Source: Tubulanus polymorphus (taxonomy: Eukaryota > Animalia > Nemertea). Taken from it: 64,000 nucleotides of DNA. The translations under genes were made by a program, and so were the position numbers. The stretch is taken from positions 24,152,150 to 24,216,149 of the forward strand of contig NC_134026.1 of assembly GCF_964204645.1 (NCBI RefSeq). The letters are read 5' to 3'. Position 1 is the first letter of the stretch. Every line of letters starts with the position of its first letter. Below the pieces are notes generated by a model. That model saw only the letters and a program-made list of their open reading frames with translations. It had not been told where the DNA came from and ran no database searches. Of the stretch, positions 1-64,000 are shown piece by piece.

Positions 1-393
1 GTTACTATTTAATGTGAAAATCTTTTTATCGTTGCTCTAGCCGTACAGAAATTTTTTTAGTATGGCCTCGGTTGTGAATTAATCCAAGTATGGTCGTGAA
101 ATCCTGAATTTTATTCATTTTCTTGCGTGAAAACGTGAATTCTAGGCTATCCCGGCTGTTCTCCAGCCGCAGAGTTTTAAAAATCATTTTTCAAGATTTG
201 GAGTATCGGATGAATGGCCATGTCTGTATCAAGTTCATAGTGAAAATATAATAAGGATGATGATAAACTATCAGTATTTTGCTGCAGATGAAAGCCGGAA
301 ACAAAGCACTAGACGAAAGATAAATTTCATTTCCTCCCACACGCGTACGTACCTCTTTCTACTACCGTGAGAGCGCGCGACTCTCTCCTACCC

Positions 394-419
394 ATTGGTG
401 GCAAGCCGCCGTTGCATCA
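394..419 (+). promoter_or_regulatory. Putative SLC7 promoter elements: inverted CCAAT box (ATTGG 394-398) and C/EBP-ATF amino-acid response element (GTTGCATCA 411-419)
   Basis: GTTGCATCA fits the AARE/CARE consensus RTTKCATCA. It lies in a CpG-richer patch about 110 nt before a strong donor (ctga|gtaagt, ~530) that probably ends a non-coding first exon. Confidence 0.4.
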
Positions 420-1983
420 CCCTGTCACTTTTGCTTCTAGAGTACCACCGACCGGCGGCTGCATTAACTGTCTGGAACCTGGAATATTTACAAAAAGGAA
501 CATTGATCTGTTGAATTTTTACATATCTGAGTAAGTCCTTAATTGTACTTTTTGATCAGTTATTTTATCACTTTTTTCGTTATCAGTTTTGCAGAAAAAA
601 GATTGATTATATACGTACGTATAAGTAATGTAATTGCACATGCTTCATGATATTTGAATTCAAATATTCTGAATTATCTAATTTGCGCTTGCAACTTCAT
701 ATCATTTACATATGGCCCGTTGTTTTTATGAAAAATCCGCGGGAATTATTGATGCGTATTTATAGGATTCGAACCTTAACACGAGAATGCGCGATTTGAA
801 TGCATCTAAATGCTGTCTGAACCGCGTGCTGTAAAATCGGAGTCATCACTTGCAGGTGCGGACAGAATGAATTTGTCCATAGAACTCGAATCACATTTTT
901 TTTTTTAGTTCTATGGTTTTCGATCCGACAATCTTAAGTCTGAGATACAGTACTTAGGCCTAAGGGCTGTAAGATTCATGCAAAATATCGTCTTCCTTCA
1001 TGAAAGCAGATGATCAGAGAAAAGTGAACCGTCGAAATGCGCAATCACAAACCGCGACGGCCTCGGGATTTTCACTTTTTAGTTTTTGTTTTGACATGTC
1101 CATTGAATAAATAACGTCGGGTCTATGCTATTATCCCTCATTCCCTGCTCTATCGGTTCCTATCATTGTTAATGTCAAATCGTCATTCGTCATGGTTCTA
1201 TTCTACAACAAAAGGCAAAGGCCATAAAGGGCGGATCTAGGGTAAAAAAGGAAAGGGCTAATCTAGGACTGGATCTGCCACTGTTTCAATTTTTAAAAGT
1301 GAAAAAAGAAAACTGGCAATCTATTCTAATTGTGAAGTAGTGGATAAACAATGCAGGGATTTTACAGGCCACATGCTATTTGTTTACCGCGACCAGAGGC
1401 CTTCACTTGTCTTTGTGGGGCATTTTGCTTGTCAATGGGATGGGGCCCTCATCTTGGTGGGGGAATGATATTTTTCAAAATTTGCTGCCAGGTGCCTTTG
1501 CCTGGATGTATTCTTCCAGATTTCAGAATTTCAAAACTAATATTGGATAGGCCTATATATTTTTTTCACGACAAAATCACAAGAGAAATGATTTGATAAG
1601 AGCTGTACCCAATGCCTACTCTAAAAGACCTGAACACTTTCGATAGGCCTATGCTGCATATTTCCATTGTTTCTGGCGACTCCCTGCTGCTACCTCCTTG
1701 TCAGGATTGATTTCTTGGAAAATGTTAGCGGGCCATCCATTGCAGCACTCCTGCTTTAAAACTCTGGATATCTCTTACACCTTTTGCTAAATCCACCCTT
1801 GTGGACCTTCTGTGGGCCTTCTAAAAACTGCTATGAATTGGAAATCAAGGAAATTGAAAGTCTTACAAAGCAAACTTTGTTGAGTTAGGCTTCCTTTGAG
1901 CTTGCCTTTTTCCCACAGTTGAGGGGCAGTCAGCTATTTCAGGTTGTAGTGTTTCTTATTGTTTTCAGGTGTTTAGAGAGATA

Positions 1984-4900
1984 ATGGCCCAGACTGCAGA
2001 AACAGACAACATGATGAATATTGAAACGATAAGTGATGCATCTGTATCTAGTTCTACCACTGATTCTTCACTTAATTCTAACAACTCCATAAAACTGAAA
2101 AGAAATTTAGGATTGCGTAATGGTATTGCAATTATCATTGGTATTATAATTGGCAGCGGAATATTTGTTAGTCCAACTGGTGTACTTCATGATGCTGGAT
2201 CGGTTGGCATGGCGCTCATGATTTGGTTACTCTGTGGTATAGCAACATTGCTGGGTGGACTATGCTATGCTGAACTTGGCACGTCTATCCCGGTGTCGGG
2301 AGGACCGTATTCTTATATTTACGAAGCATTTGGTCGATTACCAGCGTTTTTAACCTTATGGATATCCGTGCTGATGAGGACCCCAACTGGTAACGCGATT
2401 ATGGCTTTGACTTTTGCAAACTACGTTCTTTATCCAGTTTTTCCAGACTGTCAACCACCTCACGAGGCAAAAGTGTTATTGGCAGCTATATCAATTTGTA
2501 AGTAGGCACCAGTATTTGATAATTTTTTCATCCATATGATTCAAGTTGAGTGCACTCGCGCTATGGGTTCACATCAGTGTTTTCCTTCTGTCGGGTCTTT
2601 TGATGGAAGAAAAATTGGTATATGTAATCATTAATACAGGTTGATATAAAAACACTGCGATTATGTATATAATTTTTTTGTGTGTGCACCTTGTGAGCAC
2701 CTTGTTAATCTAACCTGGAACCAAGTGTTTTGAATGATAATACTGAATGTTTGGTCTCAAATTACAAAGATTGGCATTGTTGGTATCTGGTGAAGTAATG
2801 TTGGGTACTGTTACCCTCCAATTACTCTGACCAATTATGGGAAGTTTTCACCATTTATTAAACAGGCCCGTTCAGATCATATTTGTCTACCGTTATTTAT
2901 CACATGAAATCTTCCTATTTATAACTACATGTAGAATTAATGTTTCTATTGTGCATTTTTTTTTCAAATTCAGGTTTTCTATCATTTCTGAATTGTGCAA
3001 GTGTTGATTGGGCGGCACGGTTACAAGACGTTTTCATGTTCTTCAAAATTCTAGCGCTTGGAATCATAATAGTTGCAGGCATGATTCCTCTCTTTAAAGG
3101 TATTTATTCAAATCTAATTTGAAGGCATTTCTTATTATTCTGTCAATTTTGAACAGCTGATATCTGTAGTATTTTTGCCTCCTTATCGCTTAACATACCT
3201 CATTCAAGAATCATTTCAGTGAAAACCATTCTTTGAAATATGCTTCCCGTTGTAGTTGATTGTACAAGATATCACGTTACAATGACTAATTAATATTTGA
3301 CTTGGTGACTGAAACTTTATTAACTGTATAATATCTGGTTACCTATTACTGCTATTCTATTACTTGATGGAAAGCATTTATCAAATTTGAGTTCATTGTA
3401 AGATGAATGTCTTTCTTCAATATGCGTTCTATATTCGTTATTTTTCAACTTTTAGGTAATACTGAACACTTTGAGAAGCCATTTGAATCGACGACAAGGG
3501 ACCCAGGAAAAATATCTCTAGCAATCTATGCAGGGTTATTTTCATTCTCTGGCTGGTGAGTACTTCTCTTAGTTCTTAATCTTGAATATTACAGTAAACC
3601 TCATCTTGCTCGGACAACGACAACTCTGATTTTCAACTAACTATGACAAAAAATTAAATCATTTTTCAGACGTCCTTATGTATTATCCTATCCTTAATTC
3701 GGACTTCGCTTATCTCAGACCAATTTTGCCGGTCCCATTTTATTCAACAATACTAAATGAAGGACACTCAAAAAGTGTGTATTGGGCAGTCTTGCAGTTT
3801 GACGTATTTTTCATTAGTTAGCCAGCCTACTGCAATTTTGACATCATGCCTTAGAAAGGGTCATATCCACCGAGTCCTCAATAAATACCAATAATGACGA
3901 GCTAAATATTTATTATGCCTTTCATTACACGCTGTGTGGAAGAAGATGAATGTAACCTTTGTCGGCGTCGCTTAGAACTTCGGAACCTGTATTGCATGTG
4001 AGGCAGATGATTAAATATAAATAACCACCTGATCAATATGATATATATCTAAAACTACTAATTATGCGTATAGTTGGGGGAAGACATATGCTGGGGTCTA
4101 ATGTTATATGGAGACTTCTAGCTAAATCTTGGTGAAACATGTCTGCTTGGCTATTGATTAATCTATATCATAGTCGATGCCGCGTCTTATTTTCTTGACT
4201 GGTGTGCGAAACACACGCATAAAACTGTGATAAATCGGTACCACAATCCACAGCAGTAATTGATCAGGTTTCCCGTTTCATAAAGGGCGGTACTTACTTG
4301 GTACCTTTAAGGAGATGTTTTTAGGACATGTTGACTGAATTCTGTACCCTTGTTTATGAGTGATTAGAAGAAGTTTGAACTTGCTTGAACGCTTTAATGA
4401 AATCATTTGAGTGGCTTTTCATTGGAAGCAATTCTTCGAATAGGCTTTGGCAATATTACATTCCACGAACTTAATAAAAGCAGCATGAAATATGATTCCA
4501 CAAACATTGTAAAAAAGAATTCTACATTGTACAAAACTAATAATATCAACATATATTGCTTCAGGTTTTATTAATTTTTGATGTGGTGTACTGTGCAGTT
4601 GTTAACAATGATTTTATCGCCATGATTCAATCATTTGATATTCTGCGACACATGGCCAAATAATGTTGTCTCCCTTCATATCATAAGTTCAATTAAGATA
4701 TTCAGTAGTTATTGCGAAAAACATTAGATGTTTTGAGATGCTTGCTCTCCTACAAACAACATCTATTGTACGGGGTTTGTTCCTTCCTTTCTTCCCTCCT
4801 CTCAATCTACGGTATTTCTTGAATGATTTACAGATTGTATCTGACAGCCCGGCTGTCTGATATGTATTGATACTTCCACATTATATCAATAACGATACAC

Positions 4901-7900
4901 CTCTTCTTAGTATAAAACTATGGTAATATAAGAAGCCAACAATAGAGAGAACTAAAATTAATCGCTTTTGCTGAACATTAGCTCCACCCTAGTATAGTAC
5001 TGGTATGTTAGCTGCTAAATGCTGTAGCAAGCGTAGATAAATGTCACGTTAAGGGTATTATAAAATGCTCTATGAGTAATGCACTTGGTAACACTGAATT
5101 AGAAGGTGATTCCTCCCATTGACTTGTAGATAGGTTGATCTAACGCATTTCCGCTCTGAATGATTTTAATTTTCTTTTTCAGGGATGGGTTCAACTTTGT
5201 AACAGAAGAGATACGAAACCCAAAACGGTTGGTATTTCAAACTGTTATTGAACTCATCATTAATTTAATCACATACATATTGCGAAAAATAAGATACCAT
5301 ATGAAATAAGTAGTTCATCATCTTGAGCTGATTCCCCACGTTTACTTATCATAAAAAATTCCTTGAGCTTCTAACATAGAATAGTAAGGCTTGCTTGCAT
5401 CGGTGTACCGTGCATCTCGTATCCAGTGCATCCATGTAGTATTAGTTGCTCAATCGACTGAGATACTGAAGCCAATTTGAAGCAGTAATTTGGTGCAAGT
5501 CATGAATACTGATCAAGAGAAGGTTATAGTGGTAAAGATCCCCGATTCTTTGAAGTAGGTAGAAATCGCCCACCTTTTGAATAGAGTGCAACTTATTCAT
5601 ACAAATTATCGAACAATTTGAATTAGATAAAACACTAAAAACTAACAGTTCATTATACTAGATTAATACTGAAAGTTATCACACAGCTCAAATGTATTAC
5701 GCTAGCTTGAATTTAAGATATTTCAAATTAAAAGTTCATTGTTTCTAATAATTGCATCGCACACTGAAATATACCACAAAAAGGTCGCAGTTAATATTCC
5801 AGTTTCGAATTTAAAAATATCCCTGATAAAAAGTTTGTCTAATTCTATTTGTTCTAACAATTAATTTAATTCTTAGAGTTTATTCACGAATGTATCACAA
5901 CGTAAGAGTTTATTGCACGGTTCAAATATATTGCAGTTTTGTTGCAAATGAATAGAATTGGAGAAATATCTTGCTTTGAAATGTTCTCAAAAAGGAGAGT
6001 TTTTACCTACTTTGAAGATATGGGGATTCATTTTACTATGTGGATTTTTACCGGGTTTTCATTATATCAAGTCTTCTTGTTTGATTCTTTAATTCTTCTT
6101 CTTTGATTTAGTCATAATCTTAAGAAGGTTTAACAAAGCAATTCATATCACCATTTACTTCTTTAAAATTTCCATCTATTTCTACAATGATCTACATTCA
6201 AATTATGCCATACAGTGATCGTAAAATGATTTAAAATTATTAAGTGCCACAAAAAAATTCTGAGATAATCAAAGCAAATGATATTAACAGAGCTGCCGAC
6301 TGTTCCTGATTTTCCATTGTTACTGTTTTACAAGAAATACTGGTTAATAATAAGATAAAAACCCACTATGTACAAATTAAAAGAATTCTAAAATCGAGAA
6401 TTTATTTATTGAAGCAATCTAAAATATAAGAACACGACGTTTCGATCTCACCCTAGAGATCATCGTCAGGTTTGTACTTCGTCAGGTCGTCAGGTTCACA
6501 ACTGACGATGATCTCTAGGGTGTGATCGAAACGTTGTGTTCTTATATTTTAGATTGTTTCAATAGATAAATTCTCGGTTTTAGAATTCTTTTAATTTGTA
6601 CATAGTGGGTTTTTATCTTATTATCTATTCACCACGTTTGACTGTGGTTATCGCACTACTGGTTAATTTGTTTATAATGCATACAGAAAGATGAAAGTCA
6701 GGGTTATTGATTTCTGATTAATTTGAACATTTTCCTTCATATTTCAATCAAATGTTACTAAAACAATTCAATTTATTACTGATAGCACTTTTCAGCTCTG
6801 TATTAAATGTTGATCCCTGATTATCGAATTCTTCAAATCTTTTAATTGTTTTTTTATTATAAACTTGGGTTTCATTGGTAAACAAGGTTCGGATTGATCA
6901 AGCGTATTTATTATTCTGAATGTGCCGCAATGAACTCGAGGCTACGATTCTCAAATGACTGCCATTTCGTTCTTCTTCTTCACGTCGGCCGTTGTCATAG
7001 CGACAGACTAGGAAATACGGCAAACTGTGTATTATATCGATTCTACATCAAACTGTAAAATGAATATCTGTTTGAAAGTGCAGGAAAACACAAAAATATT
7101 ATTGTTCTTCAGATAAGATAGATCGCTTTGCTTATCTCGTGTGGCAATTGGGCGATATTTGATTTGCAGCTCTTGATGGTTGATTACTCGTTAATAAGGC
7201 CAACTAGTCATAGTTGAATGTATATGAGAGATTTGGATCATTACTGATGTCGGGGAATATTGGATTTCAGATAAATCTGGCTGCCTCACATTATCCATGG
7301 GTCATAAAACAAAAAGTTCTCGAGTGGAACAAACTCCAAAGTGCTTTAAGATCGAAGATTGACTTGAATTTCTTTTTTTTTTAAATTGACAAGAAATTAT
7401 TTCATAATTGTAGATTCTTCAAGGCATTTCCTCTGTCTTACCAACGTTTATACTTTAGGTTAAACCAACAGAAAGAAATGATTTGTGGATACGTTTTTTG
7501 CATGTAAATGGGGATTTCACTGTATTCCGACCATCTTCAATAACTGATAATATTTTTTGAATAATTTTTTTTCTTCCAGAAATCTTCCACTGGCTATATG
7601 GATCTCCATTCCGTTATGTACGATTGTCTATCTATTAGTCAACGTAGCATTTTTCACCGTTCTCGATCAGCACGAAATATTGACATCATCTGCTATTGCG
7701 GTGGTAAGTACTTGCGATGTTGTATTTAGTTACGTACGCATACATCATAGCAGCATGAAGGGTCGCCATCAAGAACACTGGACTGAATTCGTTACCGATA
7801 CATTACGCGTTTAATGCAATGACACAAAGCGCCTCGGTTGACTTATACATTTTGCTTGTTTGCCTTTTGTAGGTCGATGGTTTTATACGAAATCGAAATT

Positions 7901-10900
7901 TTACAAAATGTATGGATCAATCGGGCGCAAAAAATTCCAAACTAATAAAATCTTTTAATAAAATTGAAGAATGGAATGTACGAAAAGTACCCTTCATGTT
8001 GCCGCCATCCTCTTGGGTATCTCTCACATAATTAGGGCCAGTAGTTAGTTAAGTGTGATACCCATTGCTTGAATTACATTCGTAATGTGTGTCACACTAC
8101 TGTCGATTTTAATATATTGTTTTACTCAGTCACATCCATTGCTGGAATTACATTCGTAATGGGTGTAACACTAGAAATTGCTCAGGGTCGAAATTTTTCT
8201 ATCACTACGTTTTTTTGCGGTCAGGGCTACATAATTGGGCGACTGCCGAAACGTAGAAGTTGGACGTGGTTTTTTCTGAATGTCGCGCGGAAGTGTTGCA
8301 TCTATTACTGGAATTACATTCGTAATGGGTGTAATATCTATACTGTAACAAACCTTTCTTACACCGTGTTGTGTCCAATGCTTGAATTACATTCGTAATG
8401 GGCACGATACTCTAATACTTAGGATTAAACTAGTTGATATACGCAGTACTGTTTAATAATGCAATAAGTGGATAATGTTTAAGATGATCGAGTGCTGTGA
8501 ATTAAAAGAATTAGAATTATTCGTGAGAGATGCCCAGCCTTGTTTTTCAGTGACCCTCAGACATAGCCGGGTAGATGGTGTGTCGTGTGAGAAGTCGAAC
8601 TCATTTGTTGTCGATGGATCCTTGCATGCTGTCGAAAACCTATTTGTCATAAAACATTAGCGTATTCAGCGATTTCAACGCTGGTGTTTAGCATACAGAA
8701 CTGCTAGTCGTTTCAAATTCGATGAATGCAATCGAATGTGAGTTAGATGCCAGTCAAACTCACGACGTAAAAATCAGTTAAGGTTTCCTACATCATGGAG
8801 AATTTGGTCGGCAACTATAAATGTGTTTGGCTTACTTGCACGGTTAGCACACTGGGCAAAACCACGTCTGGCCTGAGGACTGGGTGTGGGACGCTAGTTG
8901 GGGGACATTCATAGATTGATTGCTTCTTTTAGACATTCAGTCAGAAAATGCTGGGCGTGATGTCATTTCTGATGCCCGTGTTTGTTGCCTTCTCCTGCTT
9001 CGGTAGTCTGAATGGATCTCTTCTTACCGGGTCCAGGTGAGCTAAAATGTATAATCTCTTGACCTACAAGACAGTTAGTGCCGCTCTCTGCAGGCTGCTG
9101 TTGCTGGTGAATTTACTCATATTTCGTATCACAGGTAAAAAAGTTTAGTTGGTTCATTGAACCTGTGAACTGTCACGTGTAGACTGAGGGCAAGCCGATA
9201 CTACTCTGTGCTACGAGCTAGCTCTGTGGAACTGGCAAACCATTGCTTAAAATGGCTTATTTTAGATGGAGGAAAATGAATTAGTACTGAATAGATCTCT
9301 ACACTAAATCTTAGAAACAACCAATTATCAACCAATTATTGAGCAGGAAAAGATACATTTACATCATGTGATTTATGAATATTTTCACTCTTTCAATCAG
9401 TAATTTATCAGTAATTTAGAATTATGAAAACGACTAATCACGATTTTGGGTTTCCAGTACCCCTGGAAAGAACATCAAGCATGAGTTGTTGTTGGAGAAT
9501 TTCATTAACTTTTGGAAACCCCCGCCGTTTTTGCATGGATGGAGTACTGTTGCTGATACATTTTAAAGGGTTTGGCGAGCATGACAACGCAATGCTATTT
9601 TGCTGTATCTTTTCCATCGATGATTCCACTGTACTGGTGTTCTTCAAGGATCACTGCCGCATGTAGTTACAATTTCAATATTCTGAATAGCCGTCCTCAG
9701 CAGTACTAGCTGTGGATTCTCACAATACCTACAAATCGATCTCTCATTATGGTGTCAGAAATATTGGACATTGGCTCATCATAGTGAAGTACATTTCAAC
9801 TGAATATACCTTTAATGTGTGTGTATTATATTAACACCTCTGATGATTATATTTTCTATTTGAATTATGTTCCTTTTTTTTTAGAGACACATGAGATGTG
9901 CATACTCTGGCTGGTTATCCGGGAGTATGTGTATCTTGACATGAAAATTTTCTCTATTTTCAGAATTGTTTTAAATTTCTTCTTTTTCTAATAGGGATTA
10001 TTTATCTATACATGTCACTATATTAAATTACTACTAAATGATGTATCTAAATTTATAGGAAAAGGCTTAAATTCATTTTCGCTCTATTGATCAAAAATTC
10101 TTCACATGACAGCACACTGATTACAAGCAGTTAGTGCCACTATATCGTGATAATTAAACCATTACATTTCAGATCAAGCAATTTTTATTATTTTCCTGTT
10201 GCTTCTTAAAATGAGATAGTCATGGCCCGGCTTAGTGTCCAGGAATTGAACCTGATTTATAGCAAGTTGGCACTTTTCTGTTCATTCTATGATGCAAGTT
10301 CAAATGCTGATCGTTTCTCTTATCGCTAACCTGAAACTAATAAAAACTATTATCTATTAATTTTCTCCTCAGCCATTCCAATTCAGCTGTGTGATACTGG
10401 TAATATCTAGAAAAATATATTTCTCATAAAGAAAAGACATCCTTTTGAAAAGCATATTACCAGTTGAATGATAGTTTATGTACGCTGCTCATGCTTTACC
10501 CGTTATGATTGATTACAGGTCATTCTTTGTCGGAGCTCGAGATGGAAATCTACCAAGCGTGATGGCACTGGTTAATGTCAAGTGTTTGACTCCCATCACA
10601 TCTGTTATATTTGGGGTAATGTATTAATTAAACGGTAGATAAACCAATAGCCAAATGTCTGGGGATCAATTGGTGAATAAATATTGATCTACACTTTACA
10701 CATATTTAATCCAATCACATTCATACATATTATTTTAGGGTATCATGTCGCTGATAATGATTTCTACGGGAGATGTCTTCGAGTTGATCACTTATTTTGA
10801 ATTTGTCGAATCATTGTTGCTCGGAGCTCCAGTTCTCGGCTTACTCTATTTACGATGGAAGAAGCCAGACATGCCAAGGCCAGTGAAGGTATAATTACTT

Positions 10901-11669
10901 TCTCCTAATGTTTAAACGCAGGCCCGTGCCGTGGGTAGCGAACAAACCCTCTACAATTTTCAGAACCCTTCAAAAAGTCAGTGTAACAAAATTTGGCTCA
11001 AACTTCTAAGTCAAAGAAATCATTCCTTAAAACTGTTCAATTAGTTGTAAATATTGTTGAATATTGGAGATACATACTATTTGAATTTAATGCCTAAAAC
11101 GTAAAATGAAACGTTTTTCAAGTTTAGGTTATCGAAAAAATTATGTTTTAATAAGAAAGAGCCCCTTTTTCTCAGTGAAATAGTGCCCTCTTTCTTGAAA
11201 TAGAACTGCCCCTCAAAAAGCTTAATATGGGCCTGAAATGTTTATGAAACTAAGTCTTGATTTATTTTTAGGTACATATTATTATCCCAATAATGTATCT
11301 GGTTGTCGTCACATTCTTACTGTTATTCCCCTGGCTTGAGAGTCCAGTCGAGACCATGTGGGGCGTTGTGATGATTTTGTCAGGCTTACCCATTTACCTG
11401 ATATTCATATCGTGGAACTTTAAACCTAAATGCGTCGAGAAATTTGTCTGTAAGTGCCATTACCTTAATGATAGGGCAATATAGAGTTGTGCAATGAAGA
11501 ATATCTCCATTCATATTAACTATCATATAGTACTGGTAACCGAGTTTCTCCCCATCCGTTGCTAAACTGAGAATATATTCGTCTTATTTTTACAGATAAC
11601 ATTACGAAGTACACTCAACTTATATTCTACTGTGTACCGCAGGAAGGCTACGAAGAGAAGCTCGCCTAG
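1984..11669 (+). CDS. SLC7 family L-type (LAT/y+LAT/xCT-like) amino-acid transporter light chain; 10 coding exons: 1984-2497, 2974-3099, 3456-3555, 5183-5227, 7580-7703, 8933-9036, 10519-10615, 10739-10888, 11272-11449, 11596-11669
   Basis: Signature motifs [51 protein letters not shown] and [10 protein letters not shown]. All junctions are GT-AG and phase-consistent; stop TAG at 11667-11669. The exact SLC7 paralogue cannot be assigned by eye. Confidence 0.93.
6349..6656. mobile_element. Penelope-like element remnant forming a ~280-bp inverted repeat with two hammerhead ribozyme cores
   Basis: Arms ~6349-6470 and ~6502-6624 are near-perfect reverse complements. Each contains CTGACGA-T-GATC..GATC-GAAA-CGT(C/T). 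The insertion is flanked by the 11-bp direct repeat TACTGGTTAAT (6338-6348 and 6657-6667). Confidence 0.75.
8055..8410 (+). repeat. Four dispersed copies of a ~45-nt hairpin with invariant apex GAATTACATTCGTAATG
   Basis: The apex motif starts at 8071, 8145, 8311 and 8384. In each copy the flanks pair into a 14-17-bp stem. Confidence 0.8.
10919..11235. mobile_element. Possible degenerate MITE in an SLC7 intron
   Basis: Short inverted termini CAGGCCCGT ... ATGGGCCTG. No clean TSD. Confidence 0.3.
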
Positions 11670-14600
11670 TAATTAGAAGTTGCGCGATGTACATGTATAT
11701 ATAAATTGAATCTCTACGTGCTATATTAAGTAACTATAAGCTTTGCAAGGTGTGTCTGATGAAGATGTTTTGACTAAAGGAGGCAGCACTTTCTACACAC
11801 AGAACAGAGTGATGCCGTTGGTGATAGATGAACATGATGCTTCCATCGTTATTCAAGTTCCTTCAAATTGATGAGAATCCAAATATTTTGAAAAAGTTCC
11901 AATTTCTTCAACTTGGAAGGAAGACAAATTTTTCGCCGCCTTTTTGAAATGGGTCCTTCAGTTGGAATTTGTCCGTCCGTTAGAAATGGCGCTGTATATA
12001 GATATACAGATATATGGGATTATGATTTGTCTTCTTAAAATGGTGGTATGCATAGCTAACAAAACAAGAAATGAAATAACATCAATATTTTCATAGACCA
12101 TTTTTGAAATAAACTCTTAAAACTGCTGTAAATCAACAGCATTTAGAAAACCTTATTCATCTATTTGGGGTTAGTTCATATCTCAGTTGATATTTTGAAC
12201 AGAAATTATATAATCTATACATGGTTTATATTGATGTAAGGCATGGCTCAGAGAAATGTTTTATTAGCACTAGAAAAACTTGAAGGAACATCTTAGATTA
12301 CACGGGTCCTTCTACACAATGGCTGCAACTGTGATCAGTATTATTTGAATTTTATACCTGTTGTGGACACAATACACGATCATTCCTGTTCACTGGAAGA
12401 ACTTATGTTTATATAATACTTCTGTTTACAAAGAAGTGTGGTTCATAGACATATATTAACTAATACATCGTAGGTGATTGTTACTGGGCAAATTCACAGG
12501 AACATTCCTGTCCAGGCAACTCCTAGGGTAAAAGATATTTTCAAGTAGTTGATGGTTAGTTTTTATACTAGAATTCTATATAAGATTGCGTACAGCAAAG
12601 TAGATGCATTTGTAATTATAGGAATTCATCAAGATTATTGTGTGATAACACCTCATTGTTGGTTGGCATCATTCTTACTTGTTAATCATGAGACTTGCAC
12701 TGTAACGATATGTCTAGGATTTGAATTATCTAAGACCTGTGATGCTAGTTCACTTCTGTTGGATCGATTTTAATGAGGGCAATTACTTGTTGCTGATGGT
12801 TTATCAGATATATATGTATCAGCAATTTCGAGTTGTGTTAGTATTCTATTCTATCGAATCATGAGCTGATGAACATTACTGTTCGACCTGTCGGTGAACA
12901 TTCCGTTCATGAGAATTACTGTTGCAGTCATTGAAGTTAGATCGACCGTGGACTCTGGATTGACTAAAAATCATTCCTGAGTAATTTAGTAGTCTTATAT
13001 CAAGGTGGCATATTGATTTACTGAAGTATTTAGGTTTAATCAAAAATTCATCGTCTTTATGAATTTTTGGTTTAATTCATTCTGTTAGAAATATCTGCCA
13101 CATCTCTCCAGACCAGAATCAGGAGAAATGCATTTAAATGCACATGTGATTGGATTGTGGGATTAAACACATGTGCTATGTTTATTTGATTGATAGGAAA
13201 TGTGTCATTAATAGTGTAGTTTTGTAGGAGCTCAAAAATATATGGTATGTCTATTTTACTGAGAGATATGTGTTGACATATTTTGCAGAACAATATTTTT
13301 TAATATCCTGTAAATATGTGAAATCATAATTACGCATTGTGGAATCATTAGAAATTAATTGATTTTGCTGTGATAGAATTATCATCATTGATGGTCTCCG
13401 TAGATGAAGTCGTTATCACGAAGAAATTGTTGCTTTGTTCAATTTTTCAAAGCAAGATCTGTGAAAAATACTAAGGTCTATCCTAATGTTACTAAGTAAG
13501 GCGGAGTCCACTCTGTTACTTTAACTGATTGTTTTAAATGAAAATCTTAAGCTGTAAAGTAGTTGATTCTTCCAAGTATTCTATCAATTTTTCATTTCTT
13601 AAAGGGTTGAATTTTTAATCAGCCAGTGATTATGTTAACCTTTGCCAAATAGTCAAGTATTGTACATTAACAAGTGTCTTCATGAAGTTGTATTGTGAAA
13701 TGTATCCACAACTTCGGATATGGTAGATGTTATCTTTTGATTTTTTCATGCCTTGAAATATTGTTATCATCGTTACACATGTGCGTATCAACGATGAGAT
13801 GAAATTATATTTTAGGATGAACCTGTGATGATAATCTTCGTGCCAATACTTCCTCAATGGATACTTCTCTGGATACTGTGAAAGCGGCTTAAATATTGCT
13901 CTGTAGTTACCGACAATTCGTTTCATTCTGTTATCTTGATTGTTACTTGCAGTATCTGGTATTTATTGCATCTTTTGATGCATTTTTAAGAAACTAAACT
14001 GTCATTTATCTTTGACTTGTAGAGTCAGAGAATAGATTGGCTAGTGACGACTTTAACTTGCTTAGAGCATATCTTTCGTTATGCATAAAATGCAGCGGCA
14101 TGTTTTTGACACATTATTTGGGAGGTACCTCAACTCATCATGGCTAATGCATGTTACATTTAAATTTTGTATCATGTTTGTTAAAAAACAATTTTTGCTC
14201 AAATTGCTTCTAAATATGTGGTAGCCATATTTTTGTAATTTTGGTCATTGTTTTTTGAGCTCAGGGTTAAACATTAACTTGTAGTATATTACCAGATTCT
14301 GCATCTGGATATACCCGATCTCCTATCATATTCTACAACAGACTAAATGCTTATCCGATGATACATGTACTGTTTGTGAAAGCTTTATGTCAATGTCGCT
14401 CAGTTTTACGTGAACAATCAGAGCTTTTATCAAATCAGTGCAGTATTATAAAATATATCGAAAATAAGTGTTCTATTGAGACAGTTTATATATATATTAT
14501 GTAGATTGTATTGTATAACTGACATTGTTCACCATAAATCAAACATGCACGGCCTATCGTATTTTATTTTATTTGTGGAAGTGTATATGGTTGATTGACT

Positions 14601-15375
14601 ACATTTTCTGTGTGAAATAAAAATTGTGAAGTAATGCAAAGTTAAATTGAAATTTTAACATTGGTTTTCATGTAAGCATTCTCAGAGTTTGTCATGCACA
14701 TTCCCTTGTTCATAACATCATCCTTTTCTGATAAGGCTTCCCGTTTGTTCAGGACCTCACTTCCGGAAAATGAATTTAACAACGGACTTGCTCATTTTAC
14801 CTCCTGGCATTCAAAAGTGGTAATCTTCTGTGCCAACTGTCAATTAAAACCCTGAGCCCTTACCTCAAGGATAGACACTTATCCACATTATTTAGTTAAA
14901 GCGTTGTCACTATCAAATCTCTACTTCAATGTTACAATATGAAGAACATTAGTGCATCCGCTGTCAGAACCCCGACGTACGTGAAAATGGTAGAAAGTGG
15001 TTAGCGTCTCTTGCCCGGCTTCCCTCTTGCCAACGCTGTAGTGGTATTATGTTCAACAATGAAATTTCATGATTTAGGGTGGATTGAAAATACCAAACGT
15101 ATCGTGAAAGTGTCATATGCCCGAGGAGGAGGTTCAACGTAACAATTGACCGCCGCATTAGACTTCACATGATCTTATAATGGGGTTTTGGTTGTGGGCT
15201 GCATAAGCTTGAACAAACCTTCACCAAGGAAACTACATTTCACAGGACAAGAATATTTCAAATTCCATGACGAGTGCGCACCACCACCACCGAGAGGAGA
15301 TATGACCTTTTTCAAAACAAAAACTAACTTCTATTTCTTGTGTTGGCAATAATTATTTAACCTCTTTTACACATC

Positions 15376-16810
15376 TTACAATACGTAATCGGGGAATTCG
15401 AAAACGACCTCTTTTCCCGTCAGTTTCTTGTATACAGCCGTAAATGTTTCCAACTGAAAGATTAATGATTGAAAAAATACCGTTACAATTTTTTCATCAA
15501 AACGAAGACCACCAAGAATCTAGCGCGCAAATCAACGTTAGTACCTTGTGTTCGATATTGGTTTGCTGGTTTTTGTCGAGGTGTACTTTAATAAGCCGTG
15601 AACCATCCAATTTGATTCTGATTCGTTTGCCTACAATCTCTGCCGGGTAGCACAAGTCCTCGAGGATGTTATCGTGGACACTGGTTAATGTTCGGCTGAA
15701 AATAACGACAAACGCAATAAAGCAACATTCATAAAGATTTTATGCAACGGCACTAGAAAGTAGTAATAAATACATGTCAATTGTTTCTACTGCAACACAT
15801 GATCGTCAACCATATGTCATACAATTGAGAAACGATTTGTTTCATGTAGTCCAAAAGCGAAACTTGATGAGTTTGAGTTAGAACTCATCCAGTATTAGAA
15901 TGGACAAATTTCTATATAGTCAACACCGGATATACAACCCCCTGATTAGCCACCGCCCCTGTCTGATGTTGGGCTTCTGAACATCTGTGTTTCATCTCAG
16001 AATTTATCTAAATTAATCCCCGTGCGATATACCCGTGCCATATTCCAATTAGCAAGGCACACTTTTAACATTGATTTTTGTTACCAAACAAATCTGTAGT
16101 TGATAATAATATGGTTAAGTCTATCAGGATGAAATGGCATAGAGAAAAGGCTTTTTACCTCCTGGGTCGCTTCTGTTTGCTATTATTGGTGCTTTTTCTG
16201 GTTGGTTTCGCTAAAATACGTCGCTGAAAACATACAAAAGAATTCAATAAATTTGAAAATTTATTTTTTTGATAACCCATGAAAAATAATCTTGTTTATC
16301 TGTTTTTCTTACCTGAGCAACAAAAACTACATGTTTACCGCTGAACTTCTTTTCCAGTTCCCTGACTAATCTGGTCTGGATTTTCTGGTAGGCCCGCAGT
16401 TGTGGGACAGGTACGAAGATGATGATCGCCTTTTTGCCGGCAATATCAATTTCCTGAATGAAACAAAAGCAATCAGCATTTGTCGTTTTAACTGGCTTTC
16501 AAAATAACTGGACACTTTTAATCATGATTAGCTTCTATAGCCTGCTGACAATACCTTAGCTCCAGTAATGAATAATTCACGGAGTTGTGCTTTCAAATCA
16601 CTGTTCATTTCAAGATCCAGAAGAGCCTAGAAGAAATATTTTGAAAAAAGATTCTTTATCATGCCTAATAAACCCATCAGAAATTCAAAATACATCTTCG
16701 GTTAACATTTCAAGTGAGAAAAGGTTTACCTGAGAAATAGAGGATTCAAATTCATCAGGTTTCCTGGTAGTGCCCGCAGGCTTAACGATTTTGGCGCTTG
16801 CCGAGTACAT
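15376..16810 (-). CDS. RPS7: 40S ribosomal protein S7 (eS7), 6 coding exons
   Basis: Spliced translation [27 protein letters not shown] / [24 protein letters not shown] / [47 protein letters not shown] / [16 protein letters not shown] / [34 protein letters not shown] / [25 protein letters not shown], closely matching recalled eS7. It is missed by the ORF track because the exons are short. Confidence 0.97.
15772..15907 (-). ncRNA. Intronic box H/ACA snoRNA, predicted to guide pseudouridylation of LSU (28S) rRNA
   Basis: On the minus strand: hairpin 1 (GUCCA...UGGAC, upper stem GAUGAGUU/AACUCAUC), H box ACAUGA, hairpin 2 (AUCGUUUCU...AGAAACAAU), then ACA 3 nt from the end; ~136 nt. Pocket strands UCUAAU and UUCGCUUU are complementary to the LSU segment AAAGCGAA-UG-AUUAGA, with 14 nt to the H box. 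Confidence 0.8.
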
Positions 16811-17089
16811 CTAAAATTAGGATATAAAACATATATTCAATCAATATCAGGAAGGCTTATGTCATAAAATGAACAGACCTATATAGGCCAAACAGAAAAT
16901 GAATATCTCAAAAATGATACAAATTGATATTGTCGATTGATAATGATGGCGAATGAAATTTTGGTTTTGAAACAGACAGGAAGAAGATATTGAAATCAGT
17001 AGAGGAAGTGATTCTTTTGAGGAGACTGCTGGAAGTTCAGAGGCAAGCATAAAAACTAGACCACAGAAGCGAAGTGTAAGTTACTCTTT

Positions 17090-17660
17090 CAGGGCCAAAA
17101 ACCAAACATCTATTTGTGAGAATCTAATTCTGATACTTTCGTGAAGGTTTTTTGAACATTTCATCGCGACAGCTGAAAATCTAGTTGGACAATCGGTGTT
17201 TCAAACTGTTTTATCGCATCGATCGACGCAATTTTCCAATTTGTAATAAACCTAAATGTTTCTGTTTTTCAGCCTACTTTGTTAGTTTGTAATTAAATCT
17301 TAATGGTAAAGTGCAAAAAGGTATTTTTTTGCAAATATTTCACAAACCTTGTACACTTTCACGACGCCGGAAGTAGAAGAGGCAAATAGTCTCGTAATTT
17401 GTTACAATATGATATACCTTGGTTTTAAGAATCGAATAAACCCTAATGTACTACTAATGAAATGCCAATTTATTGTAGATTTCTATATTTTTCAATCATA
17501 TGAACGAAGATGACTGGATTATGTGGAATAATTTGAGTAAATATCTTCATTAGCGAGATTAATTGACCACATGATATACAAAATGGCGGCGCGTTGAACC
17601 CTATATTAATAATTTAAGTGTCGATAATTTGAAAGAGCCCGTCTGTCCTGCAGCATGTAA
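17090..17660. promoter_or_regulatory. Bidirectional promoter region between RPS7 and RNASEH1
   Basis: Divergent start codons are only ~850 bp apart. ETS/GABP motif CCGGAAGT (~17367-17374) and YY1 motif AAAATGGCGGC (~17580-17590) are present. Confidence 0.55.
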
Positions 17661-17661
17661 T

Positions 17662-19694
17662 ATGCTCAAATATTTTCAGAGAAATTCTCTTCATACATTT
17701 ATTTGGTTGAAAATGGTTTACTACGCCGTCCGTGTTGGTCGAACACCAGGTATATATCATTCTTGGTAAGTATTTCTTTTTTAATTTTAGCATGTGTGCT
17801 GTGAGTGTAAAGACAAAGTATTAAACCAAACTGAGAAGGAAGTGGAAATGGTTCTATAATGCCTTGTTGTGCCGTTTGCAAACTATGAACATAATTCCGT
17901 CAATGAATTTTTACTATTTTTTTAGGGCAGAATGTGAAGCTCAAATAAAAGCATATCCAAAAGCGCGGTTCAAAAAATTCAAATGCCAGAATCAAGCTCA
18001 AGAATTTATTCGTCAAACAGCCGGTGAAATCGATGGAGAATCCAAAATAGATGTGGATGAGTCAGAAGAGAATGGTACCGTTATTCATCAATTCATCAAA
18101 CCACCATGTTATCCTCTAGGCGAAAATTATAAACCTGAAAAGTGTTTGCAGTCAATATCGACCAATAAAGCACATAAAAGGAAAAGTGTGTATTCTAAAC
18201 AAAAGCATTTTTGTTTTGATTATGGTACAAATCATTCATCGCTGTAATTCTCATTACAGATGAATTGCCGATAATGATCTCAGATGATGATGATGATGAG
18301 TTGTTAGGGCACGCTCTTGATGTGTCACAAGCTGAAACATTGAATTCATCCACATCCAATAAAAACAGTCATGCTGCACCATCTGAAGCTGATCGAAATC
18401 TCATAGTCGATGCCTGTCAAATGGCGGAGAAACTGAATGAAACTGCTAAACATTTAAACAAGACTGCTCTGCAGCTTAAAGACACCGCTAAGGAACTATT
18501 GAACCATGTGTCAACACTGAATTCAAAGTTCAATATTTGTAATAGTTCGATTCTGTCTAGTTCGAAACGTAAGAAGTTATCTGGTGATTCAGTAAATGAA
18601 AGCCATAGATTCATGTCTAATGATACAGGTAAGTTATTAATTAGTTCTACCAATTTAAGAGGACTGTCAAACCACAACTCTACCCTGGCTTGAATCCCTG
18701 TCGAGGGAAGATGGTTGCGTTTAGGTTTAAGCTAGGGTAGAAAAGGTTGAATTTGTTCTCATTACAAAATTGATTTCTAGCCAAAGCATAACAACACAAA
18801 ACTTGAAATTGTCCTCGATAAAACCTTTTTTTTAAGGATTCAATATGACTGGAAGTGCTGTTATTGTTTATACTGATGGTGCTTGTTCTTCCAATGGTAA
18901 AAAAGGAGCAGCTGCCGGTATTGGTGTATATTGGGGTGAAGGTCATCCAATGTAAGCAAACTTGGATGAAATTTCGTTCCTTTGTTTCCTACCAAATTTC
19001 CATTTCCCAATAAAATTTTCGTCATTGTGAATTGCCAGGAATGTTAGTGAAAGATTACCAGGAAGGCAAACAAACAACAGAGCTGAGATTCATGTAAGTT
19101 GGTCAATTATCTATTACTACAGATTCCTAAGTAAATAAGAGATGATTACGTGTTTTGTATCCAAAATTTTCTTTCAGGCAGCAGTTAAAGCTATCAAACA
19201 GGCAAAATCTATGAATAAACTGAGTGTCAAGTTACATACAGACAGTCAATTTCTCATAAATTGTAAGTTTGAAACAATTATTGATCTGGTAGTACAACCA
19301 AATCTGAAGTTTCTTTTGATCAATTATTAATTCACGATACATGGTAGTTTTTGCATTATTTTCTACCCTTAGTTTGGTTTTATTCAAATATATTTCTAGC
19401 TGTTACAAAATGGATGAAAAACTGGAAAAGAAATGGCTGGAAACTTGCTTCTGGTGAGCCTGTTGTAAATCGTGAAGATTTTGAAGCGCTTGACCTTGCC
19501 ATGTGTGGCATGAATATTCAATGGGTATGTTGCAGAAAATAAGGCCTCCATTCTGATAAGAGTGTTTGTTGCATTGTACAAACTATCCATATTTGTTATA
19601 GGTTCATGTTCGGGGACATGCTGGGATACTGGGTAACGAAGAAGCCGATCGCCTTGCTAATGCAGGAGCAAAGAAGAATGAAATTATACTATGA
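17662..19694 (+). CDS. RNASEH1: Ribonuclease H1, 8 coding exons (end of exon 2 uncertain)
   Basis: N-terminal hybrid-binding domain [33 protein letters not shown]. Catalytic domain [55 protein letters not shown]. Stop TGA at 19692-19694. Confidence 0.95.
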
Positions 19695-22002
19695 AAACGT
19701 ATTCCATGGTTCAATGGTACATGTTAGATCAGATATTTTCTTGTTGACAGAAGTAACAACAATCAGTAAAAACTGAGTTCTTTTCATGAGAAATGTTTGA
19801 CACTCTTTTCTTTTGTATTTTTATAATAAAATGGTATCCAAGTCTTTGCATATTGTGTTGCCTTGCATGCATTTAAAGTTGTAAATAAATCAAAGTTTTG
19901 TTTCTATTTCAATACATTTGCATGTTTTGGTGTTTTTTATCTGCTCTGAAGACTCAGCACTGTGTGGAGATGATGGAAATGACATGAATCATTTCAACAG
20001 ATTTTGATTGAATGCACCGGTAGGCTTTTCATATACATGTATACATATCCCCAAGGTTTGCTTTACTAAAATGTGCTTACGAGATATTACAACTTGTGTC
20101 AAATGCATCAAATTTTCATATAACTAGCATTGAATTAACCTTACGCAACTGTGTTTCAGCTCCATCATAGCACCATTAATTTGAGCCAACTAACAGATAA
20201 GTGTATGTCCATATACAAAATTTATTGAATTAGATATCTTATACACTATAGGTGTTGCACAACTCGGGCTACTTGGTCTATGATTGAAATGGATCAATAA
20301 TAGTAGTCATTCAAGACTAATGAAATTCACCAAATTGTCCATGTAGAAAGAAAACTTAAACATATATTGGTACTGCTTATATAAATCAGTAAAATTTAAC
20401 TGGAATTCTAGACCTGAATATACTTTAGTTACCCAGATTAATTAAGCATGTTTGACATCTACACGACATGTAGAAATGACATACATCATGGTATACAACC
20501 TTTTTCGTTGACAAACAAAAAAAAAACGTTCTTATTTGTGATTATAATTTTTGTTATGGTTTTAGCAATACAGACATGTACATTTCCATAAATCATTCTA
20601 TTTTTGCTTCATGCACTTGGGTGACTGATCCAAGGCATTTCATGTACGAAATAACAGAAATTGCATATATATGTACGAAAGACCAAAAGAGAAAAGACCC
20701 TTCGCATGCTCTAGTTTTAAGGGAGTGAAGTGGTCATAAATATGAAAAATAATCTAGGATAAATTGGATATTTGAAGGGTAAGCATAACACTTTTTGCCA
20801 ATACCAGGTAAATTGCACTTTCAAGACAAGGCTATTTACTGGTATAGTGCCATCTACTGTCATAATTATCCAATGACTGGAAACATTCACACAACACATG
20901 AACAGCAAAAATCCCTGATAATACAATAACTTTACATATACGTATGTTCAGAGTACCATAGATTTTGAAGCAGCAATATGATACAAGTCCAAATGGTTTT
21001 TTTATGAATCTAAGTTCCATTCAAGTCTCAGCCCAACAGATATCATATCGGACTAAAGATTATATCTAAAATCAGCGATAGCTATCGAGACAATTTCTTT
21101 CAGATTAAAAATCCTGAACGAAGTATCGAACATCTTGATACATTTTGGTAACTTTCTTTAAATGTCAGTACAATAAGCAATAAAGGTTAACTATAGTAAT
21201 ATCGAGTCCATCAATAAATAAGTAGGTAGTGTTGAACAATGTTATTTATTTTCAATTAAAAGAGTAACTCAAAATTTACATTAGGTATGCGTAATAAGTT
21301 CTGAAGCGAAGTACAAAATGTTACTAGAAGATTTTAATGGTAATGAAGAAAAAAAACCCAATGGATTGATACACACACAAATTGTTTTTGACAATATCTA
21401 AGTATTTCATAACCGTTCTTTAAAAGTAAATATGCACCTAGAAAATGTCTACCAGTACAAATTAGAAACAGAAACCAGAGCGATGTTTTCATGTACGGTA
21501 ATCATTCTTTTGCCAATTTTCTCTTTTGCTATAAGGGGACAGTGGTTTGGTTTGCCTTTAAGTTTCATAAAAAATCCTGCATTTCCTAATCCTTTTACTA
21601 ATATCCTGTTCAGTTAAATCAACGTCAATCGGCTCAGCACAGGAATTTAATACACAGTTTTCAGAATCATAACAACAAGATAGAAACAACTACTTAATAG
21701 ACTTTTTTCATCATATCATTTTATCACTGGCATTAACGTTGATCTTATACCGGTATAACCACTAAACATGACAGCAGCATTTACAAAGCTTGAATTAATG
21801 ATAAAAACAATTCAAAACTTCATACACGTGCAAAGCTATTATCAAGAGTTTATAAGTTCACACCAATTCTAACATGACAAATATTTTTTTTCAACTGTCA
21901 CTTTATGCAGACTATATCTTCGCAGTAACAATTTCAATAAATCGTTAAGGATACCAAGCTTTCGTCTTTAAATTAAATTAAAACTATAAATACGCATCGA
22001 GA

Positions 22003-23199
<1,197 letters not shown>

Positions 23200-23245
23200 T
23201 CATGCATTCCACAAAGATAGTTCCAAGATATAGTGATTACTAATA

Positions 23246-24056
23246 CAGTCAAACTCGGTTAAGTCATCATCGTTTTATTCGTCATTTTGTTTAAGTAGTC
23301 AGTTTTTGTAAGAACGAAATATATTCTTCATTATTCCAAAGAAAATTCTGTGGTTAATTCGTCTCTTATAAGTCGTCATTTTGTTTAAATCGTCGTTGTA
23401 ATGTCGGTAAAATTAGTCAATTTCCACGTAAAATGCCTCGGTTAACTCGTCGCGGGAAATTTTCTGAATGCTACTGTAATCAATACATTCCAATATACAT
23501 ATATTGGGGCCTGCTGCTTTTTATTTATTTCTCTTGATATTCTTCCCACCTTGATATTGGAGTGTCTATAGCACTGCCTTCTTGAAATTTACCAATAAAT
23601 GACCGGGGGAAAAAAGATACGGTAGTTTTCAATTTTATTTTGTTCTCCCCTTTAAATTCTTTTGATAAAAATACCCTAATGCCAAAAGAAAAACTATTCA
23701 CTGAGGACACTCTTTAAATAAATACGAATTACACACGGCTGCACTGAGTCACCCATCAAGATCCGAGCCCCGATTAACGTTGCTTAACTTCTAATGGTTA
23801 ACCGCTTGCATACGATGTTTACTGTCATATTATTCTGACATCGTCGAGGATTTACATGAACCGGGAGAGATATTCATGGATTTTCACAAGCTCAGGGGTG
23901 TTTTAAGTAAATATTCTGGATGGATGAGTACCATTTTATCCATATTAAGTGTTTTGGGGAACATTGAAAAATTATCACATAGGCCTAACTCGTCACTTGG
24001 ATAAGTCGTCGTTTCAGTATCGGTCCCCCGGACGACGACTTAACCGAGTTTGACTG
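23246..24056. mobile_element. 811-bp non-autonomous Tc1/mariner (pogo/Tigger-type) MITE in the ELOC 5' intron
   Basis: TIR CAGTCAAACTCGGTTAAGTC at both ends, TA target duplication on both sides, and repeated subterminal (TAA)GTCGTC motifs. Confidence 0.85.
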
Positions 24057-24214
24057 TAATTGCAGTATTAAAGTGCAGGGAGATAGTTTCACTACAGGGC
24101 CTATGTTTCAACTTCGGCATACAGTGACAGTGGGAAGGTGACCTAACTAAAACTGTAGTTCACACAACCACAATGTGGCAATCGGCCTAGTACATAAAAC
24201 AAAATCGTCTAACA

Positions 24215-24454
24215 CAGGGTATGATCTAAGCACTTGTCCGATTGTTCGGGACAAGTATATTATCATAAGGGCAAGTAGGTTATCATTATCACTTGTCCTC
24301 CGGGCTAGTGGAATTCTATGTTTCAAAGCTTTTTGCCAATTGATACAACAGTTGGACTGCTTGTGTAGGGCAAGTAGATTTTTGAGGGGGCAAGTAAAAT
24401 TTCAGATATGCTTGCCCCCGGGCAAGTGGTTCTAATTCCTTAGATCGGACCCTG
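24215..24454. mobile_element. Small MITE-like element
   Basis: 14-bp imperfect TIR CAGGGTATGATCTA / TAGATCGGACCCTG, repeated internal GGGCAAGT motifs, and flanks CTAACA / CTAACG resembling a decayed TSD. Confidence 0.45.
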
Positions 24455-25932
24455 CTAACGAGATCAAAATTGCGTTGATTAAGCAATTTTGAAAATGTGC
24501 ATGCAAGGCCTTTATGATCAGTGACAGTCATTCCTCTATAATGCACAGGGACTGTTTGTGTCAAGTCCCTGTGCTATAATGTAGGCCCCTAATTTATAAT
24601 AATATGCGAACACACATTATACATCACGATTAATCGGCTGTGGTATGAAGCTTCTGCTATTGATTCAAAGAGAATTGAAAAACACAAAAAATTCAAATAT
24701 AGATGAACAATAACAGCTTAACGATTAATTCAATGACAAGGCCCATACAGTTATCACAAAAAAACCAATTTCGTCAGAGGTTTTTTTAAATTTATTTGTT
24801 GCCAAGAAGGTCGGGCTGTGTTGAAATCTAACGCTTTTAAGGCGCAATTACACCGATTCACGACCCAAAACAACGTCAAACAGTTAATGGGATACAATAT
24901 TCAATTCTCAGAAGTACGATTTTAGAGAAATTTCGAATAGAAGTCGAACAAAATCGCCGCTTTTTACCGATGCAATGCGTGATGTGTGAAGTGTCCCTAC
25001 CAACAAAGATGATTCCCGATTTCGGCCGAGCGTAAAAAACGGACGTTGGACTTTCACGGTACTTGATAATCTAATTATGTAATATTTTCTAATTTCTTTC
25101 TTATTTTTTTAAGGGGTTCATAGTTAAATTGTTAGATTTCTAAATGCTTGATTTAATGAATTGAGAAGTCACCTTCAAAATTAATAAAATTCCACGGTAA
25201 CAGTTAAGTTGACTTATTCTGCGGCTCGCGATTTCACTTCCTGTTTTGATTATTTAATGAAGATGAAAATTTCCTCAATAAAATATCATTATCGACCAAT
25301 GTTTGCCCTTTGATGAAATCATTGAATAATTGTTGAAAATGTACACAGTGATTATCTCATTACCACTTATTGCAGCATGCTGTAAGTATTCGTTATAAAC
25401 ATAAACGAAAGATTCCAGTTTCGAAAGTGTAAATTTACTAAATCTGCTGGAGAATGGAATTGACACTGACTGACAGCAGGGGTCTAGGCCCTGGATTTTA
25501 TTTCACTTCTAGTTGACCTCTGACTGTAGGAGGAATCGAATCAAGTATCTGCTGTATTGTAGATGTCAGAATTTTTTTATTGTAAAGTTTGATTAATTCA
25601 CTACTACTGCCACTACTGAAAGTGAAATCTACAATTTGATAAAAAGATTGAGATGAATTGGTTAGTTCAAAAAGAAAGGTTTTCAAATTTGATTTAAAAG
25701 ACTAGAAAGACTAGATAAATATGACTCAAAAGCCCTCTTTTGGCAAAATTTCTATTTTGATGTGACATTTTGTGGATAAAAGCTCAGTGAAGCGCGGCAA
25801 TCAATTATTGATACTTAACACATTTGAATATTGTTTTAAAATTTTTGTTATGTTACATTTTCCAGGGTTACTGGTTGAGAAACTGTGAATGGTTGAGTCA
25901 ATCAAGTTAACTGACCTGTCCCCTGCCACAGG

Positions 25933-28707
25933 ATGGAAGGATCTGAAGGACAAAAATGGTCATGTGAATATTGCACTTATGAAAATTGGCCCGTTGCGAA
26001 GAAATGTACCTTATGCCATGCTCCCCGACCATTGCAGCTCATCTCCCAGGCAGTTAGCGATCCCGAACAAGACATTTACAAGTTGGCCCCTCTCCTGACA
26101 CAGGATGCTGCTAGTGCAACGAGCACAAGTTCTTTTTTGATAAGCCAGTGTTATGATCCTACAAAAAAATGGTCGTGCCCAGCATGTACATATCTAAACT
26201 GGCCACGTTCCCAAAAATGTGTACAATGTATGACAGCACGCCAACAGACCCCAACGACATCGGAACCTTCATCAACTACAGCCTCAAATGAACAACAGTT
26301 GAGTCCTCTCAGCATAAACGTGAACATCACTCCATCAGGAAGTCCAGGATCTCGCCATTCCTCCCCAAGCTCACCCGAGGCGGCTAAAGAACTCAATAAT
26401 GATCGTAATCGCCTTGTTGCTTTAAAACAAGGAAAATGGACCTGTAGAGCTTGTACATATGACAATTGGCCGAAATCGAATAAATGTGTCATTTGCGCGA
26501 CGCATAGAGGACGTCAGTTTGAAGCAGGGGCAGCTGGTGGCCATAGCCCGAGAATTATATCTCCTGATTTTGATGAACAGTGCAGCAGTAGCAGTACCAG
26601 TACTAGCAATAATCGTCAAAGTGAAAGTCGCAGGCGACAGTCACCAACAAGAAGCATTCGCAGCGCTGAAAGTCCAGAAATATATGGAGCAACAGCTGCT
26701 CCTCGCATTATACAGGAGGACAATAATATCACTCAAGAGCGTAAATTAAAACAGATTCGCAATCGATTACGTAAAGTGGACTGGTTGTGGTTGAATGCGT
26801 GTAAGGGTGTAATTGACGGTGATGTACACGCAGTTGAAGCCTATTTGACGTCCGGAGGTAATCCCGCACGCCAGTTGACGAACGACGAAATATCACTGCT
26901 CGGTCGTCCAAGCGCGTATGAAATTGGTTACACGCTTGTTCATTTGGCGATTCGTTACCAACGTGAAGATACATTAGCAGTATTACTCACATCGACAGAC
27001 ACACCAAGCAAAGCAATAAAGCGAGTCCCATCTCATGTTAGCCCAGATTTGGCAGCAGATATTCGAAGGGATGTGGCAGGAAATTTACGCCAGCGAAAAG
27101 GAGACTTTCCTTGTTACTTCGTTACTGATTTGGTTACTTTTGCTTTGCCAGCTGGTGAGTAGAGTTTACTAATTCTTTAAGTTCATATCTATCACATTAA
27201 CTACATTTGCTATGAATCGATGCATTAAAATCTTTGTCATGCGGTTTTCTTCAGAAATTGAAGATCTTCCGCGACCGATTCAAAAACAGTTATTTGAAGA
27301 ACTCTTAGATAGCGACGTTCAGAAAGGTAAGACGGAAAGTACATATTAATGTTTTCAATTTAATTTGTTCATTGTACAACGGTATAGAATGTTATCTTGT
27401 ATCTCATTGAATTTGGTAGAATTAGAAGTTGAGGAGCCTATAATAAACTGGAGTGTCGAGTTAACCGATCGCCTTGGAAGTCGGCTGTACGCATTGTGGA
27501 ATCGAACAGCTGGTGATTGCTTGTTAGATTCAGTGTTGCAAGCAACCTGGGGAATCTTTGACAGGGATAATACTTTACGTCGGACACTAGCTGATAGTCT
27601 GTGTGATGGAGCCGCTACGTAAGATTGAAAAGAATATTTCAAAGATTCACTATAAAAATGCACACTTGTAGGCTAGAAAGTTTTGAAATATTTTATATCT
27701 TGTAGATTTTATCCTCGCTGGAAAGAGTTTGAGTCTATGCAAGCTCAGTCCTTACAATTCACCCTCGATGAAAGTCAATGGGAACGTGATTGGGCCATCT
27801 TACTAAGTCTCGCTACTCAACCAGGTAGATTATTTCAAATGTGAGGCATTCTTTACTACCAGGTATTTCATACTATCTTCATATCACTTTTTCTTTATAG
27901 GCGCATCCTTGGAACAAACACACATATTTGCTTTGGCTCATATTCTCAGACGGCCAATTATTGTCTACGGTGTCAAATTTGTAAAAAGCTTTAGGGGTGA
28001 TGCAATCGGCTTTGCCAGATTTCAAGGTATGTTTCCATTACGCTCGATCTTGTTGAATTTTTCAGCTCTTTTTCTAGCAGCTAATACACACAATTTTACT
28101 TGATGCTTGTTTTAGGCATATATTTACCAATTCTGTGGGAATCCAGTTTTTGCTGGAAAACACCAATAACACTGGGGTATACACGGGGACATTTCTCGGC
28201 GCTAGTTCCTCTGGAAACTGATAATGATCGTAATATTGGTGCCAGTTGTAATCTTGATGGCAGCACTGATCAACAGATCACATACCTACCACTTATGGAC
28301 AGCGAAGGCAAACTCTTACCAATTCATTTCTTATCAGCATCTCAGGTGGGTGGAAAACCATTTGTCATCTGTATATAATCATCACAAGATCTTAAATCTT
28401 CACTACAGCTATGAAATCAATAAACAAACCATTCTATCAATCATTTACTTAACTTTCTATAATTTATGATTTGTTATAGTTGGGTAAAGAAGAAACAATC
28501 ATGCACGAGTGGATGGACTGTTGTCAGACAACGGGGGGCCTGCTAGTCGCGCAGATGAAAGTTGGTAAGAAACCAGGACTAGTTCGACAGATGATCGACG
28601 AATGGTTAGATTTTTATCGTCGATTATCGCATGTAGTGAATAATAGCCAGTCATCAGCAGCACCGGTTCACACATTGTCTAGTGATGGTGAATCTGAAGA
28701 TGAATAG
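25933..28707 (+). CDS. ZRANB1: Ubiquitin thioesterase TRABID/ZRANB1; exons 25933-27154, 27255-27326, 27420-27618, 27706-27824, 27901-28026, 28116-28345, 28480-28707
   Basis: Three NZF fingers (WxCxxCTYxNWP..KC..C), AnkUBD (YTLVHLAIRYQR) and OTU domain (WNRTAGDCLLDS, LEQTHIFALAHILRRPIIVYG, YTRGHFSAL), with phase-consistent GT-AG junctions. Confidence 0.96.
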
Positions 28708-31700
28708 ATCTCAACTGTTCACATACATTACATGTGCCATAAAATGTCCACTGTCGTGAATAACTTCTTGTATATGTTAAGAACCTTTAATTGTCCATGC
28801 TCAAACCGAATGGTGATAGCCAAAGAAAATCATTTGACAAAAATTTGATCGGATATTTTATTACCTTAATGAATGTATAAATTGCTTATTTGTTTGTAAA
28901 CCGTGGGCCAGTAACTTTGGACAACCTTTGAGCATTTGGCTCCATGCATTTCTCGGCTTAGACGTGTTAAATTAGTAACTTTATTCGTATCTGCAAATTT
29001 GTCATGAGCACAGGAAGGACATGTGGATGATTTAGAATGTCATTACCAGTTTATTCAGGGGATTAATACTAGAGTATGCATAGGACTGAAATGAAATTCA
29101 ATTACCAATAAATAGGGCTTTTTAGTTCTCCTAAGTTCATGTAATGAAAGAAAGACTTATGCATACTCTCTACTGAAGTATCTACCTCTGTACATTCAGT
29201 TGGCATTGGTGTAGACTCTTGCTAAGCAAGCTATAATAGTTTTAATCCAATTTATGCTTCGCCAGATTATATACTGGCCACCTGGGCATTTGTTATTTAT
29301 TCATGGCAATCTGTATTGTGTGAAACAAACAGGCATGATTATGCTTGAGTCAATAATATGACCTTCACATTTCAAGATATGCTATATATTTTTTTCTTGA
29401 CAAGAGTATTGTCTGTTAAGTATGTATTATACTATTTACTTCATCATCAATTGAAAATTACAAAAATACATGATAGAAATAGTATATTGATGATGGTGGA
29501 AGTTATGAAAGAATTGAACTACAATGTATTCTTAATTATGATGTTTCAGTTTTAACTGTTGAAAATACAAATGTGCTTTGTGTAATATGCACATGTATCT
29601 GGATTGTATTCATAACTAAGATCTCCGGTAAAGTGTGGTTTGATTCAAGACCCTGTTATGACCCTGTTAAACAATGACATGTAAAAAAGTTTCTTAAGGA
29701 TTTTACTAGCACACTAGACTGTCTTTGGAAATTTTGTATACAATCACATACTATAGAATCAAGAAGAAAAAGGAATCGTTCAGCGGTTGTTGTTCGTAGA
29801 ATGTTGCATGAGAAATCTGCTAAAATTCAATGAAGTGGCAGAAATTGGTTGTTGTTCATTAGCAACTACATGTAGACACATAACGCCTGCATGTATGTGC
29901 CGGTGTAATACTTTCTAATCAATGTTTAGAAAATACAAAATGATTGTAGTAATATGTATTGATATGAAGAAACCTATGTGTGTGATACATTTGTAGTACA
30001 TTGTATTCGTGTGCGGTCAGTGCGATCGGCAGTATTTTATGTGTATTACTTCCATAAAGAAACATCTGAGAGAGTGTATTTCTGCAGCACAATCTATTGT
30101 ACCAACATTGTGTATATTGTGTATATACTTTCCGATGACTGCGAGAAGAGAATGGACCGTCTCATGGAAATGTACCAGTAGTTAGTTCCATTTACATCCA
30201 CTGGTATATGTAAATCTTCACATGTGACCAATTTTGATTCCCGCTTCAAGGTGCATGATCCTCCCTGAAGACTTTGTATCCTCCATCATGGTGTTGTTCA
30301 TAAAAAAAATACTTGTACCGGTACATGTTGTTGTGAATAGTAATCTAAGTGAAACTGCCCTGACATTCATTCATGTTCAGGAAAAAGAAACAATTTAATT
30401 TGAAAATCTATTTGATCCAAGTCGGAGTACTAATTGTTGGTAATAACAATTACTGTTTTTAAGGTTTAGAACATGTTACATAAAATATGCATGAATTAAC
30501 TTAGAATTAGCATTAGCTGATATCTTATTAGCTTAGAAATTATGCACGTGATTTTCTGAGTGGTACTGAATAATTTTAGTTTTCCTTCTATCTGATGTTT
30601 GCACAAGTTTGCAGGGAAACTAAATCTATTTTAGAACTATAAATTTAGATTGCCTGAGATTCTAAATTTAAAAAAACAGTTATAAATTCTTTTCTGAAGC
30701 AGTTCGGTTACATGTTGTAGCTGTTATTCTTTTATTTTGGATATTCATGTTTTTCAGAACAGTAATTAAAAATTTTCTTTAAGTTTTGATGCTTTCAATA
30801 ATAGATCATAGATTTTAGAGTAATCGACAACGAATGTGATTAGTGACATTTGTATTATTACCCCTTTCGCTTAGCGGTTGTAAGAGTTCTTCTCAAGGGA
30901 GTTCAGCTTCAATACATTTTTCAATGAATGAATTTAGACGTTTTCTTCGAACAAGTATTTCAGTTAAGAATTTACTTTGGTGCTGTGAATTTTTTGTTTT
31001 CTATTTCATTCCTAGTTGAGAAATTCAATTATTGGTGGAGCTATATGACGTATTGTATGTAGGTTGATATTATAGATGTTGCTGTGAGATTGATTAATTT
31101 GGAGTTTGGCTTCGTTTCTTCTTAAACGACACTATTTCACTTCCTATATGGACATCACAGAATAACTTAATAAGCATAAGATATTGATAAAATATTCATT
31201 TTGAAATTACATTCTTTTGTTGGTAATTTAGCTGATAAATGAATTCTCAGGTATCTCATAGCAGCAGCAGCAGCTCATTATTCATGATATCACCAGACAT
31301 GGATGGCCTTGTAAACCAGCCATATTTGTCATCATCAAAGTACTATATATACATTACTAAGTATGCTATGTGTACACAGTTTTTGTTTTCTCTTTATCAT
31401 GATGTCCATATTGATAGTGTAGTTTATCCAAATATGGAGCAGATACACAAGCTTCTGATTGAACAAATCTTCTCTGGGGAAAATTCTTTAACTTACCATC
31501 CATAGTGGGTACCAGATACACCTCCAGTTTAACAGAGGAAACCCAACTAATAATTACGATTGACTTTTTCTTATCCTGAATTTTTGGCAATGGTAGGTGG
31601 GTTCTGCTCTGTATTTTTTTTTTAATGACAGTATAGTATAGTTAGGTTTGTTAATAAAGGCATGAATGTAGTGACACAGGAATGCTGAACAATTTATTGT

Positions 31701-32685
31701 GTTATAAGTAAAGCTGTCAGTGCAGTAGCCAAGAAAGAAACGAACCACTTACTTGCAGATCTATATGTAATGCTAAAATGTATTTCTCTAGCTTCAAGAG
31801 AAAACACTATTCAGCAATCTTTGATGGATGAAATCACATCTATTTAAAGGCATGATACTATCGGTCTGTTGAATTGGCTTATATCAACAATTTGAAATGA
31901 CAATGAAGTTTTATTTGAAGTTTTAATGATAAAAAGGTGGGCTAAAAGAGCAATTTGGAATGGTCGAGAACGAATATTGTAGGATATATTATATATACCT
32001 GTTCTTTTTGTATTTTATTCGTAATAAATACTAATATTGTTGATTGTAAAATGATATTTAAAATCTCTGGTTTCCGGATGTCATTTAGCTGGTCTCCAAT
32101 CAGAATAAAAGACTTCCAACATAAAATCCTCATTCAGTCAGTATAACCATAAACTTTCATAATTTTTTATATCAATAATGTCATTATCTTTCATTCATAT
32201 ATACACATGTACATAATATCTACACATCAGGAGATAGTGAACACAATTGGCACTAGGTATTAAAAAGATTCTTTTTTAAAAAGATTCACTTAAAAATGTC
32301 CCAGGAAATAAAATGAAAAGAACATTGAACTATAAAAATTAAACCCGAAACAATGGTGCATTCTACCTCAACATCTACAACATTAACGGCAAAATACAGC
32401 AACAATATCCCTTTTTACATGTACTGGTGCTGTACTTATGTACTACCTAGGAACACCATGCCCACCAAAACTAGATTCTACCTGTAGATGGACAACATAT
32501 GACAAGTGAACGCAATAGCCCTCTGAGGAGACTGAAGTCCAAAACAGGTTGAAAATAACATTATTTCAAAGCAATAATAATGAATACAGTGAGTTTGACT
32601 CGAGGATTTGAGTTAAAATTCATAATCTACAGGTTATTTCAATATTGCACACGATTGTCTTGATAAATGTGCATTTGTTACTCCC

Positions 32686-35600
32686 CTACATATACTCATC
32701 CAGCAACATACCAATTGCATTCTCGACATTCCCGAAATGTATTTCCAATGCACGGGCCATCTCTTCAAGAGTTGCCTGCGGAACAATGCAATGTATAGTT
32801 TCAATTTCATGCTTCCATTTATCACTAGTCTTACTTGGTGATCTGTATTCGTTGAATGATGATGACGATGTTTGTTGTGATTCTGCCTCAACTCCTGTAT
32901 CCATTGGAGAAATATGGGGATTCGATTCAAATTTCGGCGCTGACAAAACTGAAGGTGGTGTCTTATTTTCGACGGATCTAGTAATAGCCTCTTCAGATTG
33001 TAATTTATTTGTTGGAGATTCTGTTGATTTTCTTTTGTTAGATAGTCCGATGTGTTTATCGTGAGACAAATTGTCTGGTGATGAATCAGTGGATTTCGAG
33101 GGACTGATATCAGGCAATGAATCGTCATCTGAATCAATCTCAACTGGTTCACTTCGATGCTTACCAAGTGACACTGGAGATTGTTTATTTCCAGTTGGAA
33201 TAACGTCTTGTTTCAATATATCTGAAAAGTTTATTTCTCTTTTGCGAGGAGTACCCAAAGTTGATGACAGGGGGAGAGCAAATTTTGAAGGCGTCAAAAT
33301 TGGCGACATTGAAGGAGAGCGCTCTTCATCCCCAAGATATAAATCATTCACTGGTTTCATATCGTATAAATCCTTAACAGCCTGTGATTTCCCTGCAGTC
33401 TGTTTGGGGGGAGAGTTGTCATCCAAAACTGAACGATGCTCTGTCCAATTGGGAGATATGTCATCTCTTATATTCGGCCATACTTTGCGAGGAGTTCTTA
33501 CAATTGGGGCTTCTTCAATTCGATCTAATTCACTGCTATCCATAAGTTGATGTTGCCTCCACATTTTAGTAGGTTTCAGTGCTGAGGCTTTATTCGTTGA
33601 GTCACTTTTAGCTGGATGACTATGAATTTCAGCAGCAACTACAATCACATTACTCTCATTGCAAGTCGTTTCAGGGAGATCTTGTTCAGCAGGTGTCACC
33701 ACAAATGCTTCAATATTCGCCACTGGTTCAGCAGTTGATGTTTCTACACTAGGGCTGACAGCAGAAGTACCCACAAATTTTGACTTTTTCATGTCCGAAT
33801 CTAGATGAGATGATAATGATGAGTCACCTGTATTATCCATCGGTTTAATTTTTCGTTTTGCACCCGATTTCGATCCAATGAAAAGATCGTCATCACTTTC
33901 AAATAAATCAGTATATGGATCAGTTTCAGAGTTCTTTCTTTTTGGAGCTGGTTTTTGATTCATATCATTATGCAATACTATTTGATCATAATCAAGAACA
34001 GATGATCCGCTATCAATATGGTTATTATATGAGAGTTTATTTTTTTGGCAACTGCTCTGAAGCACATTTTCTCTAATTACTTCACCATTTGCACTCTCAA
34101 CGCCATCCAGATCATGAGTAACATCATTTAATGAGTTTGATGTTAAATCAGTCGTACTGTCTGTAGCCGGTGCATTACAATGGTAGTCACTCAATTGTTC
34201 TTTGCCACTAATGGAGCCGTCAGCTGTACTAGTTGCCGTTAATTTTGATTCTTCTTCACAGCAGTTATGTTGCAAAGATGATTGAATATAAGAAGTTTTC
34301 ACTTCAATGGTTTGTCTATGGGGAGAACTAAGGCCACCTGGTGTATCAAGTTCCTCTTTAGAGACGGTACTTGTCACATTAGACTTAAACATATTCCTTT
34401 CAACAGAACTTTGCTGAAAATTGGTATTTTCGGCTGAATCTTCGGCTGAATTTTGTTGTTTCCCAAGAGCTGCTGATTTGGTTGACATCTTGCGAGATAC
34501 GTTTAAAACATTTTTACCATCGTAATTCACCCATTCATCAGAAACTCCTGGATTATTATTGTTATTTTCTTTACTTCCCACAGTGTCTTTTAGTTGAAAT
34601 CCATTGGGAAATAGCACATCAAAATCACCAGTATTCATCCTAAATTGAAGAGAGAATTCAGACACTAAGATTAAATGTGATTTTGTGTGAAAACCTTTAA
34701 CGATGAACAATTATCTTTAATCTGAACCATGAAAATAATGGTAGCCAGCTCAAACGACAACCAAGATCATTATGTTACCTTTGTTTGATATCAGCAGTTA
34801 GCATAACAAGCACATCAACAGTTGTTTGGATATCTTGTGTCCGAATCACGGAGAAATCAGTGCTGCAGTCAAGATCTTCAATTATCTCCTATAAGAAAAT
34901 CAAATGCTGGTGCATGGCAGAGAAATATGGTACAGACACTGTCATCATTTACTACAGATGTAAATGTAGCATTTACGGAGGTAGCTATATTTTCTGATGT
35001 GGGCAATACACATAAAATTTTTCTGTGGAATATACGATGATCTATAGCCTAACTGGTACTAACCTGTAAAGCGTCGACTGGGGGATTGCCACATTTACCC
35101 ACGCCTTGACAGCCATCCTGACAGCGAACTACATACCGCTCCAGGTCACCTTCGATTAAATATTTCACTTTACCATTCATTTCAATGCCCTTGTTTGCAA
35201 CAAATTCATTGGACCAAGCTTTCATCTTATCAATTTGACTAAAAAACCGCCCGTCGACAATACTATTGGCAAGATCATCTATAACAAAAGGCCACAAATT
35301 TAAAATACGTTGTTGATGTGTAAGTTATTTTGTTCATCGTAAATCCTTGAAATAATTACCTCCACGTTTACGTTCAACTAGGAATGGAAGACAATATTCT
35401 ATTCCCTTATATCTGTAAATCCATTGATAATCACCAGTTTTTAACCGTTTTGTTCGATACGTTAGTGAAGTTTGGTCAATCATCCGTGTAAGCTAGAAAT
35501 TAAAATTTACAATAGCATGCACAAAGGATTAACAAATATGATTTAAGCATCTCATTATCTTCTTAATTTCTCACACAACGCACTTGTGATAATCCAATAG

Positions 35601-38600
35601 CATCTCCACCCCATTCTTGAGTATCTACCAGTAGGATTACACTAAAAATGAAATATATACAGAAATATATAAGATTTTTATTACTGAAATAGCGAAACCT
35701 TAAATTTCAAAAGAAGCGGTAATGAATGCTCACCCATCATCCTGACCAGTATCATTCGTGTACAAAGCATCAAGAAAGTGATTAACATCCTGTAATTTTC
35801 TGGGGCTTGGTTGTAAACGTTTATTCTTGAGAGGACTTGTACCAACGGGCTGCGAAGTCTCCCCTGTGAAAAAAGAGGGTTAAGAGTGTAATTGACTCTT
35901 CAAACTTATAATGGGTCGTGATTAAATATGGCAAATTAAATGAGATGGTTAGACGAAATTACCTCTTAAATGAAGAGCTACTTGTTCTCCATACGGTAAC
36001 AATTCATAAACTGGCTTTTTATTGACAGTTCTTTTTTTCACCATACCACGGGAACAAAGGATGTTAAGCCTCCAAGTTGCAATACAAAACCCTATAGAAT
36101 GAGAGATTTTTGGGGATGTCACAAGAAGTTGATTGGTTCAATGATGTAGATTAGTAGAATCGAAATTGATTACTTACCAGTAGAATCAGCAGGTAAAAAC
36201 TTCTCTTCGCAAAGTTGTGCCGCTACCTTACACAATGATGCTTCTGACACCGCATAAACTTTCTTAGATGACCTAAAAAGGTAAACAAAATGATGTTATA
36301 CGTTACATTACATTATCCACATAATAACCACAGTTTTTGCAATTTCAGTTAAAGACCAGTTGCTCAAAAGTTGGTTAATAAGAGTTAACCAGTGGATAGA
36401 AAAAACAATGACATAGTGACACAATCCAAAGTCCATTGTCACTATTGAATTTATCCGCTCGTAATCTTTAAGCAAATTTTGAGTACCAGTAACTAGCCCC
36501 AGATATTTATCAAGGTTTTTCAAACTCACGGCTCACTAGTCGATTTTAATCTATCTTCTTTCATATTCAACAGAGTTAATAACAATGCAGGTGCTGATGA
36601 TACAAATCTTCCTTGTCCAGGTGGATCTGCAGCATACTTGTCTTTATCGTTGCAAATGTCTTTCAGTTTATCAGCTAATACATTTCCAATCTGAATGAAA
36701 CATTCTCATAGCTTTCACACAAATGGAATATGGCTTTGAAATCTGCATTTGAAATTGAAAGCTGTCAAATAACTTACCCCTTCCAACTGAGTAGCTTGTT
36801 TTACAGATTTCAGGGGTATGTCACATAAATCTAACGATACGATGGCACGTGATGTACACTCTGCAGCAGACTTAAAGTAATGTCTTGATCTCTGGAAACT
36901 TTCTAGGGGTATAAGTCCTCGGATAAACTTGTGTCTCTGAAAAATAGAAAAAACTTTTTTCTTCAATTTTTGCCAGATTGTGTATGTCATTGTCGACGTC
37001 CAAGACAATTTTTTTGAGGCGCAAGCACCTACGTGAAGTGAGCCTGTTATTCCAGCCTCGTATTCAGATATAGTGTGTACACACTGTATAGCTGCCTGTA
37101 GATACTGGTTGACATGAAATGTATAACTTAACATGACGGAGCGATGATAACTAACGTAAACGTTAGTATATAGCATCGGATACTGATACTCAAATTTCTC
37201 TGAAACAAAAACTCCAGGTTTCGTAAAAACTGAGTATATTACTGAGTAGGCTCGATTGTTCAAGTAGATATATAAAGTAAATGTCTGTGCATCGATTTGT
37301 TCAGGTATCATTTCAACTCACGATTGCATCATTCCACGATATCTAAAATTTAAAAATTCAAACTCAAATTTCTCTCAAACTAAAACCTGGGGCTTTCTGA
37401 AAATCGAGTATAATATTAAGGAAACTCTTTTCTTTAAGTTGATGTAAAGCGGATGTCTGTGCATTGATTTGATCATAATAAAAAACGCGTCATTTCAATA
37501 CACGATTGCATCATGGCGCGATATTCAGAAATTTAAATTTCAAAATCAAATTTCTCTAAAACTAAAACCTGAGGCTGTCTGAAAATCAAGTATATTAATA
37601 AGGAAACTCTATTCTTTAAGTTGATTTAAGGCAGATGTCTGTGCATTGATTTGATCATAGTAAAAAAATGCGTCATTTCAATACACGATTGCATCATGGC
37701 GCGATATTCAGAAATTTAAATTTTAAAATTAAATTTCTCTCAAACTAAAACCTGAGGGTTCCTGAAAATTAAGTATATTAATAAGCAAACTCTATTCTTT
37801 AAGTTGATTCAAGGCAGAAGTCTGTGCATTGATTTGATTATAGTAAAAAAACGCGTCATTTCAATACACGATTGCATCATGGCGCGATATTCAGAAATTT
37901 AAATTTCAAAATTAAATTTCTCTAAAACTAAAACCTGAGGGTTCCTGAAAATTAAGTATATTAATAAGCAAACTCTATTCTTTAAGTTGATGTAAGGCAG
38001 ATGTCTGTGCATTGATTTGATCATAGTAAAAAAAACGCGTCATTTCAATACACGATTGCATCATGGCGCGATATTCAGAAATTTAAATTTCAAAATCAAA
38101 TTTCTCTTAAACTAAAACCTGAGGGTTCCTGAAAAGTAAGTATATTAATAAGCAAACTGTAGTCCTGAGTTGATGTAAAGCGCATGTCTGTGCATTGATT
38201 TGTTCATAGTTAGATTGCCTGTTATTGCGACACACGATTGCATCATTGCGCGATATTCAAAATTTAAAAATTCAAACTCAAATTTCTCTAAAACTAAAAC
38301 CTGGGGTTTCCTGAAAAAACGATTATATCAATAAGATGACTCTATTCTTCAAGTTGATGTAAATAAGATGTCTTTGCATTGATTGGTTTATAGTAAGAAT
38401 TGGTGTTATTTCAATACTCGAAGCATCATTGCGCGAATATTCAAAAATTTAAATTTCAAAATTAAATTTCTCTAAAACAAGATGATTGATGAAAATATTG
38501 AAAATACGAACATATTGATAAACGGTTTAGCGATATTCACTGGAAATTATGTCGATGTAGTCTATTAATCAAAATCGCCCTCTTTCATAAGTTTAGTATT

Positions 38601-41600
38601 TTGCACCTATGTTTTGATTTAGAATCAGCAGTGCGCATATTACTGCCTCAACAAAAACGTGCAGAAAGTGAAATGTTGGTTATGCCAACGTGTATCCGCT
38701 CCTCTGATGACTTTTCTGTTGCTAGGTTTTCCGTTTAAGTCGCAAAATGGGGGTTTGAATTGAACTGTGAACAAATCAATTCTGGCAAATGTAGATAATG
38801 ACTTATACCAAGTACATTGTACTTTCCGATACTTCCAAAAATAAATCCAAATAAAAGCTCGCGTTCCGTTTTATGTTTTTTCTTTATTGAATATAAAAGA
38901 ATCCGTATAATGTAAACTTTTTAGTTTCAAGAGGCTGAGAGGTTTTAGTGTCAATGTGTCGGAATAATTGCTTTGCTTGAATTGTTATCCAAACTAGTCT
39001 TTAAGTGTTCACACTGATGAGCACTTTCCCCCAGGCTTAAGGCCAATATTCAAGAGTTATTCTAGTCTAATAATAATAATAATCCATTAACTATACTATA
39101 TACACTCTATTATTCTTATTTTCAATAATCGTAGTTCTCCCAGTCTAATGTCCTAGCGTATCATATAATACGTTGTATTATTCATTCAATTTATTTCTAA
39201 AAAAGTGAAACCCAAATCATAATATTCCCCTCCCCTCAATCTACGTTCCCGTCCTTGGGGACATTCATATAATAGCCATCATATACAACATATATTGAGC
39301 TGAAAAAAATAAAATCATTTTCCTAAAAAAGATCATATATCTAGCTGAAAAAATTAAACATTTTCCAAAAAGAGATCACTTAAGTAAAAGAGTGTCCCGC
39401 ACCAAAACCTGACGCGAGCTTTAGACCCCAGGAAAAAACACTTTATTGATGGAAATTCAATTACATGATAGCTGCAATGTTATATATATATAGTTCTTTA
39501 ATATATTGTGTACTTCGCTGCCATCAAAATCCGTGGTTCACGATCCTGATAAAAAGTGGCTCCGAATCCATTAACGCAGGGCCGGGAGTGTGATCAGAAA
39601 CGTCAGGATGTGTAGGTGTAATGAACTAGAATTCTTCGATTTTAAAGTCTAATCTATCGAAACATCTGGTTCTTCAAAATCAAAACTTCGATCCCCCGGT
39701 GTCTCCTCGGTACATAGTCCGTGCGCAATATTAGCCCTCTCCACTCGTTCCGCGATCTTACTTCTGGGGTCAGCTGACAGATTTTCCTTGATGTATTGCA
39801 TAATATAACGATGCAGGCGTTCTATTCCACGATCATTTAAATGCAACCCATCCAAACGATAAAATTCTTGTTTGACAGAGAATTGATCTCCTTTGTTTTT
39901 GCGTTTCTGACTCGTTTCGAAAATACGCTGAAATGAGACAACACAATCAAAATGCAGGCTATGAAAATATACCATTTTACAGATGTTAGCCGCCTTTTTG
40001 TTAGCGTACGGTACTAAACTTTGTCCTCTATTGTTAGATAACTTTTTTCTCTTTTTAAAGGATTATTTGTGATGTGTTCTATCATATTTAATTGGTTTGT
40101 AGGTGAATTTTGCCATGTAAGGAGCATTCAAACCATGGGAATACGTATCTTGTTTGTTTTCAGTTATCTAAAATCTACGAGCAATTATAGATGATAAATG
40201 ATTGCAAAAGTCAAAAATACTCTAGAAACCAGCAAATAAGGAGTAATTTTGAATTCTTCATTTTCGTAGCAAATTCAAACTTTGATTGACTTTGGAGGAG
40301 GAGCTTCTTAGTTATCAACTCACTGACCACAAGCCTGCTGAATTATGTAAACATAACAGCTGTGTGTTTTTTATCTTGTAAGCTGTTGTTAATTAATTGC
40401 CTTCACCGGCAATGGTTTTTACTCGGAGCAAAACTTGTTTACTGGGTAAAAAGGAAATATGATAAATTTTTAATTCGTTTCTTATAACTAGATTGATTTA
40501 CCCTCAAATTTTTAGGAAAATCGGACCTCAAATAAAAACAAGGAAGTTTTTTACCCATGTTCTTGCCTTTAATCAGAAATAATCCCCAGAATCATGGAAG
40601 GTGTCATTCAATTCCATCAGTTACAGATTTTTACTCGTTTTACTCGAATTATTGGTCGAGTAGTATACAGGGAGTAAAAAACAAGTTTTTTTTGTCTGGC
40701 CAGTCCAGGGGCCGTGCTGAGATACAAAAAATAACGAACTTCGAATCCCTACGCATGTGGCAAAAACTGGCCACGGGTTTTTTTATCATTCTCATGTCGC
40801 ATTGTTGCGAATTTGAGAAACACTAGAAATGTTTGAATGCTGCCAAAATGTCAAAATCCACCTACAGGCCAATGAAATATGATAAAACACATCACAAATA
40901 ATATTTAAAATAGAAATAATTACCAAACAATAGAGGACAAATGAAAGTACCCTAACAAAATGGTGGCTGGCAACTGTAACATGGTATTAGTTTACGGTAT
41001 ACATTTCATGAATATATATATTTACCTCAGTTTTCATGAAGGAAACCCTTTTGAACCTGGGTTCGCGCAGAAGCTTCTTCGTTAACCTATTAACTTTCTT
41101 CCGCTTCTGATCCTTCACCTTTGAATCATTTCGTGGAAATATCGGCAACAGAAGGATTTTGGTTGATGGCATCATCAGCGCGAGATAACCTAAAAAAAAC
41201 TAGTATCAAGAGGAATTTAGTCATTCGTCATTTAGTCATTTGAATTTTCTGTAATTTTCTGCATAAACTGTTGAGTAACTAACCTGGTATGCCTTTACTA
41301 TATCCTTTGGTTGAACATTTTCGTTTAAATCGTTAGTTCCGACCCATACTATGAGAACGTCCGCGTATTTTATGTCGTCAATTATTTTCTCACCGACGAT
41401 TCTACGCATTACGTCAATGCCTATTCCTGGCCAAAAATGTGTCTTATGATTTTTCGATTCCGGGAAAAAACGACCCATGCTATCACTTAAAAGTATCGTT
41501 TTCATTTTGAATGTGTGCGCGCTCATGTAAACCGGGTAATAATCTGGTAAGAACTGGTTTGAAATTGTTGTGCGCCTTAAACTAGGTAGAGCAGTCACTT

Positions 41601-44600
41601 TTGCTTACGCAACTGATAGTTAAGCAACATAAGATTATATAATATCAATGATTTATAAAAATGTTTATACGTCCATGAAGTAGTTTTGTTTAAAGATTCA
41701 ATGTTACATGTACGTATGATTGAATAATGAGGATGTAGTGGAAAAATCCCAACGTTTTAGTTAGCCACTTAATAATTTCAAGATCAGGATAATAATTGTT
41801 AGGTTCAAAGAAGTATATTGTTCATTTATTTTGCCGCATAACCAAAGCGTTGAAAATGATGGAATATAACATTCTATTTCACCTACACATGCTGTTTAAT
41901 GGGAATGTCTATTTGAGATTAGCTGACACTCTCAGATGAGAAGTGCGGACCGATAAAACACAGCGAAATTGGAATATAACATTCTATTTCACCTACACAT
42001 GCTGTTTAATGGGAATGTCTATTTGAGATTAGCTGACACTCTCAGATGAGAAGTGCGGACCGATAAAACACAGCGAAATGTGAGGAATAGATACAATCTA
42101 TGCCTAGTATAAAAACATTTATACTGTATAGTCCTTATGAATATTGATAGTGTACTACTAATTACAAAGAATGTCGTGCAGGCGTGAAATTCGTGTTAGT
42201 TGATACTTGGTTTTTCGGATTTTATGCCTGTTTGATGGTGATTTCAAAGTCACTTCTGCCAGAAGTTCGATGTACGATTTCCACATGATGTTAAATGTTC
42301 TTTTATCGCTGAAGGTTAAGTTCCATGCTCCTTTACCCTTGTGGCGAAATTTCGTCACGGGTTGGGGGCGGTCTGTACGCTACGCATGAACAAGTTTTTG
42401 GTGCCAAATGAATGGTCGTTTATATGTTTTAGTATCGATTTCATGGTTTCGTAGACTTTTGGACCATTTAAGTTTGGACGCTCCGCGTGACGTCACCCAC
42501 TGCGCGCAATGATCAAAACAAACACAAAGACAAACACGATGTGAAGTCTATTCATAATGAGTTGACGTGCGGCTTTTTCTCCACATCAAAGAGCAGCTAC
42601 TGCTGTGAGCTGTCAGATAGCTGCTACACAAATGATCCATCACAGATGTGCTGACCCACTGCAGCCCAGCGTCCACCAAGAGTGAATAACTACACACACA
42701 TAACTTGCATCTCCAACCACTCAGTTCTTTAATATTACCAGGGAGGTGGGAGTTCACTCCCACCTCCCTGATATTACACAAGTCAGTTTATAATGCAAAT
42801 GATTTGGTTGACAAATTCATTATAAATATCAGCGATGATAAATGAAGAAATCTCACACTTCGAATTTAAAATTATATGATCAAATTTATTATTACGAAAC
42901 CACAACGTTTCGGCTGTTGACTAACAGCCATCATCAGGTGGAATGACCAGAAAAACAAGTTACAAAGCATATAAACTCACAGGATCTAAAATAGAAGCAG
43001 TGTGTCAAAACTAAAGATAAACAGACCAAGCAATAAAACACCAAGGGGTACCGTGGAAACCACAGCAATTCTAAACAGTTCAGAGTAAAAACAAATTATG
43101 TAACTAAGTGAAGTGGACTGAAGAGGGTGGCGATAACAGAGTGACACATAGTGACATTAACCCAAATCTAATAAAGAATTGATGTGTCTGGATAATAATT
43201 GGTTATGTGGAGAAAAACCAGTATTTAAATTAGTAGATAAATTGGATTTCGAAAGTTTACATATTAGGGCTGATTCCACTATGTGTCTCTTATTAATATC
43301 TTTACAAGGATAAATAAGTTTCGAATTCTGAAAGTCAAATTGGTGATTAGTTGTAAAGACATGATTTGCTATTCCACTCTCAGGCTTTTGGTTGCGGATA
43401 TCTATGTTGTGTTCTTTAATACGCTGACTAAGATTACGTCCCGTTTCGCCGATGTACATCATATTACAGTCTTTACATGATGATTCTTCGTCTGAATTAG
43501 ATTCAAACTATGTAATATGGATGCATCCGCAAAAGAGAGTGACTGGGTAGAAGATTATCGTAACTTTTTACACACTTATAGCTATCTGTTTTCAGAGCCT
43601 ATTTTGATTTGTTAGTTGATACAAATTACCTGGCTCGAGATAAAGTTTTTCCTATCATTTACTTCGACTAAAGCATAATATATGTAACCGACCACCCAAA
43701 TCAAGTCAAGTTGAATATGGGTACAATGTCGAGATGAAAACATATCCATGGTTTCCACACGAGAAAAAAAAATAATCAACTCAAATTCAATCATGATAAA
43801 CCCGTCCTTGTTCCTCGAGTAAACAAAAATGATGCCTTGTTTCTCCGCAGCGGCCGGGTCAATTTTTGTAAAATTTGATAAAATTAGTAAACAGTTCATT
43901 TCTAGAGCTGCTGGGTTTGTTATGGTAAAATTGATCACGATTTTTAAAAAAAAGTAATGTATAGGGTAGATAGGCGGCCGGCCGGGTCAACTTCTAAGCT
44001 CAGCAGAGCGGGGAAACAAGGTATCAATTTTTTTAGGCTTAAGCTAGTAGTAAATATATAAATACCATTTAGCGAGACAAATGTATGATGACAGAATAAC
44101 TGCAGTCTAGATTATTTCATTAATTGTTTTGGACACTGATTATGTACCGTGCTGCTTTTCAAATAGGGAAGTTTCCAGTTACAGGCGCCAGAAAATAGAA
44201 ATTGTCGCCTTTCAAACGATAATTTTGGTGTCAGAGGGGGGATGGACGACAATAAATCGTGCCAAAGGTTTTACTTAAAAAAATAAATAAATCTATCCAA
44301 CAACGGTACCTGTGGGACCACCTCAAAATGACGCCTAACTGGAAACTATTACATCACATGGCAACGGGGTTATCTAATATTCAAAATGAATGATGATTCT
44401 GTTTCGCGTATTTTTAGAATCACTCATTTTAGAATCACTCTAATCCGTGTAATGTTGATAAATAAAAAAGTTTCGCAATCGAATATAATGTGATAAAATA
44501 TGGAAGCAAAACCGGCTACTGACTACACACTGACCGGCTACACAGCCACGGTCAGGTGCAATTTCCAGTAAAGAAAAAAGCATACACTCACAGTACATTA

Positions 44601-46471
44601 GCAGGGTTAGCGGTAAAGGCCCCTTATTCTAAGTTAGGTAAAAATCCTCTACCTTTTGAACGGAGTATGAAACAATAACTATAAGGCGGATTTAGTCATA
44701 TTTATTTATTCAATGTATCTATATTTTATTGTACGGTGTACATAAGGATACCATCAACATACCAATTACTTTATACTACATTCTCAAAGTTATCGCACAG
44801 CTCGAACATATCGCAAGTTTGAAACAGGTCACCGCACAGTTAAAATGACACTTGCTTGAATTTAGAATGTTTAAAATATTAAGTGCATTATTTCAAATTT
44901 CTTTTTTTTCGCATCGCTCAGTGAAATGTAACACAAAGTAAAAATAGTCCACCGTTCGACGATGTTCCAGTTCTAATTGAAAAATGTTACAAATTAAGAG
45001 TTCACTTATTCTATGAATTCCAACAACCCCTTATTCGAAGAAATTATCATATGATTTAGGGGATTTTTACCGAGGGAATGTTTTCTCACTACTCATTAGC
45101 AGAAGCTGTTCAGAAAGTATAAAAATGTGATCTTTAGTCAGCGCATCAAAGAACATAAGCCTGAAAGTGAGGTTGCTAATCCCATTTTATCACCAATTTG
45201 ACATAAGAACTCGTTATTTATACTTTAAAAAAATGCAGACACATAGTGGAATCGGCCCTATAGGCCTAAATATAAACGGGAGAAATTTAACTTATACAGC
45301 ATTCACTTTCATACTGGGTGAAATTTTCCACATAGTAATTATCGGTATCTATCTATACGTATATATCAACTTTTTATTGAATATCCGTTTATTCTACAAT
45401 GGACGTCATAAACTAGATTATACTCCTTGATTCTACTAATATGTGTTTTATCCTGTAATGGACCAATGGACGCTAATACGAAGGGACGTAAAAAAGCGGC
45501 GTTAGATCATGACCAGAGCTGTAGACGGATCATATGGCAACGTTGAGATGGCTTTCCGATGAGATGACAGTATTTTGCCAATTATAGCCCCGCCGAATAG
45601 CTCTGAGCTAAGAGCAATCAAGCTCATTGCGTTGAGTTCATAATCTTACTTTACTATTTCGATTGAAACTAAAATTAAATTTTCAGTTGCGTCAGATAGC
45701 TTCGCCGGGGACAGTAAAAGAACTGGGTACATGTTACATCACCCATGATTAGTGACGGAGCAAATAAGCAAAACTAGGAAGAAAACAGCGAGAGGTACCT
45801 CAGTAACCACAGTCTTAACAATCTTTGACTCCATCCAATACGAGTATTAAAGCCCATGATTGGACATTATGTAACCATGGACAAGCCTACAGCAACACCA
45901 AGCTGCCAACATCAACCGATAATCTTGTTGGTAACGCTATTTTTGTTAAAATTGATATACTAAAAGTGGATTGATTTTTCTTCATCGTGGATATATACTT
46001 TAGTATTGCATAACATAATTACATAGCGTTGCGTTGTTCCAATTTCCTTTACTTAAAACGTCAAGCGCATGTTGTTCTATAAGTAAAACCTGAGGTTTCT
46101 TGAAAATTAATGATGTCGGTGCAATAATCTGTTGTATTATTTCAATACACAAATGCATCTTTCGGCAATATTCAAAATTTAGAGATTCAACTAAAATTTT
46201 CTCTCAAACTAAAACCTGAAGCTTTTTGAAAAATGGACTTTGTTGAGCCTATCCTCTCTAAAGTGATAAAGAATTGATTTGTTCATAGTTAGAATACATG
46301 TTATTTCATAGAGGATAGTTAGATACACCATCGATACACAATACACACTGTAAGGGCTGACTGTAGGTTTACAGTAGCCTACCAACCACTGGAAGAGTTT
46401 CATTTCAGGCGAATGAAATTACTCGGAGACTCCCACATACATTTTGGGGCGGCACCTCCTTTAAGTGTATA

Positions 46472-46541
<70 letters not shown>

Positions 46542-49500
46542 TGGTATTCCATAAACGGTACAGATCTTTACTGAAACGCACTCAGTTCAGTAAAATATCA
46601 AAGAATTTCGCTGCAAGTTAGTTTGCGTAAAACCTTGTACCCTCGAAGATCGCGATTATATATAAGTATATTATTTTGGAGCTGCAATCATGGCCAGAAA
46701 AGCCTACAAGAGGTTACACAATGCAAATCATTGCACTCTAGACGAGGAGACGGTAAAAGCGGCTATACAAAAATATGGTGTTCCGAATATTTCTCTTGGT
46801 GATTTAACTTGGGGTTTGATGTCCATTTTTATATACAAAAAAGACACCCCGAAATTACGACGTAAATTGTACGATTACATACGTCGCCATCCAAATCTCA
46901 TGGTCGATGATACACAACAAAATCAAGAACCGGAACCAATTGATCTACAAAGAAAGGCTTGGCTACCGGTAAGTTTCATATCTTTATAGTAACCTGTTAT
47001 TAAGCATAAGTCATGTGTAATTGAGAAAAACTCCAGCTGATTTGCGAAGAAAATATAGAAGATAAAACCTCCACCCCCACCACCTCCCTTGAAATACATC
47101 TATTTGTCGCGCGGTAATAACCGCCTATCTATACTAAACGATTGACACATTACGAGATCCTGGCGTGCTCTGGAAGGCCGATGGTTGCTTCATACGATTG
47201 AATATTGAATTTAAAATTGATTTCATAAAATGTTTCTAACGCAATATGTAGACTAGGCTGTTAAATCCATGTTTCGCGTTTTATCAAACATTTTTTTAAT
47301 ACAAATATAAATGATATTTCAAAAAATTGTTTGTAAGAAACTAAAAAGCTTCAGGCCCTGTACAGCAAGAAAAGTATCAGTTGCAACTAAAAATGTCTAG
47401 GGGGTTCTTGATGTGACTAAAATGTGTACTTGACGTTCTCATAACAAGATAATTGTTATGAGAATGTTTATAGTGTATTTTGTATGTGCATTATTTATTA
47501 ATGATATAATGGAATTTTGTTCAACTTCGTGGAAATCTCACTAAATTTTTCTTAAATTTTCAAACAATTCCTATCGTCCGCATGGTCGTTGTAGCGGCTC
47601 TGCATCATCGGTCGCAAAGTAACATTGCACACAGTCCCTTATTACTTCCCTGGAACCCACCCCTACAGAAATTGATGAGAAATGATTAAAAGTTAAACTA
47701 AAAAGTAAAAAAAATATACGTATTATCATGCAGCACAGAAATCTATAGTCTAGGAATGAAGTCTCCCGTAACAATTTGTAGTGATCATGAAAATAACACT
47801 GACATCCTGTCGCCAGAACTAGAATAGCTAAAAAAGTATATAAAATTGCGTCAGTCGTGTAAAGAATTTCAAAGGACACAGTCCAACGTTATAGAAAGTA
47901 AAATAAAATAGCGAAATATCGGTAAAGAAAGTTTTAAGTACTTTAAAATTCTAGATCCGCTCCGATAATCGATTATCCCTCCGTCTGTGTTTATGTTGTG
48001 GCTATACAAACTAATACTTGCAAGGAGAGGCATCATGTTTATTACTCAAGATGAAACTTAAATTTTAAGTGTTATCTTTAATGTTCAGGACATTTTTGAT
48101 TGTTGTCCACTGATATTTTAGGGCTAACCGGAATAGCCGTTGCACCAGCAGTTCACATAGATACCTGGTGCAAAAATAAACGATATCTCCATATATCTTT
48201 AGAACCACCTACTGGTAACCGCAAGTACTGGTAGGCCTGTAGGTGATCATAGCAAGGTGTGGGCAATAAATTAGCAGAAGCCGATGACAAGTAGTTAATT
48301 AAGCCTTTGCGCAGCATTCGTAGTCAATGCACATGCGTTATTACTCCAAAAGTGATGACAGCACAATGCGCTCTTGTGCTGCGCTGAAAATAAATAATCC
48401 CCTCTCCAAATCACCACTGATTTTAAATCCCCTCTCTGATGCTTGAAGAAAGCTAGTTATTACCACTGTCCATGGTTATTCACCCGTAAATTATATGATG
48501 TTTGGTATAAAACTCAACTTCGCGTATTTTGCTGTTGTTTTCGCCTTTGATCAACCTGCACCAGTAATTTATTGATTATTTCATTTTCTCAGTTTAAGGC
48601 AAAAAAATGATACCCTGTTTCCCATTCTCCGACCGAGTCCCATAAAGTACGACAAAAATCATAAAAATAAATGCTGCCGACCGGGCCTATTACCTTCTTA
48701 TTTTTATGATGCAGATAAAAACCGACCGGGTGGGTCAATATAAGTAGTATATGGTAATGAATTTACTTGTTTAAAATCAGATGCCAAATAGCGTGAGGTC
48801 GGGACTTGAACCTACGCCAACACTCCTGGGTAGAATCGCCGTTGTTCCAGAACCCGTAACGTCGACTGGTGTCCAGACTTCTAGATTAGTCTGGACACCT
48901 TTGCTTTTAACAGAAATACACTCGATCATTTCGACTTAATCACTCAATCATTTCGACTTTCGAAACTCTTGTTTCATAAAGAAATTAAAAAAAATGTTTT
49001 TGAAGTTGAAATTTAAAAATCAGATTCAAATTGGAAATATAAGGTAATTTATATTTGGTTCATGCTAATGATGATGATTCTTGTCTGGGATTTGGAGATT
49101 TTTATAATTTCATTTACTTTTAGATATTTAATTCGTGGCACTAAATAAGTATTTTCATGCGTTTGAATCACGCCAACTCCCCATACTAATGGCGTTTCTT
49201 CGATATTTACTAAAGCTTATTCTATAGAACGCTTTGTAGCCATGAGCGAAAAATCCTCGGTAGTTGGGAATGATCCAAGGTTTGGCAGCTAAACTAGGCA
49301 GAGTCTCTTGCTTATTGTTTCCATTCTGGCTATTTAGAAAAATAGTTGAATAGTTAACGTACCCTCGAAAATTGGGGAAAACAGGAAGATATGAATGAAC
49401 CAACATCTGGAAATCAAACTAGACCTACAAGTATACTATAATGGTATTTGACAAACAGTGAGAACTTCTAAAAACCATATCCTGTACATCTTTTTTATCT

Positions 49501-52500
49501 CAAAAATTTCAGTGGAAACAGTTTTGAAATGAAAATAAAGAAAGGCCGGCCTGGTGGAAATATGTCAAATTTCATACTTTTTATGGAAAAAATAAAAATA
49601 AAATGCTGCCTGCCTGGTCACTTTTGGGCATACAGTTTTCCTCTATAGATGAGAAACAAGGTATCATTTTAGGCCATTTATATAGGTTTCGAATTGTTCT
49701 ACCAGTGTCCCCGTACACAATCAAAGTTCGGTAAAGTGCAGCAATACACCATCTATCAAAAAAATAAGTATTTTTCGAACAGATCTGCACTTCTTGCACC
49801 GTGACTGATAGTAATATTTATTTGTAGGAATCCTGCAATAACATTCAAAATGAAGTTGATTTGACCAGCTCATCGAATTCGAGTTGCATAGAATCGACCA
49901 TATCCTCACCGATAACATATGCTGATATTGTTAAAGCCATGCAAACCTCTTTGTTAGCCGCTTCTGAAGAAAGCGATGATGACGGAAACAACGGCAGCAG
50001 TAGCAGCATTGACAAGGAAATTGATAAAGGTGCATTAAAAAATAAGGCCGAGTATATTCGGCTGACATCGAATGCAGCAACATCGTTATGGTCAAAAGCC
50101 TCCTTGATATCCCCAACGTATGCTGACATATTGAAGGCTACTCCACAATCGAACAGTGGGTCTAAAAGTCAACCGGAAATGGAATCTAGAGCTGTGCCTG
50201 AAAAAACACCACCTGTATGTGTTGAGCAAAGGAATAGTGAAATAGTGCACTCAACCTACGCCGATAAGTTGAAGGCCAACCAGCGAGTGAAATCACCCGC
50301 TAATGATTTTTCTACACATAGCTCGCTGGATGAATCGGAAATTGAGCCTATGGAATGCTCAAATGAATCAGTAGTGCGAAACGATATAGAGTCGTCGAAT
50401 GATATTTCATCACTTTCGCCAACGTATGCCGACATATTGAGAACGAATCCACAATCAAGCGGCGAGACTAAAAAAGAACCCGAACGGGAATCTACACCTA
50501 AAATAACAGTACCACCGGAAGTAAGGACACCACCTCAATATGCGGAGCTACAAAGAACTGCAAAACCTCCATCGTATGACGAAGTCATGCGAAACCGACA
50601 GGCCTATGTCCTCGATGACGAAAAAATAAATGGACCAAATCGGATGACATCAATTAACGAACAAGACGTTGAACCAATCAATACAAAAAACATAGAATTT
50701 AAACGGAATCCACCGCGGCATAAACGTAAACGTTATACCGACTTTTATCGTCCAACGGTCTTCCATCGCTTAGACAGTGGGAATATTAAATACTGCTACT
50801 GCCAGGAACCAAACGATGGGGATCCTATGGTGGAATGCGATTATTGTGGCAACTGGTTTCACTATCGATGTATGAAAACAGACATCAACACGCAAAATTT
50901 TACAGATGAAACAGCCGTATTCTGCTGTTCCAGTTGCACCTCTACTTTCATTCGTGGTTCTAGCAAACGGGGCATCGTGAACATAAAAAACACATGTTGG
51001 CTAATATCGGCAATACAAGCATTTTTGTCAACAAGTTATGCCGGATTTCTGCGGACGATGGATGTCGAGCGACCTGTGCAACGGGTAACTGATGTGGTTC
51101 AAAGGAAAATCCTTCGGATTAAAGATCAACTGTCGTGCATTATACAAATGGTTTGTACTGATACGTTTGATGAACCGTATGTGGGAAGAGAATTTATGGA
51201 CACCTTGATTGAAAGTGTTAATGAACTCCTTCCTGGAGTATCTAACGGTATTATGTTTGATTGTGACGATTTTGTACGCCAAATATTGACAAAACTGCTT
51301 GTGATGTTCGATCGCCAGGATAAACTTCGCTTTATCACAAAAACCTACTGTAAGCGTTTGAACCATCATCACGAATACATAAACAATGACCAACAATTTA
51401 ATGAATTATTGATAGGTCGCTACGCTATTCCGAATGATGATATAATGATGGCTATTCGGCGCTACTTCGAGGAAGAACGCAGAGACTGTCGATGCCCATG
51501 TCCACATTGTGAAACACAGCGTCAGCGTGAAACAGAAGAAGTCAGATATATACAAAAGATAATTAATCTGCCAAAAACGCTGATCGTAAATATGGCCCGT
51601 TGCAGGATTAACTATGAGGACGGATCACTTTTTAAGAACATGGACCCGGTGAAGCCGTCGTCGATATTAGATATGACATCATTCATGGGTGCTGACGCAC
51701 CGCAGTATGCATCTCGGTGTTACTGGTTGTCCGCAGTTATTGTGCATCGAGGTTTCGCAGCAGATAGTGGTCATTATGTAACCTATCGATTCAACCGCGA
51801 TGGGACCGTTACTTTATTCGATGACAGCGTGGTAAAAATTGTTCACCCACAATTAGCGGATGCGGATATCACTATCAATGGACAGATGTTCATATATACG
51901 ATAGATAACATCCACTGTGACGGGATACCAAAAACACAGGCCGAAAATTTGAAAGAAGTTAAACAAATGGAAAACCGATCTATTTCACCAAGGAAGTGCC
52001 GGTCACCAAATTCTCATGAATCGATTCATGAATACAAAAGTCCATCGTTCGAAGATAAAACGGTAAGTAGCGTAACGATGACAGACGATGACATTCTGAG
52101 TCACAGGACATTGGAGGCGCTTTCAAATACAATAGTAGAAATTGATGCATATGAAGCTCCGACACCGGAACCGGCACTATTTCAGTTAAAGGCTGACGAA
52201 TGGAATGAACTCATAAAAAAAGCAACCGTTATAACATCAAAGAAAAAGCCAGCTCAAAGACAAAGATCTCTACCACCGAATTGGGTAAACATATTTCATG
52301 ACTATATAAAAGAAAGCAATCCACATTGTACCATACAATTCAAGGGTCACCGAGTACGAGCAGCAAAATCAAGAAAAAGAAATGCTCCCTTATTTACAGC
52401 AACGGGTTATTGCAGCATTGGAAAGAACGAAGAAGATGTAAGGGAGTGCCCTTGTTCTATAAAGCTGGTGATGAATGATCAATTAAATTGCATAGTTACA

Positions 52501-55500
52501 TACACAGGTACAATACTACACGAGAAAGGTTGCAATAGCCGTAGATATTTCAGAGCAAATGAAAGAGATGAGATGAAAGCCCAATTACTGGATGAAAAGC
52601 ATCCCCGTAAATTACAAGATAGACATATAAGTCAACTTACAAAAACACAGCTAGCTTCCGGCAATTGGTCAGGTGCAACCGTATCCAGTGATGTTTATAG
52701 AAGTATGCAACATGAAGCCAGAAGAGGACTTCAAATGAATGATGATGTGTGGAAGAGTCTTATTGAAATGAAACAAAAATTCAAAATTGAAGACGGACTC
52801 GATGATGAGGACTTACCAGGATATGTACATCATATTGGAATAGATCCGGCCACCATACATCTCTATTCCCACGCAGGAATTAAAGCATATCACGACCTTG
52901 CAACAAACTTTCCCATATATTATGATGCAACGGGGTCAATTATAAGGAAGCAAAAAGATGGACCAGATTACTACTATCATGCATTAGTTATTCACAATCC
53001 AAACGTCAAACCAAGCACTCCTTTAGCAATAGCTGAGATGATAACCCGAAGCCAAAATGCACCCACAATTATATCATGGTTGGCAAACATCCAGCACGCC
53101 GAAAAACGAATTTACGGGTACAAAAATACGATATCACCATGCATTATTTCAGCTGATAGAAGCGCAACATTTTTGTTAGCCTGGTCGAAAATGATTAATT
53201 CTGAAGACGTTGCAGATCACTTGCAGAGAGCGTACCGAATAGTAACCGGTGAAGCTTCAAAAGATGATTTAGGAAAAACCATATACCATATGGGATGTTG
53301 CCACCTTATGAAGGATGCTAAAGTAATGGTGAAAAAGTACTATGCAGCAAATTATCGACTCGGCATGTACATTTTCAGCGTACTGGCAAACGTCTCTAAC
53401 CTGAAACGTTTTGAAGATCTATACTACAGCATTTGTTACGTATTGATTTCACAAAAAAACTCACCAAAAACTGCTGAGCACATGCGTAGACTGCAAGCTG
53501 CACTGGAAACATTGGGCACAGAGGAAGAAGATGTTATAAAAAGCACCTATGTCGAACCCGAGGTAAAAAATAACGATGATGAGGGCGGGGATGAAGAGAT
53601 GTCTAATCGTTTGACAGAAGAAGAATTCATTCATTCGAATAAAACTTCGTCATTTGCTAAAATGGGTAAGAAAATACTGGAGAGGGTGCGAGCGGATATC
53701 TTGACAGAACGTGCAAACGAGTACATTGAGGAAAACCCTGCAGTATCAGAAACATTACTGAAGAAGATACAAAGTCATTACATTCCGACTATACCATTAT
53801 GGTCTAACATGCTGCGTGGGGACCTCAGACGACACTTCCCAAACGGAAGTTCGCAGCGTGAATTCGTTCGCCTCACCGGTACCGTACCCAAAACACAAGG
53901 ATTAATTGAAGAATTTTGGAAAGATGTCAAAGGTTCGATGACCAATTACATTCGCTGGCGCCCAGATGTATTTGTATCTAAAGCCAAAGATTTCCACGTA
54001 TCCAGGTGCAAAAAGTTTTTCATGCAGTCTACTTTAAAGAAAAAGACAAAGCGTGCTGGGAAACGATTAAAAAGTCTGACGAAAGAGAAGTGGCATCATA
54101 CGCCAACAGTTCTAGGCAGAAAAATGACTGGTAACAGTAACACAAAGAAAAAAGGCCACTTCCAAAAACCTCCCAAAACTCCAGTGACAGCTCGAAAAAA
54201 AACTGATTCCACAAAATTGCAGAAAAAGATCACTCAGGCAGGAGAAAAGAACAAAGCAATTGGCATTTCAACAAAACGGAAATTGACCTTCGAACCAATG
54301 ATCAAAAAAGTTAAGTTTGATAACTCGACACTCAACAGAAGTGACCACGAAAAGACGGTAAACGAAATAAACTTCCATCCAGGAAATACATCAACCCCTA
54401 AAATGAAGAAGGTGATCACATTTAACAAACCTAAAAATTCTGTTGAAGTCATCACAATATCACCTGAGCAACAAGAGAAAAACAACAAAAAGATCGTCTT
54501 CAGACACGCCTATCACTTGTCATTAAAGGTAATAGGAAGTATCTTGAATTCAAAGGAATGGCTAACCGATGAAGTGATTCATGCATATGCAGAAGCTGTT
54601 TTCTGTAATACTAATGCCAATTTCCTAACAAGTTTTTTCTACAGCGCCTGCTTGAATAAAAATCAAACCACAGATCCAGTGGTATATCTCAAAGATGACA
54701 TTACTGATAAAAAGTATCTTTTTATACCAATCAATAGATCTAATCATCATTGGGTATGCGTTATCATCAATACCGAAGCAAGGCATTTGATATATCTAGA
54801 TCCTACCAATAGAAGTGGCCCTACACTGCATGGACAACAGGCAATAAAGGTGATAAAGGATGTTTTTCAACGGAAAATGGGAGAAACCTTCATGGAAAAC
54901 TGGACAGAGCTATACGACCCACCAAGTAAAACTCTGCAAATTGACTTAAGCAACTGTGGTGTATACATTTGTGCATATTTCGAATCAATGTTGATATCAT
55001 CAAAATTGTCATTCAATCTCAGGGAAAACTGGACAGCATTAAAGTATCGGAAGAAGATGCATGCTATTCTGATGAAAGCCAAGTCTAATGCAGTTACCTA
55101 TTAAAAAGTCTAATGCAAAGTATCCACAAGGGTCAACAGTTTGTATGTTGGTTTGTTGAGGTTCTGAAATATCACTTTCCTATCAGGGTCGAGTCATCGG
55201 TCCACGCGATGCCAGTATACCTACTAGGGTCAATAGTTTGTATATGTCGGATTTTTTTAAAGTTCTGAAATATCAATTTTCCCTATGAGGGTCGAGTCAT
55301 CGGTCCACGCGATGCCAGTACCCACTAGGGTCATTGTATATGTCGGTTTATTGAGGTTCTCAAATATCAATTTTCCCTATCAGGGTCGAGTCATCGGTCC
55401 ACGCGATGCCAGTACCCACTAGGGTCATTGTATATGTCGGTTTATTGAGGTTCTCAAATATCAATTTTCCCTATGAGGGTCGAGTCATCGGTCCACGCGA

Positions 55501-58500
55501 TGCCAGTACCCACTAGGGTCAATAGTTTGTATATGTCGGATTTTTTTAAAGTTCTGAAATATCAATTTTCCCTATGAGGGTCGAGTCATCGGTCCACGCG
55601 ATGCCAGTATCCACTAGGGTCATTGTATATGTCGGTTTGTTGAGGTTCTGAAATATCACTTTTCCCTATGAGGGTCGAGTCATCGGTCCACGCGATGCCA
55701 GTATCCACTAGGGTCAATAGTTTGTATATGTCGGTTTATTGAGGTTCTCAAATATCAATTTTCCCTATGAGGGTCGAGTCATCGGTCCACGCGATGCCAG
55801 TACCTACTAGGGTCAATAGTTTGTATATGTCGGTTTATTGAGGTTCTGAAATATCAATTTTCCCTATGAGGGTCGAGTCATCGGTCCACGCGATGCCAGT
55901 ACCTACTAGGGTCAATAGTTTGTATATGTCGGTTTATTGAGGTTCTGAAATATCAATTTTCCCTATCAGGGTCGAGTCATCGGTCCACGCGATGCCAGTA
56001 TCCACTAGGGTCAATAGTTTGTATATGTCGGGTTTTTTTAAAGTTCTGAAATATCAATTTTCCCTATGAGGGTCGAGTCGTCGGTCCATGCGATGCCAGT
56101 ACCCACTAGGGTCATTGTATATGTCGGTTTATTGAGGTTCTCAAATATCAATTTTCCCTATCAGGGTCGAGTCATCGGTCCACGCGATGCCAGTATCCAC
56201 TAGGGTCAATAGTTTGTATATGTCGGGTTTTTTTAAAGTTCTGAAATATCAATTTTCCCTATGAGGGTCGAGTCGTCGGTCCATGCGATGCCAGTACCCA
56301 CTAGGGTCATTGTATATGTCGGTTTATTGAGGTTCTCAAATATCAATTTTCCCTATCAGGGTCGAGTCATCGGTCCACGCGATGCCAGTATCCACTAGGG
56401 TCAATAGTTTGTATATGTCGGGTTTTTTTAAAGTTCTGAAATATCAATTTTCCCTATGAGGGTCGAGTCATCGGTCCACGCGATGCCAGTACCCACTAGG
56501 GTCAATAGTTTGTATATGTCGGATTTTTTTAAAGTTCTGAAATATCAATTTTCCCTATGAGGGTCGAGTCATCGGTCCACGCGATGCCAGTACCCACTAG
56601 GGTCATTGTATATGTCGGTTTATTGAGGTTCTCAAATATCAATTTTCCCTATCAGGGTCGAGTCATCGGTCCACGCGATGCCAGTATCCACTAGGGTCAA
56701 TAGTTTGTATATGTCGGGTTTTTTTAAAGTTCTGAAATATCAATTTTCCCTATGAGGGTCGAGTCATCGGTCCACGCGATGCCAGTATCCACTAGGGTCA
56801 ATAGTTTGTATATGTCGGGTTTTTTTAAAGTTCTGAAATATCAATTTTCCCTATGAGGGTCGAGTCATCGGTCCACGCGATGCCAGTACCCACTAGGGTC
56901 AATAGTTTGTATATGTCGGATTTTTTTAAAGTTCTGAAATATCAATTTTCCCTATGAGGGTCGAGTCATCGGTCCACGCGATGCCAGTACCCACTAGGGT
57001 CAATAGTTTGTATATGTCGGGTTTTTTTAAAGTTCTGAAATATCAATTTTCCCTATGAGGGTCGAGTCATCGGTCCACGCGATGCCAGTATCCACTAGGG
57101 TCAATAGTTTGTATATGTCGGGTTTTTTTAAAGTTCTGAAATATCAATTTTCCCTATGAGGGTCGAGTCATCGGTCCACGCGATGCCAGTACCCACTAGG
57201 GTCAATAGTTTGTATATGTCGGATTTTTTTAAAGTTCTGAAATATCAATTTTCCCTATGAGGGTCGAGTCATCGGTCCACGCGATGCCAGTACCCACTAG
57301 GGTCAATAGTTTGTATATGTCGGGTTTTTTTAAAGTTCTGAAATATCAATTTTCCCTATGAGGGTCGAGTCATCGGTCCACGCGATGCCAGTATCCACTA
57401 GGGTCAATAGTTTGTATATGTCGGGTTTTTTTAAAGTTCTGAAATATCAATTTTCCCTATGAGGGTCGAGTCATCGGTCCACGCGATGCCAGTACCCACT
57501 AGGGTCAATAGTTTGTATATGTCGGATTTTTTTAAAGTTCTGAAATATCAATTTTCCCTATGAGGGTCGAGTCATCGGTCCACGCGATGCCAGTACCCAC
57601 TAGGGTCAATAGTTTGTATATGTCGGGTTTTTTTAAAGTTCTGAAATATCAATTTTCCCTATGAGGGTCGAGTCATCGGTCCACGCGATGCCAGTATCCA
57701 CTAGGGTCAATAGTTTGTATATGTCGGGTTTTTTTAAAGTTCTGAAATATCAATTTTCCCTATGAGGGTCGAGTCATCGGTCCACGCGATGCCAGTACCC
57801 ACTAGGGTCATTGTATATGTCGGTTTATTGAGGTTCTGAAATATCAATTTTCCCTATGAGGGTCGAGTCATCGGTCCACGCGATGCCAGTACCCACTAGG
57901 GTCATTGTATATGTCGGTTTGTTGAGGTTCTGAAATTTCAATTTTCCCTATCAGGGTCGAGTCATCGGTCCACGCGATGCCAGTACCCAATAGGGTCAAT
58001 AGTTTGTATATGTCGGGTTTTTTAAAGTTCTGAAATATCAATTTTCCCTATCAGGGTCGAGTCATCGGTCCACGCGATGCCAGTACCCACTGGGGCCAAT
58101 ACTTTGTATGTAATACGTACATTTGTTTTCTAAAGGTATAGATTTTCAGCTCAGAAGATTATTCCATGAGATGGTTTATGGCAAGAAGATGGTTTCAAGA
58201 AGATAATTCCATGGCAAAGTCTATCCCCGTATCATAGGCCCTTATAAGGGCCACTCATATGTCCAGAAAGAGCAGTTTGTGCAGCGCCTCCTCGCTTTGC
58301 TTCAAATTTTTACATTTAACTTCATATAAGTAGCCAACGAAAGGAGGTATAAACCGTGAGAAATTTTAATGAAACGTCATTTTCATTAATTATGTTTTAC
58401 GTGTTCGTGTTCGTTTTGAATATCGCTCCATGGTGCAAATGTTTATTGCAATACCACGTAAAAACCAATGCACAGACTTCTGCCTAACATCAACTTATAG

Positions 58501-61500
58501 ATATTAAAAAAAATTCAGATAAAAGAAATTCTTTTTGTCTTAAGTCAACTTAAAGAATAGAGTTTCCTGAATATTATACTTGATTTTCAGAAAGCCTCAG
58601 GTTTTAGTTTTAGAGAAATTTGATTTTGAATTTTTACTTTTTAAATATCGAGCCATGATGCAATCGTGTATTGAAATGACGCGTTTTTTACTATGATCGA
58701 ATCAATGCACAGACATCTGCCTTAAATAAACTTAAAGAATAGTTTCCTGAATACTATACTGGATTTTCAGAAAGCCTCAGGTTTTAGTTTAAGAGGAATT
58801 TGATTTTGAATTTTAAATTTCTGAATATCACGCCATGATGCAATCGTGTATTGAAATGACGCGTTTTTTTACTATGATCAAATCAATGCACAGACATCTG
58901 CCTTAAATCAACCTAAAGAATAGAGTTTCCTTATTAATATACTTGATTTTCGGAAAGCCTCAGGTTTTAGTTTTAGAGAAATTTTATTTTGAAATTTAAA
59001 TTTCTGAATATCGCGCCATGATGCAATCGTGTATTGAAATGACGCGTTTTTTTACTATGATCAAATCAATGCACAGACATCTGCCTTGAATCAACTTAAA
59101 GAATAGAGTTTCCTGAATATTATACTGGATTTTCAGAAAGCCTCAGGTTTTAGTTTTAGAGAAACATGATTTTGAATTTTAACTTTTTAAATATCGCGCA
59201 ATGATGCAATTGTGTATTGAAATGACGCGTTTTTTTACTATGATCAAATCAATGCACAGACATCTGCCTTAAATCATCTTAAAGAATAGAGTTTCCTGAA
59301 TATTATACTAGATTTTCAGAAAGCCTCGGGTTTTAGTTTAAGAGGAATTTGATTTTGAATTTTTACTTTTTAAATATCGTGCCATGATGTAATCGTGTAT
59401 TGAAATGACGCGTTTTTTACTATGATCGAATCAATGCACAGACATCTGCCTTAAATAAACTTAAAGAATAGTTTCCTGAATATTATACTGGATTTTCAGA
59501 AAGCCTCAGGTTTTAGTTTAAGAGGAATTTGATTTTGAATTTTAACTTTTTAAATATCGCGCAATGATGCAATCGCGTATTGAAATGACGCGTTTTTTTT
59601 ACTATGATCAAATCAATGCACAGACATCTGCCTTGAATCAACTTAAAGAATAGAGTTTGCTTATTAATATACTTGATTTTCAGACAGCCTCAGGTTTTAG
59701 TTTTAGAGAAATTTGATTTTGAAATTTAAATTTCTGAATATCGCGCCATGATGCAATCGTGTATTGAAATGACGCATTTTTTTACTATGATCAAATCAAT
59801 GCACAGACATCTGCCTTAAATCAACTTAAAGAATAGAGTTTCCTTATTAATATACTTGATTTTCAGACAGCCTCAGGTTTTAGTTTTAGAGAAATTTGAT
59901 TTTGAAATTTAAATTTCTGAATATCGCGCCATGATGCAATCGTGTATTGAAATGACGCGTTTTTTTACTATGATCAAATCAATGCACAGACATCTGCCTT
60001 AAATCAACTTAAAGAATAGAGTTTCCTGAATATTATACTGGATTTTCAGAAAGCCTCAGGTTTTAGTTTAAGAGGAATTTGATTTTGAATTTTAACTTTT
60101 TAAATATCGCGCAATGATGCAATCGTGTATTGAAATGACGCGTTTTTTTACTATGATCAAATCAATGCACAGACATCTGCCTTAAATCAACTTAAAGAAT
60201 AGAGTTTCCTGAATATTATACTGGATTTTCAGAAAGCCTCAGGTTTTAGTTTAAGAGGAATTTGATTTTGAATTTTAACTTTTTAAATATCGCGCAATGA
60301 TGCAATCGTGTATTGAAATGACGCGTTTTTTTACTATGATCAAATCAATGCACAGACATCTGCCTTAAATCAACTTAAAGAATAGAGTTTCCTGAATATT
60401 ATACTTGATTTTCAGAAAGCCTCAGGTTTTAGTTTTAGAGAAATTTGATTTTGAATTTTAATTTTTAAATACTGCGCCTTGATGCAGTCGTGTATTGAAA
60501 TATTGCATTTTTTACTATGATCAAATCATTGCACAGACATCTGCCTTAAAGAATAGAGTTTCCTTTATAATATTCTCGATTTTCAGAAAGCCTCAGGTTT
60601 TAGATTAATGGAATTTTATTTTTTGAAATTTAAATTTCTGAATATCGCGCAATGATGCAATCGTGTATTGAAATGACGCGTTTTTTTTACTATGAAAAAA
60701 TCAATGCACAGACATCTGCCTTGAATCAACTTAAAGACTAGAGTTAATATACTTAATTATCCTCAGGTTTGAGTTTAAGAGAAATTTGATTTTTAATTTT
60801 AATTTTTGAATATCGTGCCACGATGCTATCGTCTATTGAAATGACGCATTTTTTACTATAATCAAACCAATGCACAGACATCTGCTTTACATCAACTTTA
60901 CATCAGAGTGTGCTTATTAATATACTTAATTTTAAGGAAGTCTCAGGTTTCAGAGTTTCAGAGAAATCTCATTATGAATTTTAGCTTTTTAAATATCACC
61001 CAATGATGCAATCGTGTATTGAAATGACGCGTTTTTTACTATGATCAAATCAATGCACAGACATCTGCCTTAAATCAACTTAAAGAATAGAGTTTCCTGA
61101 ATATTATACTGGATTTTCAGAAAGCCTCAGATTTTAGTTTTAGAGAAATTTGATTTTGAATTTTAACTTTTTAAATATCGTGCCATGATGCAATTGTGTA
61201 TTGAAATGACGCGTTTTTTTACTATGATCAAATCAATGCACAGACATCTGCTTTGAATCAACTTAAAGAATAGAGTTTGCTTATTGATATACTTAATTTT
61301 CAGGAACCCTCAGGTTTTAGTTTTAGAGAAATTTAATCTTGAAATTTAAATTTCTGAATATCGCGCCATGATGCAATCGTGTATTGAAATGACGCGTTTT
61401 TTTACTATGATCAAATCAATGCACAGACATCTGCCTTAAATCAACTTAAAGAATAGAGTTTCCTGAATATTATACTGGATTTTCAGAAAGCCTCAGGTTT

Positions 61501-63303
61501 TAGTTTAAGAGGAATTTGATTTTGAATTTTAACTTTTTAAATATCGCGCAATGATGCAATCGTGTATTGAAATGACGCGTTTTTTTACTATGATCAAATC
61601 AATGCACAGACATCTGCCTTAAATCAACTTAAAGAATAGAGTTTCCTGAATATTATACTTGATTTTCAGAAAGCCTCAGGTTTTAGTTTAAGAGTAATTT
61701 GATTTTGAATTTTAACTTTTTAAATATCGCGCAATGATGCAATCGCGTATTGAAATGACGCGTTTTTTTTACTATGATCAAATCAATGCACAGACATCTG
61801 CCTTAAATAAACTTAAAGAATAGTTTCCTGAATATTATACTGGATTTTCAGAAAGCCTCAGGTTTTAGTTTTAGAGAAATTTAATTTTGAAATTTAAATT
61901 TCTGAATATCGCGCCATGATGCAATCGTGTATTGAAATGACGCGTTTTTTTACTATGATCAAATCAATGCACAGACATCTGCCTTAAATAAACTTAAAGA
62001 ATAGTTTCCTGAATATTATACTGGATTTTCAGAAAGCCTCAGGTTTTAGTTTTAGAGAAATTTGATTTTGAATTTTAATTTTTAAATACTGCCCCTTGAT
62101 GCAGTCGTGTATTGAAATATTGCATTTTTTACTATGATCAAATCATTGCACAGACATCTGCCTTAAAGAATAGAGTTTCCTTTATAATATTCTCGATTTT
62201 CAGAAAGCCTCAGGTTTTAGATTAATGGAATTTTATTTTTTGAAATTTAAATTTCTGAATATCGCGCAATGATGCAATCGTGTATTGAAATGACGCGTTT
62301 TTTTTACTATGAAAAAATCAATGCACAGACATCTGCCTTGAATCAACTTAAAGACTAGAGTTAATATACTTAATTATCCTCAGGTTTGAGTTTAAGTTTA
62401 ATTTTTGAATATCGTGCCACGATGCTATCATCTATTGAAATGACGCATTTTTTACTATGATCAAACCAATGCACAGACATCTGCTTTACATCAACTTTAC
62501 ATCAGAGTGTGCTTATTAATATACTTAATTTTAAGGAAGTCTCAGGTTTCAGAGTTTCAGAGAAATCTCATTATGAATTTTAACTTTTTAAATATCACGC
62601 AATGATGCAATCGTGTATTGAAATGACGCGTTTTTTACTATGATCAAATCAATGCACAGACATCTGCCTTAAATCAACTTAAAGAATAGAGTTTCCTTAA
62701 TGATATACTTAATTTTCAGGAACCCTGAGGTTTTAGTTTTAGAGAAATTTGATTTTGAATTTTAATGTTAACATGTTGAGCCATGATGCAATCGTGCGTT
62801 GAAATATTGCGTATTTTTTACTATGAACAAATGAAGACATCTGCTTTAAATCAACTCGAAGAATAGAGAAATTAATTTTCAGGTAGCATTGTTTTACTTT
62901 TATAGACATAGTTGAATTTTAACAGGCATAATTGATGTAAAATACATTTCGATGAAAATCTATGAAATTTACGAAAATCACTACACATTTTAATTATATA
63001 AAACAATTATTGATCACTCTTCTGCCCCGGTGACTTTATTGAATGATCGTCGTTTCGTCCGGTCAAAGTGTTAAGTTATACATTTCATGTCAACCAGTAT
63101 CTACAGGCAGCTATACAGTGTGTACACACTATATCTGAATACGAGGCTGGAATAACAGGCTCACTTCACGATAGTGGCGCAAGCCCCTGTTTAGCCTCTG
63201 CAGTTTTCAAAAATGTCTTGAACAATTTATTCATTGTGTACTTAAACAAAATATAAATCATGCTTATGCTTACCAAATCAACATAACCCCTTGTTTCGGA
63301 CAT
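32686..63303 (-). CDS. MUS81-like structure-specific endonuclease (HhH, winged helix, ERCC4) with a long disordered C-terminus and terminal CUE-like domain. Exon 1 at 63303-63274, exon 2 at 36936-36778, small exons to ~34779, last exon 34639-32686
   Basis: N-terminal HhH-like RAIVSL..IPLKSVKQATQLEGIGNVLADKL. ERCC4 motifs VILLVDTQE, LKTGDYQW, LVERKRGDDLANSIVDGRF..Q..KM, YLIEG, FSVIRTQDI. Exon 1 MSETRGYVDL|gtaagc joins in phase 0 to ttttcag|RHKF. Boundaries of the internal small exons are approximate. Confidence 0.82.
37027..37133 (+). repeat. Left terminal inverted repeat (107 bp)
   Basis: Reverse complement of 63069-63175. Confidence 0.95.
37310..38480 (+). repeat. Left subterminal tandem array, ~182-bp monomer, ~6 copies
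   Basis: Recurring CACGATTGCATCATGGCGCGATATTCAGAAATTTAAA...AAACTAAAACCTGAGG...GATGTCTGTGCATTGATTTG. Confidence 0.93.
39649..41505 (-). CDS. SGNH/GDSL-type hydrolase (transposon cargo); exons 41505-41284, 41199-41026, 39927-39649 (alternative upstream ATG at 41526)
   Basis: Block I ILLSDSM, block III VWVGTND, P..KILLLPIFPR and block V DGLH. Both introns are phase-0 GT-AG and give an uninterrupted frame. Confidence 0.8.
41860..42079. repeat. Perfect tandem duplication, 2 x 110 bp
   Basis: TGGAATATAACATTC...ACACAGCGAAAT repeated at 41860 and 41970. Confidence 0.92.
42850..43480 (-). mobile_element. 5'-truncated Penelope-like retroelement (GIY-YIG endonuclease C-terminus plus 3' region)
   Basis: CKDCNMMYIGETGRNLSQRIKEH...IANH...H.FDF...RHIVESALI...N.NTG (ORF 43157-43462), followed by a hammerhead motif. 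Element ends are approximate. Confidence 0.85.
42900..42941 (-). ncRNA. Minimal type I hammerhead ribozyme (Penelope-associated)
   Basis: Minus strand reads CCAC-CUGAUGA-U-GGCUGUU-AGUC-AACAGCC-GAAA-CGUU-GUGG: stem I, intact core, 7-bp stem II and palindromic ACGU stem III. Confidence 0.85.
43822..44038. mobile_element. Degenerate MITE; same terminal family as 48598-49674
   Basis: AAAAATGATGCCTTGTTTC ... GAAACAAGGTATCAATTTTTTTAGGC followed by TTAA; internal GCGGCCGGGTCAA repeats. Confidence 0.45.
46080..46400 (+). repeat. Degenerate internal copy of the 182-bp monomer followed by a TIR-like relic
   Basis: AAAACCTGAGG, TTTCTCTCAAACTAAAACCTGA and ATTGATTTGTTCATAGTTAGA match the monomer. ACACACTGTAAGGGCTGACTGTAG resembles TIR ACACACTGTATAGCTGCCTGTAG. 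Confidence 0.6.
46476..46540. repeat. (TA)n microsatellite, ~32 units
   Basis: Pure TA run. Confidence 0.98.
46690..55104 (+). CDS. Multidomain transposase, ~1851 aa, 2 exons (46690-46968, 49828-55104): PHD finger, USP (peptidase C19), NOF/MULE-like DDE core, Ulp1 (peptidase C48)
   Basis: PHD YCYCQEP..MVECDYCGNWFH..C..CSSC. USP Cys box GIVNIKNTCWLISAIQ and His box VIVHRG...SGHYVTY..FDDS. DDE core YYDATGS, ISADRS, GCCHLMK, TQGLIEEFW. Ulp1 WLTDEVI, NHHWV, YLDP, QIDLSNCGVYIC. The long ORF lacks an initial ATG, but tttgtag|GAA at 49828 is in frame with CCG|gtaagt at 46968. Confidence 0.87.
48598..49674. mobile_element. Degenerate non-autonomous DNA element (TTAA-flanked left end, Kolobok-like) in the transposase intron
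   Basis: TTAA|GGCAAAAAAATGATACCCTGTTTC ... GAAACAAGGTATCATTTTAGGCC inverted termini with subterminal CCGACCG-type repeats. Confidence 0.4.
48790..48830 (-). pseudogene. tRNA-derived fragment (3' half; SINE or pseudo-tRNA)
   Basis: Minus strand GCGTAGGTTCAAGTCCCGAC contains a T-loop/B-box. No complete cloverleaf. Confidence 0.35.
55130..58110 (+). repeat. Minisatellite, 94-101-bp unit, ~30 copies, directly after the transposase stop codon
   Basis: Unit GGGTCGAGTCATCGGTCCACGCGATGCCAGTACCCACTAGGGTCAATAGTTTGTATATGTCGG...TTCTGAAATATCAATTTTCCCTATGA; period 101 (e.g. 57059 to 57160) with shorter variants. Confidence 0.97.
58400..62880 (-). repeat. Right subterminal tandem array, ~182-bp monomer, ~24 copies, inverted relative to the left array
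   Basis: Recurring ATCAATGCACAGACATCTGCC at 181-183-bp spacing; reverse complement of the 37310-38480 monomer. Confidence 0.96.
63069..63175 (-). repeat. Right terminal inverted repeat (107 bp)
   Basis: Reverse complement of 37027-37133; followed by TSD GGCGCAAGC. Confidence 0.95.
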
Positions 63304-64000
63304 TTCGAATGATTACTAAGGGCCTACAGATTCTCACAAAATTTAATTATGAACATTTTGATTTATAACAAAAATTGTTGATTGCGGATGTAATAAAACT
63401 TAGTATTCACTAATGATCGGTTGTCGACCTTTGCTTAAACCCGGACTCTGCGCGTTACTCTTCTTCACGGCACCGCAGTCCTTATTTCACTGCGTTTGAG
63501 ATTTCACTATTGGTTTTCGTTATTCCATATTGGTGTACTGGCTAATTGGTGGACCTTGCAGCAACTGTTGCTGGGGTATTCGAAATTGCAAAAACTGGAA
63601 AAAAAACAGCGTAAAAATGGTCTTGTCTTGCACTTTTTTTTTGTCAATCTTGTAGACTCAGTCTATCGACAAGCTTTTTTTGACTCAACACCTTGGATAA
63701 AACACATCAAGAATGGATGGGAATAGCAGCATTCAAAACCAAACAAAACTACATGAAAACCAAATGGCAATGCAGAGGCAGAAAAACAAACATATGTAAA
63801 TATTTACAAAAGGTTGTTTATTTTACATGATTACAAAAATGTGTACTTCATAAACATTAAACACTATTCACAATTCAATATCAATTATTGATCAGATTTT
63901 TCTGTTCTAGCTCAAAGCTAAATGCGTGAATCATATATACATGAACATCCAGTGTATGGCATTCTATCAGTAGCATCATATCCTTTCTTGAGACTCAAGC

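Follow-up and report, generated by a model that had tools for sequence, protein, structure and literature searches.

The target duplication of the Drosophila foldback element FB is 9 bp long. Rehavkus elements, a Repbase group set within or next to MuDR/MULE and placed in MuDR by one account (PMC4455052), are described as having a 9-bp target site duplication (TSD), terminal inverted repeats (TIRs) of 26-400 bp, one open reading frame (ORF), a PHD finger and a minisatellite before the 3' TIR, with insects and annelids as hosts and lengths of 4.9-18.5 kb (10.7 kb for Rehavkus-1_HR, 9.5 kb for -1_TC, 18.5 kb for -3_TC, 9.1 kb for -2_Nvi, 5.9 kb for -1_DY and 4.9 kb for 1_AP; PMC6446971). Their inverted termini are reported to carry up to 50 tandem repeats in variable number (bioRxiv 2024.12.02.626372). 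Repbase entries for the family are few, from insects and an annelid, and the account that lists them cites no activity test where it treats Rehavkus (PMC6446971). Arthropod MULEs are given as 1.4-10 kb long (PMC13359780). For Muta1, a MULE of Aedes aegypti, cutting is reported to proceed through a hairpin on the flank and to need a Trp, and more subterminal repeats to give more binding and more excision; over 90% of its excisions in yeast are described as precise (PMC5499845). IS256 is reported to be the bacterial kin of Mutator (bioRxiv 2021.09.26.461848).

We analysed a stretch of 64,000 nucleotides from the palaeonemertean ribbon worm Tubulanus polymorphus (NC_134026.1, positions 24,152,150 to 24,216,149; hereafter the window), in which an element of 26,149 bp (37027-63175) is bounded by inverted repeats and a 9-bp target duplication (Table 1). 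With a probability of roughly 0.8, we read it as a coding-intact, recently moved cut-and-paste foldback transposon related to Mutator, likely a large Rehavkus-type variant, whose transposase is predicted to read histones and to strip ubiquitin and SUMO. The original prediction had already proposed a Mutator-type foldback transposon here, and that reading gains support from intact coding sequence and from ends that recur in multiple copies with different flanks; its span of 37018..63184 has to be trimmed, as it takes in both TSDs. The predicted exact TSD was confirmed, the 9-mer standing at both junctions and nowhere else in the window when both strands are checked (two occurrences; chance per position ~6e-7). 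So was the near identity of the 107-bp TIRs, which agree at 104 of 107 positions: the 3 mismatches lie at positions 3-5, and the remaining 102 contiguous bases are identical. These mismatches (within 37027-37031 and 63171-63175) are also seen at other loci, in left-type and right-type ends of sequencing run X1, and their recurrence makes the asymmetry of the ends a family trait rather than decay. MULE/MuDR elements are recognised at their ends by TIRs and a target duplication of 8-11 bp, and 107-bp TIRs with an exact 9-bp TSD are what is found here. The 26.1 kb are made up of ~9 kb of array, 5.6 kb of transposase exons, a 2.9 kb intron, a 1.9 kb span for a gene encoding an SGNH hydrolase, and 6.6 kb of other sequence. 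Scans for tRNA genes and against Rfam returned no match.

Table 1. Features of the element and of the interrupted host gene, in window coordinates.
Feature	Position	Strand	Basis or remark
Left 9-bp TSD	37018..37026	.	exact match to 63176-63184
Left TIR, 107 bp	37027..37133	+	TIR comparison; read depth in X4 ~44 times that of host flank
Left subterminal array, 183-bp units, ~7 (first decayed)	37190..38478	+	TRF; 244-bp exact match to right arm
SGNH hydrolase exon 3 (D-x-x-H block, stop)	39649..39927	-	identical to P0167
Decayed MITE-like insert in SGNH intron 2	39950..41006	.	arms ~180 bp, 77% complementary
SGNH hydrolase exon 2	41026..41199	-	GT-AG splice model
SGNH hydrolase exon 1 (Ser block, Gly, GxND block)	41284..41526	-	probable start codon
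Truncated Penelope-like fragment (GIY-YIG piece, hammerhead-like core)	42900..43507	-	PF01541 E 2e-4; putative label, outer limits approximate
Stray decayed 183-bp unit, upstream of transposase gene	46076..46289	+	score 119 vs shuffle maximum 50
Predicted first coding exon of transposase gene, 93 aa, phase 0	46690..46968	+	GT/AG join keeps frame
Main transposase exon, 1758 codons (PHD - USP - transposase core - Ulp1)	49828..55104	+	ORF and Pfam
PHD finger, Tyr/Met/Trp cage positions	50794..50937	+	PF00628 E 7.8e-6
USP-type deubiquitinase domain	50968..51897	+	Pfam UCH/USP; Cys390/His649/Asp666 present
Transposase core: WRKY-like zinc finger, DDE (D1033, D1110, E1361), H1159, W1325	52225..54030	+	alignment, model
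Ulp1/C48 SUMO-type protease domain	54556..55047	+	Pfam; His1641/Asp1658/Gln1704/Cys1710 present
101-bp minisatellite, 30.3 copies	55119..58109	+	TRF-type array scan; directly after transposase stop codon
Right subterminal array, 183-bp units, ~24	58414..62868	-	TRF; contains recent 9-unit-offset duplication
Right TIR, 107 bp	63069..63175	-	TIR comparison
Right 9-bp TSD	63176..63184	.	exact match to 37018-37026
Next host exon, ERCC4-domain (MUS81-like) gene, left of element	36778..36936	-	weak matches
Predicted first coding exon of interrupted host gene, 10 aa	63274..63303	-	ATG, GT donor, phase 0 fits exon 2; putative

The insertion point is likely 89 bp into intron 1 of an ERCC4-nuclease gene. 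Taking out the element and one duplicate leaves what would be a 179-bp intron, against ~75-135 bp for six neighbouring introns. We also considered an insertion splitting a coding exon, and rejected it: the reading frame that crosses the empty site lacks exon boundaries, and the left flank has a clean acceptor 81 bp in. Pfam matches of the host gene are weak (HHH_8 E 0.03; later exons ERCC4 E 1e-4 and 3e-3), and host exons searched one by one against the PDB yielded at best a weak Mus81 match (E 1.1), so that "MUS81-like" is a soft label. The last exon of the host gene (32686-36936 and 63274-63303, both on the minus strand) is unusual, being Ser-rich, 674 codons long and free of Pfam matches. 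One of the gene's introns holds a 44-bp palindromic repeat (36356-36399), covered by >1,000 reads of run X4 where single-copy DNA has ~8; it is a small element of very high abundance and has no relation to the transposon. Elsewhere in the window are an ordinary host gene with short introns, resembling the ZRANB1/TRABID deubiquitinase (25915-28707, plus strand; RanBP zinc fingers, AnkUBD), a 278-bp self-complementary element (6347-6624, 91%) and a fragment matching the RNase H1 N-terminal domain (Cauli_VI; 17825-18693).

We compared the locus with four sequencing runs, X1, X2, X3 and X4, of which X2 and X3 come from one sample. In X1, another animal carrying the same species label, the element is absent from the insertion site: a contig of 13,637 nt with a flat depth of 39.1, the only one in X1 to cover the last host bins, agrees with 34700-37030 apart from two differences and then continues for 1,010 letters that are not TIR. 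Its three extra matching bases past the host flank fit the right flank. The empty site that the original prediction had suggested looking for thus appears to be present, the contig leaving the left flank at the junction into non-TIR sequence, and the predicted recent activity is upheld, because absence from the site in X1 means that the element moved recently. If excision is as precise as that of Muta1, the empty site could be ancestral or the product of an excision; either shows mobility. It is scarcely credible that a repeat was placed at this locus by faulty assembly: long arrays do pose difficulties for assemblers, and the filled junction is not among the reads and contigs listed for the four runs, but a misjoin would not create an exact 9-bp duplication directly abutting both TIRs, and removing the element restores an intron like its neighbours in length. 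Moreover, X1 and X4 both differ from the window at 37009 and hence represent other haplotypes.

Other copies, for which a search had also been proposed, are indicated by TIR ends on several different flanks, comprising other X1 contigs with a TIR end on different flanks of 3 kb and 4.6 kb, a further one in X2/X3, and right-type ends on unlike flanks in 4 contigs. X1 holds 0.73 of the sampled words (31-mers) of the transposase region, so a near-identical region likely lies elsewhere in X1; this speaks for another copy of that region only, and the autonomy proposed in the original prediction is no more than putative. Raw X4 reads cover the host flank to a depth of 7.8, taken from 26 of 28 host bins after leaving out two over an unrelated repeat, and exceed this depth ~44-fold over the TIR bin and 23-fold over the left subterminal bin; the flank depth implies ~249 Mb, versus a reported genome of 313-358 Mb (PMC8468679). 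Of the ~360 X4 reads covering the TIR start, 241 stop at the start of the left TIR on one common outer flank (agreement 0.92), a flank that is also present in X2 and does not occur in the window. Much of the 44-fold depth therefore reflects one amplified context and not independent jumps; on a rough reading, ~30 ends may belong to that context and ~ten elements may be independent. The left TIR end appears to be amplified ~30-fold within some other repeat or array, and seems to have no matching group of right ends. At 37089 the window TIR departs from the form that prevails in each of the four runs.

Inside each end lies the same satellite in opposite orientation, as had been predicted, with a unit of 183 bp and ~7 and ~24 copies. 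By TRF the left array has 6.4 copies (37308-38478) and the right one, which is inverted, 21.1 plus 2.4 (58539-62868). Within the 244-bp exact match a left and a right unit are 100% identical, and the four outer units on the right reappear nine units further in at 98-100% identity; we conclude that the arms exchange sequence or have undergone recent duplication. The 101-bp minisatellite is a third array, missing from the earlier description, and the TIR has no word of at least 9 bases in common with either array unit. Unequal inverted arrays at both ends raise the question of a composite in which two non-autonomous foldback elements mobilise the DNA between them, as in the Drosophila Ising TE, and composites of this kind have been described (PMC6431247). 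Such an origin is largely refuted here and very improbable: each arm has an outer TIR only, with no inner end and no TSDs around it, one TSD pair encloses the whole unit, and the enclosed gene is itself a transposase of the type that matches a 9-bp TSD.

The second intact gene of the original prediction is likewise real, and lies on the minus strand within the element ends. Its three exons, with GT-AG joins, encode an SGNH hydrolase of 231 aa in which the Ser, Gly, Asn and Asp-x-x-His blocks are present, and the public T. polymorphus protein LOC141906112 is identical over its 192 aa and has the same two splice joins, although its model starts 39 codons later, after the Ser block. The protein resembles PAF acetylhydrolase (E 6e-6). 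We consider the esterase to be, on balance, a passenger of long standing that the element has kept intact, and not host DNA caught in one copy. The decay of the MITE-like insert nested in its second intron (77%) makes the lineage old, even if the insertion itself is recent. Two further stretches, 43800-44045 and 48590-49680, have a common terminal motif of ~22 bp in inverted orientation (by eye) and are likely more MITE-like inserts, the second of them inside the transposase intron; a 110-bp sequence is duplicated exactly in tandem at 41860-42079, and 46475-46540, 150 bp upstream of the predicted transposase start, is a run of (TA)33.

An alternative account of this left part treats the copy as a one-off, with a family proper of ~17 kb running from near 46000 to the right end and 9 kb on the left specific to this copy or sub-lineage, the SGNH gene, the nested repeats and the array growth all being limited to this copy or to a small sub-lineage. 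The stray decayed 183-bp unit just upstream of the transposase gene lies where an older left arm would, ~9 kb of the element is tandem array and 6.6 kb is other interior with nested repeats, and the right array was enlarged by its nine-unit-offset duplication. Against this, an inner decayed TIR sought in the element interior gave a best score of 31, below the shuffle maximum of 37; the SGNH protein cluster of LOC141906112 has 7 sequences, be they copies or isoforms; and the interior has a CpG observed/expected ratio of 0.97, like the element as a whole (~1.0) and unlike the host flank (0.66-0.73) and its genes. We regard this account as possible but doubtful, and the 26-kb form with its passenger gene as no more than a candidate for the usual form of the family.

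The transposase gene departs in one respect from the prediction of an uninterrupted gene. Its main ORF has no stop over 1758 codons, as predicted; however, it starts flush with an AG acceptor, and an upstream exon of 93 codons splices to it in frame (46968/49828) to give a predicted protein of 1851 aa, so the gene likely has one intron. All three sets of catalytic residues (USP, DDE and Ulp1) are present, and the USP and Ulp1 domains are predicted from their sequence to remove ubiquitin and SUMO tags. The disordered N-terminal region (49915-50640, aa 30-270) contains five spaced (T/S)Y(A/D)D repeats, possibly short binding motifs. The best PDB matches of the PHD finger are PHF23, Spp1, PHF13, DIDO, TAF3 and BPTF, whose PHD fingers we take to be of the H3K4me3-reading class; in the alignment of this domain, the cage Trp position is kept in 19 of 20 sequences and the Tyr position (Tyr or Phe) in 13 of 20.

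Pfam found no transposase family in the core at E<=0.05, and none in the 34 of 150 relatives scanned at E<=0.001; a PDB sequence search with the core profile gave no real match, and word-index protein searches with the core returned nothing or 2 proteins. A structure model of the core (pLDDT 88, pTM 0.83) has the DDE triad in an RNase H-like core with a helical insertion, the arrangement by which MULE/MuDR transposases are recognised. In a wide structural search the best match of this model was ISCth4 (Z 12.0, rmsd 5.3, 238 residues aligned), with Hermes at 9.8 and the P element at 9.3, and its N-terminal part matches WRKY/Aft2 (Z 5.2-5.5). Foldseek returned nothing for the core at E<=0.001, its sub-threshold rows being led by Hermes, ISCth4 and the P element. 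By Atlas features the core is nearest to MULE clusters (0.94), which we treat as a lead.

Core relatives number 782 at E<=0.001, the top match being 36% identical. We aligned the core with the 66 relatives spanning it out of the best 150 of the 782 (67 rows): the D1033, D1110, E1361 triad is kept in 59 of the 67 rows, H1159 in 66 and W1325 in 62. W1325 stands 36 residues before E1361, in keeping with the conserved Trp of MULEs, and judged by its position it is probably equivalent to W401 of Muta1. The (C/D)xxH motif, which in MULE/MuDR transposases comes after the second Asp, has its Cys in 63 of 67 rows and its His in 66, and here, as in P0004, Gly replaces the Cys.

The Gly is one reason to ask whether the element is real and mobile and yet not self-sufficient, its gene silent or its transposase impaired, so that a related element moved it and most other ends are amplified fragments. 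Most X4 TIR reads do lie on one flank, right-type ends are absent from the six best-supported X4 loose-end rows (the smallest with 63 reads), and Drosophila NOF-FB is said in one account to be possibly moved by other transposases (PMC8834629). Yet 1758 open codons, three catalytic sets and an in-frame upstream exon would be improbable without recent selection, and P0004 is the sister sequence in the tree (support 0.997), so that the Gly is a trait of the lineage rather than decay; we therefore hold dependence on a related element to be unlikely.

Domain order was surveyed in 151 proteins, namely the query and the best 150 of its 782 relatives: 105 have the core only (many are fragments), 31 have a USP domain and 13 have both proteases, 12 of these being among the best 150 relatives. 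The USP domain follows the core in 29 of the 31 proteins that carry it, and the order PHD-USP-core is found in two, this protein and P0073 of Apostichopus. Among 30 relatives looked up, those with a name come from Apostichopus, Holothuria, Actinia, Adineta and one bacterial bin, and most are without a name. Of P0038 and P0102, one has a Macro domain after the core and the other is filed under the bacterial bin (Sedimenticola), the relative in that bin being likely animal DNA. Scans for related loci found none for P0008 and none in viral contigs; for P0006 the scan gave one USP-only locus (L001), which has no tblastn match to P0001 at E<=0.01.

The anatomy of the element, taken with Muta1, leads us to a cut-and-paste mechanism with a 9-base stagger. 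By analogy with Muta1, the WRKY-like finger would bind the terminal repeats, the 183-bp arrays would add binding sites such that a 26-kb unit could still pair its ends, and the DDE core would cut via a hairpin on the flank and insert with a stagger of 9 bases. The remaining domains suggest a more tentative proposal, plausible but somewhat short of an even chance: the PHD finger may read H3K4me3 and steer insertion to the starts of active genes, and the proteases may shield the element or its transposase from silencing or turnover that depends on ubiquitin or SUMO. Insertion-site evidence for targeting consists of one site, 89 bp into the likely first intron, and a single site is no evidence. 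A bolder version, which we think rather unlikely, would have an undescribed, animal-wide clade of giant foldback elements whose transposase is a chromatin machine, landing by H3K4me3 as RAG2 does for RAG1, erasing ubiquitin and SUMO marks to evade silencing and reshuffling its modules from lineage to lineage, with the esterase gene as a constant second part; this copy would be its intact type specimen.

The 26-kb copy is complete, polymorphic and intact in its coding sequence, and offers the two ends as well as the enzyme needed to assay transposition directly. Transposition efficiency is reported to fall above ~6 kb of cargo (PMC6431247), and the element is a test of the upper size limit of natural cut-and-paste units in eukaryotes. 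It also makes testable the idea that transposases bring along a deubiquitinase and a SUMO protease of their own to counter silencing by the host. Finally, it is a transposon that seeds two satellites and lengthens an intron of a DNA-repair-type gene from a likely 179 bp to 26 kb.

Set against described systems, the element does not bear out the expectation that it was probably undescribed, since a 9-bp TSD, a PHD finger, a minisatellite and repeat-bearing inverted termini together are those of the published Rehavkus elements, known up to 18.5 kb. The likeness extends to the 107-bp TIRs, within the 26-400 bp of Rehavkus, to the PHD finger in the transposase (PF00628 E 7.8e-6), and to the 101-bp minisatellite before the 3' TIR and the 183-bp subterminal arrays in the inverted termini. 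The element differs in its length (26.1 kb versus 4.9-18.5 kb), in having a second, SGNH gene inside its ends where a single ORF is the descriptive trait of Rehavkus, in the USP and Ulp1 domains, which the consulted passages on Rehavkus do not mention (PMC6446971, bioRxiv 2024.12.02.626372), and in its nemertean host, with relatives in sea cucumbers, an anemone and rotifers rather than insects and annelids. None of the 30 relatives looked up bears the name Rehavkus or NOF. Because of the second gene, and because the likeness is one of anatomy, we file the element as Rehavkus-like and not as a member. Literature searches on the combination of two proteases returned Helitron papers or nothing; Repbase Reports and subscription journals, which lie outside that search, may describe these domains.

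The element resembles Muta1, a type 2 foldback element, in its DDE triad with conserved Trp, its TSD (8-9 bp in Muta1) and its subterminal repeats, whereas Muta1 is described as 3.2 kb long with 12-bp repeats inside a 145-bp TIR (PMC5499845) and the units here are of 183 bp, in arms of 1.3 and 4.5 kb, around a protein with PHD, USP and Ulp1 domains. With Drosophila FB, FB-NOF and Tetris it has in common inverted tandem-repeat arms of unequal length around a core, and the TSD of Tetris is given as 8-10 bp; FB and Tetris, in contrast, are described as lacking a transposase, and FB-NOF is called non-autonomous (PMC4079207). ISCth4 of the IS256 family (PDB 6xg8), the best structural match over its 238 aligned residues, is bacterial, ~400 aa long and 9% identical, and has no accessory domains. 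The element is thus most likely, judged by its anatomy, an unusually large Rehavkus-type variant rather than a new class; what is new here is its size, the position of USP before the transposase core, the SGNH passenger and the nemertean host.

Follow-up and report, generated by a model that had tools for sequence, protein, structure and literature searches.

Why transposases should keep proteases that act on ubiquitin-like proteins is a question posed in the accessible part of PMC2836005, and no experimental test of it was found in the literature. The question is raised anew by a window of 64,000 nucleotides from Tubulanus polymorphus (contig NC_134026.1, positions 24,152,150 to 24,216,149), in which the initial annotation had proposed a transposase fused to a PHD finger, a USP deubiquitinase and a Ulp1 protease in one chain. 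We found that Pfam matches, intact active sites and a DDE fold do place the four modules in one frame, and the Pfam hits for PHD, UCH and Peptidase_C48 are all above the curated cut-offs. The frame is a long exon on the forward strand (49828..55104), stop-free over 1,758 codons, and its 1,758 aa run in the order low-complexity linker (with six TYAD-like repeats), PHD finger, USP, WRKY-like domain, DDE core, basic linker and Ulp1. A further stretch on the same strand (46690..46968, 93 aa) ends at a GT in phase with the long exon and is probably the first exon of the transposase gene; the predicted splice joint would remove a 2,859-bp GT-AG intron, from the GT after 46968 to the in-phase AG at 49826-27. 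No usable homologue of this exon was found (best E 0.047).

The gene alone had been taken as the locus, and the element enclosing it had been missed. This is a complete foldback element of 26,149 bp (37027-63175), flanked by a 9-bp target-site duplication, GGCGCAAGC, at 37018..37026 on the left and 63176..63184 on the right. Within the window this 9-mer occurs only at these two places; two fixed places would share an exact 9-mer by chance with a probability of 8e-6. The left terminal inverted repeat (TIR; 37027..37133, forward strand) sets the element start at 37027 and the right one (63069..63175, reverse strand) its end at 63175; the tips are identical at 102/102 positions once the first 5 bases are passed, and contigs and reads from other element copies stop at 37027. 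Subterminal arrays of 183-bp units, inverted relative to each other, occupy 37190..38478 on the left (forward strand; 6.4 copies in 37308-38478 by TRF) and 58539..62868 on the right (reverse strand; about 24 copies), with about 30 copies across both, and one degenerate copy lies at 46134-46232, ~460 bp upstream of the predicted transposase start. A minisatellite of 30 copies of a 101-bp unit (55119..58109) lies after the transposase stop codon and ahead of the right TIR. The tips, the 183-bp unit and the 101-bp unit have no 9-mer in common. The coding content of this 26-kb copy comprises the one transposase gene and a second, predicted three-exon SGNH/GDSL-like hydrolase gene on the reverse strand (39649..41505; GT-AG model with exons 41505-41284, 41190-41026 and about 39927/39906-39649). 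It is open throughout and encodes 215-222 aa with S, GxND and DxxH motifs as read from the sequence, and its match to Pfam Lipase_GDSL_2 is below the cut-off (E 0.025-0.028).

The element is multi-copy and likely a recent mover. The ratio of TIR depth to host-gene depth was about 40-110x in sequencing run X1 and about 50x in run X4. Run X1 also holds near-identical element pieces, as well as a contig that, judged by match ends, crosses the insertion point with no element in it: the match stops at 37030, where an empty site would make it stop. A host gene fusion and an assembly artefact were both considered and rejected in view of the target-site duplication, the TIRs, independent contigs spanning the frame in three runs and the same domain order in a sea cucumber.

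Rehavkus is characterised in the literature by a 9-bp target-site duplication, identical tips, subterminal arrays and a minisatellite, and we therefore class this animal element, from its sequence, as a Rehavkus-type (Mutator-related) foldback DNA transposon. Rehavkus is a little-studied Repbase group beside or inside MULE/MuDR, and the closest members by eye are Rehavkus-1_TC and Rehavkus-1_HR. The 9-bp duplication, the PHD finger and the minisatellite before the 3' TIR are shared with the group, of which one ORF is a further feature (PMC6446971, Table 1 and text), and so are the long inverted termini and subterminal tandem repeats (bioRxiv 10.1101/2024.12.02.626372, available part). A by-eye comparison with six Rehavkus sequences (PMC13359780 supplement) showed common DATGS, xD(F/H/R)S, H-(F/L)-(M/F)-K and (I)LP(I)LPLW(S/T) motifs and the final E. 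Membership in Ginger, Zisupton/KDZ or canonical MULEs was rejected, as the core motifs match Rehavkus instead. However, the element differs from Rehavkus in its length (26 kb versus 4.9 and 10.7 kb in two listed members, as given in the part of the source available), in a Gly in place of the C/D of C/DxxH, and in the second, SGNH-like gene inside. USP and Ulp1 have 0 occurrences for Rehavkus in the PMC6446971 text and three supplements. The architecture is thus in part that of a named family, a case that the initial annotation had listed as counting against its claim: transposase plus PHD belongs to the named Rehavkus group, of which the PHD finger is a published mark (PMC6446971). What does stand of that claim is the full combination, which appears undescribed: the group is named and each add-on is known on its own, as when a transposase carries Ulp1 or USP, while the four-module set in one chain was not found in print. 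Repbase Rehavkus entries, we presume, may already mention a Ulp1.

The nearest known cases lie in other groups. According to the available part of PMC2836005, Ginger1 and Mutator transposases carry Ulp1 or OTU, and a Trichomonas protein combines transposase_11 with peptidase C19. Ginger1 resembles our element in joining a ubiquitin-like protease to a DDE transposase, and Ginger1-9_HM has Ulp1 and PHD; however, a Ginger1 transposase has either OTU or Ulp1, never both, in the same portion of that paper, whereas here two different erasers and a reader share one chain, and the transposase is of another superfamily. An active foldback MULE, Muta1 of Aedes aegypti, has a similar DDE plus conserved Trp, subterminal repeats and an 8-9-bp target-site duplication, but it measures 3.2 kb, its repeats are of 12 bp and its transposase has 504 codons, and USP and Ulp1 are absent from the accessible part of its description (PMC5499845).

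The central region had been proposed to be a transposase core, and it does fold as an RNase H-like DDE domain, with a helical insertion, in the AlphaFold model (52735..54050, forward strand; pLDDT 90 from a 97-sequence alignment, the fold from the single sequence being unusable at pLDDT 35). Its best structural match is ISCth4 of the IS256 family (Z 11.8, 243 aligned, rmsd 5.7), followed by the P element and Hermes transposases, and the clusters closest to it in the ESM Atlas, at 0.90-0.94, are MULEs. As modelled, the core is a Mutator-type (MULE/Mutator superfamily) DDE transposase. With an E limit of 10, aa 780-1420 matched no Pfam family, MULE (PF10551) included, as would be expected of an outgroup lineage. 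The key core residues are D1033 (52924), D1110 (53155), H1159 (53302), W1325 (53800) and E1361 (53908), conserved in 59/60, 60/60, 60/60, 55/60 and 53/55 aligned cores, respectively; H1159 is the invariant His of the C/DxxH motif after the second Asp. The "CCH" of the initial annotation does not fall on the CxxH motif of the family: the position that is the canonical Cys in 56/60 relatives is Gly1156 here and Gly in the nearest relative, P0003. Upstream of the core, a WRKY/Aft2-like fold (52165..52536, forward strand) with conserved C862, C874 and H898 is a predicted DNA-binding domain, its structural matches to WRKY18 and AFT2 being weak (Z 5.0).

Both proteases, encoded on the forward strand, have catalytic residues that align with those of solved enzymes. 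The USP (peptidase C19) domain lies at 50968..51897 (N385, C390, H649, D665; Pfam UCH, aa 381-690, E 1.6e-20) and the Ulp1/SENP (peptidase C48) domain at 54556..55047 (H1641, D1658, Q1704, C1710; Peptidase_C48, aa 1577-1740, E 1.1e-12), the latter with SENP3/5/2 and Ulp1 as top matches (E 1e-7 to 3e-6) and ChlaDub2 as a weaker one. The active sites, described as intact from this copy, are so across the family: the USP Cys is invariant in 31/31 and its His in 16/16 where covered, and the Ulp1 His, Gln and Cys are present in 17/17 and the Asp in 16/17, the profiles having been made from the same relatives' proteins and hence biased toward intact domains. This is at mean identities of only 21% (USP) and 20% (Ulp1), with 6/254 and 4/200 invariant columns. 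Distances in the transposase and protease trees correlate, with a rho of 0.71 in one comparison (n=17, p 0.0005) and of 0.57 in the other (n=16, p 0.001). Both domains are probably active isopeptidases, the USP likely removing ubiquitin and the Ulp1 SUMO, although a C48 domain can prefer NEDD8 or ubiquitin over SUMO. SUMO-binding motifs were not enriched in the linkers (12 seen versus 9.5 shuffled, 48/200).

The PHD finger (50791..50937, forward strand; Pfam aa 323-370, nt 50794-50937, E 7.8e-6) carries an H3K4me3-type cage of Y322, M334 and W343 with D338, and its nearest solved relatives are PHF23, Spp1 and PHF13. The counterparts of M334 and W343 in PHF23 are M353 and W362, mutation of which abolishes H3K4me3 binding (PMC7335091, available part); the PHF23 F348 position is non-aromatic here, and the cage Trp is kept in 19/20 of the family. 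The ligand is probably H3K4me3. This class reads active marks, neither H3K9me nor unmodified H3K4, and the Tyr/Met/Trp cage speaks for active promoters as the target more than for anti-silencing in heterochromatin. The element itself is inserted 119 bp downstream of the predicted start codon of a host gene, in a 179-bp first intron (the gene model being a prediction). The host gene is weakly MUS81-like (ERCC4 E 1e-4, HHH_8 E 0.05) and has no PDB sequence match. Maize Mu favours TSS/H3K4me3 regions (PMC2774946, in the part available), and since it reaches them while PHD is listed, among the groups in the part of the table available, for Rehavkus (PMC6446971), one promoter-near insertion says little about the PHD finger.

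All four modules occur in 5/150 relatives, in three other orders, and the domain order of the Tubulanus element is found in a sea-cucumber lineage as well. The transposase core only was found in 105/151 proteins, many of these being fragments; several full-length branches have the PHD alone or no add-on domain, which implies that the proteases are dispensable for transposition as such. Judged from these sequences, the four-module set is clade-wide and the catalytic sites are kept family-wide while domains are reshuffled. Word-based homologue searches, a nearly blind method, returned 0 hits and 1 hit, and 0 among proteins of 3,694-5,000 aa; in viral contigs 0/70 candidate stretches were confirmed, and metagenome contigs gave 3 loci, all short and interrupted by introns, that had no space for additional domains.

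What, then, may the add-on domains do? Cells possess a removal pathway in which SUMO is followed by ubiquitin, and the presence of both proteases in one chain fits such a two-step signal acted upon in cis. In the reading that we put first, tentatively and at a little under an even chance, the PHD finger would dock the transposase at active gene starts, on nucleosomes marked with H3K4me3, the DDE residues and Trp would cut the element ends and the subterminal repeats would raise binding and excision (both known from Muta1; PMC5499845, available part), and the USP and Ulp1 would strip the transposase complex on the DNA of ubiquitin and SUMO, which would keep the host from clearing it. That the transpososome itself is the main substrate, by way of the SUMO-then-ubiquitin route, is a serious possibility though short of an even one. 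Both this self-stabilisation and anti-silencing, suggested previously, are functions that we infer.

Anti-silencing is rather unlikely in our judgement. Bound to its own subterminal arrays, the transposase would let the proteases erase SUMO (of the piRNA/SetDB1 type) and H2A ubiquitin (Polycomb), with the PHD finger holding the active state at the element promoter. The ~30 183-bp copies and the degenerate one at 46134-46232 would raise the local concentration of the enzyme at the element, both protease active sites are conserved, and VANDAL/VANC is a MULE precedent for sequence-specific anti-silencing (PMC6446971, part). However, the PHD finger is of the active-mark class, and expression must precede any action of the protein. 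Less probable still is a steering of repair, in which the proteases act on host repair factors such as PCNA, H2A/H2AX and the 53BP1 route at the excision break and damp the checkpoint or favour donor-restoring gap repair. PMC2836005 (available part) suggests such a role for the Ulp1 or OTU that Ginger1 and Mutator transposases carry, and tethering in cis places the proteases at the break, but the PHD finger is left unexplained and protease-less relatives persist. Release of the transposase by one protease that cleaves the 1,850-aa chain as a polyprotein is improbable: the core is flanked by long disordered linkers and viral polyproteins are processed by cysteine proteases, but the substrates that USP and SENP folds recognise are folded, ubiquitin-like and terminated by Gly-Gly, and freely varying domain order fits tethering in cis better than fixed cut sites. 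Passive carriage of host gene pieces captured in Pack-MULE style is the least credible, since, although MULEs capture host DNA and many relatives lack the domains, the catalytic residues are invariant at ~20% identity, in frame, intron-free and co-diverging with the transposase, and PHD and USP differences among copies are synonymous in 6/11 cases versus 21% expected (p 0.015; 24 coding differences listed of 376). Linker differences show a similar synonymous excess (6/13 among those listed).

To return to the docking of a self-protecting transposase at active gene starts, Spp1 guides meiotic breaks as an H3K4me3 reader. RAG1-RAG2 likewise couples an H3K4me3-reading PHD, with a Met in the RAG2 cage, to a DNA-cutting machine (PMC8246079, available part); in both systems, however, the reader is a separate host subunit and here it is in the transposase chain, the likeness being functional only. 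If the PHD finger steers insertion, the element would be a natural one-chain parallel to RAG1-RAG2. As a 26-kb cut-and-paste element it is also relevant to cargo capacity. Nothing is missing or broken in this copy, which has likely moved recently; its two kinds of protease, its reader and its defined ends make it a directly testable system. The broadest interpretation, which we offer as doubtful, is an undescribed, widespread animal branch of Rehavkus in which one chain would read H3K4me3, erase ubiquitin and SUMO where it is bound or cutting, and defeat host SUMO-ubiquitin control of transposons; its modules would be under selection, and their at least four orders would mean that only tethering matters.

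The transposase frame on the forward strand is free of stops over 1,758 codons (49828-55104), for which the chance probability is about 5e-56. Pfam matches above cut-off were obtained in it for a PHD finger (aa 323-370), a UCH-type ubiquitin protease (USP, aa 381-690) and the SUMO protease Ulp1 (Peptidase_C48, aa 1577-1740), and the catalytic residues were found in both proteases: N385, C390, H649 and D665 in USP, and H1641, D1658, Q1704 and C1710 in Ulp1. Thus, the three domains lie in one frame with complete active sites, as the initial annotation had claimed. The disordered linker ahead of the PHD finger (49915-50590) contains six short (T/S/Q)Y(A/D)(D/E)-type repeats. An in-phase splice could join a 93-codon frame at 46690-46968 to the long frame, giving about 1,851 aa, a predicted joint for which neither RNA nor homology support was found.

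The transposase core was used in a HMMER search, which returned 782 relatives at E <= 0.001; the best 150 were used further. Across 60 near-complete cores, query included, D1033 was kept in 59, D1110 and H1159 in 60 each and W1325 in 55, with E1361 kept in 53 of the 55 ungapped cores. The Cys position of the CxxH motif holds Cys in 56/60 and Gly in the query and in P0003, a relative from Apostichopus japonicus. The structure model of the core, built from 97 sequences (17 long ones were left out for size), reached a pLDDT of 90 and matched ISCth4 (Z 11.8) and the P element and Hermes (Z 9.2); its start weakly matched a WRKY/Aft2-like fold. Given these fold matches and the kept catalytic residues, the suspicion that the region might not adopt an RNase H-like DDE fold can be dropped, and the core, as modelled, is a Mutator-side DDE enzyme.

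The gene sits inside a complete transposon (37027-63175; 26,149 bp), extending beyond the 46690-55104 first annotated. Both ends are flanked by the 9-mer GGCGCAAGC, which is absent from the rest of the window, and the tips are identical at 102/102 bases after five partly different terminal bases. Inward of the tips, a 183-bp unit is repeated in two mutually inverted arrays, with 6.4 copies on the left and about 24 on the right, and 30 copies of a 101-bp minisatellite lie 3' of the transposase stop codon. A single degenerate 183-bp unit (about 80%) at 46134-46232, about 460 bp ahead of where the transposase is predicted to start, is possibly an autoregulatory binding site or a relic of an older end. 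The transposon also contains a perfect 110-bp tandem duplication (41860-42079), a GIY-YIG endonuclease fragment (43157-43507, reverse strand; Pfam E 2e-4) that is probably the end of a nested Penelope-like retroelement, and an intact, predicted three-exon SGNH/GDSL-like hydrolase gene (39649-41505, reverse strand) directed away from the transposase. Some LINE ORF1 proteins carry SGNH esterases. The second intron of this gene holds an 81% inverted repeat pair of 165 bp (39969-40133 and 40831-40987), probably a small non-autonomous insertion.

Copy number was judged from read depth in public DNA runs under the same species label, where depths are rough. In run X1 the host gene had a depth of 39 and the element tip 1,600-4,300, and in run X4 the ratio of tip to host gene was about 50; these depths point to tens of elements having the tip in common. 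Internal parts exist in several copies at 90-99%, some broken or deleted. In X4, 241 reads extend outward past the left tip (37027) with loose letters that mostly follow a single consensus (agreement 0.92). Many tips in this run therefore share one flank, i.e. the tip lies within an amplified repeat. An X1 contig tracks the left flank up to 37030 and then continues with 1,010 letters dissimilar to the window; its end point is exactly that predicted for an empty site (37027 mismatched, 37028-30 matched). X1 also has element pieces with 1-2 differences over 1,000-1,300 bases. Contig and pieces together suggest a recent, polymorphic insertion. By the gene model, the insertion interrupts a weakly MUS81-like host gene (32634-36936 and 63274-63303, reverse strand) in its first intron, of predicted length 179 bp, 119 bp past the predicted start codon; the exons of this gene are HhH-like, ERCC4-like and long low-complexity. 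An intron of this gene holds a short, high-copy palindromic repeat (36356-36399; depth >1,000). Ordinary host genes occupy 1900-28378 on the forward strand: an amino-acid permease, an RNase H1-like gene and a TRABID/ZRANB1-like OTU deubiquitinase.

The published marks that define Rehavkus elements are a TSD of 9 bp, a single ORF, a PHD finger and a minisatellite preceding the 3' TIR (PMC6446971); their inverted termini are filled with repeats (bioRxiv 10.1101/2024.12.02.626372). Six Rehavkus cores in the supplement of PMC13359780 show the same motif series as the query, Rehavkus-1_TC and Rehavkus-1_HR being closest by eye. On these hallmarks and this comparison, the element is very probably a Rehavkus, of which few are known beyond Repbase (PMC6446971). 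Ulp1 is reported on Mutator and Ginger1 transposases, together with PHD on Ginger1-9_HM, and one Trichomonas transposase carries a C19 domain (PMC2836005). In the literature listings and abstracts searched, which cover few subscription journals and not Repbase Reports, and in the papers cited here, we found neither USP with Ulp1 on a single transposase nor USP on Rehavkus. The idea that the full combination is undescribed may hold for the two proteases together; PHD on Rehavkus is already known and is among the marks of a named group. The element and its fusion are real and intact, and very probably belong to that known group.

The fusion recurs among relatives. Pfam covered 63 of 64 relatives of at least 780 aa, P0002 included, and all 151 proteins (the best 150 of 782 plus the query) were scanned with profiles made from those proteins' own Pfam matches, which favours intact domains. 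USP was found in 31, Ulp1 in 17 and PHD in 20; 11 proteins have both proteases, and six, query included, have all four modules. Another 105 have the core alone, many being fragments. Among the six complete sets, four orders occur: PHD-core-USP-Ulp1 (three), core-PHD-USP-Ulp1, PHD-core-Ulp1-USP and, in the query, PHD-USP-core-Ulp1. The query's order is a lineage trait rather than a one-off, because the query clusters (SH-aLRT 99) with P0071 and P0003 from A. japonicus, the former a truncated PHD-USP-core protein, the latter core-Ulp1. The USP Cys is kept in 31/31 and its His in 16/16 where covered (four truncated rows excluded); in Ulp1, His, Gln and Cys are kept in 17/17 each and Asp in 16/17. 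These active sites persist despite a mean identity of about 20% in both proteases, and protease distances correlate with transposase distances (rho 0.71 and 0.57 for the two proteases), in protease trees that are poorly resolved and without host outgroups. Together, these sequence patterns indicate that proteases and transposase have been co-inherited for long under selection, with internal reshuffling.

The solved structures closest to the query PHD are PHF23, Spp1, PHF13 and DIDO1. Its M334 and W343 align to M353 and W362 of PHF23, both individually required for H3K4me3 binding (PMC7335091), and H3K4me3-reading PHDs typically have a cage Met (PMC8246079). Of the 20 PHDs in the family, 19 have the cage Trp, 19 carry Met, Tyr or Trp at the Met position, and 13 have Tyr or Phe at the first position. 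With cage residues as in H3K4me3 readers, the PHD is predicted from sequence to recognise active promoters. Maize Mu already prefers TSS and H3K4me3 regions (PMC2774946), thus the location of this insertion near a promoter is by itself no evidence for a PHD role.

In the working we consider most likely, the WRKY-like domain and core would bind the element ends, assisted by the subterminal arrays as reported for Muta1 (PMC5499845). The PHD would then take the complex to H3K4me3 chromatin as target. The two proteases would clear the DNA-bound complex of SUMO and ubiquitin, opposing the known pathway of SUMO-targeted ubiquitin removal. We suggest only tentatively that the complex itself is the substrate; the variable domain order fits action by tethering. 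Two other roles are live: the proteases may counter silencing of the element, or may steer repair, as suggested for proteases on transposases (PMC2836005).

The proteases are accessory to the transposase, because whole branches of relatives carry PHD only or no extra domain, and one relative, P0037, has a Macro domain at its C-terminus (by eye also a divergent USP-like stretch). In this Macro domain, the same transposase family has a third type of domain for erasing or reading modifications.
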